Source: Mobula hypostoma
Lineage: Eukaryota
Assembly: GCF_963921235.1 (NCBI RefSeq)
Contig: NC_086108.1
Location: 69,132,001-69,196,000, forward strand
DNA: 64,000 bases
Reading direction: 5' to 3'
Shown here: one piece after another, positions 1 through 64,000 of the stretch
Layout of the letters: every line of letters starts with the position of its first letter
Numbering within the stretch: the first letter of the stretch is position 1
Notes under the pieces: generated by a model
Database searches by the model: none
What the model was told of the DNA's origin: nothing
The model's input: the letters and a program-made list of their open reading frames with translations, nothing else
Program-made: the position numbers and the translations under genes

Positions 1-2082
1 TTTGGATGATGGAATTGATGGCTTTGCTGCAAAGTTTGCAGACAATATGAAGATAGGTGGAGGGGCAGGTAGTTTTGGAGAAGAAAAGAGGCTACAGAAG
101 GACAGACATTAGGAAAATGGGCAAAAAAATGACAGATGGAATATTGTGTCAGGAAGTGTATGGTCATGCACTTTGGACAAAAAATGGAAGGGTTGACTAT
201 TTTCTAAATGGAGAAATTACAAAAAAATCTGAGGTACAAAGGGACTTGGCAGTTCTTGTGCAGGATTCCCTAAAGGTTAATAAGAAAGTAAGGAGGCATG
301 GGACGCAAGGGGACATTGCTTTGTGGATCCAGAAGTGGCTTGCCCACAGAAGGCAAAGACTCGTTGTAGACGGGTCATATTTTGCATGGAGGTCGGTGAC
401 CAGTGGTGTGCTTCAGGGATCTGTTCTGAGACCCCTACTCTTCATGATTTTTTTATAAATGACCTGGATGAAGAAGTGGAGGGATGGGTTAGTAAATTTG
501 CTGATGACACAAAGGTTGGGGGTGTTGTGGATAGTTTGGAGGGCTGTCAGAGGTTACAGCGGGACATTGATAGGATACAAAACTGGGCTGAGAAGTGGCA
601 GATGGAATTCAACCCAGATAACTGTGAAGTGGTTTATTTTGGTAGGTCAAATATGATGACAGAATATAGTATTAATGGTAAGATTCTTGGCAGTGTGGAG
701 GATCAGAGGGATCTTAAGGTCCAAGTCCATAGGACACTCAAAGTCGCTGCGCAGGTTGACTCTGTGGTTAAGAAGGCATACAGTTCATTGGCCTTCATCA
801 ATCGTGGGATTGAGTTTAAGAGCTGAGAGGTAAAATTGCAGCTATATAGGATCCCGGTCAGACCCCACTTGGAGTACTGTGCTCGGTTCTGGTCGCCTCA
901 CTACAGGAAGGATGTGGAAACTATCAAAAGGGTGCAGAGGAGATTTACAAGGATGTTGTCTGGATTGGGGAGCATGACTGATGAGAATAGGTTGAGTGAA
1001 CTCGGCCTTTTCTCCTTGGAGAGACAGAGTATGAGAGGTGACCTGATAGAGGTGTATAAGATATTGAGAGGCATTGATCGCATGGATAGTCAAAGGCTTT
1101 TTCCCAGGGCTGAAATGGCTAGTGCGACGGGGTACAGTCTTAAGCTGCTTGAAAGTAGGTACAGAGGAGATATCAGGGGTAAGTTTTTTTATGAAGAGAG
1201 TGGTGAGTGCATGGAATGGGCTACAGGCAACAGTGGTGGAGGCGGATATGATGGAGTCTTTTAAGAGACTCCTGGATAGGTATATGGAGCTTAGAAAACT
1301 AGAGGGCTATGGGTAATCCTAGGTAATTTCTAAGGTAAGTACATGTTTGGCACAGCTTTGTGGGCTGAAGGGCCTGTATTGTGCTGTAGGTTTTCCATGT
1401 TTTTAATTTGCTGGTTGAATCTGTCGTGAGGAAGGCAAATGCAATGTTAGCATTAATTTCAAGAAGAATAGAATACAAAGTAAGGATGTAATGCTGAGAC
1501 TTTATAAAGCACTGGAGAGGCTTCACTTGGAGTATTGTGAGCAGTTTTGGGCCTCTTATCTTAGAAAGGATGTGCTGAAACTGGAGAGGGTACAAAATAG
1601 TTTAACCAAAATGATTCCACAATTGAATGGCTTGTTGTATGAAGAGCGTTTGATGGCTCTGGGCCTGTATTCACTGGAATTCGGGAGAATGAGGCACGAC
1701 CTCATTGAACCCTATCAAATAGTGAAAGGCCTTGATAGAGAGGATGTGGAGAGGATGCTTCCTCTGGTGGGACAGTCTAAGACCAGAGGACACAGCCTCA
1801 GAACAGAGGGGCTTCCTTTTAGTACGGAGATGAGGATGCATTTCTTTAGCCAGTGAGTGATGAATCCGTGGAATTCTTTGCCACATGCAGCAGTGGAGGC
1901 CAAGTCTTTATATATATTTAAGGCTGAGGTTGATAGATTCTTGATTGATCCGGGCTTGATGGAGATACATGGAGAATGCAGGAGATTGGGGCACAGAGGA
2001 AAACTAGATCAGCCATGATGAAATGCCGGAGCAAACTTGATGGGCAAAATGACCTAGTCCTGCTTCTATATCTTATGGTCTT
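1..2082 (+). mobile_element. CR1 LINE 3' fragment interrupted by a second CR1 (~283-1402)
   Basis: RT motifs SKFADDTK and RPHLEYC..FWSP are present. There are two separate CR1 3' tails, and the outer element resumes at ~1403 after TTAAT. Confidence 0.85.
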
Positions 2083-3014
2083 ATGTACATGTCCTTTTTT
2101 CATTGCTATCATGAGGTAGAGGGAAAGTGGCCTGAAGACACACACTCAGGGTTCAGGAATGGTGTATTCTCCTTCACCATCAGATTTCTGAATGGACAAT
2201 GAACCCATGAATACTTCCTCACTAGTTTTGCTCTCTTTTTACATGACTTAATTTATTTTTTATGTATACTTATTGTAGTTTATAATTTTAATTACTAGGT
2301 ATTGCAATGTACTGCTGCCTCAAAACAACAAATTTCACAACACATGCCAGTGATGTTAAACCTGATTCTGATTCTGAGGATCCAGATTTTAAAGTCATTG
2401 CCGAAGGAACTGAAGGTAACATGAGGGTTTGTTTTATTCAGCAGGTCACAAGGGTCACACCGCCTGAAGGAACAGTAGAAGCACATTGAAATGAATAACA
2501 GATGAGACTAACCTGACCAGTCTTCCTAAGAGCTAGCTTAATATACTGACTGGCTTTTTTTTTGTGGTCTAATGTTCCATATTTCTACTGCACAAGTTCT
2601 CAGCCAAATGTAACCATTGAACATATGACCTGTAAATTCAACCACTGCAAGGCTGACTATCTCTTTTGTCTCTACAGATGCTACCTGACCTGCTGAGTTT
2701 CTCCAGTAGCTTGTTTTTTGCTCCTTCCATCAACATTTAGCCTGCCATGCCATCATGTGGTACTTTGCTGCAACTTCAAATGTTGCGCAGCTTTATACTA
2801 CCTTTTAACTGACTTGTCGAGTGCAGTTTGATTACCTACAGGGAAACAGTGGTGCATGCACACTTGCGGTACAAATCCCTCTAGATACCATATCAGTTAG
2901 GCCATCGCACCGTATGCCTGCTGGAAATACAGAGAATTAATGATCCAGCTTGGCCAGTGTTGTCTTTTTTATCTAATGCCTTCTAACCAAGCAAGCTTTG
3001 TGTTCTGCAGCAGA

Positions 3015-4030
3015 AATCAGATTCAGGTTTAATATCATTGGCATATGGCATGAAATTTGTCATTTTGCAGCAGCAGTACAATTGCAATACATAATACAAA
3101 AAACTATAAATTACAATAAGTATATAAAAATTCAGTAAGTCATCCAAAAGGGGAAAAGAAAGGAAAAAAATTATGGAGGTAATGTTAATGGGTTCATTGT
3201 CCATTCAGAACTCTGATGGTAGAGGGGAAGAAGCTGTTTCTAAAACATTGAGTGTGTGTCTTCGGGCTCCTACACCTTGTCCCTGATGGTAGCAATGAGA
3301 AAAGGGCATGTCCTGAGTGATAAGGGTAATAATGGGTGCCGCCTTTTTGAGACATCACCTTTTGAAGATTTCCTGGATGCAGGGGAGACTGGCGCCATGA
3401 TGGAGGTGGCTGTGTTTACAACTTCTTGCAGCTTTTTCTGATAATGTGCAGTGACCCCTCTATTTCAGACAGTTGGAATGCTCTCCATGGTATGTCTGTA
3501 GAAATTTGCGTGTGTCTATAGTGACATACCAATTCTCCTAAAACTTCTAATGAAGTATAGCCACTGTCATGCCTTCTTTGTAATTGCATCAATATGTTGT
3601 CCCTAGGATAAATCCTCAGAGATGTTGAGGATCTTGAATCTGCTCACCCTTTCCAATTCTGTTCCCTTGATGAGGACTGGTGTGTGTACTCTTGACTTCC
3701 CCTTGCTGAAGTCCATAATCAATACCTTGGTCTTACAGGTACTGAGTGCAAGGTTGTGCCGTGATACCACACTTAACCAGCTGATCTATTTCACTCCTGT
3801 ATGCCTCCTTGTCACCATCTGAAATTCTGCCAATAATACTGTCATTGGCAAATTTATAGAGAATGGGCTAAGCATGCATCGTTCAGGTGCACCAGTGTAG
3901 ATTGTCAGTGAGGAGATGTTATTTCTAATCCACACAGACTGTGGTCTCCCAGTGAGGAAGTCAAGGATCCAGTTGCAGAGGGAGGTACAGAGGCCCATGT
4001 TTTAGAGCTTGTTGATTTGAATGAGGGTAT
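3015..4030 (-). mobile_element. Rex/Babar- or L2-like LINE 3' fragment
   Basis: Minus [23 protein letters not shown]; tail-like AATCAG repeats at the left end. Confidence 0.75.
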
Positions 4031-5832
4031 GGTTCCCTACTACTGCTGCAAGTGTATGTTATAGCATTAATACAGTGTGAGAGTAATTGGTAATAATTGT
4101 TAGAAATTATTAGTAGCTGAATGATGAAGGTATAGAGCACTGAATAATCTATGCATGGTAAAGTTGATTAGATATGGCATGTGAATTCAGGGAGGTGAAA
4201 CTGTTGAACATGACACTAAAAAATAGACATCAAAGTAGATAGCAGATAGTAAAAAGTAGATTTAAAAAGCAGATATCTTCCCCCTTCCTTCTCAGTCCTG
4301 AAAAAGGGCCATAGCTCAAAATGTCAACTGTCTATTCATATCCATCAATGCTGCCTGAGCTGGTGAGTTCCTCCAGCATTTTGTGTGTGTTGCTTTGGAT
4401 TTCCAGCATCTGCAGACTTTCTCATGTTTATGATTAGATATCTTAGTATGTTTAAAAAGCAGGATGCGCTGTTTGGTAAATGGGTACATTAGTTTATTAC
4501 TGTCACATGTATAATGAAATATTTATCTTGCATACCCTTCATGCTGATTAATTCATTACAACATTGCATCGAGTTAGTTCTAAGTAAAAGAATAAGAATG
4601 CAGATTAAAGTATTACAGAGAAAGTGCAGTGCAGGTGAACAGTAAGGTGCACGTTCATCAGTTAGATTATGAGGTCAAGAGTCTATTTTATCATACCAGT
4701 GAACCATTCAATGGTCTTAATACAGAGGGATAGAAGATGTCCTCGAGCTTGGTGGTACATGCTTTCAGGCTTTTGAGAGAGAGAATGTCTGGGGTGGAAT
4801 GGTTTTTTTTATTCTGCTGGCTGCTTTACTGAGGCAATGAGAAGTATGTTGGTGACCTGACAAATTTTAATTTTTCACGGGCCACAGGTGAGGTATCTTA
4901 TGATTGGAGGACAATAAATTGGTACCCTTATTCAGGAAATGCAGCAGAGATACAGCAAGTAATTACATTGAGGTACAGGTTTCATTTGCACTTAGAAGTG
5001 CAGGGAATAATCAAAGATAGCTGGCATAATTTTGTTAATGAGAGACCTGTCCACCTAATTTAACTGCATTTATTACCTCTTCATAAAATGTATCGATCAG
5101 GGTAGTGCAGTTGATAAAGTCTACACAGACTTCATTCAGACCTTTTGCTAAGTTCCACGTGTCAAATTGATCCAAAAAGTTAAGGAGGAAAGAAGAATGT
5201 CTGAAGGCATCAAATCCTTGAAAATCCCATTGCCAGTTTTCCATTGAAATCAATTGACAAAATATCCACACAGCATGGAGCATGCACAGGGAAAAGTCCC
5301 AACAGCTTTGGCATGCCTTGCACCATGTAAAGGGATCAATCTGTTAAAAGTTCATCAGGTGGTCAGTTGTAATCGAAGGCCCGGCGTTCTAAATAGAATC
5401 CTGTAAAAATCTGCTAGCTGCACCTGGATGGACATTGAGATGAAGTTTGCTTCTTCTGTCACTTCTGTAAGTGTGCTCTCATTGCACCTCCATGACAACT
5501 GGGTAAGCCGGTGAGAGCCATAAGACAGCTGTGCATCATTACTTCTCCTGCTTCTCCTGCAGGGTAACAGAAAAGTGACAAGAAAAATATTTTCTTTACT
5601 TTTTCAATCCTGTCTCTGTTTAACATCTGGAATAAACTACAAGGGATAAAATTGATAGGCTGAATGACCTGTTCTGCCATGTAACTTCTGTTTCTTAGAG
5701 GGTAGAAGGATAATGCATGCTTCTGCATTGTATGAACCTTTCCCTATCACCTTTCTTAGTTCTATTATTTATGATCTTTTTATACATTAAGATTGCACAA
5801 TGCCCTAATGTATATCATGACTTTATCTTCAT

Positions 5833-6040
5833 GGGCACGTGGCCAAGTGGTTAAGGCGTTTGTCTAGTGATCTGAAGGTCGCTGGTTCGAGCCTCAGCTG
5901 TGGCCGCGTGTTTGTGTCCTTGAGCAAGGCACTTAACCACAAATTGCTCTAGTCATCACACAGACTTCCAATCTGCGCCTTGTAAGGCATGAAAATGCCC
6001 AACGCAGATCTTTCATGATCTGAGTTGACGTTCCCTTCCC
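5833..6040 (+). mobile_element. tRNA-derived SINE (CORE-like)
   Basis: Pol III A box TGGCCAAGTGG (5840-5850) and B box GGTTCGAGCC (5884-5893), followed by GTGTCCTTGAGCAAGGCACTTAACC. Confidence 0.8.
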
Positions 6041-6389
6041 TTATCTTCACTAGGACTAGATCTGGATCAATGGAGCCCTGACGCAGCAGTTCTAGTGTCC
6101 AAAGTGATAAATAAGAAACCAGAAGGCTGTTTGTGTCATCTGAATAGCTCATACCTGATAACATTAACTGTTTTCCATCCCTTTCCCATTTGTCTTAATT
6201 CCTCTATTATCCATAGAGTGATAGTTATCCAGTGTGAAGTAGACCCTTCAGCCAACTCTTCCAGGAATATCAATGTGCGAGTCCCATATCCTTCTAATAC
6301 TTTCCTATCCAATTAACTGTCTACATTTATTTTAAATTTTGTAATATGTTCACTTTTCGCTGATCCCATGATAGACAGTTTTGTCTCAA

Positions 6390-6600
6390 TAAACACAAAG
6401 AGATTTTGTAGATGCTGGAAATCCAGAGCAACACACACAAAATGCTGGAGGAACTCAGGCAGGTCAGGCAGTATTTATGGAAATGAATAAACAGTTGACG
6501 TTTGGAAGCTGGTGAAGGGTCTCCGCCCAAAACGCCGACTGTTTATTCATTTCCAGAGACGCTGTCTGACCTGCTGAGTTCCTCCAGCATCTTGTGTGTG
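6390..6600. mobile_element. Penelope-derived short element with inverted termini and degenerate hammerhead
   Basis: ACACACAAAATGCTGGAGGAACTCAG and its reverse complement flank a GAAGGGTCTCCGCCCAAAACGCCGACTG core. Confidence 0.7.
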
Positions 6601-7529
6601 TAAATATCTCTCATTACATTCATGGGCAAACTGTTGCACTTGCAAAGATGGAACACCGGACTACCTAAGAATCATACAATAATCACAAGCGGCACGTAAT
6701 TTTTCTAGCAACAGTCGATTTTGTTTGAATTTTATTTTCAAGAGATCATAAATCTGTGAATCTCGGGTAGGAATGGAAAGGAAAATTCAAAGCTGCTCGC
6801 TTGATGAGACATGAAGTATCCCATTTGAAGTAGCCACGATGTAAAATTCAACATTTCATTTTAAAAAAAAACCAAGATTGTTTGCTGCACTCACAAGATG
6901 CTGCAGGAACTCAGCAGATCAAACAACATCGATGGAAGGAAATGAACAGTCGCCGTTTCGGGCAGAGGCTCTTGCGTTTGTGTGCGCTGCTCCAGATTTT
7001 CTACAACGGAGTTGCTCTTGTATCTCCACACACGAAATATATTTCCAAATTTTCCTTTATTCACACTTTTCTAACGAGAGGCATTTTTTAAATACATGTT
7101 GGAAATTTTCCAGAAAGAAAAAAGTTTGCCAATTTTAACTTTCCGGGGGGAAAGGAAGATCGTTCCAAATGACTACTGGTAAACTAATCTTCATTTGGAG
7201 CATACCAGACAACCCGTTCTTATTCGAGAGGTTGTATTGAAGAGGACTTTAGGGGGATTGCACTAACTGTTTATAGAGGCGGCGTGAAAGGTTAAATTTG
7301 TAAGGTTTTCCAAGCTTTTACTGCGAAGGGAGGATTTTGGGCTTCACAATGATAAAAACTTTGAATTGCCAGGAATTCTGTTAATTAGCTGATACCCTTC
7401 ATTGAAATAAAATGAAGAACACGAATTAGAATTACCCCCAGTCCTCAGCGCCAACTCGCCTGCCTTGTATCCATGATTCCTGAAGTAGCATTTCCATGTT
7501 CCCGTACTCTGGGTTTCATGAGACAACGC

Positions 7530-7700
7530 AAGCCCACAGCCGCAGTCTGACGAGTAAACACGTTACGCGCCTCAGCGCGAAACGCGGACTGAGAGGAATC
7601 CCCGGCTTCACGAGACTTTAACTTGTTACGTCACAAAAGCCGGGATGTGTGTCAGAGGGAGGTCGATATCGTTCCTGCTCCGAGGGCAAACGTAGGCTTG
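7530..7700. promoter_or_regulatory. CpG-rich promoter, probably for the + strand EGF-TM gene and possibly bidirectional
   Basis: The clearest non-repeat CpG cluster in a CpG-depleted window. It has an E2F-consensus GCGCGAAA (7575-7582) and a CRE/ATF-like TTACGTCA (7626-7633), and lies just upstream of a strong donor CAG|GTGAGA at 7884/7885. Confidence 0.65.
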
Positions 7701-7790
7701 CTTGGTGATGGTCAATTGCTGAGGATACTGGGCTGTTTGGAATGGGAGAATGGATGGCGAGCAAGGTTGTTAGTTGTAAAATGACCTACA

Positions 7791-7884
7791 ATGTATACTC
7801 AGGAGGGCGGTTCTCTACAACTCAATTTTGGGAATCGTGGAGAATCGAAGTTGAGTAAAAATCAAACAGAAGTGAACAGAGCAG
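7791..7884 (+). CDS. Putative first coding exon of the EGF-TM gene (MYTQEGGSLQLNFGNRGESKLSKNQTEVNRA)
   Basis: ATG has A at -3, with an in-frame upstream stop. The frame is open to a phase-1 GTGAGA donor that matches the phase of the EGF exon. It contains an NQT sequon. No signal peptide is seen, so this exon could be UTR instead. Confidence 0.45.
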
Positions 7885-8299
7885 GTGAGAATTTTTCCTC
7901 ATTTTTTCTGTATAAAGAATTTTGCAATCCCTGAATAAAAGTTTGTTTATTCACAGATTTGTAAATAAAAGTCAATGTTAATTGCAAATTAACTTCATTT
8001 AACTATATAATTTTGATTACCCCTGTAACAGCTTTACAAATATTTAGCTGAATAATTTAGGTCTATTAAAAATTTAGTTTATTTGTTGTAAAATTTTTTG
8101 AATTAGCTGGATGAGATGGAGATTCAAGGGAGTATTTGGACTCTGCAATAAGATGTAAATCGGGTGTGTGAGTGAAACATGGCAATGGCTTGGGAAGTGT
8201 GAGAGTCACACATTTTAATAGAGGAAATCAAATGTCTATTAGTTAAATAGACAGAAAATGCAGATGAAGAGAGCTACGTAAAGTTATTATAGAAGTACC

Positions 8300-9482
8300 T
8301 ATATGTCACCACATATTACCTTGAGATTCATTTTCTTGCAGACATTTACAGGAAAATAGAGAAATACAACAGAATTTATGAAATTCTATTTATGAAAAAC
8401 TATAAATAACAAAGACTGACAAACAACCAATGTGTAAAAATAGGACAATTTCTGCAAATAATAATGAAAAAAGAAAATAAATAATAGTGAATTGTAGAGT
8501 CCTTGAAGGTGAATCAGACATTGTGGAGTCAGTTCAGCGCTGGAGTGAGTGAAGTTATCCATTCTGATTCAGGAAGCTGACGGTCGAAGGGTAATAACCT
8601 TTCCTGAACCTGTGGTATGGGACCTAAGGCTCCTGTACCTCCTGCTTGATAACAATGGGATGATGGGGGTCCTTGATGATAGATGCTGCTTTCTTGTGGT
8701 GCCACTCATTGAACTCAATAAGGGGAGGGTTTTGCATGCAATGGACAGGACTTTATGCACCACTTTTTGTAGACTTTTCTGTTCTTGGACACTGGTGTTT
8801 CCATCCCAGGCTGTGATGCAGCTAGTCAGGATGCTCTCTATTGTGCATCTGTAGAGGCTTGTCAAAGATGTCTGCTGAATCAATGCAAACTTCTCAGAAA
8901 GTAGAGGTCAAAGGCTGGGAATCCTGCGGCATGTAACTCACCTCCTGAGTCCCCAAAGCCTGTCCACCATCTACAAGGCTCAGGTTAGGAGTGAAATGGA
9001 ATACTTGCCACTCTCTTGGATGAGTGCAGCTCCATCAACACTCAAAAGGCTTGTCACCATCCAGTACAAGGCAGCCCACTTGATTGTACCCTTCCACAAG
9101 CATCCGATCCATCCACCATCGATTAAACAGTTGCAGCAGTGTGTACTATCTACAAGATGCACTGCAACAACACACCAAAGTTCCTAAGGCAGCACCTTCC
9201 AGACCCACGACCACTACCATCTACAAGAATGAGAACAACAGAAACCAGGAAACACCACCACTTGGAAATCACTTACCATACTGACTTGGAAACATATCGC
9301 TGTTCCTTCACTGTCACTGGGTCAAAACCATGGAATTCCCACCCTACAGCACTGTGGGGGTGTATCTACACCTCTGGGACTGCAGCGGTTCAAGAAGGCA
9401 GCTCATCACCATCTTCTCAAGGGCAATGAATGCTGGCTTAGCTGGCAATGGCCACATCCTGTAAGTGAATAAATAAAAAAAA
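8300..9482. mobile_element. Adjacent LINE remnants: Rex/L2-like on minus to ~8905, then L2/CR1-group 3' end on plus with an A-rich tail
   Basis: Minus ORF LYRCTIESILTSCITAW; plus ORF MEYLPLSWMSAAPSTLKRL; tail AATAAATAAAAAA. Confidence 0.65.
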
Positions 9483-9677
9483 AGGTGCTATCGTGCCTTC
9501 TTTGTGACAGATCCTCTGATATGGTAATGCCAAGGAACTTTAAAGCTTCTGATCCTCTCCACCTCCAATCCCCGAATGAGGACTGGCTTCCTGTCCTATG
9601 GCTTCTTCCTTCAGTAGTCAGTGACCAGCTCCTTGGTTTTGTTGACTTTGAGTTAAAGGGTGGTGTTATGGCACCAT

Positions 9678-10102
9678 CGGGGTGCAGTGGTAGCCAGAGC
9701 GCACCCAGCACATCTTTAAGAAAAAAGCCCAACTAAACAAGCTAATTAATTAGGTGCCGTCCAGGGTGATTTGAGTATCTCAGAAACTGCTGATCTCCTG
9801 GGATTTTTACGCATAACAGGCTCTGGAGTTTACAAAGAATGGTGCCAAAAACAAAATAAACATCCAGCAAGTGGATTTAACAAGATATTTTCATTCACAG
9901 AACAGCCACTCGCTAGATTTTTAAAAATTTTTGGCACCATTCTTTATAAACTCCAGAGTCTGTTGTGTGTAAAAATCCCAGGAGATCAGCAGTTTCTGAG
10001 ATACTCAATTCACCCTGGGCGGCACCTAATTAATTAGCTTGTTTAGTTCGGCTTTTATCTTAGAGATGTGCCCGGTGCGCTCCGGCTAGCACTGTACCCC
10101 TG
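9678..10102. mobile_element. hAT-like foldback MITE with ~173 bp inverted arms
   Basis: Arms at 9679-9851 and 9928-10100. Termini C(A)GGGGT..ACCCCTG. 8-bp TSD GGCACCAT at 9670-9677 and 10103-10110. Confidence 0.82.
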
Positions 10103-13100
10103 GGCACCATCCAATCAGATTTTAAGTCCTGATGAAGGGTCACAGCCTGAAACATCGACTGTTTATTCCTTTCCAGGGAGTGCTGCCTGACTTGCATTTT
10201 GAGTATATTACTCTGGATTTCCAGCATCTGCGGGATATCTTGTGTTTAAGATTTTCAATCTTCCTCCTATATTTTGATTCATCACCACCTTTGATTTGGT
10301 CAACAACAGTGGTGTCATCAGCAAACTTAAATATGGCTTGGACCTGTAGTTAGCCATAGCTATAAAAGTGAATGGAACAAGAGGCCTAGCACACATCTTG
10401 TGCTGATGGTAATTGTAAAGGAGATGTTGTTGCCAATCTGTACTGACTGAGGTCTACAAGTGAGGAAATCAATGATCCCTGGTGCACAGGGAGATATTGG
10501 CCTTTATTGCAAGAAAGGGATTAGAAATAGCAGAGGTACTGTTACACATCGTTGGTGAGGAGACACCTGGTGCACTCCCCTTACTTAAGAAAGAGAGCTC
10601 TACTGTTGGAAGTGGGCTAATTGAGGTTCCCAATGCTAATTCTTGTGATGTGTAGGTAGTCCTTTTATGGTCAACCAAAGAAATTAGATCTGAATTTTTT
10701 TGGGGGTAGAAAAATGAGGGTGATCTGATTAAAACAGGTTTCTGAAAGGGCATGACAGGACATATCTGGAGATGATCCTGCTAGTGGAAGAATCTCAAAG
10801 GAGAGGATGTGGTTACTAGATTCGAGGTAGTCATTTAAATCTGAAGAATGTATTTTCAGGGAAAATGATGGATCGCGAGACTTCCATACCACAGAGGGTT
10901 AAGGAAGCTAGATCACTGGGGGTATTTAAAGAGTAATACACTTTTTGAAAAGTCTGGAAATTAAGGACACAGAAAAAGACATGATGTCTGATACAGATTA
11001 GCTTTGATTGTATTGGATGCTGGGGCAGGTGTGAGGGGCCAAATGTGTTTTGTATTGATTTCCCAGCTACTGGCCTATTAGTCAGATTTAACTAGGCCCA
11101 ATTTCCTTGCCTTCCCTTCTGTCTTCAGACATGAGGAGTGTATTCCTACACCTGCCCAGATCTCTGATTGAATTTCATTTGCCAATCTCTCGTGGTTCAA
11201 TCCTTCAGAAAGTGTGTGCTTTCAGTTACGAGATATGTATTAGTTTTGGATTTTCTGGCTGCTGACCAAAATAAAGCAGAAGGTATTCAAATACATTCCT
11301 GTCCTGGAAGATATCATTGAGCTGGTATGTATTCAAATTCTTCAATGGGGAAAAAAACTCAGCTGAAAATCCAAAGCACTGTTATTTTTGTTGGCATTAT
11401 GAATTTGCAGAATTTGTATATATTATAATATAGTGTTTGTCATTGCTGTTTCTTCTACAAGTGCCATGGACGGTCCTGATTAGCTCCTGATGACAATTGT
11501 TGTAATTCACCTATCAATTGAAACTAATATTGAGCAGACCTTTCTTTCTGATTCTCGTTGTAAATGTTACTTTACATGCAAATTCTTAACCATTTGTAAA
11601 TTCAAGATGGCAATTCATTCCCTTACTATTGTTAGCATTACGGTTTACGCAGTTTGTGGTGTTTCCTTTATGACCTGCTGTTCAGTTATATTGTTGTGAT
11701 CCAATTGTCCAAGAAAAGTTAGATCTAGAAGGATCCAGTTTCTCATACCTATGCTGTCTCTCTACTACATTAATTTGCTAGCTTCAACCCCTTCTCACGT
11801 TGGCATGGCAACACTTGGAGGTTGCTCCAGGGCATACTCGATGCAAACAGCGCATTTCACAGTATGTTTCAATGTTTTGATGTGCTGTACATATATGTGA
11901 CAAATAAAACTAATCTTTAATTTCCATTATGCTATTCATTATTATTGTATCCAGAATCTCAACTATTTCAACTCACTCTTTCCCTGGTATATTAATAGTG
12001 GTCTCAGTGGTCATGTGCAAGTTTCCATTTTCCCCCCCACTGTCTTTTTACTATTTGTCTGCATGTAGAATATTTTTGTATTCCTATCAGATTTAATTAG
12101 AAACTAGAATAATAGGTTTGACTCTGAAGTGTGGACTAAATTTTAACATGCCTAGCTGTTAAGTCTGATTGCCACAGAGGTGTGACAAATGCTAATATTT
12201 TAAATATATCATTAACAAACATTTTTGGTTTTGCTTGCTATGTGTAGACAGATTCAAGTTTTGTATAATAATATTGGTGCTCTGCTGTTTTTTGGAGATA
12301 TACTAGCACTATAATACAATATAATAATTATATGAAATATAATAATTTAACTATAAAATTAAGTTTGCCTCTTAAGTTTTAATTGTGCCCTATGGCAAAA
12401 ACTCCACTACTTTCAGTTGAATCATTTTGTGTAATCTAAACTTTAAATGACAAATTCTAAACTCTAACCTACTGGATTTTTAAAAAGCTTAAAAGTGACA
12501 TTTGCGTGTTTCTTGGAAAATAGTTGTGAAATCGCAATGTAATCTGTAACTTCATCAAAACTTAGCTTTTCCCTGGAAAATTGAAATTGGCAGGCAGCTG
12601 CACATTAGATCTTTATGCTCACTGCTCTTACACCGATGAATCCATACTATTATTTTTGGGATGTGCTATGATAAACTTACAAATCAGTTGTAGATCATTG
12701 AATGAAAGGTTAATTGAACTTTAAAAATTTTACTGCACCAGAGGAGGCTACTCTTCCTTGTGAGTTTACCAGCTCATCATGGAGCAAAGCAGTTGGTCCT
12801 ATTTCCCCTGTCTTGCAGATTTTGTTTTATCTATAAATACTTACACAGTTTCCTTTTGTGACCTATAATTAACTTTTCATTTCCACACTGTAAATAGTGC
12901 AGGACTGCTCATTACTGCATAGAAGTGTTTTTTCACACATCATCCCTGATCTTTTCGCTAATTATGGATGCTTCACTAATGGAAACCACTTTCTCTCCAT
13001 TTATCTGATCAAGATATTCTACAGCTCTGCCAAAGCTTTTTTCAACCTTGAAGATACAGGAGATTGCAGATGCTGGAACCTCAAGCAAGAAAAAAAGAAG

Positions 13101-14423
13101 CTGGAGGATCCATTTGCTTAGGCAACACCTGTGGAGGGAAATGAACATTTGATGTTTCAGGTTGAGACCCTTCATCAGCAGTTCATTTTTGCTCCATGCA
13201 GTCTTCCAAATTTTCTGGGTTCCCTTTACAACTGAAACCCTTCATCTTCAGAATCATTTTAGTAAATCTCTTCCACGACAGTCTAGGAGTTCCAGATCCT
13301 CCCCATGTGCTTGGCCGTAATTATGTACTTAACCTGTGTTTTTAGCCTTGGTCAATATGTCCTCCCTCCATCTGAATTTGACATTGTGCTTTTTATCCTG
13401 CAACAAGTTACTTAATAAATGCAAACTGAGATGGCTACTGCTTCTGTAACTCTTGCACTGTATCACTCAAGCATCATTGGGAGCTTTGTAATAACTGTGT
13501 GTGTGTGGGCATCAAATAACCCGTTTAATAACAGCAGGGAAATGTACTCATCTGCAAATCCACTCTCAGAAATTAATAGTTTTTCAATTGCAATGTTTAT
13601 CAATGTGAGAAATAAATATAAATGATATTGTATTTCCTTCAAAACATTATTTGTTTTGATCAATCTGTGCAAGGATACTTGAGATCGTGTTAGCGACTGC
13701 TATAACACCCAGTCACAGAATAAGGTATTTCTCTCTTTTACATTTTGATTCCGATATACTTGCACAACCAACTACATTCCACAACTGTTTCAATGGCAGG
13801 TGCAGTAAGTTTGCTCACAACGTTATTTTATTGGCTGTGATAATGAACTTTTAAAAATTACAAATCTCAGATCGATTTTGATTTGGGATTTGTTGGTCTA
13901 AGTTGCATAAAACTAACCAGATTATTTTAATGGTCAGCACCATAAGCACTCAATGTTGATGTAAGAACACAAGGAAGCTAATTGAATCACAAGATCCTTG
14001 CATTAACCAGTACCCTTTTTGAAGTTGTCATTAACTCTGCTTTCTTCAATATTCCAAATAATGAATTCTGGATCAAAACCTTCCTCCCTTTCCCACACTC
14101 CTCAATTATATAAAAACAGAATCTTAAAAGTGAAAGCTGTTTCCCTCAGGAAATCAGATTTGTGTAAGGAATGGAAATGAACCCCTTACAAAGAAATATG
14201 TTTAGAAAGTGCTATTCACAACATCAGGAAATGCTGAAGTATGTTACAACCACATACTTATAATGCGATGCAGCATTATTATGTAGGAGACATAACTATC
14301 TATATGGACAGCAAGATCCAAAGATAGCAGTATGATAATAACCAGAGTATCTGTTCTATTCATCTTTGTACCTTTAACACTTACTTGAGGGAGCATTTGA
14401 ATAATCGCATCTCCAACAATATA

Positions 14424-14877
14424 CACTTAATGCCACTTTGTTAGGAAAACCTACACACTTCATTAATGCAAATATCTCAGTGCAGAAAAGCTTGCAGACA
14501 TGTTCAACTGATTCAGTTGTACAGATCAAACATCAGAATGAGGAAGAAATGTGCCTGAAATGACTTTGATGGAGGAATAATGTTGGTGCCAGATGGGGTA
14601 GTTTGAGTATCTCAGAAAATGCTGATCCCCTGGGATTTTCATGCACAACAGTCTGCAGAGCAGGGGTTAGGTTTGGCAGGGAATGGCCTGACCCATTCAA
14701 GCTGGCAGGGTCTCAAATAACCATGTGTTACAACAGTGGTGTGCAGAAGAGCATCACTGAATGCACAACATTTCAAATATTGAAGTGGACGGGCTACAGC
14801 AGCAGGAGATCACAAACTTGCACACTGTGGCTACCTTATGAGTTATAGGAGGTACCTAATAAAGTGACCACTGAGTG
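14424..14877 (+). mobile_element. Non-autonomous Tc1/mariner element
   Basis: TA then CACTTAATGCCACTTTGTTAGG at the left; CCTAATAAAGTGACCACTGAGTG at the right. Internal remnant of the transposase N-terminus (SISENADPLGFS..YNSGVQKSITE). Confidence 0.8.
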
Positions 14878-15349
14878 TGTTTCTTCACGTTGCACTGGAA
14901 TATCAAATGGATTTTGTTTTGTTTGGCTCAGACGTCTGAAGTGGATTGTCATGGTAGGACCATTACAAATATAAAAACTTTCAGTATAGTTCCGTTTGCC
15001 TGCTGTTTTTCAGCAATGGTACTTTTATCTTAAATGATTTATGCAGAAAAATCCAAACTGACAGTGCAATGCAATACTGATGGAGCAATGTATTAAGATG
15101 AAGCTTGATCTACTCTGTGGAGAGGGTACTCACTGGCTCGTAATATGCTTTGGCAGGTTTTGATTCCATAGACAGTACCATCTAAATCCCACATTGTTTT
15201 TAAGCTGCCATTCTCTTAAACAGAGAGAATAGTTAAATTTTTAAAGAATTGACAAAGAAGTTGGATTTCTTCAATGAAATTTAGAAGGGATATACTTTTC
15301 TGGTGTAATTTTCAGGCTATATGGATATACAGTGGATATGCCTTATCTA

Positions 15350-15612
15350 TATAACCATATAGCAATTACAGCACAGAAACAGGCCATCTCCGCCCTTCCA
15401 GTCCATTCCGAACTCTTACTCTCACCTAGTCCCACTGACCTGCATTCAGCCCATAACCCTCCATTCCTTTCCTGTCCATATATCTATCCAATTTAACTTT
15501 AAATGACAACATCGAACCTGCTTCATCCACTTCTGCCGGAAGCTCGTTCCACACAGCTACCACTCTCTGAGTAAAGAAGTTCCCTCTCATGTTACCCCTA
15601 AACTTTTGCCCC
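15350..15612 (-). mobile_element. CR1 3' end fragment
   Basis: Reverse complement of a CR1 terminal region (AACTTCTTTACTCAGAGAGTGG) and tail. Confidence 0.7.
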
Positions 15613-15844
15613 TAGTGGTGGAAGAGCAGAAGAACTAAAGCATTCAGTGTTGATTAGATGTTTGAGATTAGATACAAGCTATAGGATAGTAAACTTTGTC
15701 ATCTTTAATTTTATGATGAGCTTTTCTGACCATATATAAACTTGATCATGGCAGCTTATTTATGTCACCAGTTGTATTGCCATTCTGGTCTTGATTTTTG
15801 TTGCTTCAGGACTTCATTAGACAATTGTCTAGTTACAGATTTCA

Positions 15845-16120
15845 TGGCACATTAGGGCAATTAGTAGAACTGCTGCCTCACAGTGCCAGAGACATGAGTT
15901 CAATCCTGACCCAGAGTGCTGTTGAGTTTGCATGTTCTCTCTGTAACTTTGTGAGTTTCCTCCAACAGGGGTGTTCAGATTGATGAATTATTTGGCCACA
16001 GTAAGTTGCCCCTGAGTTTAGGTGAGTAGTAGAATTGTGAGGAGAATTTTTTTTAAATGTGATTATTGTAAAGTAAGTGGTTGATGGCCAACACAGGCTT
16101 CCCATACTGTTATCTCTGTG
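15845..16120 (+). mobile_element. V-SINE/HE1-like SINE, degenerate
   Basis: GCTGCCTCACAGTGCCAGAGAC..GTTCAATCCTGAC..GAGTTTGCATGTTCTC, a V-domain-like motif. Confidence 0.7.
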
Positions 16121-17149
16121 ACTTCCCATGATCAACTCTGGATTAACTTCAATTTTGCCCATTTCCTAACATGTACATTTGAAGGAGGAAAAGAAGATTG
16201 GAGATCTTTTATTCAATCCTTATAACCTAAAGCAAAGTCCACTTAAAATCTGAAAGAAAGGTTCTTCCAGTAAGATGGTGGCAGGCTTGGATATAATGGC
16301 CTCTCTGGAGCCAGCCAAAGGTGTTTTCGATTTTTTTTTCAAACACCTTTTTTTTTATCATCACAAGACAATGCTGAACTTTAAGAACTTCAAGTGCTGC
16401 AGGTCTACCTCACCAGTGAGTTGTTTGTTGATGGAGAAGCTGGAAATGGTGTGGACTGTGTTGCTACCTGCGACAGAAAGGAGTCAGGGTGAGAAGGCTG
16501 GGTGCTGTCTAAGAGCAAGTGATTGTCTTGGACCTTTTTCGTGTGATCGCAAGGTCCTGTTAGACATTGGTAAGGTAAAATACTGCAAGTGCAGTTCATT
16601 GGTTTATTGACAAGGCCAGTGGGGGCGGGGGGGAGCTGTGTGGCCTCGGTTGTAGTGAGGAGCAGGCCTCGTGGCACACAACTGCCTGGTGCAGCACCCC
16701 AGGAAGTGAGGTGCTGGTGTCGGGGTAGCGCAGCGTCCACACTGGACTCGGAGGACTGGCCCTTCCCATTCCTGCTGCCTTCCAATGTTTGACAAGCTGG
16801 ATTGTGTACATTTGTCTGCAGACTACTGGCAGCTGCTTGTTTGTGCCAACAACACCCGTTCACCATCAGATTACAGGGCATGTCACTCAGATACTTGGGC
16901 TATATTGTTTTTTGTGTGACTGTACGCTTACTGCTATCTTACAGGTACTATATGTGCCCTGTGCTGTTTATGACTGTTGGTACTGTGTTTGCACCTTGGC
17001 CGCATAGGAACATGGACTTGTTCAGCTGTATTCATGGGTATTCATGTACGGTTGAATATCAATTAAATGAACAAAGTTGTTAAAGATTTGGGTTGGAGAT
17101 GGGATCCAGGGTCTTTGAACCCAAAATCTCTCCAACACCTTTCTCAATC

Positions 17150-18510
17150 TCCACAATGCTTTACAATGCCTCCTGAGGCAGTGATGTGCCTCTCATGTGA
17201 GATGTGGCAGTCTTGGGGTATGCCCCTCTCCCGCAGAGTCACATCTGCTGGAAGTGCATGCAGCTGAGTGATCTGGAAGACCATGTAAGGAATCTGGAGC
17301 AGCAGCTGGATGACCTTCGACTCATAAGGGAGAATGAGGCAGTCATATATGAGAGCTACAGGGAGGTAGTCACACCTAGGCTGCCGGAAGCAGGTCATTG
17401 GGCAACAGTCAGGGGGGAAAGCAAAGGTGAGTAGACAGGTAGTGCAGAGCACCCCTGTAGCCAACCCCTTGAATAATAAGTATACCGTCCTGGATACTGT
17501 TGGTGGGGATGACCGACCAGGTGTGAACCACGGTGGCAGGGCCTCCGGCACTGAGTCTGACCCTGTGGTGCAGAAGGGTGGGATGGAGAAGAAGAGAGCT
17601 GTCGTCATTGGAGACTCTATAGTCAGGGGAGCAGACAGGAGATTTTGTGGATGTGAGAAGGACACCCGCATGGTTTGTTGCCTCCTGGATGCCAGGGTCC
17701 GGGATGTCTCTGACCGGGTGACCGGGTGGTACGAGAGGGAAAGCAGCCAGAAGTCGTGATACATGTTGGTACCAACAACATGGGCAGGAAGAGGGATGAG
17801 GTCCTGAAGTGTGAGTTTCGGGAACTAGGCAGAAGAACAGGACCCCAAGGGTGGCGTTCTCAGGATTGCTGCCAGTGGTACGTGACAGTGATGGTAAGAA
17901 TTGGAGGAGATGGCAGTTGAATGCGTGGCTGAGGAATTGGTGCAGGGGGCAGGGTTTTAGATGTTTGGATCATTGGGATCTCTTCTGGGGAAGGTGGGAC
18001 CTGTACAGATTGGATGGGTTGCACCTGAACTCCAGGGGGAGCAATATCCTTGCAGGTAGGTTTGCTAGCATGGTTCGGGAGCGTTTAAACTAATTCGCAA
18101 GGGGGATGGGACCCAGAGCGATAGAGTAGTTAAAGAAGTGCATGGAGTAAAGCCAGATCTAACATATAGAGAGGCTTTGAGGAAAGAGAAGCAAAATAAG
18201 GGGTGTAAGGACAGTAAGGTAGAAGGGCTGAAATGTGTGTACCTCAATGCAAGAAGCATCAGGAACAAAGGTGATGAACAAAAAGCTTAGGTACATACAT
18301 GGAATTATGATGTAGTGGCCATTACAGAGACTTGGCTGGCACCAGGGCAGGAATGGATTCTCAATATTCCTGGATTTCAGTGCTTTAAAAGGGATGGGCG
18401 GGGGGTGGGAAGGTGAGGAGGGCTGGCATTACTGGTCAGGGTTTAAGGGTCGGCACAACATTGTGATCCGAAGGGCCTGTACTGTGCTGTACTGCTCTAT
18501 GTTCTATGTT
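17150..18510 (+). mobile_element. CR1 with ORF1 (zinc knuckle + SGNH esterase) and endonuclease start, joined to a CR1 3' tail
   Basis: Motifs VVIGDSIVRG, VVIHVGTN, DGLHLN, then LKCVYLNARSIRNK. 3' tail GAAGGGCCTGTACTGTGCTG..CTATGTTCTATGTT at ~18440-18510. Confidence 0.85.
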
Positions 18511-18623
18511 GATCTCAAAATCCTTCCAGAAACCTGCCTCTGTTACAACATATCCAATTTTATTAATGATGAGCAACACACACATAATGCTGGAGTAACT
18601 CAGCAGGCCAAACAGCATCTATG

Positions 18624-19493
18624 CAGACATTCCACCCTGCAAAAACTCATTTCAGGGAGGTAGCACCATCAATTTGCGGGAGACCTCCGGGAGAGGTGGG
18701 ATGTCTGCAATGGAGTAGCTCCTTAGCAGCTGGCCAGCTAGTTTAAATAACATTAGCTATGCTAATGAACGAATGACACCTGTTAAACTCACCTCAACAC
18801 ATCTTTTACAGACTTCACCCACCATGGGCGATAGAAAAGTCACCGTTGCAAACAGTGCAGTGAGCAACACTGTCATTATTTTGACCCCTATTACGCAAGG
18901 GTACACTTTAGTGTAGTCTGGGGTGACGTACGTTTCATTTTTTTTGGAACACTCTGTCATGGCGCGCGCACGCGCGCTCTCTCTCTCTCTCGTGGTCGCT
19001 CGCGCGCTCTCGCTTCCTTTCTCGCTCTCTCTCGCGCGCGCGCTCTCTCTTCCTTTCTCGCTCTCTCTCGCTCGCGCGCTCTCGCTTCCTTTCTCGCTCT
19101 CTCTCGCTCGCGCGCTCGCTTCCTTTCTCGCTCTCTCTCGCGCGCGCTCTCGCTTCCTTTCTCGCTCTCTCTCGCTCGCGCGCTCTCGCTTCCTTTCTCG
19201 CTCTCTCTCGCTCGCGCGCTCTCGCTTCCTTTCTCGCTCTCTCTCGCTCGCGCGCTCTCTCTTCCTTTCTCGCTCTCTCTCGCGCGCGCGCTCTCTTCCT
19301 TTTTCGCTCTCTCTCGCTCGCGCGCTCTCTCTTCCTTTCTCGCTCTCTCTCTCGCGCGCGCTCTCTCTTGCTTTCTCTCGCTCGGTCTCAAAAAAATTGA
19401 TTTCCGTGATATTGTATATAATTTGCGGGCATCAGGGAGCCACTATTAATATGCGGGAGATTCCCGGAACTTCCAGGAGAGGTGGGATGTCTG
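18624..19493. mobile_element. Non-autonomous DNA transposon (P- or hAT-like) with internal minisatellite
   Basis: TIRs CAGACATTCCACC and GGTGGGATGTCTG; 7-bp TSD ATCTATG at 18617-18623 and 19494-19500. Confidence 0.8.
18962..19385. repeat. CT/CG-rich minisatellite (~34-36 bp unit CTCTCGCTTCCTTTCTCGCTCTCTCTCGCTCGCGCG)
   Basis: Directly visible tandem array of about 11 units. Confidence 0.9.
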
Positions 19494-20359
19494 ATCTATG
19501 GGGGGGGAAGTACAGCTAACATTTTGGGCTGAGACCCTTCGGAAGGACACTGCTTGAAATATCAACTGTACCTTTTTCCGTAGATGCTGCCTGACCTGCT
19601 GAGTTCCTCCAGCATTTTGTGCGTGTTGCTTGGATTTCAGCATCTGCAGATTTTCTCTCGTTTGTGATTTTTATTAATGATGATTTGCATTTTTAATTGC
19701 ACTTTTCATAATCTGGGAAATAGCTTTCATTGTAGTAATTAGTTAATAACTAGAATTTAATTGTTTTTTGCTATTCTTATAAATATTAACAAATACACTG
19801 AGAGTAACTCCTCTCTTAGTCTTTTTGCATCCATCAGAGAAAGCACAAAAAAGTCTCAGTCCAGTGTTTCAATTGTAGGGTGTTGCCTAAAGTTACTGGA
19901 GATGAATGACTTCAGAAAGCTGTTTTCATTTGAAGTTACCTCAGGCAAAGGCCTCAAATTTTGCTACCAATGCCTTCCAAATATAAAGGATTCCAGAGGT
20001 TCTGCTCTGGAATCATATTGTAATACCTGGACACATAATAATAAATTCTAAACACTGATTATCTACTCTGTATGATTAGGCCTCTGCTTTGTAATTACAC
20101 GTTAATAATTGAGGTCACTGGTTTACAATTTGCATGGAAAACTGGCAAATCTTAACTTTGTGAAGATATTACGCCTCTGCTTTGCAATTATAAAAACTTG
20201 TTAATTATAAAAAACTGAAATTGAAAATTAAATTTTAAATTTTAGTAACTTTAAATAAATAAACCAGATATTCTGTTTTAAAAATGACTTGATATCAGAT
20301 GCCTTGAGGAATTAAATTTATTTGTGAACATATCCTAAGATTTTAAAATTTTGTTTCAG

Positions 20360-20500
20360 TAATTAAGGAGAAACTTAGCTGTGGCGTCGTACCTTGTCTG
20401 AACCATGGCAAATGCACTGCATATCCATTTAGTAGACTTGGATTCCTGTGTATTTGCCCTCCTGGATTTTATGGAGATCTTTGTCAACATCGCTCAGCAG
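20360..20500 (+). CDS. EGF-like domain exon (VIKEKLSCGVVPCLNHGKCTAYPFSRLGFLCICPPGFYGDLCQHRSA)
   Basis: TTGTTTCAG acceptor and GTAAGA donor; 141 bp, phase 1-1. Six Cys in the canonical C-x4-C-x-N-x-G-x-C...C-x-C-x2-GF-x-G-x2-C pattern. Confidence 0.92.
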
Positions 20501-20709
20501 GTAAGAACTTACATAGCGTTGAATACTATTTGTAATTTCAGGAGTGCCTTCATGTTGATCTCTGTAGTGTGAAAAGATTAGAAATTTATAGGCTGCCTGC
20601 TTGAAATTATTTTTCTTGTCTCTATTTGAATCATTTTTTTAAGTTGTTAGAGATTTGAACATGTAGGTCATGATTTTACACAAACTGTGATCATAATATA
20701 AAAGAATTC

Positions 20710-23700
20710 ACCTTGCAATTTGAGAGGGAGAAACTAAAGTCAGATGCATCAGTACTACAGTGGAGTGAAGGGAATTACGGAAGCATGAGAGAGGATCTGG
20801 CCAAAAAAGAAGTATTCTGCAGGAAGGATGATGCAACCATGGCTGACAAGGGAAGTTAAAGCCAACATGAAAGCAAAATAGCAAAAAGCATATAATAGAC
20901 CAAAAATTAGTAGGAAGTTAGAGAATTGGGAAACTTTTTTTAAAAAAAAACAACAGAAGGCAACTAAAAAGCCATGGGGGGGGGGAATGAAATATGAAGG
21001 TAAGCTAACTAATAACATCAAAGAAGTTACCATAAGTTTTTTTCACACGTATAAAGAGTAAAAGAGAGTTGAAAGTCAATATTGGACCGCTGGAAAATGA
21101 TGGTGGAAAAGAAGTAATGGGGGGCGGGGCAAGGGAATGCGCACTAACTGAATAAGTATTTTGCACCAATCTTTACTTTGAAGGACACTAGTAGTGTGTC
21201 AGAAGTTCGAGAGTGTCAGGGGGCACAGCTGAGTGCAGTTGCTATTACGAGGGAATTGGGAAACTCGAAGGTCTGAAGGCAGGTAAATCACCCGAAGTGA
21301 TGGTCTACACCCTAGGGTTCTGAAAGAGGTAACAGGAGAGATTGAGGAGGCGTTGGTAATGATCTTTCAAGAATCAATAGATTCTGGCATGGTTCTGGAG
21401 GACTGGAAAAATGCAAATGTCACTCCACTCTTCAAGGAGGGAGAATGGCAGAAGAAAGGAAATTATAAACTAGTTAGTCTGACCTCAGTGGTTAGGAAGA
21501 TGTTGGAGTCGATTGTTAAGGATGTGGTTTCAGGGTCCTTGGAGGTACATGATAAAATAGGCCATAGTCAGCATAGTTTCCTCACGGGAAAATCTTGCCT
21601 GACAAATCTGTGGAATTTTTTGAGGAGGATCAGTGGCTGTTGTGTACTTGGATTTTCAAAAGATCTTTGACAAGGTGGCACACATAAGGCTGCTTAACAA
21701 GATAAGAGCCCATTATTACAGGAAAGATACTAGCATGAACAGAGCATTAGCTGATTGGCCACAGCCAAAGCATGAGAATAAAGGGAGTCTTTTCTGATTG
21801 GCTGCTAGGGACTAATGGTGTTCCACAGGGATCAGTGTTGGAATCACTTCTTTTAGGTGTTGAGGAAGCAGGGAGGCTGCAGAAGGACTTAGACAGATTA
21901 GGAGAATGAGCAAAGAAGTGGCAGATGGAATACACTGTTGGGAAGTGTATTGTCATGCACTTTGATGGAAGGAGTAAAAGCATAAGCTATTTTCTAAATG
22001 GGGAGAAAATTCGAAAATCCGAGGTGCATAGGGACTTGGGAGTCTGTGCAGGATTCCCTAAAGGTTAATTTGCAGGTTGAGTCAGTGGTGATGAAGGCAG
22101 ATGCAATGTTAACATTCATTTTGGGAGGACAAGAATATAGTCCTCTCTATAGACTGTTTATAGTCCTAATTAGAAGCCAGTTTTTTTTCCTTAATAAAGG
22201 AACCAACTATTTCCCTTCCACAACTACCCTCCTCTGTCTGGCAGAACTGTTTCTTGCCCTCAACAATTTTTCCTTCAGCTCCTCCCACTTTCTTCAGACT
22301 CGGGGTAGTCATGGACACCCCTATGGGCCCCAGCTATGCTTGTCTTTTCTTTGGCCTCGTAGAACAGTCCATGTTCCAGGCCTTCCTTGGTAATGTTCCC
22401 CAACTCTTTCTTCACTACATTGACAACTGTATTAATGCTGCTTCATGCACCCATTCTGAGCTCGTCAACTTCATCAACTTTGCCTCCAACTTCCATCCTG
22501 CTCTTAAATTCACGGTCCATCTCTGACACCTCCCTCCCCTTTCTTGGCCTCTCTATCTCCATCTCTGGAGACAAACTGTTCACTGATATCTTTATAGAAC
22601 TACTGATTCCCATGGCAATCTTGACTACACCTTTTCCAACCCTGTCTCTTGTAAAAATCCTGTTCCCTTTTTTTCATTTCCCTTGTCTCCACCACACTTG
22701 TTTTCAGGATGCAGCTTTCTTTTCCATGACATCAGAGCTGTCCTCCTCCTTCAAAGAATGGGGTTTACCTTCCTCCACCATTGATGCTGCCCTCATCTGC
22801 ATCTCCCCCATTTCCCAAATACCCGTGCTCACCCCATCTTCCTGCCACCTTAACAGTGATTGGGTTCCTCTACCACCCCACCCACATCCAACACATCATT
22901 CTCTGCAACTTTCGCCATCTCCAAAGGGATCTTACCACCAAACATATCCTAACCTTCCTCCCTCCCTCTGCTTTCCGCAGGGATCACTCCCTCCATGATT
23001 TCCTTGTCCATTTTTTCCTCTCCACTAATCTCTCTCCCAGTACTTATCCCTGCAAGCAGCCTAAGTGGCACACCTGCCCATTCACCTCTTCCCTCACCTC
23101 CATTCAAGGCCCCAATCGGTCCTTCCAGGTGAGGCAACACATCACCTTCAAATCTGCTGGGGCCATCTATTGTATTCGGTGCTCCCAGTGCGGCCTACTC
23201 TACATTGGTGAGACCTGTCGTAAATTGGGGGACCGCTTTGTTGCGCACCTCCATCCGCCAAAAGCAGAACTTGCTGGTGGCCAAATATTTTATTTGATTC
23301 TCATCCCCATTCTGACACCCTCTTGAGCCAAGATGAGGTCACACTGAGTGGAGGAGCAACACCTTATATTCTGAGTAGCTTCCAACCTGATTGCATGAAT
23401 ATTGATTTCTCTTTCAGGTAAGAACAATTTTCCCTCCTCCACTCCTCTTCTATTCCCCACTCTGGCCTTTTGCCTCTTCTCGCCTGCCTGTCACCTCCCC
23501 CTAGCACCCCTCCTCCTTCCCTTTCTCCTATGTTCCACTCTCTTCTCCTATCTGATTCCTTCCCCTCCAGTCCTTTACTTTCCTACCCACCTAACTTCAC
23601 CTATCCTCCTTTCCCTCACCCCACTTTGTTATTCTGTTGTCTTCCTCCTTCATTTCCAGTCCTGAAGAAGTGTGTTGGCTGGAAACATAGACTGTTTATT

Positions 23701-24350
23701 CTTTTCCATAGATGCTGCCCGACCTGCTAAGTTCTTACAACATTTTGTATGTATTACCTAGAATATAAAAGCAAGGATGTGATGCTAAGGTTTTATAAAG
23801 CACTGGTGAGGCCTCATTTGGAATATTATGAGCAGTTTTTGGGCACCTTATTTAAGAAATGATGTGCTGACATTGGAGGGAGTTTAGAGGAGGTTCACGA
23901 GAATGATACTGGGAACGAAAGGCTTATCATAGGAGGAACAATTGATGGCTCTGGGCCTTTGCTTGCTGGAATTCAGAAGAATGGTGGGGGGTCCTCATTG
24001 AAGCCTATCAAATATTGAAAGGCCTAGATAGAGTGGATATGGAGAGGATGATTCTAGGACCAGAGGACACAGGCTCAAAATAAAGGGAACCCATTTAGAA
24101 CAAAGATGAGGAGGAATTTCTTTAGCCAGAGTACATTGGATCTGTGGAATTCATTGCCACAGGTGGCTGTGGAGGCCAGGTCATTGGGTCTATCTAAGGT
24201 GGAGGTTGATAGTTTCTTGATTAGTCAGGGTGTAAAAGGATACAGGGAGAAGACAGGAGAATGGTGTTGAGAAGGAAATGGATGAGCTTTGATGAAATGG
24301 CAGAAATGGGCTGGATGGCCTTTTTCTGTTCCTATGTCTTATGACCTTGT
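20710..24350 (+). mobile_element. Degraded CR1 ORF2 interrupted by a Penelope element
   Basis: DWKNANVTPLFK..GNYK.VSLTSVV..GKSCLTNL motifs and a CR1 3' end near 24340. Confidence 0.85.
22140..23759 (+). mobile_element. Penelope-like element (RT + GIY-YIG endonuclease remnant + pLTR)
   Basis: RT motifs TPMGPSYACLF and YIDNC; GIY-YIG-like AIYCIRCSQCGLLYIGETCRKLGDRF; degenerate hammerhead at ~23657-23695; TSD AGAATATA at 22132-22139 and 23760-23767. Confidence 0.88.
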
Positions 24351-27300
24351 GGTTCAGCAAAGACTGAGAGGCTAGAAGATTATAGCCATGCAAATTCATA
24401 GAGCTCTCAAAAACGTAGAAAATGGAAGCCCGAGTAAGTAATGCAGCCCCCTATGCCATTCACAATCTTGATCCCTTTACTATCTAATAACATCATTCTC
24501 ACAACATACAGCTTCAGTGTAGTCTTACAAACAGGCTACCTTGTTGCCTATCATTCAGAAATGAATATCATAGTCCCAAGACGTTGAGTCCCAATAGCAA
24601 TTTTAATATGAGCCGAAGCAAGGAAACCGCTGTGGTTTTCTTGGCAAGAAGACTGTATTAAGTTTCAAGTTTCCTGCATAGGATCAAGTGAAGGCATGCC
24701 ACTAGGGATCTCATCAAAAAATTTTGGGTCTCCCACCCTTTCCTCATGTATCAGCTTCTCAGAAACTGCTTCTTCTCCTCCTCCTTTGAGTGACCATAAT
24801 TTTTTTTCTCCAGAAATCAACAGCCACTTAGAATGGAGAAAATATAGCATATTAATAAAAATCAGGATGTGCCTGGTTCTTTATCAATGAAAGCCTTAAG
24901 AGCTTTTTGCTTGTCTTACCTTGTCTAATAAACCATAATTCCAATTTACTTTTCTCTTTTTTAATTTAAAAAGAGCATATATACCAAGTTTGTACAAATG
25001 AGGAGAATTATCTCAAATATATATATCAATAACAATACATAAAGGTGAAATAAACATTATCAAAATCATGTATAGTAATAATCTGATAAAGAATATATAA
25101 TAAGGAAAAAGATAATTAATTCTCCTCCTATCCATTCATGAAGGGAAAAAAAGACTGAGTGATTGACCACATTTTAGACAGGGCTATTCTGTGCCGTGTA
25201 TTCAGTATAATTTGGATAAGACGCTTGATGCTAAATATAAATGGTGTCCTTCAGCATGAAGTTCATTCCCAGTACAGAGCTTCTCAAGCCAGATTTAAAC
25301 ACCTGGGCAGGAGCGGAGAGTGGCGACATGCTTAGGCCACAGTGAAAGTGAAATTGCAGCTACATAGTACAGAAGTAGTTAACTGTTGGTTGCTCTCTGG
25401 GATATTTTCAGTAAGCTAACATTGGATATTGGACCTCTCAGTATTAGCTTTTTTTATTCATTTACAGGACGTGGGAAGGACAGCTTTTATCCCTAATTGT
25501 GCTTGGGCAGGTGAGGAGCTGGCTTCAGCTTCTGCAGTCCCTCTGGTGAAGTTTACCAGTGGTTTAGGCTTGCAAGTCCAGGGTTTAGACCAGTGCTGAT
25601 GAAGGAAAAATAAAAATAAAACATTCCCAGCTCAGGATTGTTCGCAGTTGAAGAGGTAGCTGGAGGTGGTGGAATATCATGCTCATGATACCCAAGTAGT
25701 TGAAGCTGAGATTTCTGGAGAAGCCATCACTGAGACTTTGAATAACTTGAGCCCATTTTGCAGCAATGGTAGATTGCTGGCCGAGGGAATGAAACTTCAG
25801 AGTGAAGGGTGGAATGCCATCCATAGGATAACATAGCATGGAGTCCCAAATCTAACTCAAACTACCCTATTCATATTTTTTTATACTGAAGTTCAACCCC
25901 TATCCCATGATTTTTAAATATCCTGTCTCCCACACACTGTATTATCAGGCAAATTTTGATCTTAGATTATTCTGAATGAATTGAGCTAGTTTTGAAATGT
26001 AAAGTTGAGGATACTGAACCTGAAGAAGGAACTAGGCAAAGGAAAACTGGAAAATATTGCCCTTAAATCTACTTGTGGCTCAGATTTTATAGTTTTGAAA
26101 AATTCTTGAACTACAATTTATTTTCTTCTTTCTCAGATGAGAAGGAAAACACAAAATTCAGGATGTAATATCCTACTCTCAAATGAATTCTGAGGTTTAC
26201 TTTAAACGATGAATGTTATTGTAATTTAAATAACAGGCTTATTTCAGGAAGCTCTTCAAACAGGACGCAGTAGGGTTCAGGAAGTGGTAGATATCAATGC
26301 CAGAAGTATTGCTTGTTGAAAGTTGATGCAATTCAGGAAGAATTTAAAAATCTTGCATGACTTGTGACTTCATCTTCAGGCACGATGCCACATCAGTGGC
26401 ACCTCTAAACACGTTTCATTGAGAACATTCCAATTTTATAGCTAGTTGTAAACTCTTTCAGTCAGGAATTGCGCAAGATATTAATGGATGGCTTTTTCAG
26501 CCAAGCACACAGCAATTCTGCACTCTTGACACACAATTCAGAGCTTGCACACGGTGGCAACGATGAAAGACACATTACTTGAACATTTTGCTAAGCGCAT
26601 TTGTTTTTTTTGCATCAACTAGCAGCTAAAAACTAGAGGGGATAAACGTGGTCTGTTAGCCTGAGCCCTCATGGAGGGGTGTTACCATCACAGGGACAAG
26701 CTTCACCAAGACAAAGTCTGCTGACGATGCTAAAGCAATTAATGTGGGTTTCAGCACAGCTAATCATCATCTTCCCATTTCATCCTTGTCTCATTCCTCA
26801 ATTTTTAATTTTAATTAGTGTGGTAGGGTTTATTGCATCAAACTTTCTGTGTTCTTTCCTTTCCTCTTGTTGCAACTTGAGCTTTATAGAGCAAACTTCC
26901 TCAGACAGTGGAGGAAGTGCAAAAACATACTGTCACTCATTCACACATGATATGCTACCAACTCAGATGCAGATGTTCACAGATCTTAAAGACTGATTTA
27001 AAGTTCGAAGTAAGTATGTCACCATATACAAACCTGAGATCTGTTTTCTTGCTGACATTCACAGAACATATTAGAATCAATGAAAGACTGCACCCATCAG
27101 GACAGACAAATAACCAATGTGCAAAAGACAGCAAACTGTGCAAGTACAAAGAAAAGAAAGAAATAATAATAAATAAATAATGAATATCAAGAACATGAGA
27201 TGAAGAGTCCTTGAAAGTGAGGCAATAAGTTATGGGAACAGTTCAGTTGAGTGAAGTTACCCCCATTGGTTCAAGAGCCAGATGGTTGAGGGGCATTAAC

Positions 27301-28344
27301 TGTTCCTGAACTTGGTGGTGTGTGTCCTGAGGCTCTGTATCTTCGTCTTGAAGAGAGTATGGTCTGGGTGGTGGGGGTCCATGATGATGGATGCTGCTTT
27401 CCTGCAACAGCGCCCCTTATTGATGTGCTCAATAATATCCATTACTTGTTTTAGGACTTTAGTTGTTTCCATACCAGGCCATAATGCAACAAGTCAATAT
27501 ACTCTCTACCACACATCGATAAGAAGTTTGTCGAAGTTTTAGATGTCATGCTGAATCTTCACAAAGTTCTAAGGAAGTAGAGGCACTGCCATGTTTTCTT
27601 TGTGCTGGGCCCAGGACAGTCCTCTAAATGAAATGAATCAATAGATCTGTACAGATGGAGACACAGGAATTAAGCTCATAAGGGCTCAGAGAAAGGAATG
27701 ACAAATGAAAAGATAACATGGTGCCAATTTCCTGGAGAACGAGTTTGCACACTTATTTACAGAAGGATTCGATGGGCTTGGTTACAGAAGAATACCCAAT
27801 TTTTTGATATTCTGCATACTTGCTAGAAAGCCTGCTGTCAGTATGAAGGAGTTAGAAAGGAACTCAGACCAATTTGACACAAGGCTTTTCTCAGAGATAA
27901 AAATAGGCCCTTTCTAGGATGGTTTAGTTATTTACCTCATCAGCATTTATTGATCTAAGCATGATGCAGCTCCTGATGCCTAAACCTTCATTACAGCACG
28001 AACAATTCCATCAAAGACCTGACATCTGAAGTAGAGGTTCAGGCTTCATATGCATCATAGCATTAAATCACTGTTCTCAACGGATTGCTAAGGCATCACC
28101 TTGTCAAAGAGCCAGTGGTTCCATGAAATACAAAATTGTGCTCTGTTTTGTGACAAAATGCCAGCTCCCAACATTGATTTCTGCTAAGGATCTCTCCAAA
28201 GACCCACTTGGGTCACTGGAGATTGGAGGAAGCAGTACTACCTATGATGTCACTGTCCTGCCCTGGAGATCAGCCAAAAAGTGATGCCTGTTTATATCCT
28301 CATTCCTCTTGCTTTTGGTACTTTGAAACTCCGTATCATCTGAA

Positions 28345-29420
28345 TCTAAATCAGGTTTGTTATCACTGGCATGAGTTGTGAAATTTGTTAACCTAACAGC
28401 AGTAGTTCAATGCAACAAATAGTATAGAAGAAAAAGTAAATAAATAAGTAATTCAAATGCAGTATATGTATATGGAATAGATTCAAAATCATGCAAAAAC
28501 AGAAATAATATATATTTAAAAAGTGAGGTAGTGTTCACGTGTTCAATGTCCATTTAGGAATCGGATGGCAGAGGGGAACAAACTGTTCCTGAATCACTGA
28601 GTGTGTGTCTTCAGGCTTTTGTACTTCCTACCTGATGGTAACAGTGAGAAAAGGGCATGTCCTGGGTGCTGGGGGTCCTTAATAATGGACACTGACTTTC
28701 TGAGACATCGCTCCTTGAGGACGTCCTGGGTACTTTGTAGGCTGGTACCCAAGATAGAGCTGACTAAATTTTCAATCCTCTGCAGCTTTTTTCAGTCCTG
28801 TGCAGTAGCACCACCCCCCCATACCAAACAGTCATGCAGCCTGTCGGAATGCTCTCCACAGTACATCTTTAGAAGTTTTTGAGTGTTTTTGTTGACATAC
28901 CAAATCTCTTCAAACTCCTAATAAAGTATAGCCACTGTCTTGCCTTCTTTATAGCTGTACCAAGATGATGGGACCAGGTTAGATCCTCAGAGATCTTGAC
29001 ACCTAGGAACTTGAAACTGCTCACTCTCTCCACTTCTGATCCCTGTAAGGATTGGTATTTGTTCCTTCATCTTACCCTTCCGGAAGTCCACAATCAGTTC
29101 TTTTGTCTTACTGACGTTGAGTACCAGGTTGTTGCTGCAACACCACTCCACTAGTTGGTATATCTCGCACCTCTACGCCCTCTTGTCTCCATCTGAGATT
29201 CTACCAACAATGGTTGTATTGTCAGCAAATTTATTGATGGTATTTGTAGCTATGCCTAGCCACACAGTCATGTGTATATAGGGAGTAGAGCAGTGGGCTA
29301 AGCACATACCCCTGAGGTGCACCAGTGTTGATCGTCAACGAGGAGGCGATATTATCACCAATCTGCACAGATTGTGGTCTTCTGGTTAGGAAGTTGAGAA
29401 TCCATTTGCAGAAGGAGGAA
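28345..29420 (-). mobile_element. Rex/Babar- or L2-like LINE 3' fragment
   Basis: Minus ORF WILNFLTRRPQSV..TGAPQGYVLSPLLYSLYTHDC. Confidence 0.8.
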
Positions 29421-30985
29421 ATGTAACTTATCAATCAGGATGCTTGCCATCTAAGCAAATCCTTGTTCACTGTGTCAGCTTATCTGTAAAAAGGGAATGA
29501 GTCATGCTGCTTCTTGTGATGAAAACTTCCATTACAGTTCAAAGTCAAAGTTCTGAGTAAATTTCTTATCAAAGTACATGTATATGCCTCGAGGTGCATT
29601 TTCTTGTGAGCATTCACAGTAAATACAAAGAATCACAATGGAATCAATGAAGAACTGCACACAACAAAGACAGTCAAACAACCAATGTGCAAAAGGCAAA
29701 CTGTGCAATCCAAAAAAGGAAAAAATTAATTAATATTGAGAAGTTGAGTTGGAGAGTCCTTGAAGGTAATTCCACTGGTTGTGGAATCAGTTTACTGTTG
29801 GGGTGAGTTCAGTCTGGTTCATGAACCTATTGTTTAGGGGTAATCACTGTTCCTGAAGCTGGTGGTGTGGGACCTGAGACTCTTACACCCTCTATATGCA
29901 GCATCAAATTGCAAATTGCAAGATCTTGCTTATGATTTCCAACTCCAGGTGTTTAAAAATCTGGGCTTGTACTTAACCATTGTTCCATGTGGATTGTCAT
30001 AATCGACCTATTTGATATCCTGTGAGCAGATATTAGGTAAGCACACTAATTATAGTCTCACAAGAATATTTGGCACACTTCTTGTCAGGAGAGGGTGGAT
30101 GCACACGTCTAAATTTTCAATCTTTAATTGGCCAACTGGCATCTTAAGTGAACATTCACAAAAGCTTAATTTCTCCCCAACGATTATATGTGGACAAAGG
30201 CAATATAGGTTTATGCTGAGCAGCATGCATTGTATAAATTTAAATTTGAAATGTAGTGCAAAATTTTGTTCTAAGTAATACAATGAAATAGTGTCTCTCG
30301 GCTCCAGTGAACCAGGCTCTATCCAGATCTGCTATCTTGACTGAGCACACAGATTTCCCCTGGGTGCTTCTATTTCCTCCCATATTCTAAAATATGTGGG
30401 GCAATAGATCTTTTGGCCACTGTAAACTGCCTCAAGTAGGTGAGTGGTAGAATGTGGGTGGATAAATATACTGTAAATGGAAAGATATCAAGAAATGTGA
30501 AGGAATGGAGTGACCTTGGAATGTATATCCATAAGTCCTTGAAGGTGAGAGGATAGGTTGATAAGCTGGGTAATGAATGTATGGAGTGTGTTTCTTTAGT
30601 AATTGAGACACACAGCATAAGATTTGTGCGTATGATGATTAGGCCATGGTTTGATTTTTATTTACAATTCTGGTCACATTACAGGAAAAATGTGATTGAA
30701 ATGAGGGCAATGTTGGGTGGCTCTTTAAGCTGACGTACAGCATGGAACGAAAAACCTTGTAATCTGTCGTAATACTGTGGTTCTATGAATGTAAAATTTT
30801 ATTATAAACAAACAGAAGAAGCACACACAAATACTCCAGGAATTTTATTTGCTCAATACTTTTTTGGAGCATTTTGCAGAACTCTGTTCCATAAGATTTA
30901 TTGAATAGGTTAGAATAAAAAATGTTCATGGTATGTGGAAGGGCAGTCTTGATGTGTTTTCATAGCTATGACTTGTATTTTGCAG

Positions 30986-31082
30986 AGCCATTTACCGTTA
31001 TTTCACTTATTGGAGTCATTGCGATACCAATTCTCATCCTTGCTTTGTGCTTTGCCATCTGCTGCATTTGCAACAGGGAAAG
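30986..31082 (+). CDS. Transmembrane exon (EPFTVISLIGVIAIPILILALCFAICCICNRE)
   Basis: TATTTTGCAG acceptor and AAG|GTACGA donor; phase 1-2. About 23 hydrophobic residues, then a Cys cluster and basic residues. In phase with the EGF exon. Confidence 0.88.
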
Positions 31083-31849
31083 GTACGAGATAATTCCCAG
31101 TATTGTAAATTTTGTGCTATGTGAATCACTGGAAATGTATATGGGATGAATAATATTCTCATTGTCAACCCTCCAGATTGCACCATCAAGCTTTCAAAAA
31201 AAACTTTAAGATTTGTTTAAATCCATCACCAGCTACTTGTAAATCAAAGTCTCCACGATTTCCCTGTCCACGGACACGAACTCCTTGTCCACGGACTAGC
31301 ACATATCAGGTAGGGAATACAAGAAATATTTCCTTAGATGTATAAGAAATATTTTAAATTACTTTTAATGTAGAAATATCCGTTATCATTTATATTCATT
31401 GACCTTGGAAAAAGAAAATGCAGTATTAATTTCCCGGAGACCTGGTGTTTTGCCATTTGTGTCATGGTTTTATTAGTTGCAATTTGAGTCTGTGTGCCAA
31501 TAGAAATGTATAAATCATTTTTGTTAGTGCTGTAGTATCATTGACCACAATGTGATTTTCTTAGTATCCATTGGAATTCATTAGCTCTTTTTAAAAAAAA
31601 ATTGAAATCCAAATTAATTTTATATATTAAAAATAGAGATCTGATCTGGTCTTTAATTTCTGGAGCATAAAACTTACTTCAGGTTAACCTAAATGGGTAA
31701 GGTTGATGAACAGAGCATGGATCAGCACGTGGAATTATAACACTGTGGCTAATTGGCCATTAGTGAGACTTGGGGCTTCTTAACCAGGGCCTTGTATCCC
31801 TTGAAAACCAAAGTCCCTCAACATGTTTGCCTTGCCTTTTATTCTGACA

Positions 31850-32390
31850 GGAACATACAAACTCTGTGCTCTCAAAAGTACAAGTACCTATCCTCCTTCA
31901 TAATTATCTTGAAACTAATGGAATTATGATCACTAGATCCAAAGTGTTCCCCTACATACACATCTGTCACCTGCCCTGTTTCGTTCCCGAATCAGAGAAC
32001 CAGTGTTGCTGTCTTCTCTAGTTAGGACTTCTATACAGTATATTGATTAAGGAAACTGTCCTGTACATGTTGGAAAAACTCTGTGCCATCCAGCCCTTTT
32101 ACTGTATGGGAGTCCCAGTCAATATGTAGGAAGTTAAAATCACCTACTATAACAACATTTTTTAAATTGCAACAGTCTGCCATCTCTCTACAAATATTCT
32201 CCCCTAAAATATAATCCAATTAACATGGTAATCCCTTTCTTATTCCTTCAGCTCTCCCCATATAGGCTCAGTAGATGAGTTCTCCAGCTTGTCCTGTCTG
32301 AGCACTGCTTTGACATTCTTCCTGACTAGTGATGCCACCCTTCCCCCTCTAACCCTATCATGTCCTCAACAATGGAACCTAAGAACCTTC
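31850..32390 (-). mobile_element. CR1 endonuclease-region fragment
   Basis: Minus ORF VVIVGDFNFLHIDW..FLNQY. Confidence 0.7.
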
Positions 32391-34041
32391 AATGGGACAA
32401 GGCAGAATAATAGTTTGGTGCAGACTGCATTGGCTAAAGGGCTTGTTTTTGTGCTGTGACTCAATGACTCTATAATAGAATTCGTTAAAAGCTTTTGAAG
32501 AAAACCATTTCAGAGTAGTTCCTCTTTATTTACTGCAGCCAATACTCCCTGTGACATGGTGATACAAAATATTTCAGATCTTGCACCAACTTTGAAATCT
32601 AGCTTTTGCAACTGGTACAATTTCTGCAAGGTTGTATGTTCTCATTAACCTTGCATTTTATTGGCTTGCTTCTCATATTTTTATTAGACTAAGATGCGCT
32701 TAAGAATATAATTTATTTTATATTATATCAGATGATGTAATAAAGGAAACTAAAAATGTTTTGTGTGTAACTGTTAAATGTGAAGAATGTGCCATTTTCA
32801 ACAGAATTAGCTGTAGTCTCACCTGAGTCAGGAGTCTATTGATTCAAGTGATATTCCAGGTTGTGAATGCAGAAGTCGAGGCTGTAAGTTGTTAGATAAA
32901 AGATCCCTTAATCTCCCCTAGATGGATGCTGTAAGTTCCATAAACCTAGTTCACAGACTAGTAGGAGAGTTCAACTTACTGTTTTTGTCAATATTTATCC
33001 TTCAGTCAGCATCACCAAAAACAATTACTTCATTATCATTAGGTTTCTCTTTCTGGAAACATTCTGTGCACAAACGATCACAATTTACATAATAAAATGG
33101 TAATTTTACATAAATTACATTGGCTATTGAAAGCTTTGAGGTTGTGAGATCCAGTGCAGTTCTATTTCAAAATTTCCACCCAATTATTTTTCATATCATT
33201 GTCCTTCAATTCAATAACATTGATAGTATGAGATGATAAGTATTTTTAGTATGAATTTGAACACTCCAGTTATATTTTCAATTATAAATGGGCAATAATT
33301 GCTTTATCTAGCTGTAACATTGTTGTTTTAGGTATGCCTGTTCCTACTTCATTAATCTTCATTCTTGTATTACGAGTTTTAAATAATTTTGTTAACATCT
33401 AAACTGGGAATTCTCTTCCTTAACTCCAGATCTTCACCCTTCAGATACTTTTTGTAGCCTGGTCATTTTGCTGTATCCATAAGCAATTTGCTAAAAATTC
33501 TCACTCTGCTTAGTGATTTTGAAGTTTTAACAATTTAAATTTTTCAACTGCACATCTTTTGGCTTTATAATATTTTTGTTTTGGTGTTCCTATCATTCGA
33601 TGAGCTAAAATTATTTTTGTAACTAACATTTTCAGTAATGATTTAACTTTATGAATTAAATATTATGGAGACAGTCCAAAATTATCATGAAATGTCTGAT
33701 GAATAATTTGCCATGGTTCAATCTAGCCCAAACATGAATAAATATTTGCTGCTGCTTTTAGCCCTCCTGCCTGTGATTCTTCATTTTGTAGCATTGTCCT
33801 GGGTTTTTTGGATAAAAATATTATTTTTTCAAACTTACAATAAATGTATGTGGATACAGACAACTTTGCAATTTTGTCAGTATCTTAAAGTGAGAATACC
33901 CATATAGTCCACATTTCTGACATTGATTTTATGGTGCACTCATAGGACAGATTGAACCTCAGCAGGACTGGCCCAATGTTATTTGCTTTGCAAGTGTCTG
34001 CCACATGGTGGCACTATCTGTTTCTAGATGTATTTCTTCAG

Positions 34042-34129
34042 ATTCAGACTTCAAAATGTTTTGCATATTAATAATAATGACCTCAAGCCCATCATTTACC
34101 AGACCAATTATTACCACATCTCCACCCCA
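34042..34129 (+). CDS. Candidate juxtamembrane cytoplasmic exon (RFRLQNVLHINNNDLKPIIYQTNYYHISTP)
   Basis: TTTCTTCAG acceptor. Its phase 2-0 exactly bridges the TM exon and the 39862 exon. The donor CCA|GTAACT is weak; an alternative GC donor (GCAAGT) lies at 34176. Confidence 0.55.
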
Positions 34130-34412
34130 GTAACTTTAGCTCCTTCTCCACATGGAGCTCAGCTGGACAATTGTGGCAAGTCGGAATTTGTTTATGTGAC
34201 ACTGAGAGGCAGCAAGAACCAGCAAATAGTAATGAAAATTGAGTGCAAATGCTGCTACCTGTTTCCAGTAGCGGTGAAACTCATGAAAGATGATGTTGAT
34301 ATTTACTCCTGTAACAGAAATGTTAGTGGGAAGAGATAGGCCGTGAACTCATCTTGGCCTTTTTGCTCATCCCCTTTTCACTTGGAGAGCACCTCACTAC
34401 TACTACTACCTC

Positions 34413-34766
34413 AAAAACACAAAATAATCTGCAGATGCTGGGGTCAAGGCAACACTCACAACACGCTGGAGGAACTTAGCTGGTCGGGCAGCATCCGTGG
34501 AAAATAACAGTCAACATTTCGGGCCTGAACCCTTCATCAGGACTGAAGAGGGAGGGGGCAGAGGCCCTATAAAGAAGGTGGGAGGAGGGTGGGAAGGAGA
34601 AGGAGAACCTACCAGCCTTCTCCTTCCCACCCTCCCCCCACCTTCTTTATAGGGCCTCTGCCCCTTCCCTCTTCAGTCCTGATGAAGGGTTCCGGCCAAA
34701 ACGTTGACTCAACGTTTCCACGGATACTGCCCGACCTGCTGAGTTCCTCCAGTGTGTTGTGAGTGT
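34413..34766. mobile_element. Penelope-derived palindromic element with two opposed hammerhead motifs
   Basis: Near-perfect inverted duplication centred at ~34608. Hammerhead-like cores at 34508-34545 (-) and 34674-34709 (+). Inserted in a (TAC)n tract. Confidence 0.8.
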
Positions 34767-35100
34767 TACTACTACGTCGACTCAGGCTTAGGGGGCTGGC
34801 GTCGGGCACGATGACGGACTCTCCACTTCTCCCTCTCCCTCAGCAGTGTGTTCAGTTCATCTACATTAGCCGCGCCGCTGTCTTCTAGGAGCATGTTGAC
34901 CATTGTCTTGGGAGGGTGCCCAGGGTTCATCCTCCCGTACTTGGGCTCCCATATGATGACTAGGCTGGCAGGTAGCTTGGGTTGGCGTAGACAGTGCCCC
35001 GCTAGTTGCAGTCTTCTCGCCTCGATTTTAGTGGAGAGCATCGGTAGGTCGTCATAGAGCTCAACGTTCATCACGTGCTGTTGCCAACTCACATCAAGAG
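34767..35100 (-). mobile_element. RTE-like LINE 3' end with (TAG)n tail
   Basis: ORF RRLQLAGHCLR..LVIIWEPKYGR..PPKT, typical of an RTE-clade C-terminus. Confidence 0.75.
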
Positions 35101-35539
35101 TTTAGTGTTAAGTTGACACGAGTCAGTTGGCTCAAAGCCTCTGTCTTTGAAATTGATGACCTTTTAATTAAATGATGAATAGAATTGAAAATTATATGTA
35201 ATTGTTTAATTGAGATTTTTGTTTTATTGCAGAATTTTTATCTGAAAGGAATGAGTCAAGATCAATGTAAAATGTATTATGTTATTAAAATGTGTATATA
35301 ATTAGTATAGAGTAAGTATTTTAATTATCTGCAATGAAATATTCTAGTTATGAGATGTGCAAATACTTCTAACTTTTTTATTACTTATTGGTTATAAAAG
35401 AGAAATAACACCATAAAACATAGGAGCAAAATTAGGCCATTCAGCCCAGCAAGTCTTCTCCACTATTTGGCCAGCCCCTCTCTCCTGTTTTACTCCGCTG
35501 TATTACTGACGCATCTGACTTTTGCTACTGCCTCTCAAA

Positions 35540-37115
35540 TTGCAGGGTAAATTCTATCGTATTTATGATCGCTGCCTCCTTAGGATCCCTAATCAAATCC
35601 GGGTCACTACACAACAACCAATCCAGAATTGCTGATCCCTTTGTGGGCTCAATCACAAGCTTCTCTAAAAAACCATCTCATAGGCATTCTACAAATTCTA
35701 TCTCTTAGGATCCAAAATCAGCACGGACCTGTTTTACCCAATCTACCAGCACATTGAAATCCCCCATAATTTTATAACATTGTCCTTCTGATATGCATTT
35801 TCTGTCTCCCATTGTAAATTGTAGCCCACATCCTGGCTACTGTTTGGAGGCCTGTATATAACTCCCATCAGGGTCTTTTTACCCTTGCAGTTCCTTTAGC
35901 TCTAATCTACATCTTCCAATCCTGTGTCACCTCTTTCAGTGGATTTGATTTCATTTTTTACCAACCACCCCTTCTGCCTACCTGTTTGTCCTTTCAATAC
36001 GATGTGTATCCTTGGATGTTAAGGTCCCAACTATAATCTTCTTTCAGCTATGACTCACTGATGCCCACAACATCATACCTGCCAATCCCTACTTGCGCGA
36101 CAGGATCATTTATTTTATTTCGTATACTGTGCGCATTCAAATGTAACACCTTCAATCTTGTGTTCATCACCCTTCTTTGATTTTGTCCCCATTACGCTGC
36201 AATTCATCCCATTAACTGCAATTTTGCCCCATTATCTGCCTGTCCTGACATTCTCACTACATGCTGTTTCTGATTGTAAACCAACAGCCCTATCATTCCG
36301 GTTCCCATCCCCCTGCAAAATTAGCTCAAGCCCTCCCCAACAGCTCCAGCAAAAGCTTCCTGCAAGGATATTGGTCCACCCTGGGTTCAGGTGTAACCTA
36401 TCTCTTTTGTACAGGTTATACCTTCCCCAGGAGAGACCCCAATGATCCAGAAATCAGAAACCCTGACCCCAGTTCCTCAGCCACACATTCATCTGCTAAA
36501 TCTTCTTATTCTTACCCTCACTGGCGTGTGGCTCAGACAGCTACCCTGAAGGCCCTGCTTCTCAGCTTTCTACCTTGCTCCCTAAATTCTCTCTTCAGGA
36601 CTTTCTTGCTTTTCCTACCGATACAATTGGTGCCAATATGTCTGGCTGCTCAACTTCCCCCTCAACCTTTAGAATGTTGTGGTCCCGATCTGAGACATCC
36701 CTGACCCTGGCATCGGCGAGGCAACATACCATCTGGATGGCTCTATTGCGTCCACAGAATCCTGTGTCTACTGCTCTAACTATGGAATCCCCCTATCCCT
36801 ACTGCAGTCCTCTTCTCCCCTCTTCCCTTCTGAGCCGTAGTGCAGGACTCAGTGACAGAAACCCGGTCGCAGCGACTTCCCCCTGCCCCCCGGTCGGCCG
36901 TTCCCCACCTCAACACAATTCAAAACGGTATACTTATTATTTAAGGGAATGGCCATGGGGGTACTGGCTCTTCATTTCCCTTTCCTCTCCTGACAGTCAC
37001 CTGCAACTTAGGGGTGGTTACCTCCCCGTAGCTCCTATCTATCACTCCTCGGTTTCCCGTGTGAACTAAGGGTTCTCTGAGGATCTGCAGCACAGTGCAT
37101 CTGGTGCAGATGTGA
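35540..37115 (-). mobile_element. CR1 5' region (ORF1 esterase and endonuclease), degraded
   Basis: Reverse-complement similarity to the 17150-18400 element (e.g. CCTGCAAGGATATT, GGCAACATACCAT, ACTATGGAATCCCC). Confidence 0.7.
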
Positions 37116-38019
37116 TTGTCCAGTGAATGTGGTTATCGTGATGAATATTATTTCCAAAGGGAAACCTAGGTTGTACACATTAGCCTAGCCATGGCCAAGA
37201 AAATGCACTAACACCTATTTCTCTCAGTGGCTCAAGAAGTTTGCATGTTCTTATTGACCCTCGCCGATTTTTATTGATGCATCATAGAAAGCATCCTGTC
37301 CAGATGCATTGTGCCTTGGTAATGTCAACTGCTCTGTCCGAGACTGCAAGAAACTGCAGAGAGTTGAGGACCTTGCTCTTGCACTGCTCCTTCTCAGGAA
37401 CTGTAACATTACATTCTGTTGCTTTTTCCTTGATGAAATAATTAGTGCAGAACAAAGTTTCCATTGTACCTCAGTACATGTGAGAATAATAAACCAACTA
37501 CTAATTTTGATTGTGCCCTGCCGATGTGTGTTGGTGTGCAGTGACCTACAGTTTTGACTGGGAAGCAACTTGTACTTGTTGTAAACCTTAAATAGAATTC
37601 CTGTTGTATTAGATTCGTTGTTGATGGCCAAAGATCTTTTAAGCACGAAAGTAACCTTGATTAACAAACTAAAGTATGGAGATTTTGCAGAGCCTTTTTG
37701 TATATTTGTTAAAAGATTGACTTGCAAAAGTTGTCAGAAGTTTCTGGTGGTAGGAATTTGCACCCCAGTTCATGTTATGTGCCTACATATCTATTTGTTG
37801 AACTCAACTTCAGAAATTCTGCTTCTTCATTGGTACCTTGATCTTCATGAGACTCGTAGTCTGCTGAGAGATAAATCTGTGGAATTCAGAATCCTTCATG
37901 AAATCCAGATATAACCTATGGAAAGCCATAATGAGAGTGAAAAGGCAATTCCATGTGAAGTTAGCATTGTAACCTAATGCTCGACAACTGCGACAGGGTT
38001 TGCACACCATTACTTCCTA

Positions 38020-38950
38020 AAAGACAAAACCTAACAGCATAAATGGCAGTGAATCTTCACTCCCCAATGAGTTCAATGTCTTTTATGCATGCTTTGAGAA
38101 GGAAATTAACACCATATCTACAGCATACCCTGTGATCTTTGCCTTGGAGGCCAATGGCAGAACCTCCTTCAGGAAGGTGAACACCCACCAAGGTGTACCT
38201 GGGGGGGTAATCATACCCTGCATAGACCAAATGGCTGGAGTGTTCAAGACGCTCCTTAACCTCTCACTGCTGCAGTTGGAGGTTCAAAAGGGCAGCAATA
38301 ATACTAATGCTCAAGAAGAGCAGGGTCATCTGCCTCAACAACCATCACTCTGGCAGCACCCACATTTGATGTGAAGAAGTGCTTTGAAAGATTGGTCATA
38401 GCTAGAACTAACTCCTGCCTGAGCCAGGACCTGGGCCCTCTGCAGTTTACTGCTGCCACGCCACGGCAGCTCTGCAAGATATGCAATCCACAGCACTCCA
38501 TTCTGCTTTGGAGCATCTAGACAATAGTAAAACGTACTGTGTGCCAGGCTGTTCCTGATCAGCGATGAGCACATTCATCCCCTCAATAAGCTGAGAATCT
38601 GAGCTGCTTTAACCCCCTTTGCAAATGGATCATCTACTTCCCCAGCAGGAGACCACTGTCAATGCGGATTGGTACGACTTGGTATGGAAGCTCCAAATCA
38701 TGAGAGGCTGCAGAGAATTGTACACTCATGGACTGAACCCTTCCCATCTTCAAAGATATCTTCAAATGGTAGTGCCTCAGGAAGATGGCACCCATCACTA
38801 AGGACCCCCACCACGCAGGGTATGCCCTCATCGTGTTACTACCATAAGCCTGAAGACCCACACTCAACCTTTTATGAAATGCATCTTCCCATCATGAATC
38901 CATGAATGCTACCTTGTGATTCATGTTTTGTAACTTGGTTATTTCTTATT
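38020..38950 (+). mobile_element. Degraded Rex/Babar-like LINE
   Basis: Remnants of DQMAGVF..NLSL and KCFERLV motifs, with frameshifts. Confidence 0.6.
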
Positions 38951-39861
38951 TTTATTTTTTGGAAATGTTCAGCAGGTTAGGCAGAATCTGGGGAAGTAAA
39001 CAGGTAAATTGCTTTGTCTGCAGCAGAACAGGTGATTTCTGCTATCAGTCATCCTCCCATACTGTTGCCTCAGTTTTTATCTTTCCATTGGGACATCCTG
39101 ACCTGTTTGGCATACCCTACAACCCTACGGTTTGCAGCCTTTGCTTCTTGGTCTCGAGCTGCCCTCGGTTTCTAGCTGTGGTTCAGTTTTTCCCTTTATG
39201 TCACTATCAATTAGATTAGCACTATAATTTACCCCTATGGCAAACCTTACATTACTCTTTCAGAAGTATTCTGGATGCCCTTCCATCCTCCCCTGCCCCA
39301 CACACTCTCCAACTTAAAACTACTTACCTTCGAGTTCCAATGAAGAGTCTTTGACCTAAAACATTAGCTCCCATAGGTGCCTTTCACCCGCTATATATTA
39401 GAAAATTTAATGATTTCATTTAAGATTATCAGTATCAGCAGCTTTTCTTCTTGATTTGGGATGCCTGGTTGGCACAAATGGGTTCTAATCAATCAATCTG
39501 TTTATTGTTATGGCTTGTCACTGTTGTTCAAATACTAAAGGCAGAAACTCCACTATAAAATCCTCATCTTCTCTTATGAGCTTCTCTGATGTTGGTAATG
39601 CTGTTCCAGTGGGGAGAATTTAGACTTGTAAATAACTGAAATCATATCAGGAATAGACTGAAAAGTTTTGACATACTGTTTAGAAAATATTTTCATTCAT
39701 GAAAATCTGGCTTTACATTAATCTGCCTCAATATGTTAGGTTAGAACAAATGCAGTCTGCATCTGTATCAAACTGAAGTATAAAAAGACATCCTTTTTTT
39801 TTAAAGTTCTAGTTATGTTTCCAAATCTCATTCATTTAATTATGAAAAATATATTTTATAG

Positions 39862-39970
39862 GAAAGCTGTAAAAGAAGAGACAATACAAATCCATTTGAA
39901 CCTGAAAATGCTGACTTTCTTCGATGCGGCACAAGAAATGACCCACGTCAATACAATCCTGAATTGACTG
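39862..39970 (+). CDS. Cytoplasmic exon (ESCKRRDNTNPFEPENADFLRCGTRNDPRQYNPELT)
   Basis: ATTTTATAG acceptor and CTG|GTATGT donor. Only the phase 0-1 frame is open throughout. Confidence 0.7.
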
Positions 39971-40746
39971 GTATGTCACCAAATTACAAGTGCTTTTTGT
40001 TCTATTCATATTGTTTTACATTATAATTAGATTTATTCCTATTAGAGATATGTATTTTTTAACCATTGTAGTTTGTGCTTGCACTTGAATATCATTGCAA
40101 GGGTTTATATTGAATATTTTTTCTGTTCAGTGAAAAGTCATTCACATGGTGTGATTTTTAAATTGCAAGTTGGTTTGATATTTGCTGAACATGATAAATG
40201 TTCCATATACCAAAGCGATCAAGCACTTTACAAAACAAAATTATGTACTCACATGAAATGTGCATTTTCAGTACACAGATCACACATTGAATATATCAAT
40301 TTTCTAATACAAAAGAGCTGATTGTTGACTTCAGGAAGTGGGGTGGTGCATGTGCTCCTGCTTACATCAACTGTGCTGCGATTGAGAGCTACAAGTTCTG
40401 AAAAGTGAACATTACCAACAGTCTGTCCTGGTCCAATCATGTAGACACCATGGCCAGGAATGCCCGCCGGCATTCCTGCTACTTCACCATCCTGCTCCCA
40501 ATAAAAAAAAATTGGAAAATGCTGGAAAAACTCAGCATGTCGGCAGTGTCTGAGGGAATAGAAACAATCAACACTTTAGGTCTGTGACCCTTGCAGCCAC
40601 AGAAACAAGTTGAAAAAGAGAATGATGCAGATGACACAATTTTGTAATCAAAGAAATTGATTTGACTGTCTTCATCCATGTCATGTTTAATAAAATCTTT
40701 TCCATGTGAATACAATTGAAAGATGAAAAAATTGTGCTGTTGTCTT

Positions 40747-41125
40747 CTACTACTACGTCAACTACTACTACTACTACGTCAACTCAGGCCTAGGAGGCCA
40801 GCGTCGGGCATGATGGTGGACTCTCCACTTCTCCTTCTCCCTCATCAGTGTGTTCAGTTCATCTACATTAGCCGCGCCGCTGTCTTCTAGGAGCGTGTTG
40901 ACCATAGTCTTGGGAGGGTGCCAAGGGTTCATCCTCCCACGCTTGGGCTCCCATATGATGACTAGGCTGGCAGGTAGCTCGGGGTGGCGTAGACAGTGCC
41001 CCGCTAGTTGCAGTCTTCTCGCCTCGATTTCAGTGGTGAGCATCAGTATGTTGTTATAGAGCTCGACGTTCATCATGTGCTGTTGCCAACTCACGTCAAG
41101 AGCCATCCGGAGCATTCGTGTATAG
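40747..41125 (-). mobile_element. RTE-like LINE 3' end with (TAG)n tail, same family as 34767-35100
   Basis: ORF YTRMLRMALDVSWQQH..RRLQLAGHCLRHPELPAS. Confidence 0.78.
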
Positions 41126-42181
41126 ACAATGTTGTCTTCTCTATCAACATTTGCTGTATGATTACATTGTGCACCACCTAATTCTGTGCTGAAATACAAA
41201 TAAAGTGGAACAAGTTTAATGCAAACAACAGGAATTCTGCAGATGCTGGAAATTCAAGCAACACACATCAAAGTTGCTGGTGAACGCAGCAGGCCAAGCA
41301 GCATCTATAGGAAGAGGCGCAGTCGACGTTTCAGGCCGAGACGCTTTGTCAGGAACAAGTTTAATGTTTTGTTCTGTGGTATGTGATCTTACTGATAGAG
41401 TTTCCAGCATTAATATTGCATAGTGCTTAATTAGCAAGTGTGTGTGGACCTGCAAAAGGCTCAGAATGTTCCCTCTTCCTAACTTCTAGCTGACTCTTCC
41501 ACACCTTATTGCATCTGTAGTAAGAAAGTACAACATGAGCTGGATATTAGAAGGAAGTGTGGCTTACTTATTACTTTGCCCCACTACTAGACATCAAAAC
41601 CAGTGATAATCCCTAGCCTCGTGTCAAGGGTGCAGACACACTTCACACCTAACCTCCTTAAACCATTTCCAGCTGGCATATCTGCTACTATCATTCATTT
41701 ACTGGAGTGGCTGATTTCATATTCAAGAAGTTTTTTTTTGTTCAATCTTCTGTTTTGTAATGTACTCATTAGCTGAAGTTTGATGCATTTTAAATAAATT
41801 GTTTTGGTAGCCATCTTTTAAATTATTCAATTAAATTTCATTGTTTTATGTTGTCATTCATTATCAACCATTTAAACACAATGAAGTAGGCCTTTGACAA
41901 TAACAGCTGTGGAACGGAGACTGCAAAGTAATTGAGAGTCGCAAGTCTGCAAAAGGTTAATGTGGCTATGGATCTCATGTGGAGCTGAGCCTGCACAAGG
42001 GTTGGGGGTGTTTGGGGCTTCATTCAGACATAACTCAGCTCAGCACCACACTTAAACTCGTTGATTCAGGACGCAGAATTTGGAAAAGTTGGAAAGAACG
42101 TTGAAAGAAGTGTTCATCCTCTTTCTCACTTATTCCCTTTAACAACATTTGAGCTCGGGAAATCTAATTCATTGATTTCTA

Positions 42182-43071
42182 TCTCCCATTGGGCAAGCTC
42201 ACAACATAAAACATTGGCTTCCAATTTCCCCCTAGTAAAGGCAGCTACATTAGGCCATTATTTACTGACTACATCTCTACATTTAATGCTATAGTTCCAA
42301 GCAAATACTTCTCCAAACTCCTAGACCTGCGACTCAATACCCCGCCTTTCAAATGGACCTCGACTTCCTGACCAACGAGCCACAATCAATATGGATGGGC
42401 AGCCACACCTCCACCATGATTATTAATCCCACATGGCTATGTCCTTGGACTGCTTTTCTACCCCCAATACACTCACAACTGGTTAGCCAAATTCTGCTCT
42501 GAACATTTACAAAGTTTGCAGATGATACTACCGTAGTGGACACTGTACCTCAAATAATAATGAGTTGGAGTACAAGAAGGAGATGGAGAACAGAGTGATG
42601 TGGTGCCATGCCAACAACGTCAACGGCAGTAAAACTGAAAAGCTGCTCATGGACTTCAGGAAGATGTGGTTTCGACATACCTGCTCCTTACGTGAAAGGT
42701 GCTGAGATAGAGAGCTTCATGTTCCTAGGAGTGAAAATCACCAACAGCCTACCCTGGTCCAACCATATAGATGCAATCGAGTGTTTCGGGGGTAGAAAAG
42801 CGGTCCAAGGACATAGCCATGTGGGATTAATAATCATGGTGGAGGTGTGGCTGCCCATCCATATTGATTGTGGTCCGTTGGTCAGGAAGTCGAGGTCCAT
42901 TTGAAAAGGGGGGTACTGAGTCGCAGGTCTAGGAGTTTGGAGAAGAATTTGCTTGGAACTATAGCATTAAATGTAGAGATGTAGTCAGTAAATCATGGCC
43001 TAATGTAGCTGCCTTTACTATGGGGAAACCGGAAGCCAATGTTTTGTGTTGTGAGCTTGCCCAATGGGAGA
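42182..43071. repeat. Long inverted repeat with ~293 bp arms
   Basis: 42182-42474 is the reverse complement of 42779-43071, with few mismatches. Confidence 0.92.
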
Positions 43072-43946
43072 CAGGAAGCTCACCAGCACTTTTACTTCCT
43101 CCAGTAGGCTAAAGATATTTGGCATGTCCCCTTTGACCCCACCAAAGTTTGAACTGTAGAAAGTATTCTATTCAGATTCATCACAGATTGGCAAGGCAAC
43201 TGCTCTGTCAAAGGAAATGCATAAGTTATGGCCACAGCTCAGCACATTACAGAAACTAGCCTCCCTTCCTCTGTCTACACTCTTGTTTCCTCAGTAAAGG
43301 AGCCAGCATGATGAAAGACCCACCCAGCCTGGACAGTGTCTCATTTCCCTCTCCCATCAGCCAGAAGATACAAAAGCCTGAAAGCACGTTCCACCAGGAT
43401 CAAGGACAGCTTCTCTCCCGCTGTTATAAGACTATTGAACCATTCTCTTGTGAAGTGAAGAGTCCACTTCAGTGTACAATCTACCCTTCTATGCTTTTTC
43501 ACCTCACTGTCTACCCTGAACTTCCTCTGTAACCTTAACACACGATACTGCATTCTATTATTGTCTACCCTGAACTTCCTCTGCAACCTTAACACATGAC
43601 ATTGCACTCTATTATTGCCTTACCCTTTTCTCCCTCAGTGCACTGTTGCAATAAATTAATCTGTATGAATGGTCTGCAAGACAAGTTTTTCACTGTACCT
43701 CTGTGTATGTGACAATAATAAACCAATTTACCAATTGCATAAGCTATTCAACAATGCAGAAATGTGAATAAAAGACCCATAATTTGCACCTCATGCTCAA
43801 AGATCTGGATATTAAATCCAAGTTCTAAAATTGTGCATTTATTTAATGCAGAAAATTGTGACATAGATCTAAAGGGAAAATAAGTACCTGCTTAGAAAAT
43901 AGAGCATACTTATACTGGTGATGTATTCATTTCCTTTCTTCAACAG

Positions 43947-44024
43947 CCACACCAAGCTCTGTTGCAACTTTTCAACGGACTAATAAAGTAGAAAGAAGCG
44001 CTGGAAGCCATGGCCCATGCCCAG
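43947..44024 (+). CDS. Repeat exon 1 (ATPSSVATFQRTNKVERSAGSHGPCP)
   Basis: Pyrimidine-rich acceptor TTTCTTCAACAG and CCAG|GTACTC donor; 78 bp, phase 1-1, ends in PCP. Confidence 0.75.
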
Positions 44025-44835
44025 GTACTCGTCTATATGCTTTTTCATGAAGTACTTAGTAAAATTGTATCTTTTGCTAATTAGCAATGTGTGTCTGTCT
44101 AACATTTGTTGAATTATATTTAAAAAAAAGATTAAATGTGTACCAATATATGAAATACAACCACAGCCGTCTGTAATCTGTTTTTTTGCTGATTTGACCA
44201 TAATATCTTAGGGGTTTCATTTGCACCATTTTTTGTTATGCTATTTCTAATATAGTACCACTTGGCTCCTTGATGTAATATTACTCCATTTCATAAACAG
44301 TGGTTGAATTTTCCACATCAGCAGTACTTTTTCCTCATAATCAGACCCAAGGATATTGCCCTTGAATAGGTCACACTGCAGTACAGTCAACACTCAGCCA
44401 CCAGGGAGTGTTCACAAGGAATGTATGAAGAGTACAGTAATGGGAGCTGGTGATAGAATCCTCTGACGCTGATGTCAATACCCTATCGGAGAGGTAGCTG
44501 AATCCTCCTGGTAGGCAGAGGAACCTGCACAATTTCCTGAAGATCAGTGCTCAATTGAGGTAGCTTCCTTCTGTAAAGACCAGATGTGAAATCCTATCAA
44601 GCAACTATGAGTGCCTGCTCTCAAAGTTAGGGTCATCCTCATTTTTAGACACTGTGCCTCAAGATCTCTGTTGAAAAACACTAGGATACAAAACATAAGT
44701 CAATTCACACTTGAAGCTCCTACATGTCCAGGCATTACCTCTTGGACAGCTTCCTTTCATAAGTCAGATATCTTTCTTCAGTTGTTTTACTCATTTCTAA
44801 CCTAATACACACAGAAATGTTTCCCTCTGTTGCAA

Positions 44836-45446
44836 GATTTTGTATTGAGAGCATCCTGAGCAGCTGCATCACGGCCTGGTTCGGAAGTTGTACCATCTTG
44901 GATCGCAAGACCCTGCAGTGGATAGTGAGGTCAGCTGAGAAGATTATCGAGGTCTCTCTTCCTGTCATCACAGACATTCACACCACATGCTGCATTCGCA
45001 AAGCAAACAGCATTGTGAAGGACCCCACACACCCCTCATATAAACTCTTCTCCCTCCTGCCATCTGGAAAAAGGCACCGAAGCATTCGGGCTCTCACGAC
45101 CAGACTATGTAACAGTTTCTTCCCCCAAGCCTTCAGACTCCTCAATACCCAGAGCCTGGACTGACACCAATCTACTATACCCTCTACTGTGCCTACTGTC
45201 TTGTTTATTATTTATTATTATTTATTGTAGTGCCTGCACTGTTTTGTGCACTTTATGCAGTCCTGGATAGGTCTATAGTCTATTGTAGTTTTAGTGTTTT
45301 TTCTTTTGTAGTTCAGTGTAGTTTTTCTATTGTTTCATGTAGCACCGTGGTCCTGGAAAATGTTGTCTCATTTTTACTATGTTCTGTACCAGCAGTTATG
45401 GTTGAAATGACAATAAAAAGTGACTTGACTTGACTTGACTTGACTT
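44836..45446 (+). mobile_element. Rex1-like LINE 3' end with (GACTT)n tail
   Basis: ORF CIESILSSCITAWFG..LLPSGKR..NSFFPQA and a microsatellite tail. Confidence 0.82.
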
Positions 45447-45549
45447 ATTTTGGCATTTCTAGCAACTTAATTTTGAGGTGGAACCTCCTGAAAGCTCCTG
45501 AGGTTGTGGACACTGGGATCCCAGTTTGGGGCTGTCTACGTGTGCACAT

Positions 45550-46575
45550 AAACACAAGATATTCTTCAGATGCTGGAAATCTTGAGCAACACACATAAAA
45601 TACTGGAAGAACTCAACAGGTTAGGCAGCAGCTACGGAGGGGAATAAACGTGTTTCATGCCGAGACACTTCATCAGGATTGGAAAAGAAGGGGGCAGAAC
45701 CCAGAATAATAAAGTGGGGAAGGAGAAGGAATACAAGCTGGCAGGTGATAGGTGAGACCAGGTGAGGGGGAGGGGAACAAAGTAAGAAGCTGGGAGGTGA
45801 TTGGCTGAAGAAATTTGAAAGGAGAGGACAGTAGGCCATGGATGAAAAGGATGAAAGGGAAGGAGGGGAACCAGGGGGTGGTGATGGGCAGGTGAGGAGA
45901 AGACAAGGGGCAAGGGATTAACCAGAATGGGGAATGGAAAAAGAGAGAACATAGAACATAGAAAATCTATAACACATTACAGGACCTTCAGCCCACAATG
46001 ATGTGCTGACCATGTAACCTACTCCAGAAGCTGCCTAGAATTTCCCTACCACATAGCCCTCTATTTTTCAAAGCATTGTATAACTATCTAATAATCTCTT
46101 AAATGACCCTATTGTATGACTTCTACCATCCTCGCTGGCAGTGCATTCCACGCATGCACCCACCACTCTCTGTGTGGAAAAACTAACCTCTGACATCCTC
46201 TTTGTACCTACTTCCAAGCACCTTAACATTATGCCCCCTCGTGTTAGTCATTTAAACCCTGGGGAAAAATCCTCTGGCTACCCACACAATCAATGCCTCT
46301 CATCATCTTGTACACCTCTATCAGGTCACTTCTCTTCGTCCAAGGGGAAAAAGCCAATTTCACCCAACCAATTCTCATAAGGCATGCTCTCCAATTCAGT
46401 CAACATCCTTGTAAATCTCCTCTGCATTCTCTCTATAGTATCCACATCCTTCCTGAAACGAGGTGTCCAGAAATGAACACAGTACTCCAAGTGGGGTTTC
46501 ACTAAAGTCTTGTATAGCTGTAACATTACCTCGTGGCTCTTAAACTCAGTCCCATGGTTGATGAAGGCCAACACA
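45550..46575 (-). mobile_element. Penelope pLTR (45550-45948) next to a CR1 3' fragment (45948-46575)
   Basis: Minus-strand pyrimidine-rich pLTR with a CTGATGAAG..GAAAC core; CR1 ORF LYKTLVKPHLEYCVHFW. Confidence 0.75.
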
Positions 46576-48319
46576 CCAAAAGGTCAATAGGTACATTTAA
46601 TGTCAGAGAAATGTATACAATATGCATCCTGAAATTCTTTTTCTTCAGAAACATCCATGAAAATAGAGGAGTGCCCCAAAGAATGAATGACAGTTAAATG
46701 TTAGAACCCCAAAGCACAAGCAGCAGCTCCCCCTGCTATGCACAAACAGCAGCAAAGCAACAATCCCCCCTCCCCACCAGCAAAAAGCATCAGCGCCCCG
46801 CACTGAACACTCAAGCGTACAGCAAAGCATCAATAAAGACACAGACTTGCAGTACCCCAAAAACTACTCATTCACCCAGAAATTCAACATACCACAGGGT
46901 CTAATAGGGGAGAAAGAGGTTTCCCTGTTGCACAGTGAGAGAGGAGACATAACAAACAGCTTGCTGATTTACAATGTTAAAAGTCTTTTGTACTGCTTTT
47001 TCCAAGCTTTACGTCTAGAGAGTCGGCCCCAGAAAGGCTCAGCTCTTCAGATACACAACCCACAGCAGCTAACACGCTGCTCCTGACGTTCCGTGTTCTC
47101 CTGCAACGCTTCAGTCAGGGCCACCGGCCTAGAATCAGCACGTCTCTAGGACCACAAAAATCCAGCACCCTGAAGGCATGCTAGTCTTCCGGGCCACGTC
47201 CTTGGGATATCAAAAAGCGGCTGGTCATGAGGCCCTGAGAGTGGGTCCCATTACCGTAAAGAACCAAAGTCAGAGTGTAGCTCCATTTGTGCTTCCCCAT
47301 TCTAAAGAAAATGAATGCTTTTAAATGAAATGTCCATACTATATAAGCATTTAAATTTGATTGGCCTTAGGTTCTACATTGCCTTCATTTGAAAATATTT
47401 AACTGGCAGCTGCTGCAGGCTGTGATTTGATATTTTTGAACACAATTGAAGATGTATGTTACATCCATCTGTCATTACACTAATTTATATGCATATCTAT
47501 TTATTGTGCATCTAGATTTTTTTGTGTGGGAATGGAATAAACGAAGAGAAAAGCACTTTTATCAGAATAGGAGCTGTGTACAAAATTATCACTCAGGCCA
47601 CACTTGCAATCTAAATGTATATAAGCAGCATGCTGTTCATAATTCCATGTGGAAGTTACTAGACAAAGTTGAATACAAACAAAATATACAGTATATTTTT
47701 ATGAATTTTCTAAATTGTTGATGTAGTACTTTTCCTTAAAAAGAACAGGTATGGGAGAATTCTCATTGGGATTGTCATTGGATAATTCTTACAGCAACTG
47801 AGAAAAATAAGACGAAGTACCACAGTAGGCACAAAGCCAATAGAACACACAATTGAGAATAAAAGAAAGATATTAGAAACAGATGAAATGTGATGAAAAA
47901 TGAAAAGCCTTTCTTCTTAATATGCTTCTAAATAAAATTCAGTTCCTGGCACCAGAAAGTGTATTTGAATGAAGTGAATGTTAAGTGTCATGTATACATG
48001 AAGACAGGATCTTTTTCCACATCTAAATGTTGTTATTAGAACATTATTAAGTTAATCCAATTCAGTTCATGCCTATTTCAGATGGGACCCCTAAAATTCT
48101 CCACTATAAATGTAGGGAATAGATGATGTTTAATGCAAAAGACTATGATTCATTTGTCCTTCTGAAAGATCAACCAATAAACATTATATCCAAACTTACT
48201 TGTGCATTTACTTAGCATTAATAAGCAACAACACTTTTCATGTAAAATAGACATTTGATTAAAAGAAAATGTATACTATTCATCTTTTCTGGTATAAACT
48301 AACAATGCTTCTCTTTTAG

Positions 48320-48397
48320 AAATTCAACCAAGTATTGCTCCAGAGGAAAATCAAAGAAAATCTTCATCACACAGCATAAGCCAAAGTCCATGCCCAG
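48320..48397 (+). CDS. Repeat exon 2 (EIQPSIAPEENQRKSSSHSISQSPCP)
   Basis: CTCTTTTAG acceptor and CCAG|GTAATC donor; 78 bp, phase 1-1. Confidence 0.78.
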
Positions 48398-48800
48398 GTA
48401 ATCATTAATCTTGCAATGTACATACCATGAAATTTATAAAGTACATATATGCTTTAATCATTGACATATTAAATATTACTTCACCTAACATGTTAACAAA
48501 GAGAAAATATTTAAAAGTCAAAACATGGTTTATTGTCATGTGCCTGTATTAATCAACTTTACCTTCTGAAATGATAGGGAATTCAATATGTACATTAATC
48601 TGGTATAAATGTCCATAATTTACATTTTCTTCCCAGAGATATGGGCATAAACAATAAGGAAAATTTAAGCTCAATTACCATTCATCTATGCTAATTTTAA
48701 AACTGACAATGATTATCACAATTACTATAAATAAAATATATATTTATTTGATTTAAAGAAAACAGAATGCACATGTGATGTAATTATACTATTTATGCAG

Positions 48801-48887
48801 CAGTGAAGCAACACTCTGCTGCCTGTCAGACTGATCCAGAAGCCATAGATCAAAAATCACACATCGGAAGCAAAAGTCCATGTCCAG
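48801..48887 (+). CDS. Repeat exon 3 (AVKQHSAACQTDPEAIDQKSHIGSKSPCP)
   Basis: TTTATGCAG acceptor (NAGNAG) and CCAG|GTACTG donor; 87 bp, phase 1-1. Confidence 0.8.
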
Positions 48888-51800
48888 GTACTGATTCTAC
48901 CTAGTACATATTTAACATATCATGAAGTACAGAATGTCTTTGTATACTTTCCTAATTGGCACAAAACAGCAATTTATAAAATGGTATGGTTCTAATGTGT
49001 GCTAATTACAAAGCAGGCTACAAGTCATTTTGGTAAATTAGCCCACATCTGCATATTTCTGTTATTGTTTCACCAATATATTTATGCATATAGTTATATT
49101 TATTGAGTAACCTATTTGCAATAGAATAAAGCAATGCGAAGAGCTGATTATGGAGTATGTCGTCACAATGCCGAAAAATACTTTGAACTAGCCCATTGCA
49201 ATAATATAAGCTAGCAGCAAATCTGAGCTACACTTTGTATGTTTGTGCACAGGTGAGATTGTTTAATGTCACTGTTTAATGCAACAGTACATCCAGGAAT
49301 ATGCAAACATGTAGACCTACTTGACAAAAGATCTACGCACGTTCTAAGATGGTCCATTGTGTCAATGCAAATTTATACGGTTCAAATTGACTAAATCCAA
49401 CAACATGATGTTTGCATTTTCCTAAAGCTTAGGTTTTCTATTTAGAAGGTTATTTAGAGATTAATATATCTCCATAGATTTGAATACAAAGTCCTTATGA
49501 CTTCTATAAAATGGAATTCGGTAAGATGAACATATGAATCCAAATTTCAACCACAAGTACAAAATTAATAAACCTCTGGGTAAATTCAGTAATGAACTAA
49601 CTTTTAAAAATTAACTCTGGATCACCAGTTGAACTGCTTTCACCTTTTGATTTATTTTGTTACCTTTAGTGACACATTCCATTTACATATTAGGGTATAC
49701 CAAGAAGGGATGAAGGCTTTAATACAGATACCATCCTCTATTTATTAGTTTGCATTTATAACTGCAATAAAATAAGTGCAAAACACAGAGCACAAGCTAC
49801 ATCATCAAGCAAATGAGAGCCGCAGAAACAAAATTGTATTTAAAAAATTAAGGACAGTTAAAAATTGGAAAATATGCTCCTAAAAATGCATCCACATCAT
49901 TCCCAAGGTGCCCAACACCATGAAAATGCATTTCAATTTGATGAAAAGAATATTATGCACTTACAAGTGTATAAATATCTAAATGTTTCGCCAGGATATT
50001 GGTAAACAGTCCAGAAAATAATGCTTATATCAGGCAGAAAAATGTTAAATCCAGAAAGCTGAGTTTATTGTCATAGGCACAAGTACATGTCTGCACAGGA
50101 GCAGTGGGAAACTTCCTTGCAATAGCATTACAGGCACATATTACATAAGCAGCATTTACGATAAAAATTAACTAAATATTAATTAAACACAATTTTTACC
50201 AGAAATAACACACTTGGAACCAAAACAGTTTGTTCTAGTGCAAAGTGGTCAAAGTAGTCATAGTGTTGCTAAACCCTAGTGATTAGGGTTTTCTTCCTGG
50301 TTTAAAAACAGCTTTAAAAAGCTGTTCTTGAACCTGGTGGATTGGGACTTCAAGCTACTATATAGCTTGCCAAATGGTAGCTACAAGAAGATGTCATGGC
50401 CCAGATGCTAGGAATCTTTAGATATTTTCTCAAATGTACTGTTATATTAGTGAAAGCTATGGAGACATTATACTCGCAATTACCTTATGAGTCTATCAAT
50501 GGAACTCATTCGGATATCCGTTGTTCCCTAATTTAGCTGACAGGACATTCTGACATAACTTTTCCTAATGGATATTTCATTTTTGAAATTTCTCACAGAG
50601 GATGCCATTGGGTCACATTTACTACAGCTATTGAGAGAAATGAGGGCTGCAGCACAGCCTAGAGCTCTGATGTGACAACATGAAAATTTGATGAAGAAAA
50701 CTTTAAAAAAAAAAGAGGAAAATATTTTTCTAAAAAAAGCATTTCATTGAGCTTTCGGAAGCAAATTGACGCCTGAAAATGTGCTATTTGTTGAACTTAT
50801 TTGATGTTTTCAAGACCAAATTGGCCAGGAGAAAGTGGCGGTAGAAGGTTGTTTTTCAGGCTGGAGGCCTGTGACCAACAGTGTGCCGTAGGGATCTGTG
50901 TTGGGACCACACTTGTTCAACATTTGTATTAAGGATTTTGGATGAGAATGTTGGTGGGCTTAGTCAGTTTATGGATGAATCTAAAATCGGTGGTATAGTG
51001 TTCAGTGAAGATTATCTAAGATTCCGTGAAGTCTTGATCAATTGAACCAGCAGGCTGAGGAGTGTCTGATGGAGTTTATTTCAAATATATGCAGAGAGAG
51101 AGAGAGAGAGATTGACTGACTGACTGACTGACTGACTTTGGGTACAGGTACATAGTTCCTTTAAAGAGGTGACGCAGGATAGGGTGGTGAAGAAGGGTTC
51201 GAATCATAAGGAGTGGCTGAACTTTTTTTCCCTGCAGTGGAGGAGGATGAGAGGTGATCTTGTATATGTATATAAATCAAAAAGGATATTAATAAGGTGA
51301 ATAGCCACAGTCTTTTTCCAAGGGTAGGGGAGTCCAAAGCGAGAGGGCATAGGTTTACATTGAGTAGGACAAGATTTAAAATAGATCCAAGGTGCAAATT
51401 TATCACACAGAGGGTGGTGCTAATATGAAATGAGCTGCCAGATGAAGTGCTTGGGGCAGGTGCAGTTAATATATTTGGAAGACATTTGGACAGGTATACT
51501 GATTGGGAAGGTTTAGGGCTAAACACAGACAAATGGGACTAGCTTATGTAGACAAATTAAGCAGCGCTGACAAGTTGGGCCAAAGGACTTGTTTCTGAGC
51601 TCTATAGCTCTTTGATTCAAACGTGCGGTATAGCCATGGTAAGTTCAAATGCCTCTGTATGAATTGCCATCCAAAAACAATAAACTATTACAATAAAGTC
51701 CATGACGATAATATATAAGAACGTTCGAACACATCATTCTCCTCTGGTATGAACTCATCAAAATTGCTTTTAAAATGCATAGGATATTTAAAATGTACTT

Positions 51801-52000
51801 TAAAATGGTATAAATGTCCATAATTTGCATTTTCTTCTGGGGGGTCTTGGGGTAAACAATTGGAAAACCTAAGGCCAATCAGCATTCATCTGTGCTCATT
51901 TAAAACTGAAAATGATTGTCATAATTACTGGAAAATAAAATATATATTTGATTAAATGACAGCAGAATGCACGAATGATGTAGCTTTATTATTTATGCAG

Positions 52001-52096
52001 CTGTGGAACAAAGCTCCGTTCATTGTCAGACTGACTCTGAAGCTGTTGATCAAGAAATATCCACATCTCATATCAGAAGCAAAAGTCCATGTCCAG
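52001..52096 (+). CDS. Repeat exon 4 (AVEQSSVHCQTDSEAVDQEISTSHIRSKSPCP)
   Basis: TTTATGCAG acceptor and CCAG|GTATTG donor; 96 bp, phase 1-1. Paralogous to repeat exon 3. Confidence 0.8.
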
Positions 52097-52289
52097 GTAT
52101 TGATCCCACCTAGTACTGTACATATTTAATGCATTGTATATCATTAGGTACAGAAGTTTTTAAAGCTTTTCTAACTGGCAAAATAGCAGTATAAATTGAA
52201 TCAAAATCAGGTATATCATATATCACTGACATATGTCATGAAATGAGTTGTTTTGCAATACATCATAATAAAAACTAAATTACTGCAAG

Positions 52290-52302
52290 TGTGTGTGTAT
52301 AT

Positions 52303-52354
<52 letters not shown>
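52290..52354. repeat. (GT)/(CA)n microsatellite
   Basis: Directly visible. Confidence 0.9.
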
Positions 52355-52356
<2 letters not shown>

Positions 52357-53304
52357 ACTGTAATTTACAATTTACATGGCTTCATTGTCCATTCAGAAAT
52401 CTGAAGATGGTGGGGAAGAAGCTGTCCTGAAATGTTGAGAGTGTATCTTCGAGCTCCTGTACCAGCTCCGTGACGGTAATGATGGGAAGGGGACCTGTCC
52501 TGGGTGATGGGGTTCCTTAATGATTGATGCCACCGTTTTAAGGCATCACCTTCTGAAGCTGTCCTGGATGCTGGGAAGGCTAGTGCCATGATGGAGCTGG
52601 CTGAGTTTACAATTTTCTACGGCTCTGTTCTACGGTGATGCAACCAGTTAGAAGGCTCTCCACACTACATCTGTACAAATTTGCGAGTGTATTTGGTGAC
52701 ATACCAAGTCCTCTCAAATCCCTAATGAAATATAACTGTTGTCGTACTTCCTTTGTGATTGTATCAGCATGTTGGGCCCAGGACAGATTTTCAGAGACGT
52801 TGACACCCAGGAACTTGAAGATGCTCACCCTTTCCACTGCTGATCCCTCGATGACGACCAGCGTGTGTTCCCTTGACTTCCCCTTCCTTATGTCATTTCC
52901 CTGGTCTTAGTGATGTTGAGTGCAAGGTTGCCGTTGTGACACCAGTTAACCAGCTGATCTATCTCACTCCATATCACCTCCTCATCACCATCTGAAATCC
53001 TACAAACAATGGTTGTGTCGTCAGCAAACTTATAGATGCCGTTTGAGCTACGCCTAGTCACGCAGTCATGGGTGTAGAGAAAGTAGAGCAGTGGGCTCAG
53101 CCTGAGGCGCTCCAGTGTTGATTTCAGCAAGGAGGAGATGTTATTTCTGATCCACACTGCCTGTGGTCTCCTGGTAAAGAAGTCAAGGATCCAATTGCAG
53201 ATGCAGGTACAGGGGCCAAAGCTTTGGAGCTTGTTGTTTTGAACTGAGTGTATGATTGTGTTAAACACTGAGCTGTAATCAATGTCCAGGTGATCCAAGG
53301 TCAA

Positions 53305-53877
53305 GTGAGACCACACCTGGAGTATTGTGTGCAGTTTTGGTCCCCTAATCTGAGGAAAGACATCCTTGCCATACAGGGAGTACAAAGGAGGTTCACCAGA
53401 TTGATTCCTGGGACGGCAGGACTTTCATATAATGAAAGCCTGGATGAACTGGGCTTGTACTCGTTGGAATTTAGAAGATTGAGGGGGGATCTGATTGAAA
53501 CGTATAAAATCCTAAAGGGATTGGACAAGCTAGATGCAGGAAGATTGTTCCCGATGTTGGGGAAGTCCAGAATGAGGGGTCACCGTTTGAGGATAAGGGG
53601 GAAGCCTTTTAGGACTGAGATTAGGAAAAACTTCTTCACACAGAGAGTGGTGAATCTGTGGAATTCTCTGCCGCAGGAAACAGTTAAGGCCAGTTCATTG
53701 GCTATATTTAAGAGGGAGTTAGATATGGCCCTTGTGGCTACGGGGATCAGGGGGTATGGAGGGAAGGCTGGTGCAGGGTTCTGAGTTGGATGATCAGCCA
53801 TGATCACAATAAATGGCGGTGCAGGCTCAAAGGGCCGAATGGCCTACTCCTGCACCTATTTTCTATGTTTCTATTTC
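53305..53877 (+). mobile_element. Young 5'-truncated CR1 nested in the Rex-like LINE
   Basis: Uninterrupted ORF2 C-terminus (VRPHLEYCVQFWSP..KNFFTQRVVNLWNSLP) and a TTTCTATG tail; flanked by AAGTG. Confidence 0.88.
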
Positions 53878-56800
53878 TAAGTGGAGAGCCAATGAGGTTG
53901 CATTCGGTGTAGACCCATTGTGGCGATAGACAAATTGCAGTGATCCAGTTCCTTGCTTAGGCAGGAGATGATTCTAGTCATAAGCAATCTCTCAAAGCAT
54001 TTCATTACAGACGTGAGTGCCACTGGGCGATAGTCATCGAGGCAGTTCACCCAGCTCCTCTTGGGCACTGGTATGATTATTGCCCTTTTGAAGCGGGTGA
54101 AAAACTCCAAATGCAGCAGTCAGAGATTGAAGATGCCCTTGAACACACTTGTCAGTTGGTTGGTACAGGTTTGCAGAGACAGAGATCATAGCATCACCAG
54201 ATTCTGTCATGATTCACACAAGCGTAGTTTTATTCTCCCTTTCAAAGTGTGCCTAAAAGGCATTGAGCTCATCTGAGAGTGAAGCATCACAATCATTCAT
54301 AACGTTAGGTTTTTCTTTGTGGGAAGTAGTGATCTGCAAACCCTGTTAGAGCTGATGTGCATCAGATTCCTCTCGCCTCAATTGGATATTTTGCTCTTAA
54401 AATAGCCTTCCATTGGTCATACCTGGATGACTTGTATAGTTCTGGATCACTGGTCTTGAATGTCACAGATCCAGCCTTCAGCAGACTAGGAATCTCTTGG
54501 TTCATCCATGGCTTTTGGTTTGTGTATGGACTGTATGTTCTTGAAGGCACACATTCACCCACACAGGTCTTAATGAAGTTGGTAACAACTATTACGTATT
54601 CATTCAGATTCAAGGATGAATCCCTGAATATTGTCCAGTCCACCGACTCAAAGCAGTCCTCTGCCTCCCTTGACCATACCTTCTTGGTCACCACTGATGC
54701 TTTGATCTTTAGTCTCTGCCTATATGCTGGGAGTAGAAGTAGAGCCAGGTGAATGGACCTTCCAAAGTGTTGGTGTGTGATGGCACAGTAAGCATTCTTG
54801 ACTATTCTGATAACAGTGGTCAGGTGTGTAGGCTCACTCCTCTGGTTCCACAGGTGATATGTTGGTGGTAGTTGTTCAGAGTCTTCAAACTGGCCTGGTT
54901 GACATCCCCCACAATGATAGGGAAGGCATCGGGATGTGCTGTTTCATCCCTCTCATTAGGATGCTCAACTCCTCCAGTGCCTGCCTGACGTTGGCTTGAA
55001 GTAGAATGTACATCACTACCAGGACAATAGTGGAAAAATCTTTCAGCAAATAAAAAGATGACATTTGACCACTAGATGTTCCAGGTCGGGTAAGCAAGTC
55101 TGAGACAGAACCATCATGTCTGTGTGCCATAATGAGTTAATCATAAATCATACACTATTTTCTCTACCTTTATAAGACCGAACTATCCTTTCTTTGTGGA
55201 GAAAGGTAAAGCCATTGGGCTACAATACCTTGGCTGAAATGGTGGGTGATAGCCATGTTTCCAAGAAGCAAAGTTCACAGCAGTCCCTCTGGTACAGCAA
55301 TCTTGCTCTGAGGTCTTTAATTTTATTTTCCAGAGACTGTAAATTCACTAGCAGAATAATTGGGAGTGGGCATCACAGGTCCTGATGTCAAGGCATTTTG
55401 GTAAAATCATGCACGTTGTTTATTTCTGGGTTTTTTTTTGGCCAATATAATAGTGTATGTAGTTGCATTTATTGAATACCCTGTAGTGCAATTGGGTAAA
55501 GCAACGAGAAGAATATTTCTGTCCGTATTGTCTGATTGTGGAATACATATTCACAGAAAGTTGAGTTTGTATACTTTTAACTGTCATAACGTGTAAATGG
55601 ACAGCAAATCTGAGCTTCACTTGATATCTTTGTGCATGGTCGAGATTATGTAATGAAATTGTTTAACAGAGCAGTTCAGCTGGCACTAAGCAGACCTAAA
55701 CAACAAAACATCTACAGGTGTTCGAAGATGGTCCAATGTATCAGTGGAACATTTATAAGGCCTAAATTGTCCAAACCCAAGCATGAGATGACTGCACTTT
55801 CTTAAAGCTTGGTTTGTTCCATCTAAAAGGTTATTTAGAAATGTTTATGATTCCATAGCTTCAAATACAAAGTTCTTATGATTTTTGTAAAATGGAATTT
55901 AGTGACAAGAGTGTATTCATCTGAATTTCAACCACTAGTATAAAATTAACAAACCTTTGGACAAAGTCAGTTATGAATTAACTTTTGAAAATTTACACCT
56001 TGAAACTTATTGAAACCACTTTCATCTTCATTTATTTTGTTGCTCTTAGCAACACATTCTATTTAAGTATGAGGGTGTACCCAGAAAGAGTGAAGATTTC
56101 AACTGACATGCTCGCATTTATTTTATTAACACTGCTTTTATGAATTAAATTCAAACTTTGTCCGGATATTTTTTTTTGACCTGTTTGTCAGGGCATTTCA
56201 GACCCATTACTTTCCCCAAAAAAGATTCGCAATGGAAATATTATTGGGACACGTTTATAGCTGTTAGGGAAATAAAACCAGTGCAAATAAAGGGTACATG
56301 GTACATAATCATGAAAATGATAACAAAGTACAATAAGAAGAAATGTTAAAAAATTGAAAAGTATTTTCCTGAAAATGCATTCATATCGAACTATTGGTCC
56401 CTAATACCATAAACTGCATTTCATTTTGATGAAAAGAATAGTATGCATTTACAAGTTTGTGAATTTCTAAATATTACTGCCAGGATACTGATAAAATAAT
56501 CTAGCAAAATTTGTGTTTATTTCAGGTGGCAGTTCCTTAAAGCACAAAAGTTGAGTTTATTGTCATATGCACATGTATGCATAAGTGCAATGAAAAACTT
56601 CCTTGCAACAGCATCTCAGGTTTATATCATTACATAAGCAACATTCACAGGAAATAAAAATTAATTAACAATTAACAACATTAAAAAGAACAATTGGAAC
56701 ATTTTAATGCAAACTGATCAAAGTGTTCCTGATTGTGCTAAACTCTAGTGATTAGGGTTGTGTTGGATGGTTCAAGAACTGAATGGTTGAAGGGAAGTTG

Positions 56801-58361
56801 AACCTAGTGGATTGGGACTTCAGGCTATTGTACTTCCTGCCTGATGGTAGCAGAAAGAAGACGGCATGGCCTGGATGGTAGGGATCTTTGATAGACGATG
56901 AAGGATATTTCACTCAAATGTACTGTTATACCAGTGAAACCAACCAAGGTATTGTACACACAATTACCTTATCAGTCTAGCTATATAACTCAAATCAGAT
57001 ATCATTTTTCCCTTTCTGATCTGACAGGGCAGTCTGACAAGCACAAGAAAACCTGCAGATGCGGGAAATCCACACAACACTTCCTAATAAATATTTCAAT
57101 TATAAAGGTACTCACTGAGAATCTTGTTGAGTCACATTGAGAGCACATTGACAGATTAGAGCCTGAAGTGTCGGCAGTTGGAGTAAAACATGAAAAATTG
57201 CTTTAAAAAAGGAAGCATTCTTCTAAATGAGATTTCATTGAGCTTTCAGAAGCAAATTGGTCCCTAAACACATTGTATGAATTTATTATGTTTTCCAGAC
57301 AAATTTGGCTAGGAGAATGAGTGATGGTTGAGGCTTGTTTTTCAGATTGGAGACCTGTGCCATAGGGATCTATGCTCGGTATATTTTTGTTCATCATTTG
57401 TATTAAGGATTGATGAGAGAGTGGATGGCATGGTTAGTAAGTTAATGGGTGATACTAAAATTGGTGGTAGTGAAGAAGGTAATCTGAGATTCAATGGGAT
57501 CTTGATCAACTCAGCCAACGGACTAAGGAGTGGCTGATGGAGTTTATTCCACATGTATATGCATAGCTGCATTTTGGCAAGACAGGCCAGGCCAGGACCT
57601 GCAGGGTAAACAATAGGGATTTAAGAAAGTGGATTTAAGATAGACCTAGGATGCAGGTTGATAGTTTCTTGAAAAAAAGCAGCACAATATAGGGTAGAAA
57701 AGAAGGCTTTTAGCACACTTGCTTTCATTGGTCTGGATATTAATTATGGGAGTTGCTACATCATATTATGGAATGCAAGATGCCTGCAATGCCACATTTA
57801 GAGTACTGCGTGCAGTTCTGATCACCCAAATGCCAAAAGAAGGATACCATTAAACTTGAACGAGCACCAAGAAGATTTTTAAGTGCATGTTACTGGGGTT
57901 TGAGACAAGCTCAGGTATGCAGATTAATCAGCACAGATGAGTTGAACTAAAGGACTTGTTTCTGTGCGGTACAGCTCAATGAGTTAAACATTTAAACTTG
58001 GCAAATTCATATTCCTCTCTATATGTTGTCATCTAAAAGCAATATAATATTCCAGTAAACTTCATGATTACAACATGCAAGAACTATGAACCCATGTCAT
58101 TCTCCTCTGGAAATACATGGAATACCTTCTGAAATGCATAGGATATTCAAAATGTACATTAATCTGGTATAATTGTACGTAATTTGCTTTTCTTCCTAGA
58201 AGTCTGGGTATAACAGTGAGAAAATCTAAGCTCAGTTAGCATTTGTCTTTGCCGATTTAAAACTGACAATGATTATCTTAATCACTATAAAGTAAAATAT
58301 ATATTTATTTGATTTAAATAAAGCAGAATGCTCAAATGATGTAATTGTACTATTTATGCAG

Positions 58362-58457
58362 CAGTGAAGCAACGCTCTGTTAAAAGTCAGACTGATCCGG
58401 AAGATGTAGATCGAAAATTATCTCTATCACACGTCAGAAGCAAAAGTCCATGTCCAG
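58362..58457 (+). CDS. Repeat exon 5 (AVKQRSVKSQTDPEDVDRKLSLSHVRSKSPCP)
   Basis: TTTATGCAG acceptor (NAGNAG) and CCAG|GTACTG donor; 96 bp, phase 1-1. Paralogous to repeat exons 3 and 4. Confidence 0.8.
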
Positions 58458-60215
58458 GTACTGATCCTACCTTGTACATATTTCACACATTGCAGTTTAT
58501 GTCTTTGTATGCTTTTGTAATTGACATAAAATAGCAAATTATAATTTGACCAATTATAAAATTGTATGGCTCTAATGAATGCAAGTATACAGAGCACAAC
58601 AAGAACAGGCAGCAAGGCATTTTGGTAAATTAGTCCACAATACTTATTTCTGTTCTTGTTTCACCAATATGATTATGTATATGGTTGTCTTTATTGAATA
58701 ACCTATATGCAATTGGGTAAAGCAATGAGAAGAGATTTTCTCTACGTATTGTGTGATTATGAATTACACAGTCACAGTGCACAGAAATACTTTTAAGAAA
58801 CCCGTCACAATAGCCTATAAACCAGCAGCAAACCTGAGCTTCACTTGATTTTGTTGCACACCGCTGAGACTGTCATTGTTTAATGGAACAATTCATCCAG
58901 CATTAAACAAACATACAGACCCAATCAACAAAGGATCTACTGTGTTCAACAATGGCCTAGAGTGTTAATGAAAGGTTTGTGATGTTCAAATTGATGAAAC
59001 CCAACTATATTCTGGATGATTGCACTTTCTTAAAATGGGCAGCTTCTTAATAACTTCTATTTAAAAGGTTATTTAGAGATTATTATAGTTCCATAGTTTT
59101 GAATACAAAGTCACTATGATTTTAATAAAAATAGGAATTAATAAGAATATATTAAAATCACTTTAAGCCACAAGTTCAAAATGACCAAACCTTTGGACAA
59201 AAACAGTTTTAAACTAAATTTTGAAAATTAACAGAGTCACCTTGTTGTAATGTTTCATCTTTTGATTTATTTACTTGCCTTTATCAACACTTCCCATATA
59301 AATGTTTAAAAAAAGGGTTTAATTGAGGTAATATGCTTTCATTTATGAAATGATTGCTGCTTTTTAATGAATTGAACTCAAAACTTTGTCCAGTTGTTTT
59401 CTCTTGACCTGCTGGACAGGGAATTGTTTTTCCATTACTTTCTCCGAAGAGGATTCACACTGGGAATATTATTGGGTCACACTTATAACTACTGGGGAAA
59501 TTAGGTCAATGCAAAGCACAGGACACAGAATCATGCAAATGAAAGAAGGAAAGCACAATATGATAAAAACAAAGCAAAAAGAAGGGATGTTAACAAATTG
59601 TATAACATTCTCCTGAAATTACATCCATATCATACCATAACACCATAAAAATGCATTTCATTTGGTGAGAAGATTATGCATGTGCAAGTGTATGAACATC
59701 TGAATGTTGCTACCAAGACTTCAGTAAAATAGTCTAGCAAAAATTGCCCTTATTTCAGGTGGAGGATACTTAAACCCTGAAAGAAAAAGGAGCACTATAC
59801 CTGACGAAGGGTCTTGGCCTGAAACATCGACTGTTCTCTTTTCCATAGATGCCGCCTGGCCTGCTGAGTTCCTCCAGCATTTTGTGTGTGTTGCTTGGAT
59901 TTTCAGCATCTGCAGATTTTTCTCTCATTTCAGATTAAAGATTAGTTTTATTTGTCACATATTCATCGAAACAAGTAGAAAATGCATCATTTGCATCGCA
60001 TCAAATCAAATCAATGAAGTTTGCGCTGGGCAGCTGCAGGTGTCACCACACTTTTAGCACCAATATAGTGTGCCCAGAACTCATTACCCCTAACCTGTAT
60101 GTCCTTGGATTGTGGTAGGGGACCGGAGAGCCCGGAGGAAACCCTCGCGGTCACAGTGAGAACATACAAACTCATTACAGACAGTGGTGGAAATCAAACC
60201 CTGATCTTATTGATA

Positions 60216-60433
60216 GAAGAAGAAGAAAGCCCTTAACTCCGAGTGGAGTCATTGGAACACTGTCATGGAACGACTTTTTTTTTAGCAGGCTTTCTTATTT
60301 TTACAAGGCCGAGTTGCTAGCTCGACGCTCAACCCGGCACAGATGGAAAGCGTGCAAGGGAGCCGGCTGGATTCAAGCTCGGGAGCCTTCATTCCGAAGT
60401 CCGGCGCTGATGCCACTATGCCACCAGCTGGCT
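60216..60433 (-). mobile_element. tRNA-derived SINE with (TTC)n tail
   Basis: Minus-strand A box TGGCATAGTGG and B-box-like GCTTGAATCC; flanking near-duplicate GATCTTA(T/C)TGAT. Confidence 0.72.
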
Positions 60434-60844
60434 ACGATCTTACTGATGGCACTGTAATAACATTCTGCTAATCAGTGTGCCACTGTGCCACAGATGGTAT
60501 TGTCACATATATAAGAATATGTACGCATTGGTGCAATGGAAAAACTTCCTCCTTGCAGCAACATCATAGAAACAGTGTCATTAGAGAGGCTTTTGCAAGA
60601 AAAACATACTCTGTATATCAAACATAACATGTAAGGACAAAAATAGAACAAAATAAAAGCGAAGTCCATCGTGTGCTGAGTCATCATGTCCTGTTATATT
60701 AGGGTAATGGATCAGGTTGTGCATTGTACAACAACAGCACAAATGAGGAAAGTAAATGACGTGTATGTCTATTTATGATGTCACGTGATCGGCAACAATG
60801 AATATATCAACTCAGGATTTATAAACAAACAAGCATTTATTAAA

Positions 60845-61032
60845 GCAACATACATCAAAGTTGCTGGTGAACGCAGCAGGCCTGACGAAGGGTCAGACTT
60901 AGTCCTGACGAAGGGTCTCGGCCTGAAACGTCGACTGCGCCTCTTCCTATAGATGCTGCCTGGCCTGCTGCGTTCACCAGCAACTTTGATGTATGTTGCT
61001 TGAATTTCCAGCATCTGCAGAATTCCTGTTGT
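60845..61032 (+). mobile_element. Penelope-derived short element inserted in the solo LTR
   Basis: 14-bp TSD AAGCATTTATTAAA at 60831-60844 and 61033-61046; perfect ~38 bp inverted repeat around the hammerhead. Confidence 0.85.
60901..60936 (+). ncRNA. Minimal type I hammerhead ribozyme
   Basis: AGUC-CUGACGA-AGG(GUCUCGG)CCU-GAAAC-GUC-GACU. The catalytic core is intact, stem I is AGUC/GACU, stem II is AGG/CCU, stem III is the palindrome ACGU, and the cleavage triplet is GUC. Confidence 0.85.
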
Positions 61033-61864
61033 AAGCATTTATTAAACCCTGATAAACAATGAAAAAAACAATGAAAACCCTAACCGGAAGTAAACTGCTA
61101 TGCGGCCATTCATTAAACCGCTACTCAGTACTAGCTCTTAAAGCGATAAATGCGAAACTAGTTCTTAAAGCGATACATTCAAACACAGTTCTTCGAATGG
61201 TAAATTTTAAAGTCCAAGAGATTTATATAGTCAATTAGGAGAGACTTTTATGAAGTAACGAATTCCTCAAAGACATGACGTCACTGCCACTCCCAGTCGG
61301 ATCCTGCCTTGTCCATAGAATTCACGACGACGGAAATAAAACGGTTTTAAAGGCACTGACCTTCCTCCTTCGTAGAATAGATCCTGCACAGCCTTTTCTA
61401 CCACTTTTAGCAGAGGCTATCTCATGCAGATCACTCTTTCTTGAACAAATTCAATAATGGTCAATCCTTTCCAAACCCGTCGAAAGTCTCCTTCAGGGTC
61501 CCGTCTTCACTCTCCAATGTTACTGAAAAGATACATTAACACACCTGGCAGCAATTGTCAAACTGCCGGCCCAGTACTTCTGTACCTTACAATAGAACAT
61601 AAAACTCTGTTTAAAATCAAAACTGCGTCATAATGCAAATACACAGCGGAGCGGAGTAGCTCATTGATGTTCTAACTGGAAAACTAACTGCGTCACCAGA
61701 GGTCTTCCCTCTTATACCCGTGGTGAACATGTCATCACATGACCTCAGATCAGTGGGAAAATTACATCAGGTGACCTCCAAAAGACCACTACATCATTCT
61801 CACAAGAAAGTCACAAGATCTCCATGAGATATGTAACAATGACACCTAGCAATTCATTATTATT

Positions 61865-62353
61865 CACATAGTGGCACTTTCTGTGTCTTGTGTTCTGCTG
61901 CTGTAGCCCATCCACTTCAGGGTTTGAAGTATTGTGTGTTTAGAGATGCTCTTCTGCACACCACTGCAGTAACACATGGTTATTTGAGTTACTGTTGCCT
62001 TCCTGTCCTCTTGAACCAGTCTGGCCATTGTCCTCTGATCTCTCTGATTAACAAGGTGTTTTGCCCACAGAACAGTCACTCACTGTATTTTTGTTCTTTT
62101 GTTTTTAGCACCATTCTTTGTAAGCTCCAGAGAGTGTTGTGCATGAAAATCCCAGGAGATCAGTAGTTTCTGAAATACTCAAACCACCCTGTCATTCCAC
62201 AGTCAAAGTCACTTAGATCACATTTCTCCCCCATTCTGATGTTTGGTCTGACCAGCAACTGAACCTCTTGGCCATGTCTGCGTGCTTTTATGCATTGAGT
62301 TGCTGCCGCATGATTGGCTGATCAGGTGTACCATATAAAGTGGTCACTGAGTG
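61865..62353 (-). mobile_element. Non-autonomous Tc1/mariner element, same family as 14424-14877
   Basis: Right TIR ..TAAAGTGGTCACTGAGTG followed by TA; ORF RTMARLVQEDRKATVTQIT..GVQKSIS. Confidence 0.8.
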
Positions 62354-62469
62354 TATATGTACACCTATACCTGACACATGTATGCTGATATGAAAGGTGT
62401 GTGTTCAGATACAAGTATAGAGTTCATAATCACAGATCAAAGGAAGTTAAGTTTGTATTTGACTCACAG

Positions 62470-62526
62470 CTGAAAGTAATCACATCTATAATGGTCATAG
62501 GAGCAACAAAGTCCAAGCTGCATTTG
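62470..62526 (+). CDS. Candidate further exon (AESNHIYNGHRSNKVQAAF)
   Basis: TTTGACTCACAG acceptor and TTG|GTATGT donor; 57 bp, open in phase 1-1. No stop codon, so the gene likely continues beyond the window. Confidence 0.45.
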
Positions 62527-62859
62527 GTATGTATGTGAAATGTCAGAATGTATATTGTAAACTTCTTGATCACCATCAAGTAAGTATCCAGAACTGAAAA
62601 GGAAGGTTCTCATGATGCTACATTTCAATCCTTTAAAGCAAATATTAGCTACAAATTGAAGAAATCCAAATGTTTATTTCAAATTTCACCAACTTTCGAA
62701 GTGGGATCTACTATTTAACAGCTTAAGTTAGGAGAATACATTCCAGTGCTATAATCTTCAGCCCAAAAGGACTATATATTTTGTGAAACTGGAAGAGATT
62801 AAGAAGTCTGTGCATTTGATTTTCTAATTAAAAACAAGCAAAGTTAAAGTTGTGGACAA

Positions 62860-64000
62860 AATGTCAGTAGAAGGCCATGGGCATTGTGTACGTGGATTGT
62901 GTACGTGGATTTCGTCAAAGGGACTTTGGTTCACAAGGTTAAATTGCTTGGCATTCAGGATAAAATAGTAAATTAGATTCAACATTGGTGTAACAGGAGA
63001 AGCCAGAGAATAATAGTAGGTGATTGCCTCTCTGACTGGAAACTCGTAACTAATGGTGTGCTGCAGGGATCAGTGCCAGGTCCAATATTGCTTATCATCT
63101 ATATCAGGGCTTGCAAACCGTTTTATGCCATGGACCAATAGCATCAGGCAAGGGGTCCGTGGCTTCCAAGTTGAGAACCCTTGATTTATATTAATGATTT
63201 AGATGATGAGGTGGTAAACTGCATCAGGAAATTTGAGAATGACACCAAAATTGGAGCGTAGTCGACAGTGAGTATGGCAATCAAAGCTTGCAAAGTGATC
63301 TGGACTGGCTGGAAAAACAGTCTGAAACATGGCAGATGGAATTTAATGCAGACAAGTATGAGGTGTTCACTTTGGGAGGACAAACCAGAGTAAGACTTGC
63401 ACACTGGATGGTAGGACACTGAGGTGTGTGGTGGAACAAAGGGACAGGAATTACTGATCCATAATTCCTTGAAAGTGACATCACAGGTGGTTAAGGTCAT
63501 AAGGAGAGCTTTTTGGCGCTATGGCCTTCATAACTCAGAGAACAGTACAGGAGTTGAGACGTTATGCTGAATTTGAATAGGATGCTGGTGAAGCCCAATT
63601 TGGAGTATCGTGCAGTTCTGGTCACCTACTGATGGGACAGATATCAAAAGCCCTGGAAGAGTGCAGAGAAAGTTTGCAAAGATTTTGCCAGAACTTAAGG
63701 ACCTGAGTTACAGGGATAGGTTGAATAGGTTAGATTTTATTCCCCTGAGTGCAGGAGAATGAGGGGAGATCATATAGCGGTATACAAAATTATGAGGGAT
63801 GTATGTAGGGTGAATAAATTTGATCCCCTAAAATTCCCCTTAAATATTTCACCTCTCATCTTAAACCTATGACCTCTAGTTGTAGTCTCACACCGTAGGG
63901 GAAAAAGCCTGCATCACTCAGGTGGTAGTGAGAGTGTGTAATGAATGGAAGTATGAGACACAGATTCAGTTGTAATATTTAAGAGAAATTTGGAAAATAC
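62860..64000 (+). mobile_element. Degraded CR1 RT region with a small hAT-like MITE at ~63105-63183
   Basis: GVLQGSV..INDLD and DDTK-like remnants; a CAGGGC..AACCCTTG insert. Confidence 0.7.

Follow-up and report, generated by a model that had tools for sequence, protein, structure and literature searches.

What does a chain of short exons in a 64,000-nucleotide stretch of the Mobula hypostoma genome (contig NC_086108.1, positions 69,132,001 to 69,196,000 of the forward strand; hereafter the window) encode, and to which family does its product belong? The original prediction, made from the letters alone, had described a hidden and unrecognised EGF receptor-like gene of eleven exons, with an open frame of about 340 amino acids. 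The gene (hereafter gene A) is almost certainly genuine, but it is already catalogued: RefSeq lists it as LOC134354888, with eight isoforms named uncharacterised, and lists orthologues in several rays and sharks, such as LOC129700943 (Leucoraja), LOC116977805 (Amblyraja) and LOC119964595 (Scyliorhinus), all named uncharacterised as well. It is followed by a tandem paralogue, gene B (LOC134355195). A literature search on six locus identifiers of the gene A family found no publication, and no tRNA or Rfam match was found in the window. Our main reading, to which we give a probability of roughly 0.45, is that gene A belongs to the same family as the human testis gene C1orf185 and has a putative role in germ cells.

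The gene comprises 19 exons on the + strand which, counted from a start in exon 1 (7791..7884), encode 781 amino acids. Exon 2 (20360..20500, phase 1-1) contains the EGF domain (Pfam EGF, E 2.5e-6). Exon 3 (30986..31082, phase 1-2) encodes the transmembrane (TM) helix and ends in a CCIC cluster and a split Arg codon, and exon 4 (31177..31309, phase 2-0) is preceded by a 94-nt intron. Exon 5 (39862..39970, phase 0-1) leads to a series of symmetric (1-1) repeat exons, the first of which is exon 6 (43947..44024); exon 7 (48320..48397) carries SPCP at its end, exons 8 (48801..48887) and 9 (52001..52096) lie within a duplicated block, and the NAGNAG acceptor of exon 8 results in a one-residue isoform. 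Exon 10 (58362..58457) is the last true exon inside the window. Nine further exons (11-19, window-extended positions 65692-103620) continue 40 kb past the window end, so the proposed span ending at 62526 has to be given up. When the predicted chain was rebuilt, with its exons 6-11 located anew, GT-AG was present at the four junctions where it had been placed, and the chain did read through 340 amino acids without a stop, although this is only part of the actual protein. Nine of its eleven exons hold. Eight of them (exons 2, 3 and 5-10) match XP_062920394 residue for residue, and this RefSeq protein is identical to the rebuilt gene A protein from residue 11 to the C-terminus. The two others, 34042-34129 and 62470-62526 (both + strand), are unsupported, being absent from all eight Mobula isoforms as judged by eye; the former, with a best E of 3.0 against 17 gene A proteins, is a chance pseudo-exon, and the latter has no match among the same proteins. 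The true exon 4, which had been missed, matches orthologues at E 3e-9 to 6e-7. Between 31083 and 39861, 16 open candidate exons with the same phases can be obtained by simple rules, and phase chaining alone is therefore weak evidence.

Translation of gene A very probably starts at 7791. Exon 1 (Met1-Ala31, donor CAG/GTGAGA) is absent from the RefSeq Mobula models and corresponds to residues 1-31 in three skate orthologues, from the Met up to the splice site, at 42-45% identity (E 1e-6 to 1e-4 in 41 kb). Its NQT sequon is kept in four of the six orthologues checked. Directly before it lies a CpG island (7391..7790, no strand assigned; CpG observed/expected 0.92, with 0.23 as the median of the region; present once in the genome), which likely represents the 5′ end of gene A together with its putative promoter and contains a CRE-like TTACGTCA at 7626; the ratio is 0.93 before gene B and 0.91 before the RING gene described below. 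The first exon of the RefSeq Mobula models (19451..19481, + strand, 10 codons) sits inside a repeat with 1387 candidate copies, all 40 scored copies of which match it, and has a weak donor (GTGGGA) and no orthologue match. It is probably a minor or false start, and exon 7791-7884 is a better first exon than one derived from a high-copy repeat; with it the model reaches 781 amino acids and agrees with the skates, and the Mobula gene model is thereby amended at its start. Alignment of four of 14 runs against 7600-27500 at 85% similarity, too loose a setting, was swamped by repeats, and the junction 7884/20360 was not among the 15 joints listed (3388 were unlisted). The last-exon words of gene A are 66-98% present in four runs, whose RNA nature is a guess.

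That 7884/20360 is not among the listed joints would fit a transcript with an upstream signal-peptide exon; gene A, like gene B, would then encode a usual type I protein. The same could be said of the six out-of-frame ATGs (7645-7781) that precede the start within the CpG island, of the shark models, which begin 19 residues later than the ray models, and of the hydrophobic stretch with which the gene B, coelacanth and lamprey proteins begin. Nevertheless, we consider such an exon improbable: an in-frame stop is found three codons before the ATG, the position of the Met is kept in the three skates, the single-copy CpG island lies at the same spot, and two skate contigs of 2.8-2.9 kb contain the entire open reading frame from the same Met. 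Furthermore, a profile of the paralogue N-terminus, which recovers the gene B exons at E 1e-31 to 2e-8, has no + strand match between the INK4 gene and the EGF exon, a distance of 63.9 kb. A search for first exons encoding a signal peptide came back empty; as the first exon of gene B escaped it too, this result is uninformative.

The encoded protein is uncharacterised, crosses the membrane once and has a small ectodomain, as had been proposed; it has no signal peptide. The label "EGF receptor-like" is not supported, since Pfam detects the EGF alone (PF00008, 28.1 bits versus a cut-off of 21.5) and none of the ErbB receptor features (L domains, furin-like domains, kinase). The EGF exon shows 62% identity both to skate and to Heterodontus, and its assignment to the Notch type is supported by the single phase 1-1 exon and by its best PDB matches, the Notch and Delta EGFs. 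ErbB ligands have an Arg before the sixth Cys, an EGF split over two exons and a sheddable stalk. None of the 17 family EGFs has that Arg, the Cys spacing is 4-5-11-1-8 in all 17, the domain is contained in one exon, and only 6-7 residues separate it from the membrane. These features agree with the earlier exclusion of an ErbB ligand and make it highly unlikely that gene A encodes the precursor of a shed growth factor (like NRG4) or an ErbB-type ligand, in spite of its short N-terminus, EGF and TM without a signal peptide, and of the NRG4 cluster being nearest to the paralogue ectodomain in the ESM Atlas (0.78, a lead only).

CRB3, DNER, TMEFF and NRG4 are small proteins with a single TM and an EGF close to the membrane, and NRG4, too, lacks a signal peptide. 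In this layout gene A resembles them. It differs in lacking the CRB tail, the EGF array, the follistatin domains and the ErbB-ligand signature, and in its locus. In particular, Crumbs and CRB3 have a signal peptide and a 37-aa tail ending in ERLI, whereas gene A has neither and its 690-aa tail ends in TDSETEA, so the original distinction from CRB3 stands. The TM exon, which encodes the sole strongly hydrophobic segment, is 85% identical to skate and 70% to Heterodontus. In six of six proteins the charge is 0 to -2 before the TM and +2 to +6 after it, and all six carry the signs of a reverse signal-anchor (type III) protein, judged from sequence alone (a single TM followed by positive charge, and no cleavable signal); a literature search on the topology of signal-less EGF proteins found nothing. 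The predicted enlargement of the cytoplasmic tail by exon duplication is borne out by the repeat exons, of which the three recent ones are 77-85% alike, with intron flanks 77-86% alike. The tyrosine and NPF motifs fared worse: of the two rejected exons, one is the exon rich in tyrosine, and NPF, in exon 5, is present in one of the six aligned orthologues with that exon, namely Mobula. As these motifs are not conserved, a "receptor-like scaffold" is unsupported; the YxxPhi motifs are not conserved among orthologues either.

These features also bear on whether gene A, even as a C1orf185 relative, could be somatic, i.e., a palmitoylated EGF-TM protein of adhesion or trafficking in epithelia or neurons, like CRB3, DNER or TMEFF. 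The Notch-type EGF with its Notch and Delta matches is consistent with such a role, as are the putative CpG-island promoter, the eight RefSeq isoforms, which imply transcripts in the tissues sequenced, whichever those were, and the O-fucose consensus found in the EGF of 4/4 shark A proteins, the coelacanth and two lamprey domains. This O-fucose site, however, has been lost in all four ray A rows, Mobula included, and the lack of a CRB-type tail and of conserved NPF and YxxPhi motifs also speaks against it. Fast sequence drift is an established pattern of reproductive genes, and the rapid drift of the tail fits them. A somatic role is thus rather unlikely, and for the putative germ-cell role we see an even chance.

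Gene B consists of a signal peptide (signal-like start), a beta-sandwich of 100 amino acids, an EGF and a TM. From the EGF to the last exon it has the same exon phases as gene A, and the intron after the TM exon is found at the same place in both (94 nt in gene A, 97 nt in gene B), the TM exon of gene A being three codons shorter. The coelacanth LOC102366583 and gene B agree with gene A in EGF spacing, exon phases and tail motif; both have the signal-like start and the beta-sandwich, which are absent from gene A, and neither has a counterpart of its repeat exons. The coelacanth protein has, in addition, a spacer of 730 amino acids and an RHKR site that precedes the EGF by 25 residues. In the tree, which excludes Narcine A, Rhinoraja A and partial A proteins, A and B fall on opposite sides of a branch (92/96) with sharks and rays in both; its midpoint root and the places of coelacanth, lamprey and outgroup are unreliable owing to long branches. 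Tail profiles of A and B both detect the coelacanth tail (27.1 and 8.9 bits, 0/300 shuffles), and direct tests of the A tail against the B tail were not significant in three of four cases and marginal in one. The ESM Atlas leads for the gene B N-domain all belong to the FN3 clan (0.76-0.79). Its two AlphaFold models have low confidence (pLDDT 41 and 46), and the best VIA match reached Z 5.3 (rmsd 3.4, 88 aligned residues), to mixed beta-sandwiches, while Foldseek gave no E below 0.001. An alignment with the full-length coelacanth protein misplaced the N-domain and was left out of the results. Gene B also has a weak Pfam RHEX match (E 0.002-0.008, below the cut-off). Searches surfaced no EGF-bearing family member in ray-finned fish or tetrapods, and the literature on EGF, FN3 and coelacanth yielded no related publication. 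The description of gene A as lineage-specific holds for this copy, but not for the family, which extends to the coelacanth, perhaps to lampreys and probably to mammals.

The mammalian connection comes from the neighbourhood. On the same contig the order is a FAF1 domain (68.76-68.78 Mb, - strand), a two-exon ankyrin gene of CDKN2C type (69.085-69.088 Mb, + strand), gene A, gene B, a three-exon RING-H2 gene (from 69.328 Mb, + strand), which we take to be RNF11, and a TTC39 family gene (69.396-69.430 Mb, - strand), presumably TTC39A. Exon 2 of the ankyrin gene aligns over its full length with p18INK4c (1ihb, E 4e-35), which ranks above p19INK4d. In PDB searches with short ankyrin pieces, DARPins dominate the matches. 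Genes A and B thus sit between the CDKN2C-type and the RING gene, within the FAF1...TTC39A block, which is the C1orf185 position, and the human order is CDKN2C, C1orf185, RNF11 (PMC4263743). A search of the three intergenic intervals, which did recover both controls, brought up no further convincing TM exon: of three candidates, none has the basic split-Arg end.

C1orf185 (4930522H14Rik in mouse), which shares this interval with genes A and B, has its TM near the start of exon 2 and, like gene B, three exons after the TM exon; its last-exon motif and intron phases presumably resemble those of the gene A/B family. It has 199 amino acids, as against the EGF and 690-aa tail of gene A, and the mouse protein has no EGF, since just 13 residues precede its TM. 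Twelve mouse residues, taken from guide sequences (PMC8750304), were compared with the TM exons and with one unrelated control. In an ungapped, preset register the coelacanth TM is identical at 5/12 (score 20, 0/5000 shuffles), all eight shifted registers being negative. Three of four gene B rows match (10-50 of 5000 shuffles); the fourth, that of Mobula, is weak (228 of 5000). No match was obtained for the gene A TM exon in either of two rows (870 and 1167 of 5000) or for the lamprey TM (464 of 5000); the control, the CRB2 TM, gave 619 of 5000. Since its own TM exon fails this comparison, gene A is tied to C1orf185 only via gene B and the coelacanth. Pfam DUF4718 (PF15842) gave no match in 18 proteins and 11 fragments, and none in a genome search run without a positive control, which makes gene A a probable distant relative of C1orf185 rather than a member.

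This missing DUF4718 match, the failure of the gene A TM exon and the lack of intermediates in the searches would be expected if A and B, an EGF-TM family of their own, occupied the interval by coincidence and C1orf185 had a separate origin. That coincidence is unlikely, given the exact placement between the same two neighbours with no other candidate in the interval, and the in-register match of the mouse residues to the coelacanth and gene B TM. Position and membrane segment together suggest kinship of gene A with C1orf185, whose outer module would have been lost, and the two probably belong to one family. C1orf185 is testis-specific (PMC8750304), increases in the mouse testis up to day 28 (PMC4502369) and occurs in bull sperm (PMC10629479). 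The mouse knockout is fertile. The gene was a past candidate for human azoospermia and has been treated as an orphan without paralogue or conserved linkage; unpublished data quoted in PMC11555623 hold that its linkage to Cdkn2c is not conserved across vertebrates. The literature under the name H1orf185 covers mammals only, and searches on elasmobranch sperm EGF and on skate testis found none and nothing related, respectively.

On the reading that we prefer, genes A and B would be tandem copies, in elasmobranchs, of an old EGF-bearing vertebrate gene between CDKN2C and RNF11, which survives in mammals as the testis-specific C1orf185 without an ectodomain. The TM helix would act as a reverse signal anchor with the first 78 residues outside, and the single EGF, 6-7 residues above the membrane, would be a fixed contact surface rather than a ligand to be shed. 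The cysteines where the helix meets the cell interior may be palmitoylated, and the symmetric exons, which drift freely and encode about 350 residues, may form a disordered spacer of variable length. The last exon, which is conserved and has a short motif in common with gene B and coelacanth, may bind an intracellular partner. Gene A would then be a putative membrane-to-cytoskeleton tether or adhesion molecule of late spermatids or sperm, and not a signalling receptor, a mechanism that we put forward only tentatively. A bolder and doubtful extension is that C1orf185 is what remains of an old vertebrate protein of the sperm surface, built from a signal peptide, a beta-sandwich, an EGF and a TM, with the membrane-held EGF as working unit, which lampreys would make directly, the coelacanth via furin cleavage and gene A outright; in sharks and rays A and B would serve in sperm-egg or sperm-oviduct contact, and the loss of the ectodomain in mammals would explain the fertile mouse knockout.

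If the link to C1orf185 fails, what is left is an ordinary EGF-TM gene, uncharacterised and already listed by RefSeq. If it is true, the ancestry of C1orf185 would go back to early jawed vertebrates and include a lost EGF ectodomain, and sharks and the coelacanth would offer the intact forms in which its function could be tested.

Gene A is a real gene, catalogued in RefSeq as LOC134354888, but it is unnamed and, within the literature searched, unstudied: no paper was found for six locus identifiers. The original prediction had taken it for a hidden, unrecognised gene of about 340 aa. Its splice junctions are indeed canonical (GT-AG) in the window sequence, and its 11-exon chain, once rebuilt, gives 340 open codons. 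When the EGF exon was used as a query, three proteins were found among four candidates: Mobula LOC134354888 (100%) and two isoforms of the skate orthologue LOC129700943 (62%). The gene is considered real because RefSeq has eight Mobula isoforms (716-760 aa), 19 exons are obtained when one isoform is mapped onto the window plus 200 kb downstream, and the frame starting with 7791-7884 as exon 1 (781 aa, with a single stop, at its end) is identical to XP_062920394 from residue 11 of the latter onward. Two predicted exons, 34042-34129 and 62470-62526, were rejected, being absent from all isoforms and matching no orthologue; 31177-31309 does match orthologues instead. The single interval around 34042-34129 holds 16 open candidates of the same phase, so this false exon is what chance offers.

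Regarding the start of the gene, the sequence argues that the predicted first exon, 7791-7884, is right and that the RefSeq one, 19451-19481, is doubtful, since the former aligns to three skates from the Met through the donor and is preceded by a single-copy CpG island, resembling those before both neighbouring genes, whereas the latter lies inside a repeat with 1387 candidate copies. A CG-rich 36-nt tandem array (window 18996-19377, 10.8 copies, 93% matches) adjoins this repeat. Two contigs from skate, 2903 and 2839 nt long, cover the whole 893-aa skate frame; provided that the skate gene extends over as much DNA as the Mobula one, they would have to represent spliced RNA. Other elements in the window are MITE-like, namely self-complementary ones (6431-6601, 9679-10100, 34451-34767 and 60839-61005) and an inverted pair of 299 nt with 95% identity (42176-42474 and 42779-43077), or broken reading frames that look retroelement-like by eye in the ORF list (57-1856, 17370-18093, 21287-23326 and 52888-54943). 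An intact 937-aa frame beyond the window (254889-257699 in window-extended positions, +) resembles, by eye, an LTR-retrotransposon gag-type protein.

The general build predicted for gene A, with one EGF, a TM and an expanding tail with repeats, holds; the signalling motifs proposed were wrong. A hydrophobic start is absent from the seven gene A proteins checked and clear in all six paralogue, coelacanth and lamprey proteins. All 17 family domains have the EGF cysteine spacing 4-5-11-1-8 and lack an Arg in front of the last Cys; seven of them, none from rays, carry an O-fucose consensus. A stalk of 6-7 residues is followed by a 27-residue hydrophobic segment with cysteines at its end, and then by basic residues. 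Identity of Mobula gene A to skate and Heterodontus, respectively, is 62% and 62% in the EGF exon, 85% and 70% in the TM exon, 22% and 16% in the repeat region, and 64% and 59% in the last exon. Thirteen exons of the tail share phase 1-1 and have lengths divisible by three; three of them derive from duplicated blocks of 0.4-1.2 kb and are no more conserved than their introns. Around exons 8-10 (window 48560-59774) the duplication takes in several kb of intronic sequence as well, with 68-74% identity. The PCP ending common to tail exons is probably imposed in part by the donor site itself. Thus, of the long, expanding cytoplasmic scaffold once proposed, the expansion stands, but the tail reads as a spacer rather than a motif-bearing scaffold. 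Skate residues about 510-630 (P0015) form an additional array of 10-residue Cys-Pro repeats that Mobula lacks.

Searched against the full library, the skate protein gave 50 matches (nine at E 1e-30 or better), including ray and shark orthologues and the tandem paralogue, gene B (C50:69248443-69299823, +), which lies 13 kb downstream of gene A in the same orientation. Gene B comprises a signal-like start, a 100-aa N-domain, EGF, TM and a shorter tail than that of gene A. The N-domain matches no Pfam family; it is probably a beta-sandwich, its FN3-like identity being a lead only. The RefSeq Mobula model of gene B (272 aa) ends early, leaving out two further exons with 80-86% matches to the Hypanus protein. 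Exon phases are common to both genes, the intron after the TM measures 94 nt in A and 97 nt in B, and the tree places their divergence before the shark-ray split. In Pristiophorus, models P0028, P0076 and P0091 carry two EGF-TM units, the gene A front being fused to gene B; either read-through or annotation fusion would account for them, and they hint that the two genes are neighbours in sharks. The Rhinoraja A model (P0023) lacks the TM region and the Narcine ones (P0024, P0115) an intact EGF, through either model errors or real losses.

Further away, coelacanth LOC102366583 aligns with the gene B N-domain, has the same EGF-TM as both genes (HHalign 99%) and a tail picked up by the profiles of both, but differs in a 730-aa spacer separating N-domain and EGF. 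Its RHKR motif, which fits the furin consensus, stands 25 residues before the EGF, so that the processed form would be like the lamprey protein and gene A, all three presenting a short N-terminus, EGF and TM. Lamprey proteins share only the EGF-TM, their tails being without match. No ray-finned fish or tetrapod member appeared among 35 profile matches in a word-limited search scoring 7999 candidates; the remaining matches were multi-EGF proteins.

Along the Mobula contig, a FAF1 domain is followed by an INK4-type ankyrin gene, gene A, gene B, a RING-H2 gene and a TTC39-family gene. The last two would correspond to RNF11 and TTC39A. In the interval from gene B to the RING gene, a minisatellite of about 1.2 kb (unit roughly 38 nt; L015:7000-8400) mimics a CpG island. 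The human order CDKN2C, C1orf185, RNF11 is tabulated (PMC4263743), FAF1 and CDKN2C are linked while the C1orf185 linkage is described as not conserved in vertebrates (PMC11555623), and C1orf185 has 5 exons and 199 aa, is testis-specific and leaves knockouts fertile (PMC8750304). Mouse codons 14-19 and 35-40 are fixed by the two guide sequences of the latter study together with its c.41-117 deletion. These 12 residues, anchored on the split Arg ending the Mobula TM exon, where we infer the mouse exon also to end, fit coelacanth best and gene B next, and do not fit gene A, lamprey or CRB2. Pfam DUF4718, the C1orf185 family, has no match in the family proteins, fragments or genome. Because of both results, gene A is probably a distant relative of C1orf185, via gene B and coelacanth, and not a family member.

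C1orf185 has been placed in late spermatids (PMC4502369) and in the sperm of bulls (PMC10629479). With the structure, within-family homology, neighbours and relaxed repeats of gene A shown, a mechanism may be proposed. The TM by itself would insert the protein N-out, with putative palmitoylation; the EGF would offer a fixed contact surface, the repeat-exon tail a spacer, and the last exon would bind a putative partner. Together, these would make gene A a putative membrane tether in spermatids or sperm. What is new here is the corrected start of gene A and its probable link with C1orf185, which would have lost the ectodomain.

What the first reader, a model, noticed from the sequence alone, without database searches (positions are those of the whole stretch)
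43947..58457. Cytoplasmic tail grown by tandem exon duplication: five symmetric exons ending in (S/G)PCP
Seen: exons of 78, 78, 87, 96 and 96 bp, all phase 1-1, all stop-free, all ending CCATG(C/T)CCAG|GTA. Length differences are multiples of 3. Exons 3-5 sit in recognisably paralogous introns. Weaker intron similarity near 43770 and 47500-47980 suggests older units for exons 1-2. Inference: frame preservation despite intron divergence implies selection. Symmetric exons also allow combinatorial skipping, which would tune repeat number.
Basis: partly seen in the sequence, partly recalled or inferred. Interest (0 to 1): 0.82.

Follow-up and report, generated by a model that had tools for sequence, protein, structure and literature searches.

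The report
Ray membrane protein's duplicated tail exons
These are real coding exons of an unstudied shark-and-ray membrane protein whose inner tail grew by repeated copying of one small frame-neutral exon, a known way of building floppy protein tails, seen here in a gene of unknown function.

Summary
Confirmed and extended. The five exons are real: 78, 78, 87, 96 and 96 nt, phase 1-1, stop-free. They are the first five of ten paralogous exons; five more lie just beyond the window. All five are in frame in 8 of 8 RefSeq models of Mobula hypostoma LOC134354888 (uncharacterised), a protein with one EGF module, one membrane helix, no signal peptide and a long, probably disordered tail. Relatives were named in 12 sharks and rays only; a tandem paralogue lies downstream. 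Exons 3-5 arose from roughly 3-kb duplications.

No model skips any of the five; skipping is annotated only for downstream copies and in skates. Selection is shown for frame and splicing, not for most residues. Skates keep a basophilic kinase-like motif in most copies; Mobula in 4 of 10. It fails three ErbB-ligand criteria. Verdict: a new example of a known mechanism in an unstudied family.

The parts
7791..7884 (+). Probable true first coding exon (31 codons, phase 1 donor, no hydrophobic signal peptide), next to a CpG-rich stretch; absent from the RefSeq models of this species
   Evidence: 59% identity over 27 residues to the N-terminus of a Narcine isoform, pairwise E 5e-8; 42% to skate N-termini
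19451..19481 (+). First coding exon of all 8 RefSeq models; lies in a stretch repeated at 18652-18707, so probably repeat-derived or a minor start
20360..20500 (+). EGF-module exon, phase 1-1, all six cysteines in one exon, spacing 4-5-11-1-8
   Evidence: Pfam EGF E 1.8e-8
30986..31082 (+). Transmembrane exon (phase 1-2) ending in a cysteine cluster and basic residues
   Evidence: hydropathy peak 3.12, next best 1.08
31177..31309 (+). Juxtamembrane exon (phase 2-0) that puts the following exons in frame
39862..39970 (+). Last non-repeat exon before the array (phase 0-1), conserved in sharks and rays
   Evidence: no flank similarity to the repeat exons
43947..44024 (+). Repeat exon 1 (78 nt, phase 1-1), old copy
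48320..48397 (+). Repeat exon 2 (78 nt), old copy; carries the basophilic motif; best weak match of the single similar unit in a shark
48801..48887 (+). Repeat exon 3 (87 nt; 84 nt from a tandem acceptor at 48804); 9-nt in-frame deletion relative to exons 4 and 5
52001..52096 (+). Repeat exon 4 (96 nt)
58362..58457 (+). Repeat exon 5 (96 nt); carries the basophilic motif
48503..51530 (+). Duplication unit around exon 3 (about 3 kb; ends approximate)
51534..57900 (+). Duplication unit around exon 4 (about 3.2 kb plus about 3.2 kb of dispersed-repeat insertions at about 52200-55390)
57901..60650 (+). Duplication unit around exon 5 (3' end approximate)

Best explanation
The exons are the first five of ten paralogous phase 1-1 exons in the middle of the cytoplasmic tail of an uncharacterised elasmobranch single-pass protein (EGF module outside, one helix, no signal peptide). 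SHOWN: each copy descends from one intron-plus-exon unit; seven copies are old and radiate star-like, while exons 3-5 are a younger triplication of about 3-kb units. INFERRED mechanism: unequal crossing-over; a 1-1 exon adds whole codons, so every duplicate is tolerated at birth. SHOWN: selection keeps frame, splice sites and the last 21 nt, but not most residues. INFERRED: the last proline is mainly a by-product of the CAG before a weak donor. INFERRED function (about 40% on its own): the copied unit is a phosphorylation cassette (two basic residues, any residue, Ser/Thr, then a serine-rich run), so the array is a disordered multisite kinase substrate or scaffold, well kept in skates and partly decayed in Mobula. 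The confidence given is for the whole account with this function as one component.
For: Ten profile hits, all on annotated in-frame exons, E 3e-33 or better; next hit E 1e-4 is another annotated exon; no decayed copy in 224 kb. Tree: exons 3-5 form the only supported clade (100/99), the rest unresolved. In frame in 8 of 8 models. In runs X1, X3 and X4 the bin means for three exon-bearing bins equal exon length times one contig depth (X1 2.6/1.23/1.87 at depth 7.47; X3 3.79/1.8/2.73 at 10.9; X4 6.5/2.6/3.95 at 15.8, first bin higher than the 5.4 predicted), which is what a spliced contig gives (my arithmetic). Frameshifting indels occur at about 2 per 100 nt in the introns: 2.9 expected in the three exons, none seen (P 0.058); with stops (0.34) and splice dinucleotides (0.26) the product is about 0.005. 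All 10 donors have CAG before GT, none has G at +5 and only 2 have A at +4; exonic and intronic donor strength are negatively correlated in mammals (PMC4671708, abstract). Basophilic motif in the middle region: Leucoraja 14 (1.7 expected), Amblyraja 12 (1.4), Rhinoraja 9 (1.5), Mobula 4 (1.0), none in the last 237 residues of 7 full-length proteins. One helix per protein, net charge +1 to +6 after it.
Against: Exon identity equals flank identity. dN/dS is 0.19, 1.17 and 0.38 on about 30 codons, and dN is not significantly below intron rates. Three of the five exons in the finding (1, 3, 4) lack the basophilic motif; Narcine has 1 (0.7 expected) and sharks 0-1. The shuffle P-values are inflated because the copies share one ancestor. 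The 21-nt invariant run has a post-hoc chance of 0.05-0.17. No splice joint of these exons was listed among the 15 shown of 2583, and those runs may be the ones behind the RefSeq models. No tissue, localisation or phosphorylation data. The kinase consensus is recalled, not from a call.
Confidence: 0.55

Rival explanations
1. Near-neutral accordion: the repeats are a tolerated disordered spacer. Copies arise because symmetric exons are harmless, frame is kept only to protect the conserved C-terminal exon, and the shared Pro-Cys-Pro end is ancestry plus splice-signal constraint.
For: Exon identity equals flank identity. Synonymous positions at the exon end are fixed too: first Pro codon CCA in 10 of 10. 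The Cys is Tyr in 2 of 10 Mobula copies and differs (Arg or Cys) between skate records at one site. Sharks expanded other exons at the same place. Copy number differs between skates.
Against: A useless symmetric exon could be lost for free by a splice-site mutation (P about 0.26 that exons 3-5 keep all dinucleotides), yet 10 of 10 copies are intact and no dead copy was found. Exon 8 lost its 5' half next to a LINE-like fragment and is still spliced in frame. The basophilic motif persists in otherwise diverged skate units.
Confidence: 0.3
2. The repeated cysteines are the function: palmitoylation, disulphide cross-linking or metal binding in a structural Cys/Pro-rich tail, as in sperm-tail or cornified-envelope proteins (comparison recalled).
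For: Pro-Cys/Tyr-Pro occurs 9 times in the Mobula middle region against 0.2 expected; skates carry 31-33 Cys there, including a further 10-residue Cys repeat.
Against: The Cys is often replaced in skate units and twice in Mobula; cytosol is reducing (established knowledge); no tissue data.
Confidence: 0.08
3. The main purpose is isoform diversity: cells tune repeat number by combinatorial skipping.
For: Models skip downstream exon 8 (3 of 8), exon 9 (2 of 8) and exon 12 (1 of 8) and use tandem acceptors at three exons; skate, Narcine and shark models also skip whole units. In run X3 the contig laid on exon 3 carries four letters of exon 5, which could reflect a skip.
Against: 0 of 8 models skip exons 1-7; the longest model includes all ten, so they are not mutually exclusive. 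The X3 letters are equally explained by placing exon 5 on its paralogue, since exon 5 lay outside the laid stretch.
Confidence: 0.05
4. Opposite topology: without a signal peptide the helix could be a type II anchor, making the Ser/Thr-rich repeats an extracellular mucin-like stalk.
For: No N-terminal hydrophobic stretch in the orthologues; Ser+Thr is 18-27% of the middle region.
Against: The six-cysteine EGF module is conserved and needs an oxidising compartment; positive charge follows the helix; NRG4 also lacks a signal peptide yet has its EGF domain outside (PMC8064692, passage); three shark records end in a PDZ-ligand-like ETDV.
Confidence: 0.02

Closest known systems
Disordered proteins built from consecutive symmetric exons by internal tandem duplication (Schad et al. 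2013, PMC3632108; abstract and passages read)
   Same: Run of same-phase symmetric exons, similar to their neighbours, encoding a low-complexity region with a repeated short motif.
   Different: Here it is the tail of a membrane protein; intron paralogy dates the copies; different exons expanded at the same site in rays, skates and sharks.
Pro-neuregulin-4 and tomoregulin/TMEFF (ESM Atlas feature scores 0.89 and 0.91 for residues 1-130; PMC8064692 and PMC1618406 passages)
   Same: One EGF module close to one membrane helix; no signal peptide, as in NRG4.
   Different: EGF module has no intron between Cys4 and Cys5, no Arg before Cys6, and 4 instead of 7 residues between Cys1 and Cys2; no follistatin domains; tail of 450-800 residues with no detected similarity.
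PECAM-1 cytoplasmic domain, exons 9/10-16, alternatively spliced (PMC2132561; passages read)
   Same: Cytoplasmic tail assembled from small exons, some skipped, with phosphorylatable motifs in single exons.
   Different: The passages read do not describe PECAM-1 tail exons as copies of one unit; its motif is a tyrosine site; functional effects are shown there and untested here.
RefSeq LOC134354888 (Mobula hypostoma) and orthologue models LOC129700943, LOC116977805, LOC119964595, LOC127568721, LOC144598216
   Same: This is that gene; the five exons are already in the automatic models.
   Different: All are labelled uncharacterised or by composition only; none of the six identifiers occurs in the searched papers (supplements were not searched).

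Membership tests
ErbB/EGF-receptor ligands (including NRG4, TMEFF) | [quoted passage not shown] | tested here: not met
   All six cysteines lie in one exon, 20360-20500; same in the paralogue
ErbB/EGF-receptor ligands (including NRG4, TMEFF) | EGF module within about 25 residues of the membrane helix (PMC8657471, PMC1618406) | tested here: met
   About 10 residues between Cys6 and the start of the hydrophobic stretch
ErbB/EGF-receptor ligands (including NRG4, TMEFF) | Arginine before the sixth cysteine (His in tomoregulins) (PMC1618406) | tested here: not met
   Leu or Phe in all 8 aligned sequences that hold the module
ErbB/EGF-receptor ligands (including NRG4, TMEFF) | Cysteine spacing 7, 4-5, 10, 1, 8 (PMC8657471, EGFR ligands) | tested here: not met
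   Spacing 4, 5, 11, 1, 8
ErbB/EGF-receptor ligands (including NRG4, TMEFF) | Binds or activates an ErbB receptor | not testable with these tools
   No binding assay possible; no complex prediction was run
Symmetric-exon tandem-duplicated disordered regions (Schad 2013) | Three or more consecutive exons of one symmetric phase class | tested here: met
   13 consecutive phase 1-1 exons, ten of them repeats
Symmetric-exon tandem-duplicated disordered regions (Schad 2013) | Sequence similarity between neighbouring exons | tested here: met
   Exon and flank z-scores; ten profile hits
Symmetric-exon tandem-duplicated disordered regions (Schad 2013) | Encoded region predicted disordered | tested here: inconclusive
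   AlphaFold2 on the Heterodontus orthologue: pLDDT under 50 for 613 of 659 residues, but with 9 sequences even the EGF module was not modelled; composition is polar and Ser/Thr-rich; no disorder predictor was run
Mutually exclusive tandem exon arrays (Dscam type) | Only one copy of the array per transcript | tested here: not met
   Longest model holds all ten copies; two skate proteins from sequencing-run contigs hold many units together
Class I PDZ-binding C-terminus (pattern recalled: Ser/Thr at -2, hydrophobic last residue) | Terminal motif present | tested here: inconclusive
   Present in Heterodontus and both Scyliorhinus species; Chiloscyllium has Asn at -2; rays and skates end in Ala, Asp or Gly

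The most novel reading that the evidence does not exclude
An elasmobranch-restricted pair of signal-peptide-less EGF membrane proteins, one of which has a tail that evolves as an exon accordion: sharks keep a PDZ-ligand-like end and expand one set of exons, while rays and skates lost that end and multiplied a kinase-site cassette, with copy number and skipping setting the number of phosphosites, so that it works as a tunable juxtacrine signalling scaffold without a counterpart in bony vertebrates.
Probability: 0.2. Interest if true: 0.65.

Novelty: new member of a known kind. Interest (0 to 1): 0.38.

Why it matters
The mechanism is known, so the array alone is not surprising. Two things give it value. 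First, it is a datable natural series (seven old copies, one triplication, a copy truncated beside a retroelement, separate expansions in skates and sharks) that lets one separate selection on splicing from selection on peptide motifs in duplicated exons. Second, it marks an unstudied EGF membrane-protein family found here only in sharks and rays; if the tail is a multisite phosphorylation cassette, it would be a lineage-specific signalling protein whose site number is set by exon copy number.

Tried and rejected
Assembly artefact or pseudo-exons: rejected; copies are 77-86% identical with diverged introns, exon 2 is single-copy in the genome search, and a related organism's DNA-like contigs cover exons 2 and 3 (run X5). 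3'-UTR exons: considered because the membrane exon ends in phase 2 and the exon at 39862 is open only from phase 0; resolved by the exon at 31177-31309. Direct splice joints: the one read-laying run was swamped by dispersed repeats; no joint between these exons among 15 shown, 2568 not shown. No run is on record as RNA. ErbB-ligand membership: rejected on three criteria. Orthologues outside elasmobranchs: none among 11 hits or 17 hits of 8000 scored candidates; word-based searches can miss distant relatives, and of the 150 rows I examined only six. Pfam finds only EGF. Structure model too poor for a fold search (pLDDT 34); none run. Synteny: 129 of 249 unmasked ORFs (those of 50 aa or more) in the 47.7 kb upstream gave only an integrase hit and an ALKBH8_N hit, so the upstream neighbour is unidentified. 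The paralogue's N-terminal region has no Pfam, PDB or Atlas assignment. Ser/Thr-Pro is not enriched (P 0.10-0.76). Literature: no paper names the loci; a search on cartilaginous-fish EGF membrane proteins listed five unrelated papers (listing only); supplements were not searched. No cross-species tree of repeat units was made, so unit-to-unit orthology between species rests on reading alignment A1 and weak tblastn matches (E 0.03-0.5).
Full report
Observation. The 13-nt exon-end pattern occurs five times in the window, against 0.11 expected. The exons are 43947-44024, 48320-48397, 48801-48887, 52001-52096 and 58362-58457, each a multiple of three, phase 1-1 and stop-free. Exons 3-5 lie in duplicated units of about 3 kb, with 75-81% identity in aligned blocks and Jukes-Cantor distances of 0.23-0.29.

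The array is larger than reported. The window lies at G000:C50:69132001-69196000. In the next 15 kb there are five more copies: L004:1692-1769, L004:6278-6373, L004:6831-6881, L005:859-948 and L005:4405-4479. Upstream flanks of exons 1, 3-7 and 10 are mutually similar (z 4.4-49); exons 2, 8 and 9 are linked more weakly (best flank z 4.6, 5.2 and 4.2) and by the exon itself; four non-repeat exons of the gene score at most 2.5 upstream. A profile of the ten units finds these ten (they match by construction), one further annotated exon at E 1e-4, and no decayed copy in 224 kb. In the tree only exons 3-5 form a supported clade. A related organism's DNA-like contigs differ from this locus by about 3-5% (table 8), so the triplication is several times older than that split.

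The gene. Upstream lie an EGF exon (Pfam EGF, E 1.8e-8), a membrane exon and two linker exons. The EGF exon matches RefSeq LOC134354888 of Mobula hypostoma at 100%. Its 8 isoform models map exon by exon onto the region; all contain the five exons in frame and end in a long terminal exon with its stop at L007:9618-9620. Independent of the labels, three RNA-like runs show bin depths equal to exon length times a single contig depth in the bins holding the membrane exons, the exon at 39862 and exons 2-3 (my arithmetic; 8 of 9 values fit, one is higher). These runs are only guessed to be RNA, come from one study, may be the ones used for the annotation, and no joint was listed. The likely first exon is 7791-7884, which matches skate and Narcine N-termini; the modelled start at 19451 sits in a local repeat.

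Family. Relatives were named in six batoids (Mobula, Leucoraja, Amblyraja, Rhinoraja, Narcine, Pristis) and six sharks (two Scyliorhinus, Heterodontus, Heptranchias, Pristiophorus, Chiloscyllium). The last 240 residues are 59-64% identical across them. All 11 hits and all 17 were elasmobranch; sensitivity is limited. The genome holds one other such EGF exon, in a tandem paralogue 128 kb downstream of this one. Each full-length protein has one hydrophobic helix, positive charge behind it and no signal peptide, so EGF outside and tail inside is the likely topology (inference); NRG4 is a precedent for lacking a signal peptide (PMC8064692, passage). The module fails three of four sequence criteria for ErbB ligands (PMC1618406 and PMC8657471, passages).

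The middle of the tail differs by lineage. Reading the proteins and isoform deletions: skates have their own duplications of this unit type, with different copy numbers in Leucoraja, Amblyraja and Rhinoraja; Narcine has fewer; Heptranchias and Scyliorhinus have one similar unit, and sharks repeat other units two or three times. Boundaries in other species are inferred from protein only, and unit-level orthology rests on weak matches.

What selection keeps. Exons 3-5 are 77-86% identical, their upstream 240 nt 81-87%. dN is 0.17-0.21; dN/dS is 0.19, 1.17 and 0.38. Non-synonymous changes number about 17 against 23 or 17 expected from distant or near intron (P 0.12 and 0.54). So most residues show no detectable constraint. 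In contrast, no frameshift occurred where 2.9 were expected, no stop arose and all splice dinucleotides survive (product about 0.005). The last 21 exon bases are invariant (which corrects the 22 assumed); longest invariant intron runs are 11-13; post-hoc P is 0.05-0.17. All ten donors have CAG before GT with weak intronic positions, which forces the last full codon to end in CA (Pro, Ser, Thr or Ala); weak intronic halves go with strong exonic halves in mammals (PMC4671708, abstract). The first Pro codon is CCA in 10 of 10 copies, which also points to constraint on the nucleotides or to shared ancestry. The cysteine is Tyr in two copies.

Likely working. Shown: origin by tandem duplication, coding use, constraint on frame and exon ends. 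Inferred: unequal crossing-over, with phase symmetry making each copy harmless at birth. Inferred function: the unit carries a basic-basic-x-Ser/Thr motif (PKA-type, recalled) in a serine-rich run. It occurs 14, 12 and 9 times in three skates (1.4-1.7 expected), 4 times in Mobula (1.0), once in Narcine and 0-1 times in sharks; copies are not independent, so the P-values overstate the case. I put about 40% on a multisite phosphorylation role, about 30% on a near-neutral spacer, and the rest on cysteine-based, isoform-tuning or other roles. Skipping is annotated for downstream exons 8, 9 and 12 but for none of exons 1-7.

Comparison and verdict. Building disordered regions from tandem symmetric exons with repeated short motifs is described (PMC3632108, abstract and passages), and a tail of small skippable exons is known from PECAM-1 (PMC2132561, passages). 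The exons are already in automatic gene models, but no searched paper names the loci. This is a real, well-supported new example of a known mechanism in an unstudied family. Interest 0.38.

Noticed in passing
L009:7133-7342, L011:2847-2978, L012:4570-4955, L014:3062-3820: Tandem paralogue downstream on the same strand: an unassigned N-terminal region of about 110 residues, an EGF exon (58% identical), a membrane exon and a long Ser-rich last exon. A Pristiophorus model fuses the two genes.
   Followed up: partly
L004:6418-6881: A LINE-like fragment directly abuts repeat exon 8, which is half the usual length (48 or 51 nt); its tandem acceptors lie at the end of the fragment. The exon stays in frame and is skipped in 3 of 8 models.
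   Followed up: partly
L004:1660-1769: Repeat exon 6 seems to have lost its ancestral acceptor (AA where paralogues have AG, 22 nt upstream) and to use a later in-frame AG; seen by eye.
   Followed up: no
window 7791-7884 and 19451-19481: RefSeq models of this species start in a repeat-like stretch; an upstream exon matching skate and Narcine N-termini is the more likely start.
   Followed up: yes
L007:9600-9620: C-terminus: three shark records end in a PDZ-ligand-like motif; rays and skates end in Ala, Asp or Gly.
   Followed up: partly
window 20360-20500: The EGF exon is itself symmetric; one Heterodontus model skips it and the Narcine models examined lack it.
   Followed up: no
window 7440-7700: CpG-rich stretch upstream of the first exon, with short open frames on the minus strand; a divergent neighbour gene is possible but was not identified.
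   Followed up: partly
window 31240-31300: The juxtamembrane exon has a short internal duplication containing Cys-Pro-Arg that is absent from the orthologues aligned.
   Followed up: no
window 18970-19390: GC-rich tandem repeat of about 420 nt in the first intron.
   Followed up: no
window 42176-42474 and 42779-43077: Inverted repeat of 299 nt at 95% identity in the intron before repeat exon 1.
   Followed up: no
skate proteins P0018 and P0181, about residues 520-630 and 465-575: A separate 10-residue cysteine-containing repeat, about ten copies, removed as one block in one Leucoraja isoform.
   Followed up: no
L017:8977-9510 (minus): Integrase core domain fragment (Pfam rve, E 1.5e-11) upstream of the window.
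   Followed up: no

Follow-up and report, generated by a model that had tools for sequence, protein, structure and literature searches.

Three of the ten repeat exons of LOC134354888, a gene for an unnamed single-EGF membrane protein in Mobula hypostoma, encode an octamer ending in Q-T-D, and the three octamers are one motif copied three times. Motif scoring and complex modelling make them plausible as weak sites for the dynein light chain LC8. We put the chances at about even that they are weak, recent and incidental LC8 sites, the motif of a single exon copied to three, in a predicted low-affinity trivalent client. Positions are those of the window, the whole stretch of 64,000 nucleotides that was analysed, and the features are collected in Table 1.

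Table 1. Exons and duplicated segments of LOC134354888 located in the window.
Feature	Position	Strand	Description
First coding exon (probable true one)	7791..7885	+	match to skate N-terminus at 13/31 positions, ungapped; donor GT after
EGF-like domain exon, single	20360..20500	+	phase 1-1; Pfam PF00008, E 1.8e-8; residues 11-57 of P0009
Transmembrane exon	30986..31082	+	helix, then cysteine cluster and basic residues
Juxtamembrane exon	31177..31309	+	phase 2-0; sets frame of all downstream exons; splice scan and NCBI model
Tail exon	39862..39970	+	phase 0-1; NCBI model; contig-covered
Repeat exon r1	43947..44024	+	78 nt; no QTD
Repeat exon r2	48320..48397	+	78 nt; no QTD
Repeat exon r3	48801..48887	+	87 nt; HSAACQTD at 48812-48835; Q is residue 232 of P0009
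Repeat exon r4	52001..52096	+	96 nt; SSVHCQTD at 52012-52035; Q is residue 261 of P0009
Repeat exon r5	58362..58457	+	96 nt; RSVKSQTD at 58373-58396; Q is residue 293 of P0009
Three tandem exon-plus-intron units, ~3.2 kb	48560..59783	+	68-74% identity over blocks of 0.4-1.3 kb; self-BLAST and repeat finder
Insertion in second unit	52200..55388	.	~3.2 kb, largely high-copy repeats; self-BLAST gap

The gene was found by a search with a neighbouring exon. Its protein runs in the order short N-terminus, one EGF domain, one membrane helix, two unique exons, ten repeat exons, two short exons and a C-terminal region of 280 residues. The exons of the NCBI models P0001/P0009 mapped letter for letter onto the window and onto genome sequence outside it, and the octamers lie in the reading frame of these models. 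The NCBI model starts at 19451-19480 and not at the exon that, from its likeness to the skate protein, is probably the real start of the gene; the product of that exon contains no signal peptide. Joining the transmembrane exon directly to the tail exon produced a stop before the repeats, and inclusion of the juxtamembrane exon restored the frame. With an EGF domain before the helix, basic residues after it and no signal peptide, we infer that the N-terminus is outside and the tail cytoplasmic. ErbB-type EGF ligand precursors carry an arginine just before the sixth EGF cysteine. The domain in LOC134354888 ends in G-D-L-C without this arginine, which does not fit membership among those precursors, and we take its spacing to resemble the Notch/Crumbs type. 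Proxies suggest that the octamers, which the first-pass annotation had seen within low-complexity polar sequence, sit in a disordered region: a composition score below zero (-0.03 for r3-r5 and -0.07 for the whole repeat region), no Pfam domain in the tail and a mean pLDDT of 0.38 in the Atlas model. The Protein Atlas gave no usable match for the C-terminal region, and Rfam gave no matches within the window.

The array consists of r1-r5 inside the window and r6-r10 beyond it. All ten repeat exons have AG/GT ends and a length divisible by three, and QTD was found only in r3-r5. The three octamers, first noticed as recurring at a matching position in repeats 3-5, were confirmed to be on the + strand, in frame and at an equal codon position in three phase 1-1 exons. 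The anchors, read from position -1, are CQT in r3 and r4 and SQT in r5, with A, V and V at -3; the Q residues are 29 and 32 residues apart, leaving linkers of 21 and 24 residues between the sites. Contigs from runs marked 'RNA?' (RNA by guess) matched 58359-58457, across r5, and 39860-39969, each with no mismatches. Run X1 covered r5, and contigs of X1 and X4 covered the tail exon end to end; in both exons the genome match of the contigs stopped at the splice sites, with other sequence beyond. No 'RNA?' contig pieces for r3 or r4 were among the matches listed, and a look-up of RNA holders of this stretch gave none.

Exons r3-r5 share their phase, a length divisible by three and a common flanking intron, the marks of a symmetric-exon tandem duplication array. 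The earlier idea that exon duplication had multiplied the candidate sites was borne out, and because the exons were copied along with their introns, the recurrence of QTD does not represent three independent events. The r4-r5 spacing of 6361 bases is accounted for by one unit plus the insertion, which is why the idea of a fourth QTD exon, since lost, around 55 kb was rejected. Contig depth was very high at 52159-54141, within the insertion. A genome search with r5 and its flanks returned three copies only, among the best matches. By duplication of phase-1 exons of this kind, the tail would grow.

The pattern LIG_Dynein_DLC8 of ELM has K or R at -3, followed by TQT. None of the three octamers has the canonical TQT anchor, nor did any match this pattern; SAO-1, GKAP and KANK1 are LC8 clients likewise lacking canonical TQT. 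LC8Pred was approximated by hand from the residue counts in Table S4, as a difference from a closely similar sequence, the CTTNBP2 octamer (published scores 17.16 and 5.83; PMC6607443). In this approximate rebuild the amino-acid scores of r3, r4 and r5 were 14.6, 14.9 and 14.3 (cut-off 12.9) and the volume-polarity scores 5.0, 2.4-3.5 and 5.5 (cut-off 0.1), and two or three of the three octamers passed the stricter mark of 2.7. As a check, two published scores, 17.16 and 17.80, came out of the formula as 17.4 and 16.9. Varying the assumed background frequencies by ±30% left the result unchanged. An alternative pseudocount formula gave 13.2 and 9.5, missing the published scores; when anchored, it still placed all three octamers above 12.9.

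Counts in the same Table S4 were less favourable to the anchors themselves: none of its 79 training binders has C at -1, and SQT is found in 4 of these 79 versus 5 of 32 non-binders (PMC6607443). The same source rates a small residue at -3, or a bulky one at -2, as unfavourable, reports that 12 of 19 PSSM-picked anchor peptides failed in calorimetry, and lists 8 passing CQT octamers, as predictions only, in a human scan of 378 (PMC6607443). A literature search on CTTNBP2 with DYNLL1 returned nothing on binding, judged by titles. The reading of the octamers as LC8 motifs thus stood in part: all three passed both rebuilt cut-offs and CQT is an anchor with a solved structure, and the canonical TQT anchor is missing.

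The Mobula genome contains two LC8-type genes. Four copies of an LC8 that matches one ray LC8 at 87 of 89 residues were modelled together with residues 222-300 in two copies; the predicted complex scored 0.54, against 0.04 for the best of three controls, and the output listed no contacts. Of the solved pairs 51 of 78 reached the mark, and of the mismatched ones 2 of 108, in a calibration set without peptides or disordered chains; passes at 0.60 or under, however, came from only 5 of the 78 solved complexes and from all 4 mismatches that passed. Agreement between runs was at least 71%, and the partner pLDDT was 41-42. Complexes of LC8 with peptides abound among solved structures, and the score may be recall of textbook complexes. 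Because of this abundance, the calibration and controls that held no QT mutant, the result is a likeness only; AlphaFold applied to LC8 sites is reported to give 8% to 28% false positives (PMC12057147). For the LC8 binding proposed earlier, the model is weak support.

Nup159 is a multivalent LC8 client, and others can be compared more closely. ASCIZ/ATMIN, Chica/FAM83D, GKAP and KANK1, like the Mobula tail, carry several QT-type octamers in a disordered region, with a two-chain LC8 ladder predicted. These proteins are soluble and their binding has been measured, whereas the Mobula sites are predicted, lack TQT, occur as one near-copy per exon and are absent from the orthologues examined. Caenorhabditis elegans SAO-1, a case pointed to by PMC12797016, binds DLC-1 through CQT, the anchor that r3 and r4 also have, and this was seen in a crystal structure (PMC9630320). 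Two non-canonical sites and two LC8 dimers form a 2:4 complex with a Kd of 0.5 uM (PMC9630320); the anchors of SAO-1, spaced by 12 residues, show an in vivo phenotype, unlike the more widely spaced Mobula sites, which are known from sequence. Kir4.1 (PMC11999606) and MAG, which is listed in Table S4 of LC8Pred (PMC6607443), are membrane proteins with an LC8 site in a cytoplasmic disordered part, as predicted here. Each has a single site, and among the Kir4.1 orthologues examined only one lacks a conserved TQT (PMC11999606), the opposite of what was found in Mobula.

Clear orthologues were found in skates, electric ray, sawfish and sharks, with weaker EGF-helix matches in coelacanth, paddlefish and lamprey. 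The set compared comprised Leucoraja (12 proteins), Amblyraja (1), Rhinoraja (1), Narcine (16), Scyliorhinus (1), Heterodontus (4), Heptranchias (2) and Pristiophorus (1); partial or fused models are among them, and exon borders were deduced from protein repeats. The repeats of these skates, electric ray and sharks contained no LC8-compatible x-QT-D in any of the eight species. Preferential conservation of QTD among orthologues, the refutation test set beforehand, accordingly failed in 8 of the 8 other species in which the repeat region was seen, and among the family members compared the QTD triplet occurs only in the Mobula copy. Searches for stingray, eagle-ray and manta found no orthologous protein, and sawfish gave a C-terminal fragment only.

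The Mobula QT column aligns, in short and low-scoring alignments, with Q-T/A-K-A (QTKA or QAKA) of skate and electric-ray repeats, and it is likely from these sequences that the QT was inherited and the favourable flanks are new. An ancestral ray repeat would have read Q-T-K-A here and would have become LC8-compatible through subsequent changes to C or S at -1 and D at +2. One exon likely gained a weak LC8 site in this way in the devil-ray lineage and was then copied to three. In Narcine a single QTD lies close to the membrane, where proline occupies -1 and -3. Two other candidates were rejected: AACQSD of sharks, which resembles r3, closes another exon and carries S at +1, and LDKSQTD of the C-terminal region in skate and bamboo shark is QSD or QAD in other species.

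To judge retention of the motif, the copies were compared with their introns. Invariant columns made up 63 of 87 (72%) in the exon and 172 of 232 (74%) in the upstream intron; the downstream flank was less alike (43 of 75). One exon was evolved neutrally at the upstream intron rate in 5000 runs, a design that has little power with only three copies. QTD was kept in all three with p ~0.13, QT with 0.29 and some three-residue run with 0.92, and 16 of 28 residues were invariant against 14.6 expected (p 0.36). Retention of QTD across the three copies is not above neutral. The less similar downstream flank, together with pairwise dN/dS values of 0.18, 0.36 and 1.13 (few sites), means that the 0.13 would drop under a faster neutral rate, and the dN/dS values may be compatible with mild purifying selection on r3-r5. 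In shuffled tails, loose LC8-like anchors numbered 0.52 per shuffle on average, and a single chance anchor is common; a shuffle p of 0.002 for the four loose anchors of the tail assumes independent copies and is unusable. The residues invariant in r3-r5, S at -4 and Q, T and D, are positions that LC8 favours, and the tolerant -2 differs in all three, a pattern that counts against a pure by-product.

If LC8 binds, each dimer would take, weakly, one strand from each of two tails per site, and the added beta-strands would clamp the tails next to each other. With linkers of 21 and 24 residues, the predicted clamping would be loose; these linkers exceed the mid-length ones of ASCIZ (6, 9) and are shorter than its long ones (30, 41), and in that protein 6-9 residues were tied to homogeneous ladders and even 12-16 may favour mixed complexes (PMC10046861). 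Tethering to the membrane would help weak binding. Peptides of Kir4.1 bound LC8 only when dimerised (PMC11999606), and several weak sites of KANK1 bind cooperatively (PMC12803091). Each chain of the Mobula protein has more than one candidate site, with all three octamers in 8 of the 8 listed isoforms of LOC134354888; these isoforms vary in other repeat exons, never in r3-r5. The suggested dose-dependent zippering of receptor tails was therefore not supported, site number being constant, and dose control by splicing has no support. Since the protein works in relatives without the sites, LC8 zippering is not its core mechanism.

A multivalent LC8 array that arose in myliobatiform rays and is under selection, every added exon being a further rung to zip receptor tails into dimers and tune signalling or trafficking, appears improbable. 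The fixed position of a single site in each exon, passage of the predictor rebuild by all three, their constitutive inclusion when some isoforms skip other repeat exons, the weak complex support and dN/dS under 0.4 in two of three pairs speak for it. They are opposed by the absence of the sites from all eight other species, retention not above neutral, presence in only 3 of 10 repeats, linkers longer than the 6-9 residues of ASCIZ (PMC10046861) and a valency that is the same in every isoform. It is equally doubtful that an LC8 site arose in one repeat exon of the devil-ray receptor tail and that this exon, after triplication, now forms a selected three-rung zipper dimerising an orphan EGF protein.

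Look-alikes that fail to bind at the concentrations of the cell, in repeats that act as a disordered spacer, are a possibility we consider real, although unlikely. The element common to the repeats is an S-P-C-P-like end rather than QTD: a related R/K-S-x-S-P-C-P end closes all ten Mobula repeat exons and the repeats of skate and electric ray, and the last six residues of r3-r5 were kept above neutral drift (p 0.015). This end would be the selected content, likely as proline-directed or basophilic phosphorylation sites or as modified cysteines. The unfavourable anchors agree with such a reading, as does the 12% of anchor-containing non-binders that LC8Pred passes at this cut-off (PMC6607443). 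However, the six residues adjoin the splice donor and their conservation could reflect a splice signal rather than the protein, and the rebuilt scores, the CQT anchor of SAO-1 (PMC9630320) and the cooperation of weak sites in KANK1 (PMC12803091) count against look-alikes. On the reading given about even chances above, that of weak and incidental sites, the conserved work of the tail is likely done by the C-terminal 280 residues, perhaps with the S-P-C-P ends, rather than by the octamers.

The known multivalent LC8 clients are all old and do not show how such clients originate. If the Mobula sites bind, they would form a before-and-after series, from the Q-T-K-A repeats of skates and electric ray to one motif exon and then three copies; if the selected zipper were true, it would be a datable natural birth of a multivalent client, for which skates and sharks, lacking the sites, would serve as controls. 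Should the sites not bind, the array is a case of ordinary repeat turnover in a disordered tail, and of more use is then the vertebrate EGF membrane family itself, which is unnamed and has a conserved C-terminus. The literature search, outside which most subscription papers lay, gave no paper on multivalent LC8 with exon duplication or on the locus identifiers of this family. Its members LOC134354888, LOC129700943, LOC116977805 and LOC119964595, none with a functional name, belong to a single-EGF transmembrane family with an EGF domain, a helix, lineage-specific repeat exons and a conserved C-terminal region.

The first coding exon of the NCBI model of LOC134354888, at 19451-19480 in the window, is probably wrong, because an exon at 7791-7885 matches the N-terminus of the skate protein and comes directly after a region rich in CpG at about 7500-7700. 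This probable first exon encodes a K-x-Q-T motif (7857-7871) at the N-terminus, which was kept in all of the orthologs with an EGF-type start. Among these orthologs x was N, S or H, and therefore the motif is not simply a glycosylation signal. When the Narcine (electric ray) protein P0024 was compared with the Mobula protein model P0009, the majority of the Narcine isoforms were found to be without the EGF domain and to have a different N-terminus. This alternative N-terminus was common to 11 of the 16 listed Narcine isoforms, and the EGF-type start was found in one.

Tandem NAGNAG acceptors were found at several of the short repeat exons of the tail, at 48801 and 58362 in the window and at offsets 70831 and 78405 beyond it. 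NCBI isoforms differed by one residue at the third, eighth and tenth repeat exons (r3, r8 and r10). The intron preceding the first repeat exon (r1) contained an inverted repeat (window 42176-43077), with arms of 299 bases that were 95% complementary and 304 bases apart.

After the repeat exons, the skate tails (P0015 and P0022) contained a separate array of approximately ten 10-residue repeats resembling C-L-D-P-C-S. This array, which was absent from Mobula, is a second, independent expansion.

The C-terminal exon was 60-63% identical across rays and sharks, and its L-M-x-x-Y-F box was conserved in both groups and in coelacanth. The final 20 residues were almost invariant. In two sharks the protein ended in E-T-D-V, a class I PDZ-type end; the last valine was lost in rays. 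Approximately 13 kb downstream was the start of a tandem paralog, resembling P0040 and P0076; its EGF domain is related and its tail is different.

Offsets of features located beyond the window
Feature	Offsets	Strand	Genome stretch or locus (label)
C-terminal exon	102907-103617		G000:C50, L007-L008
Start of tandem paralog	116443-116544 + 121163-121342	same	L009
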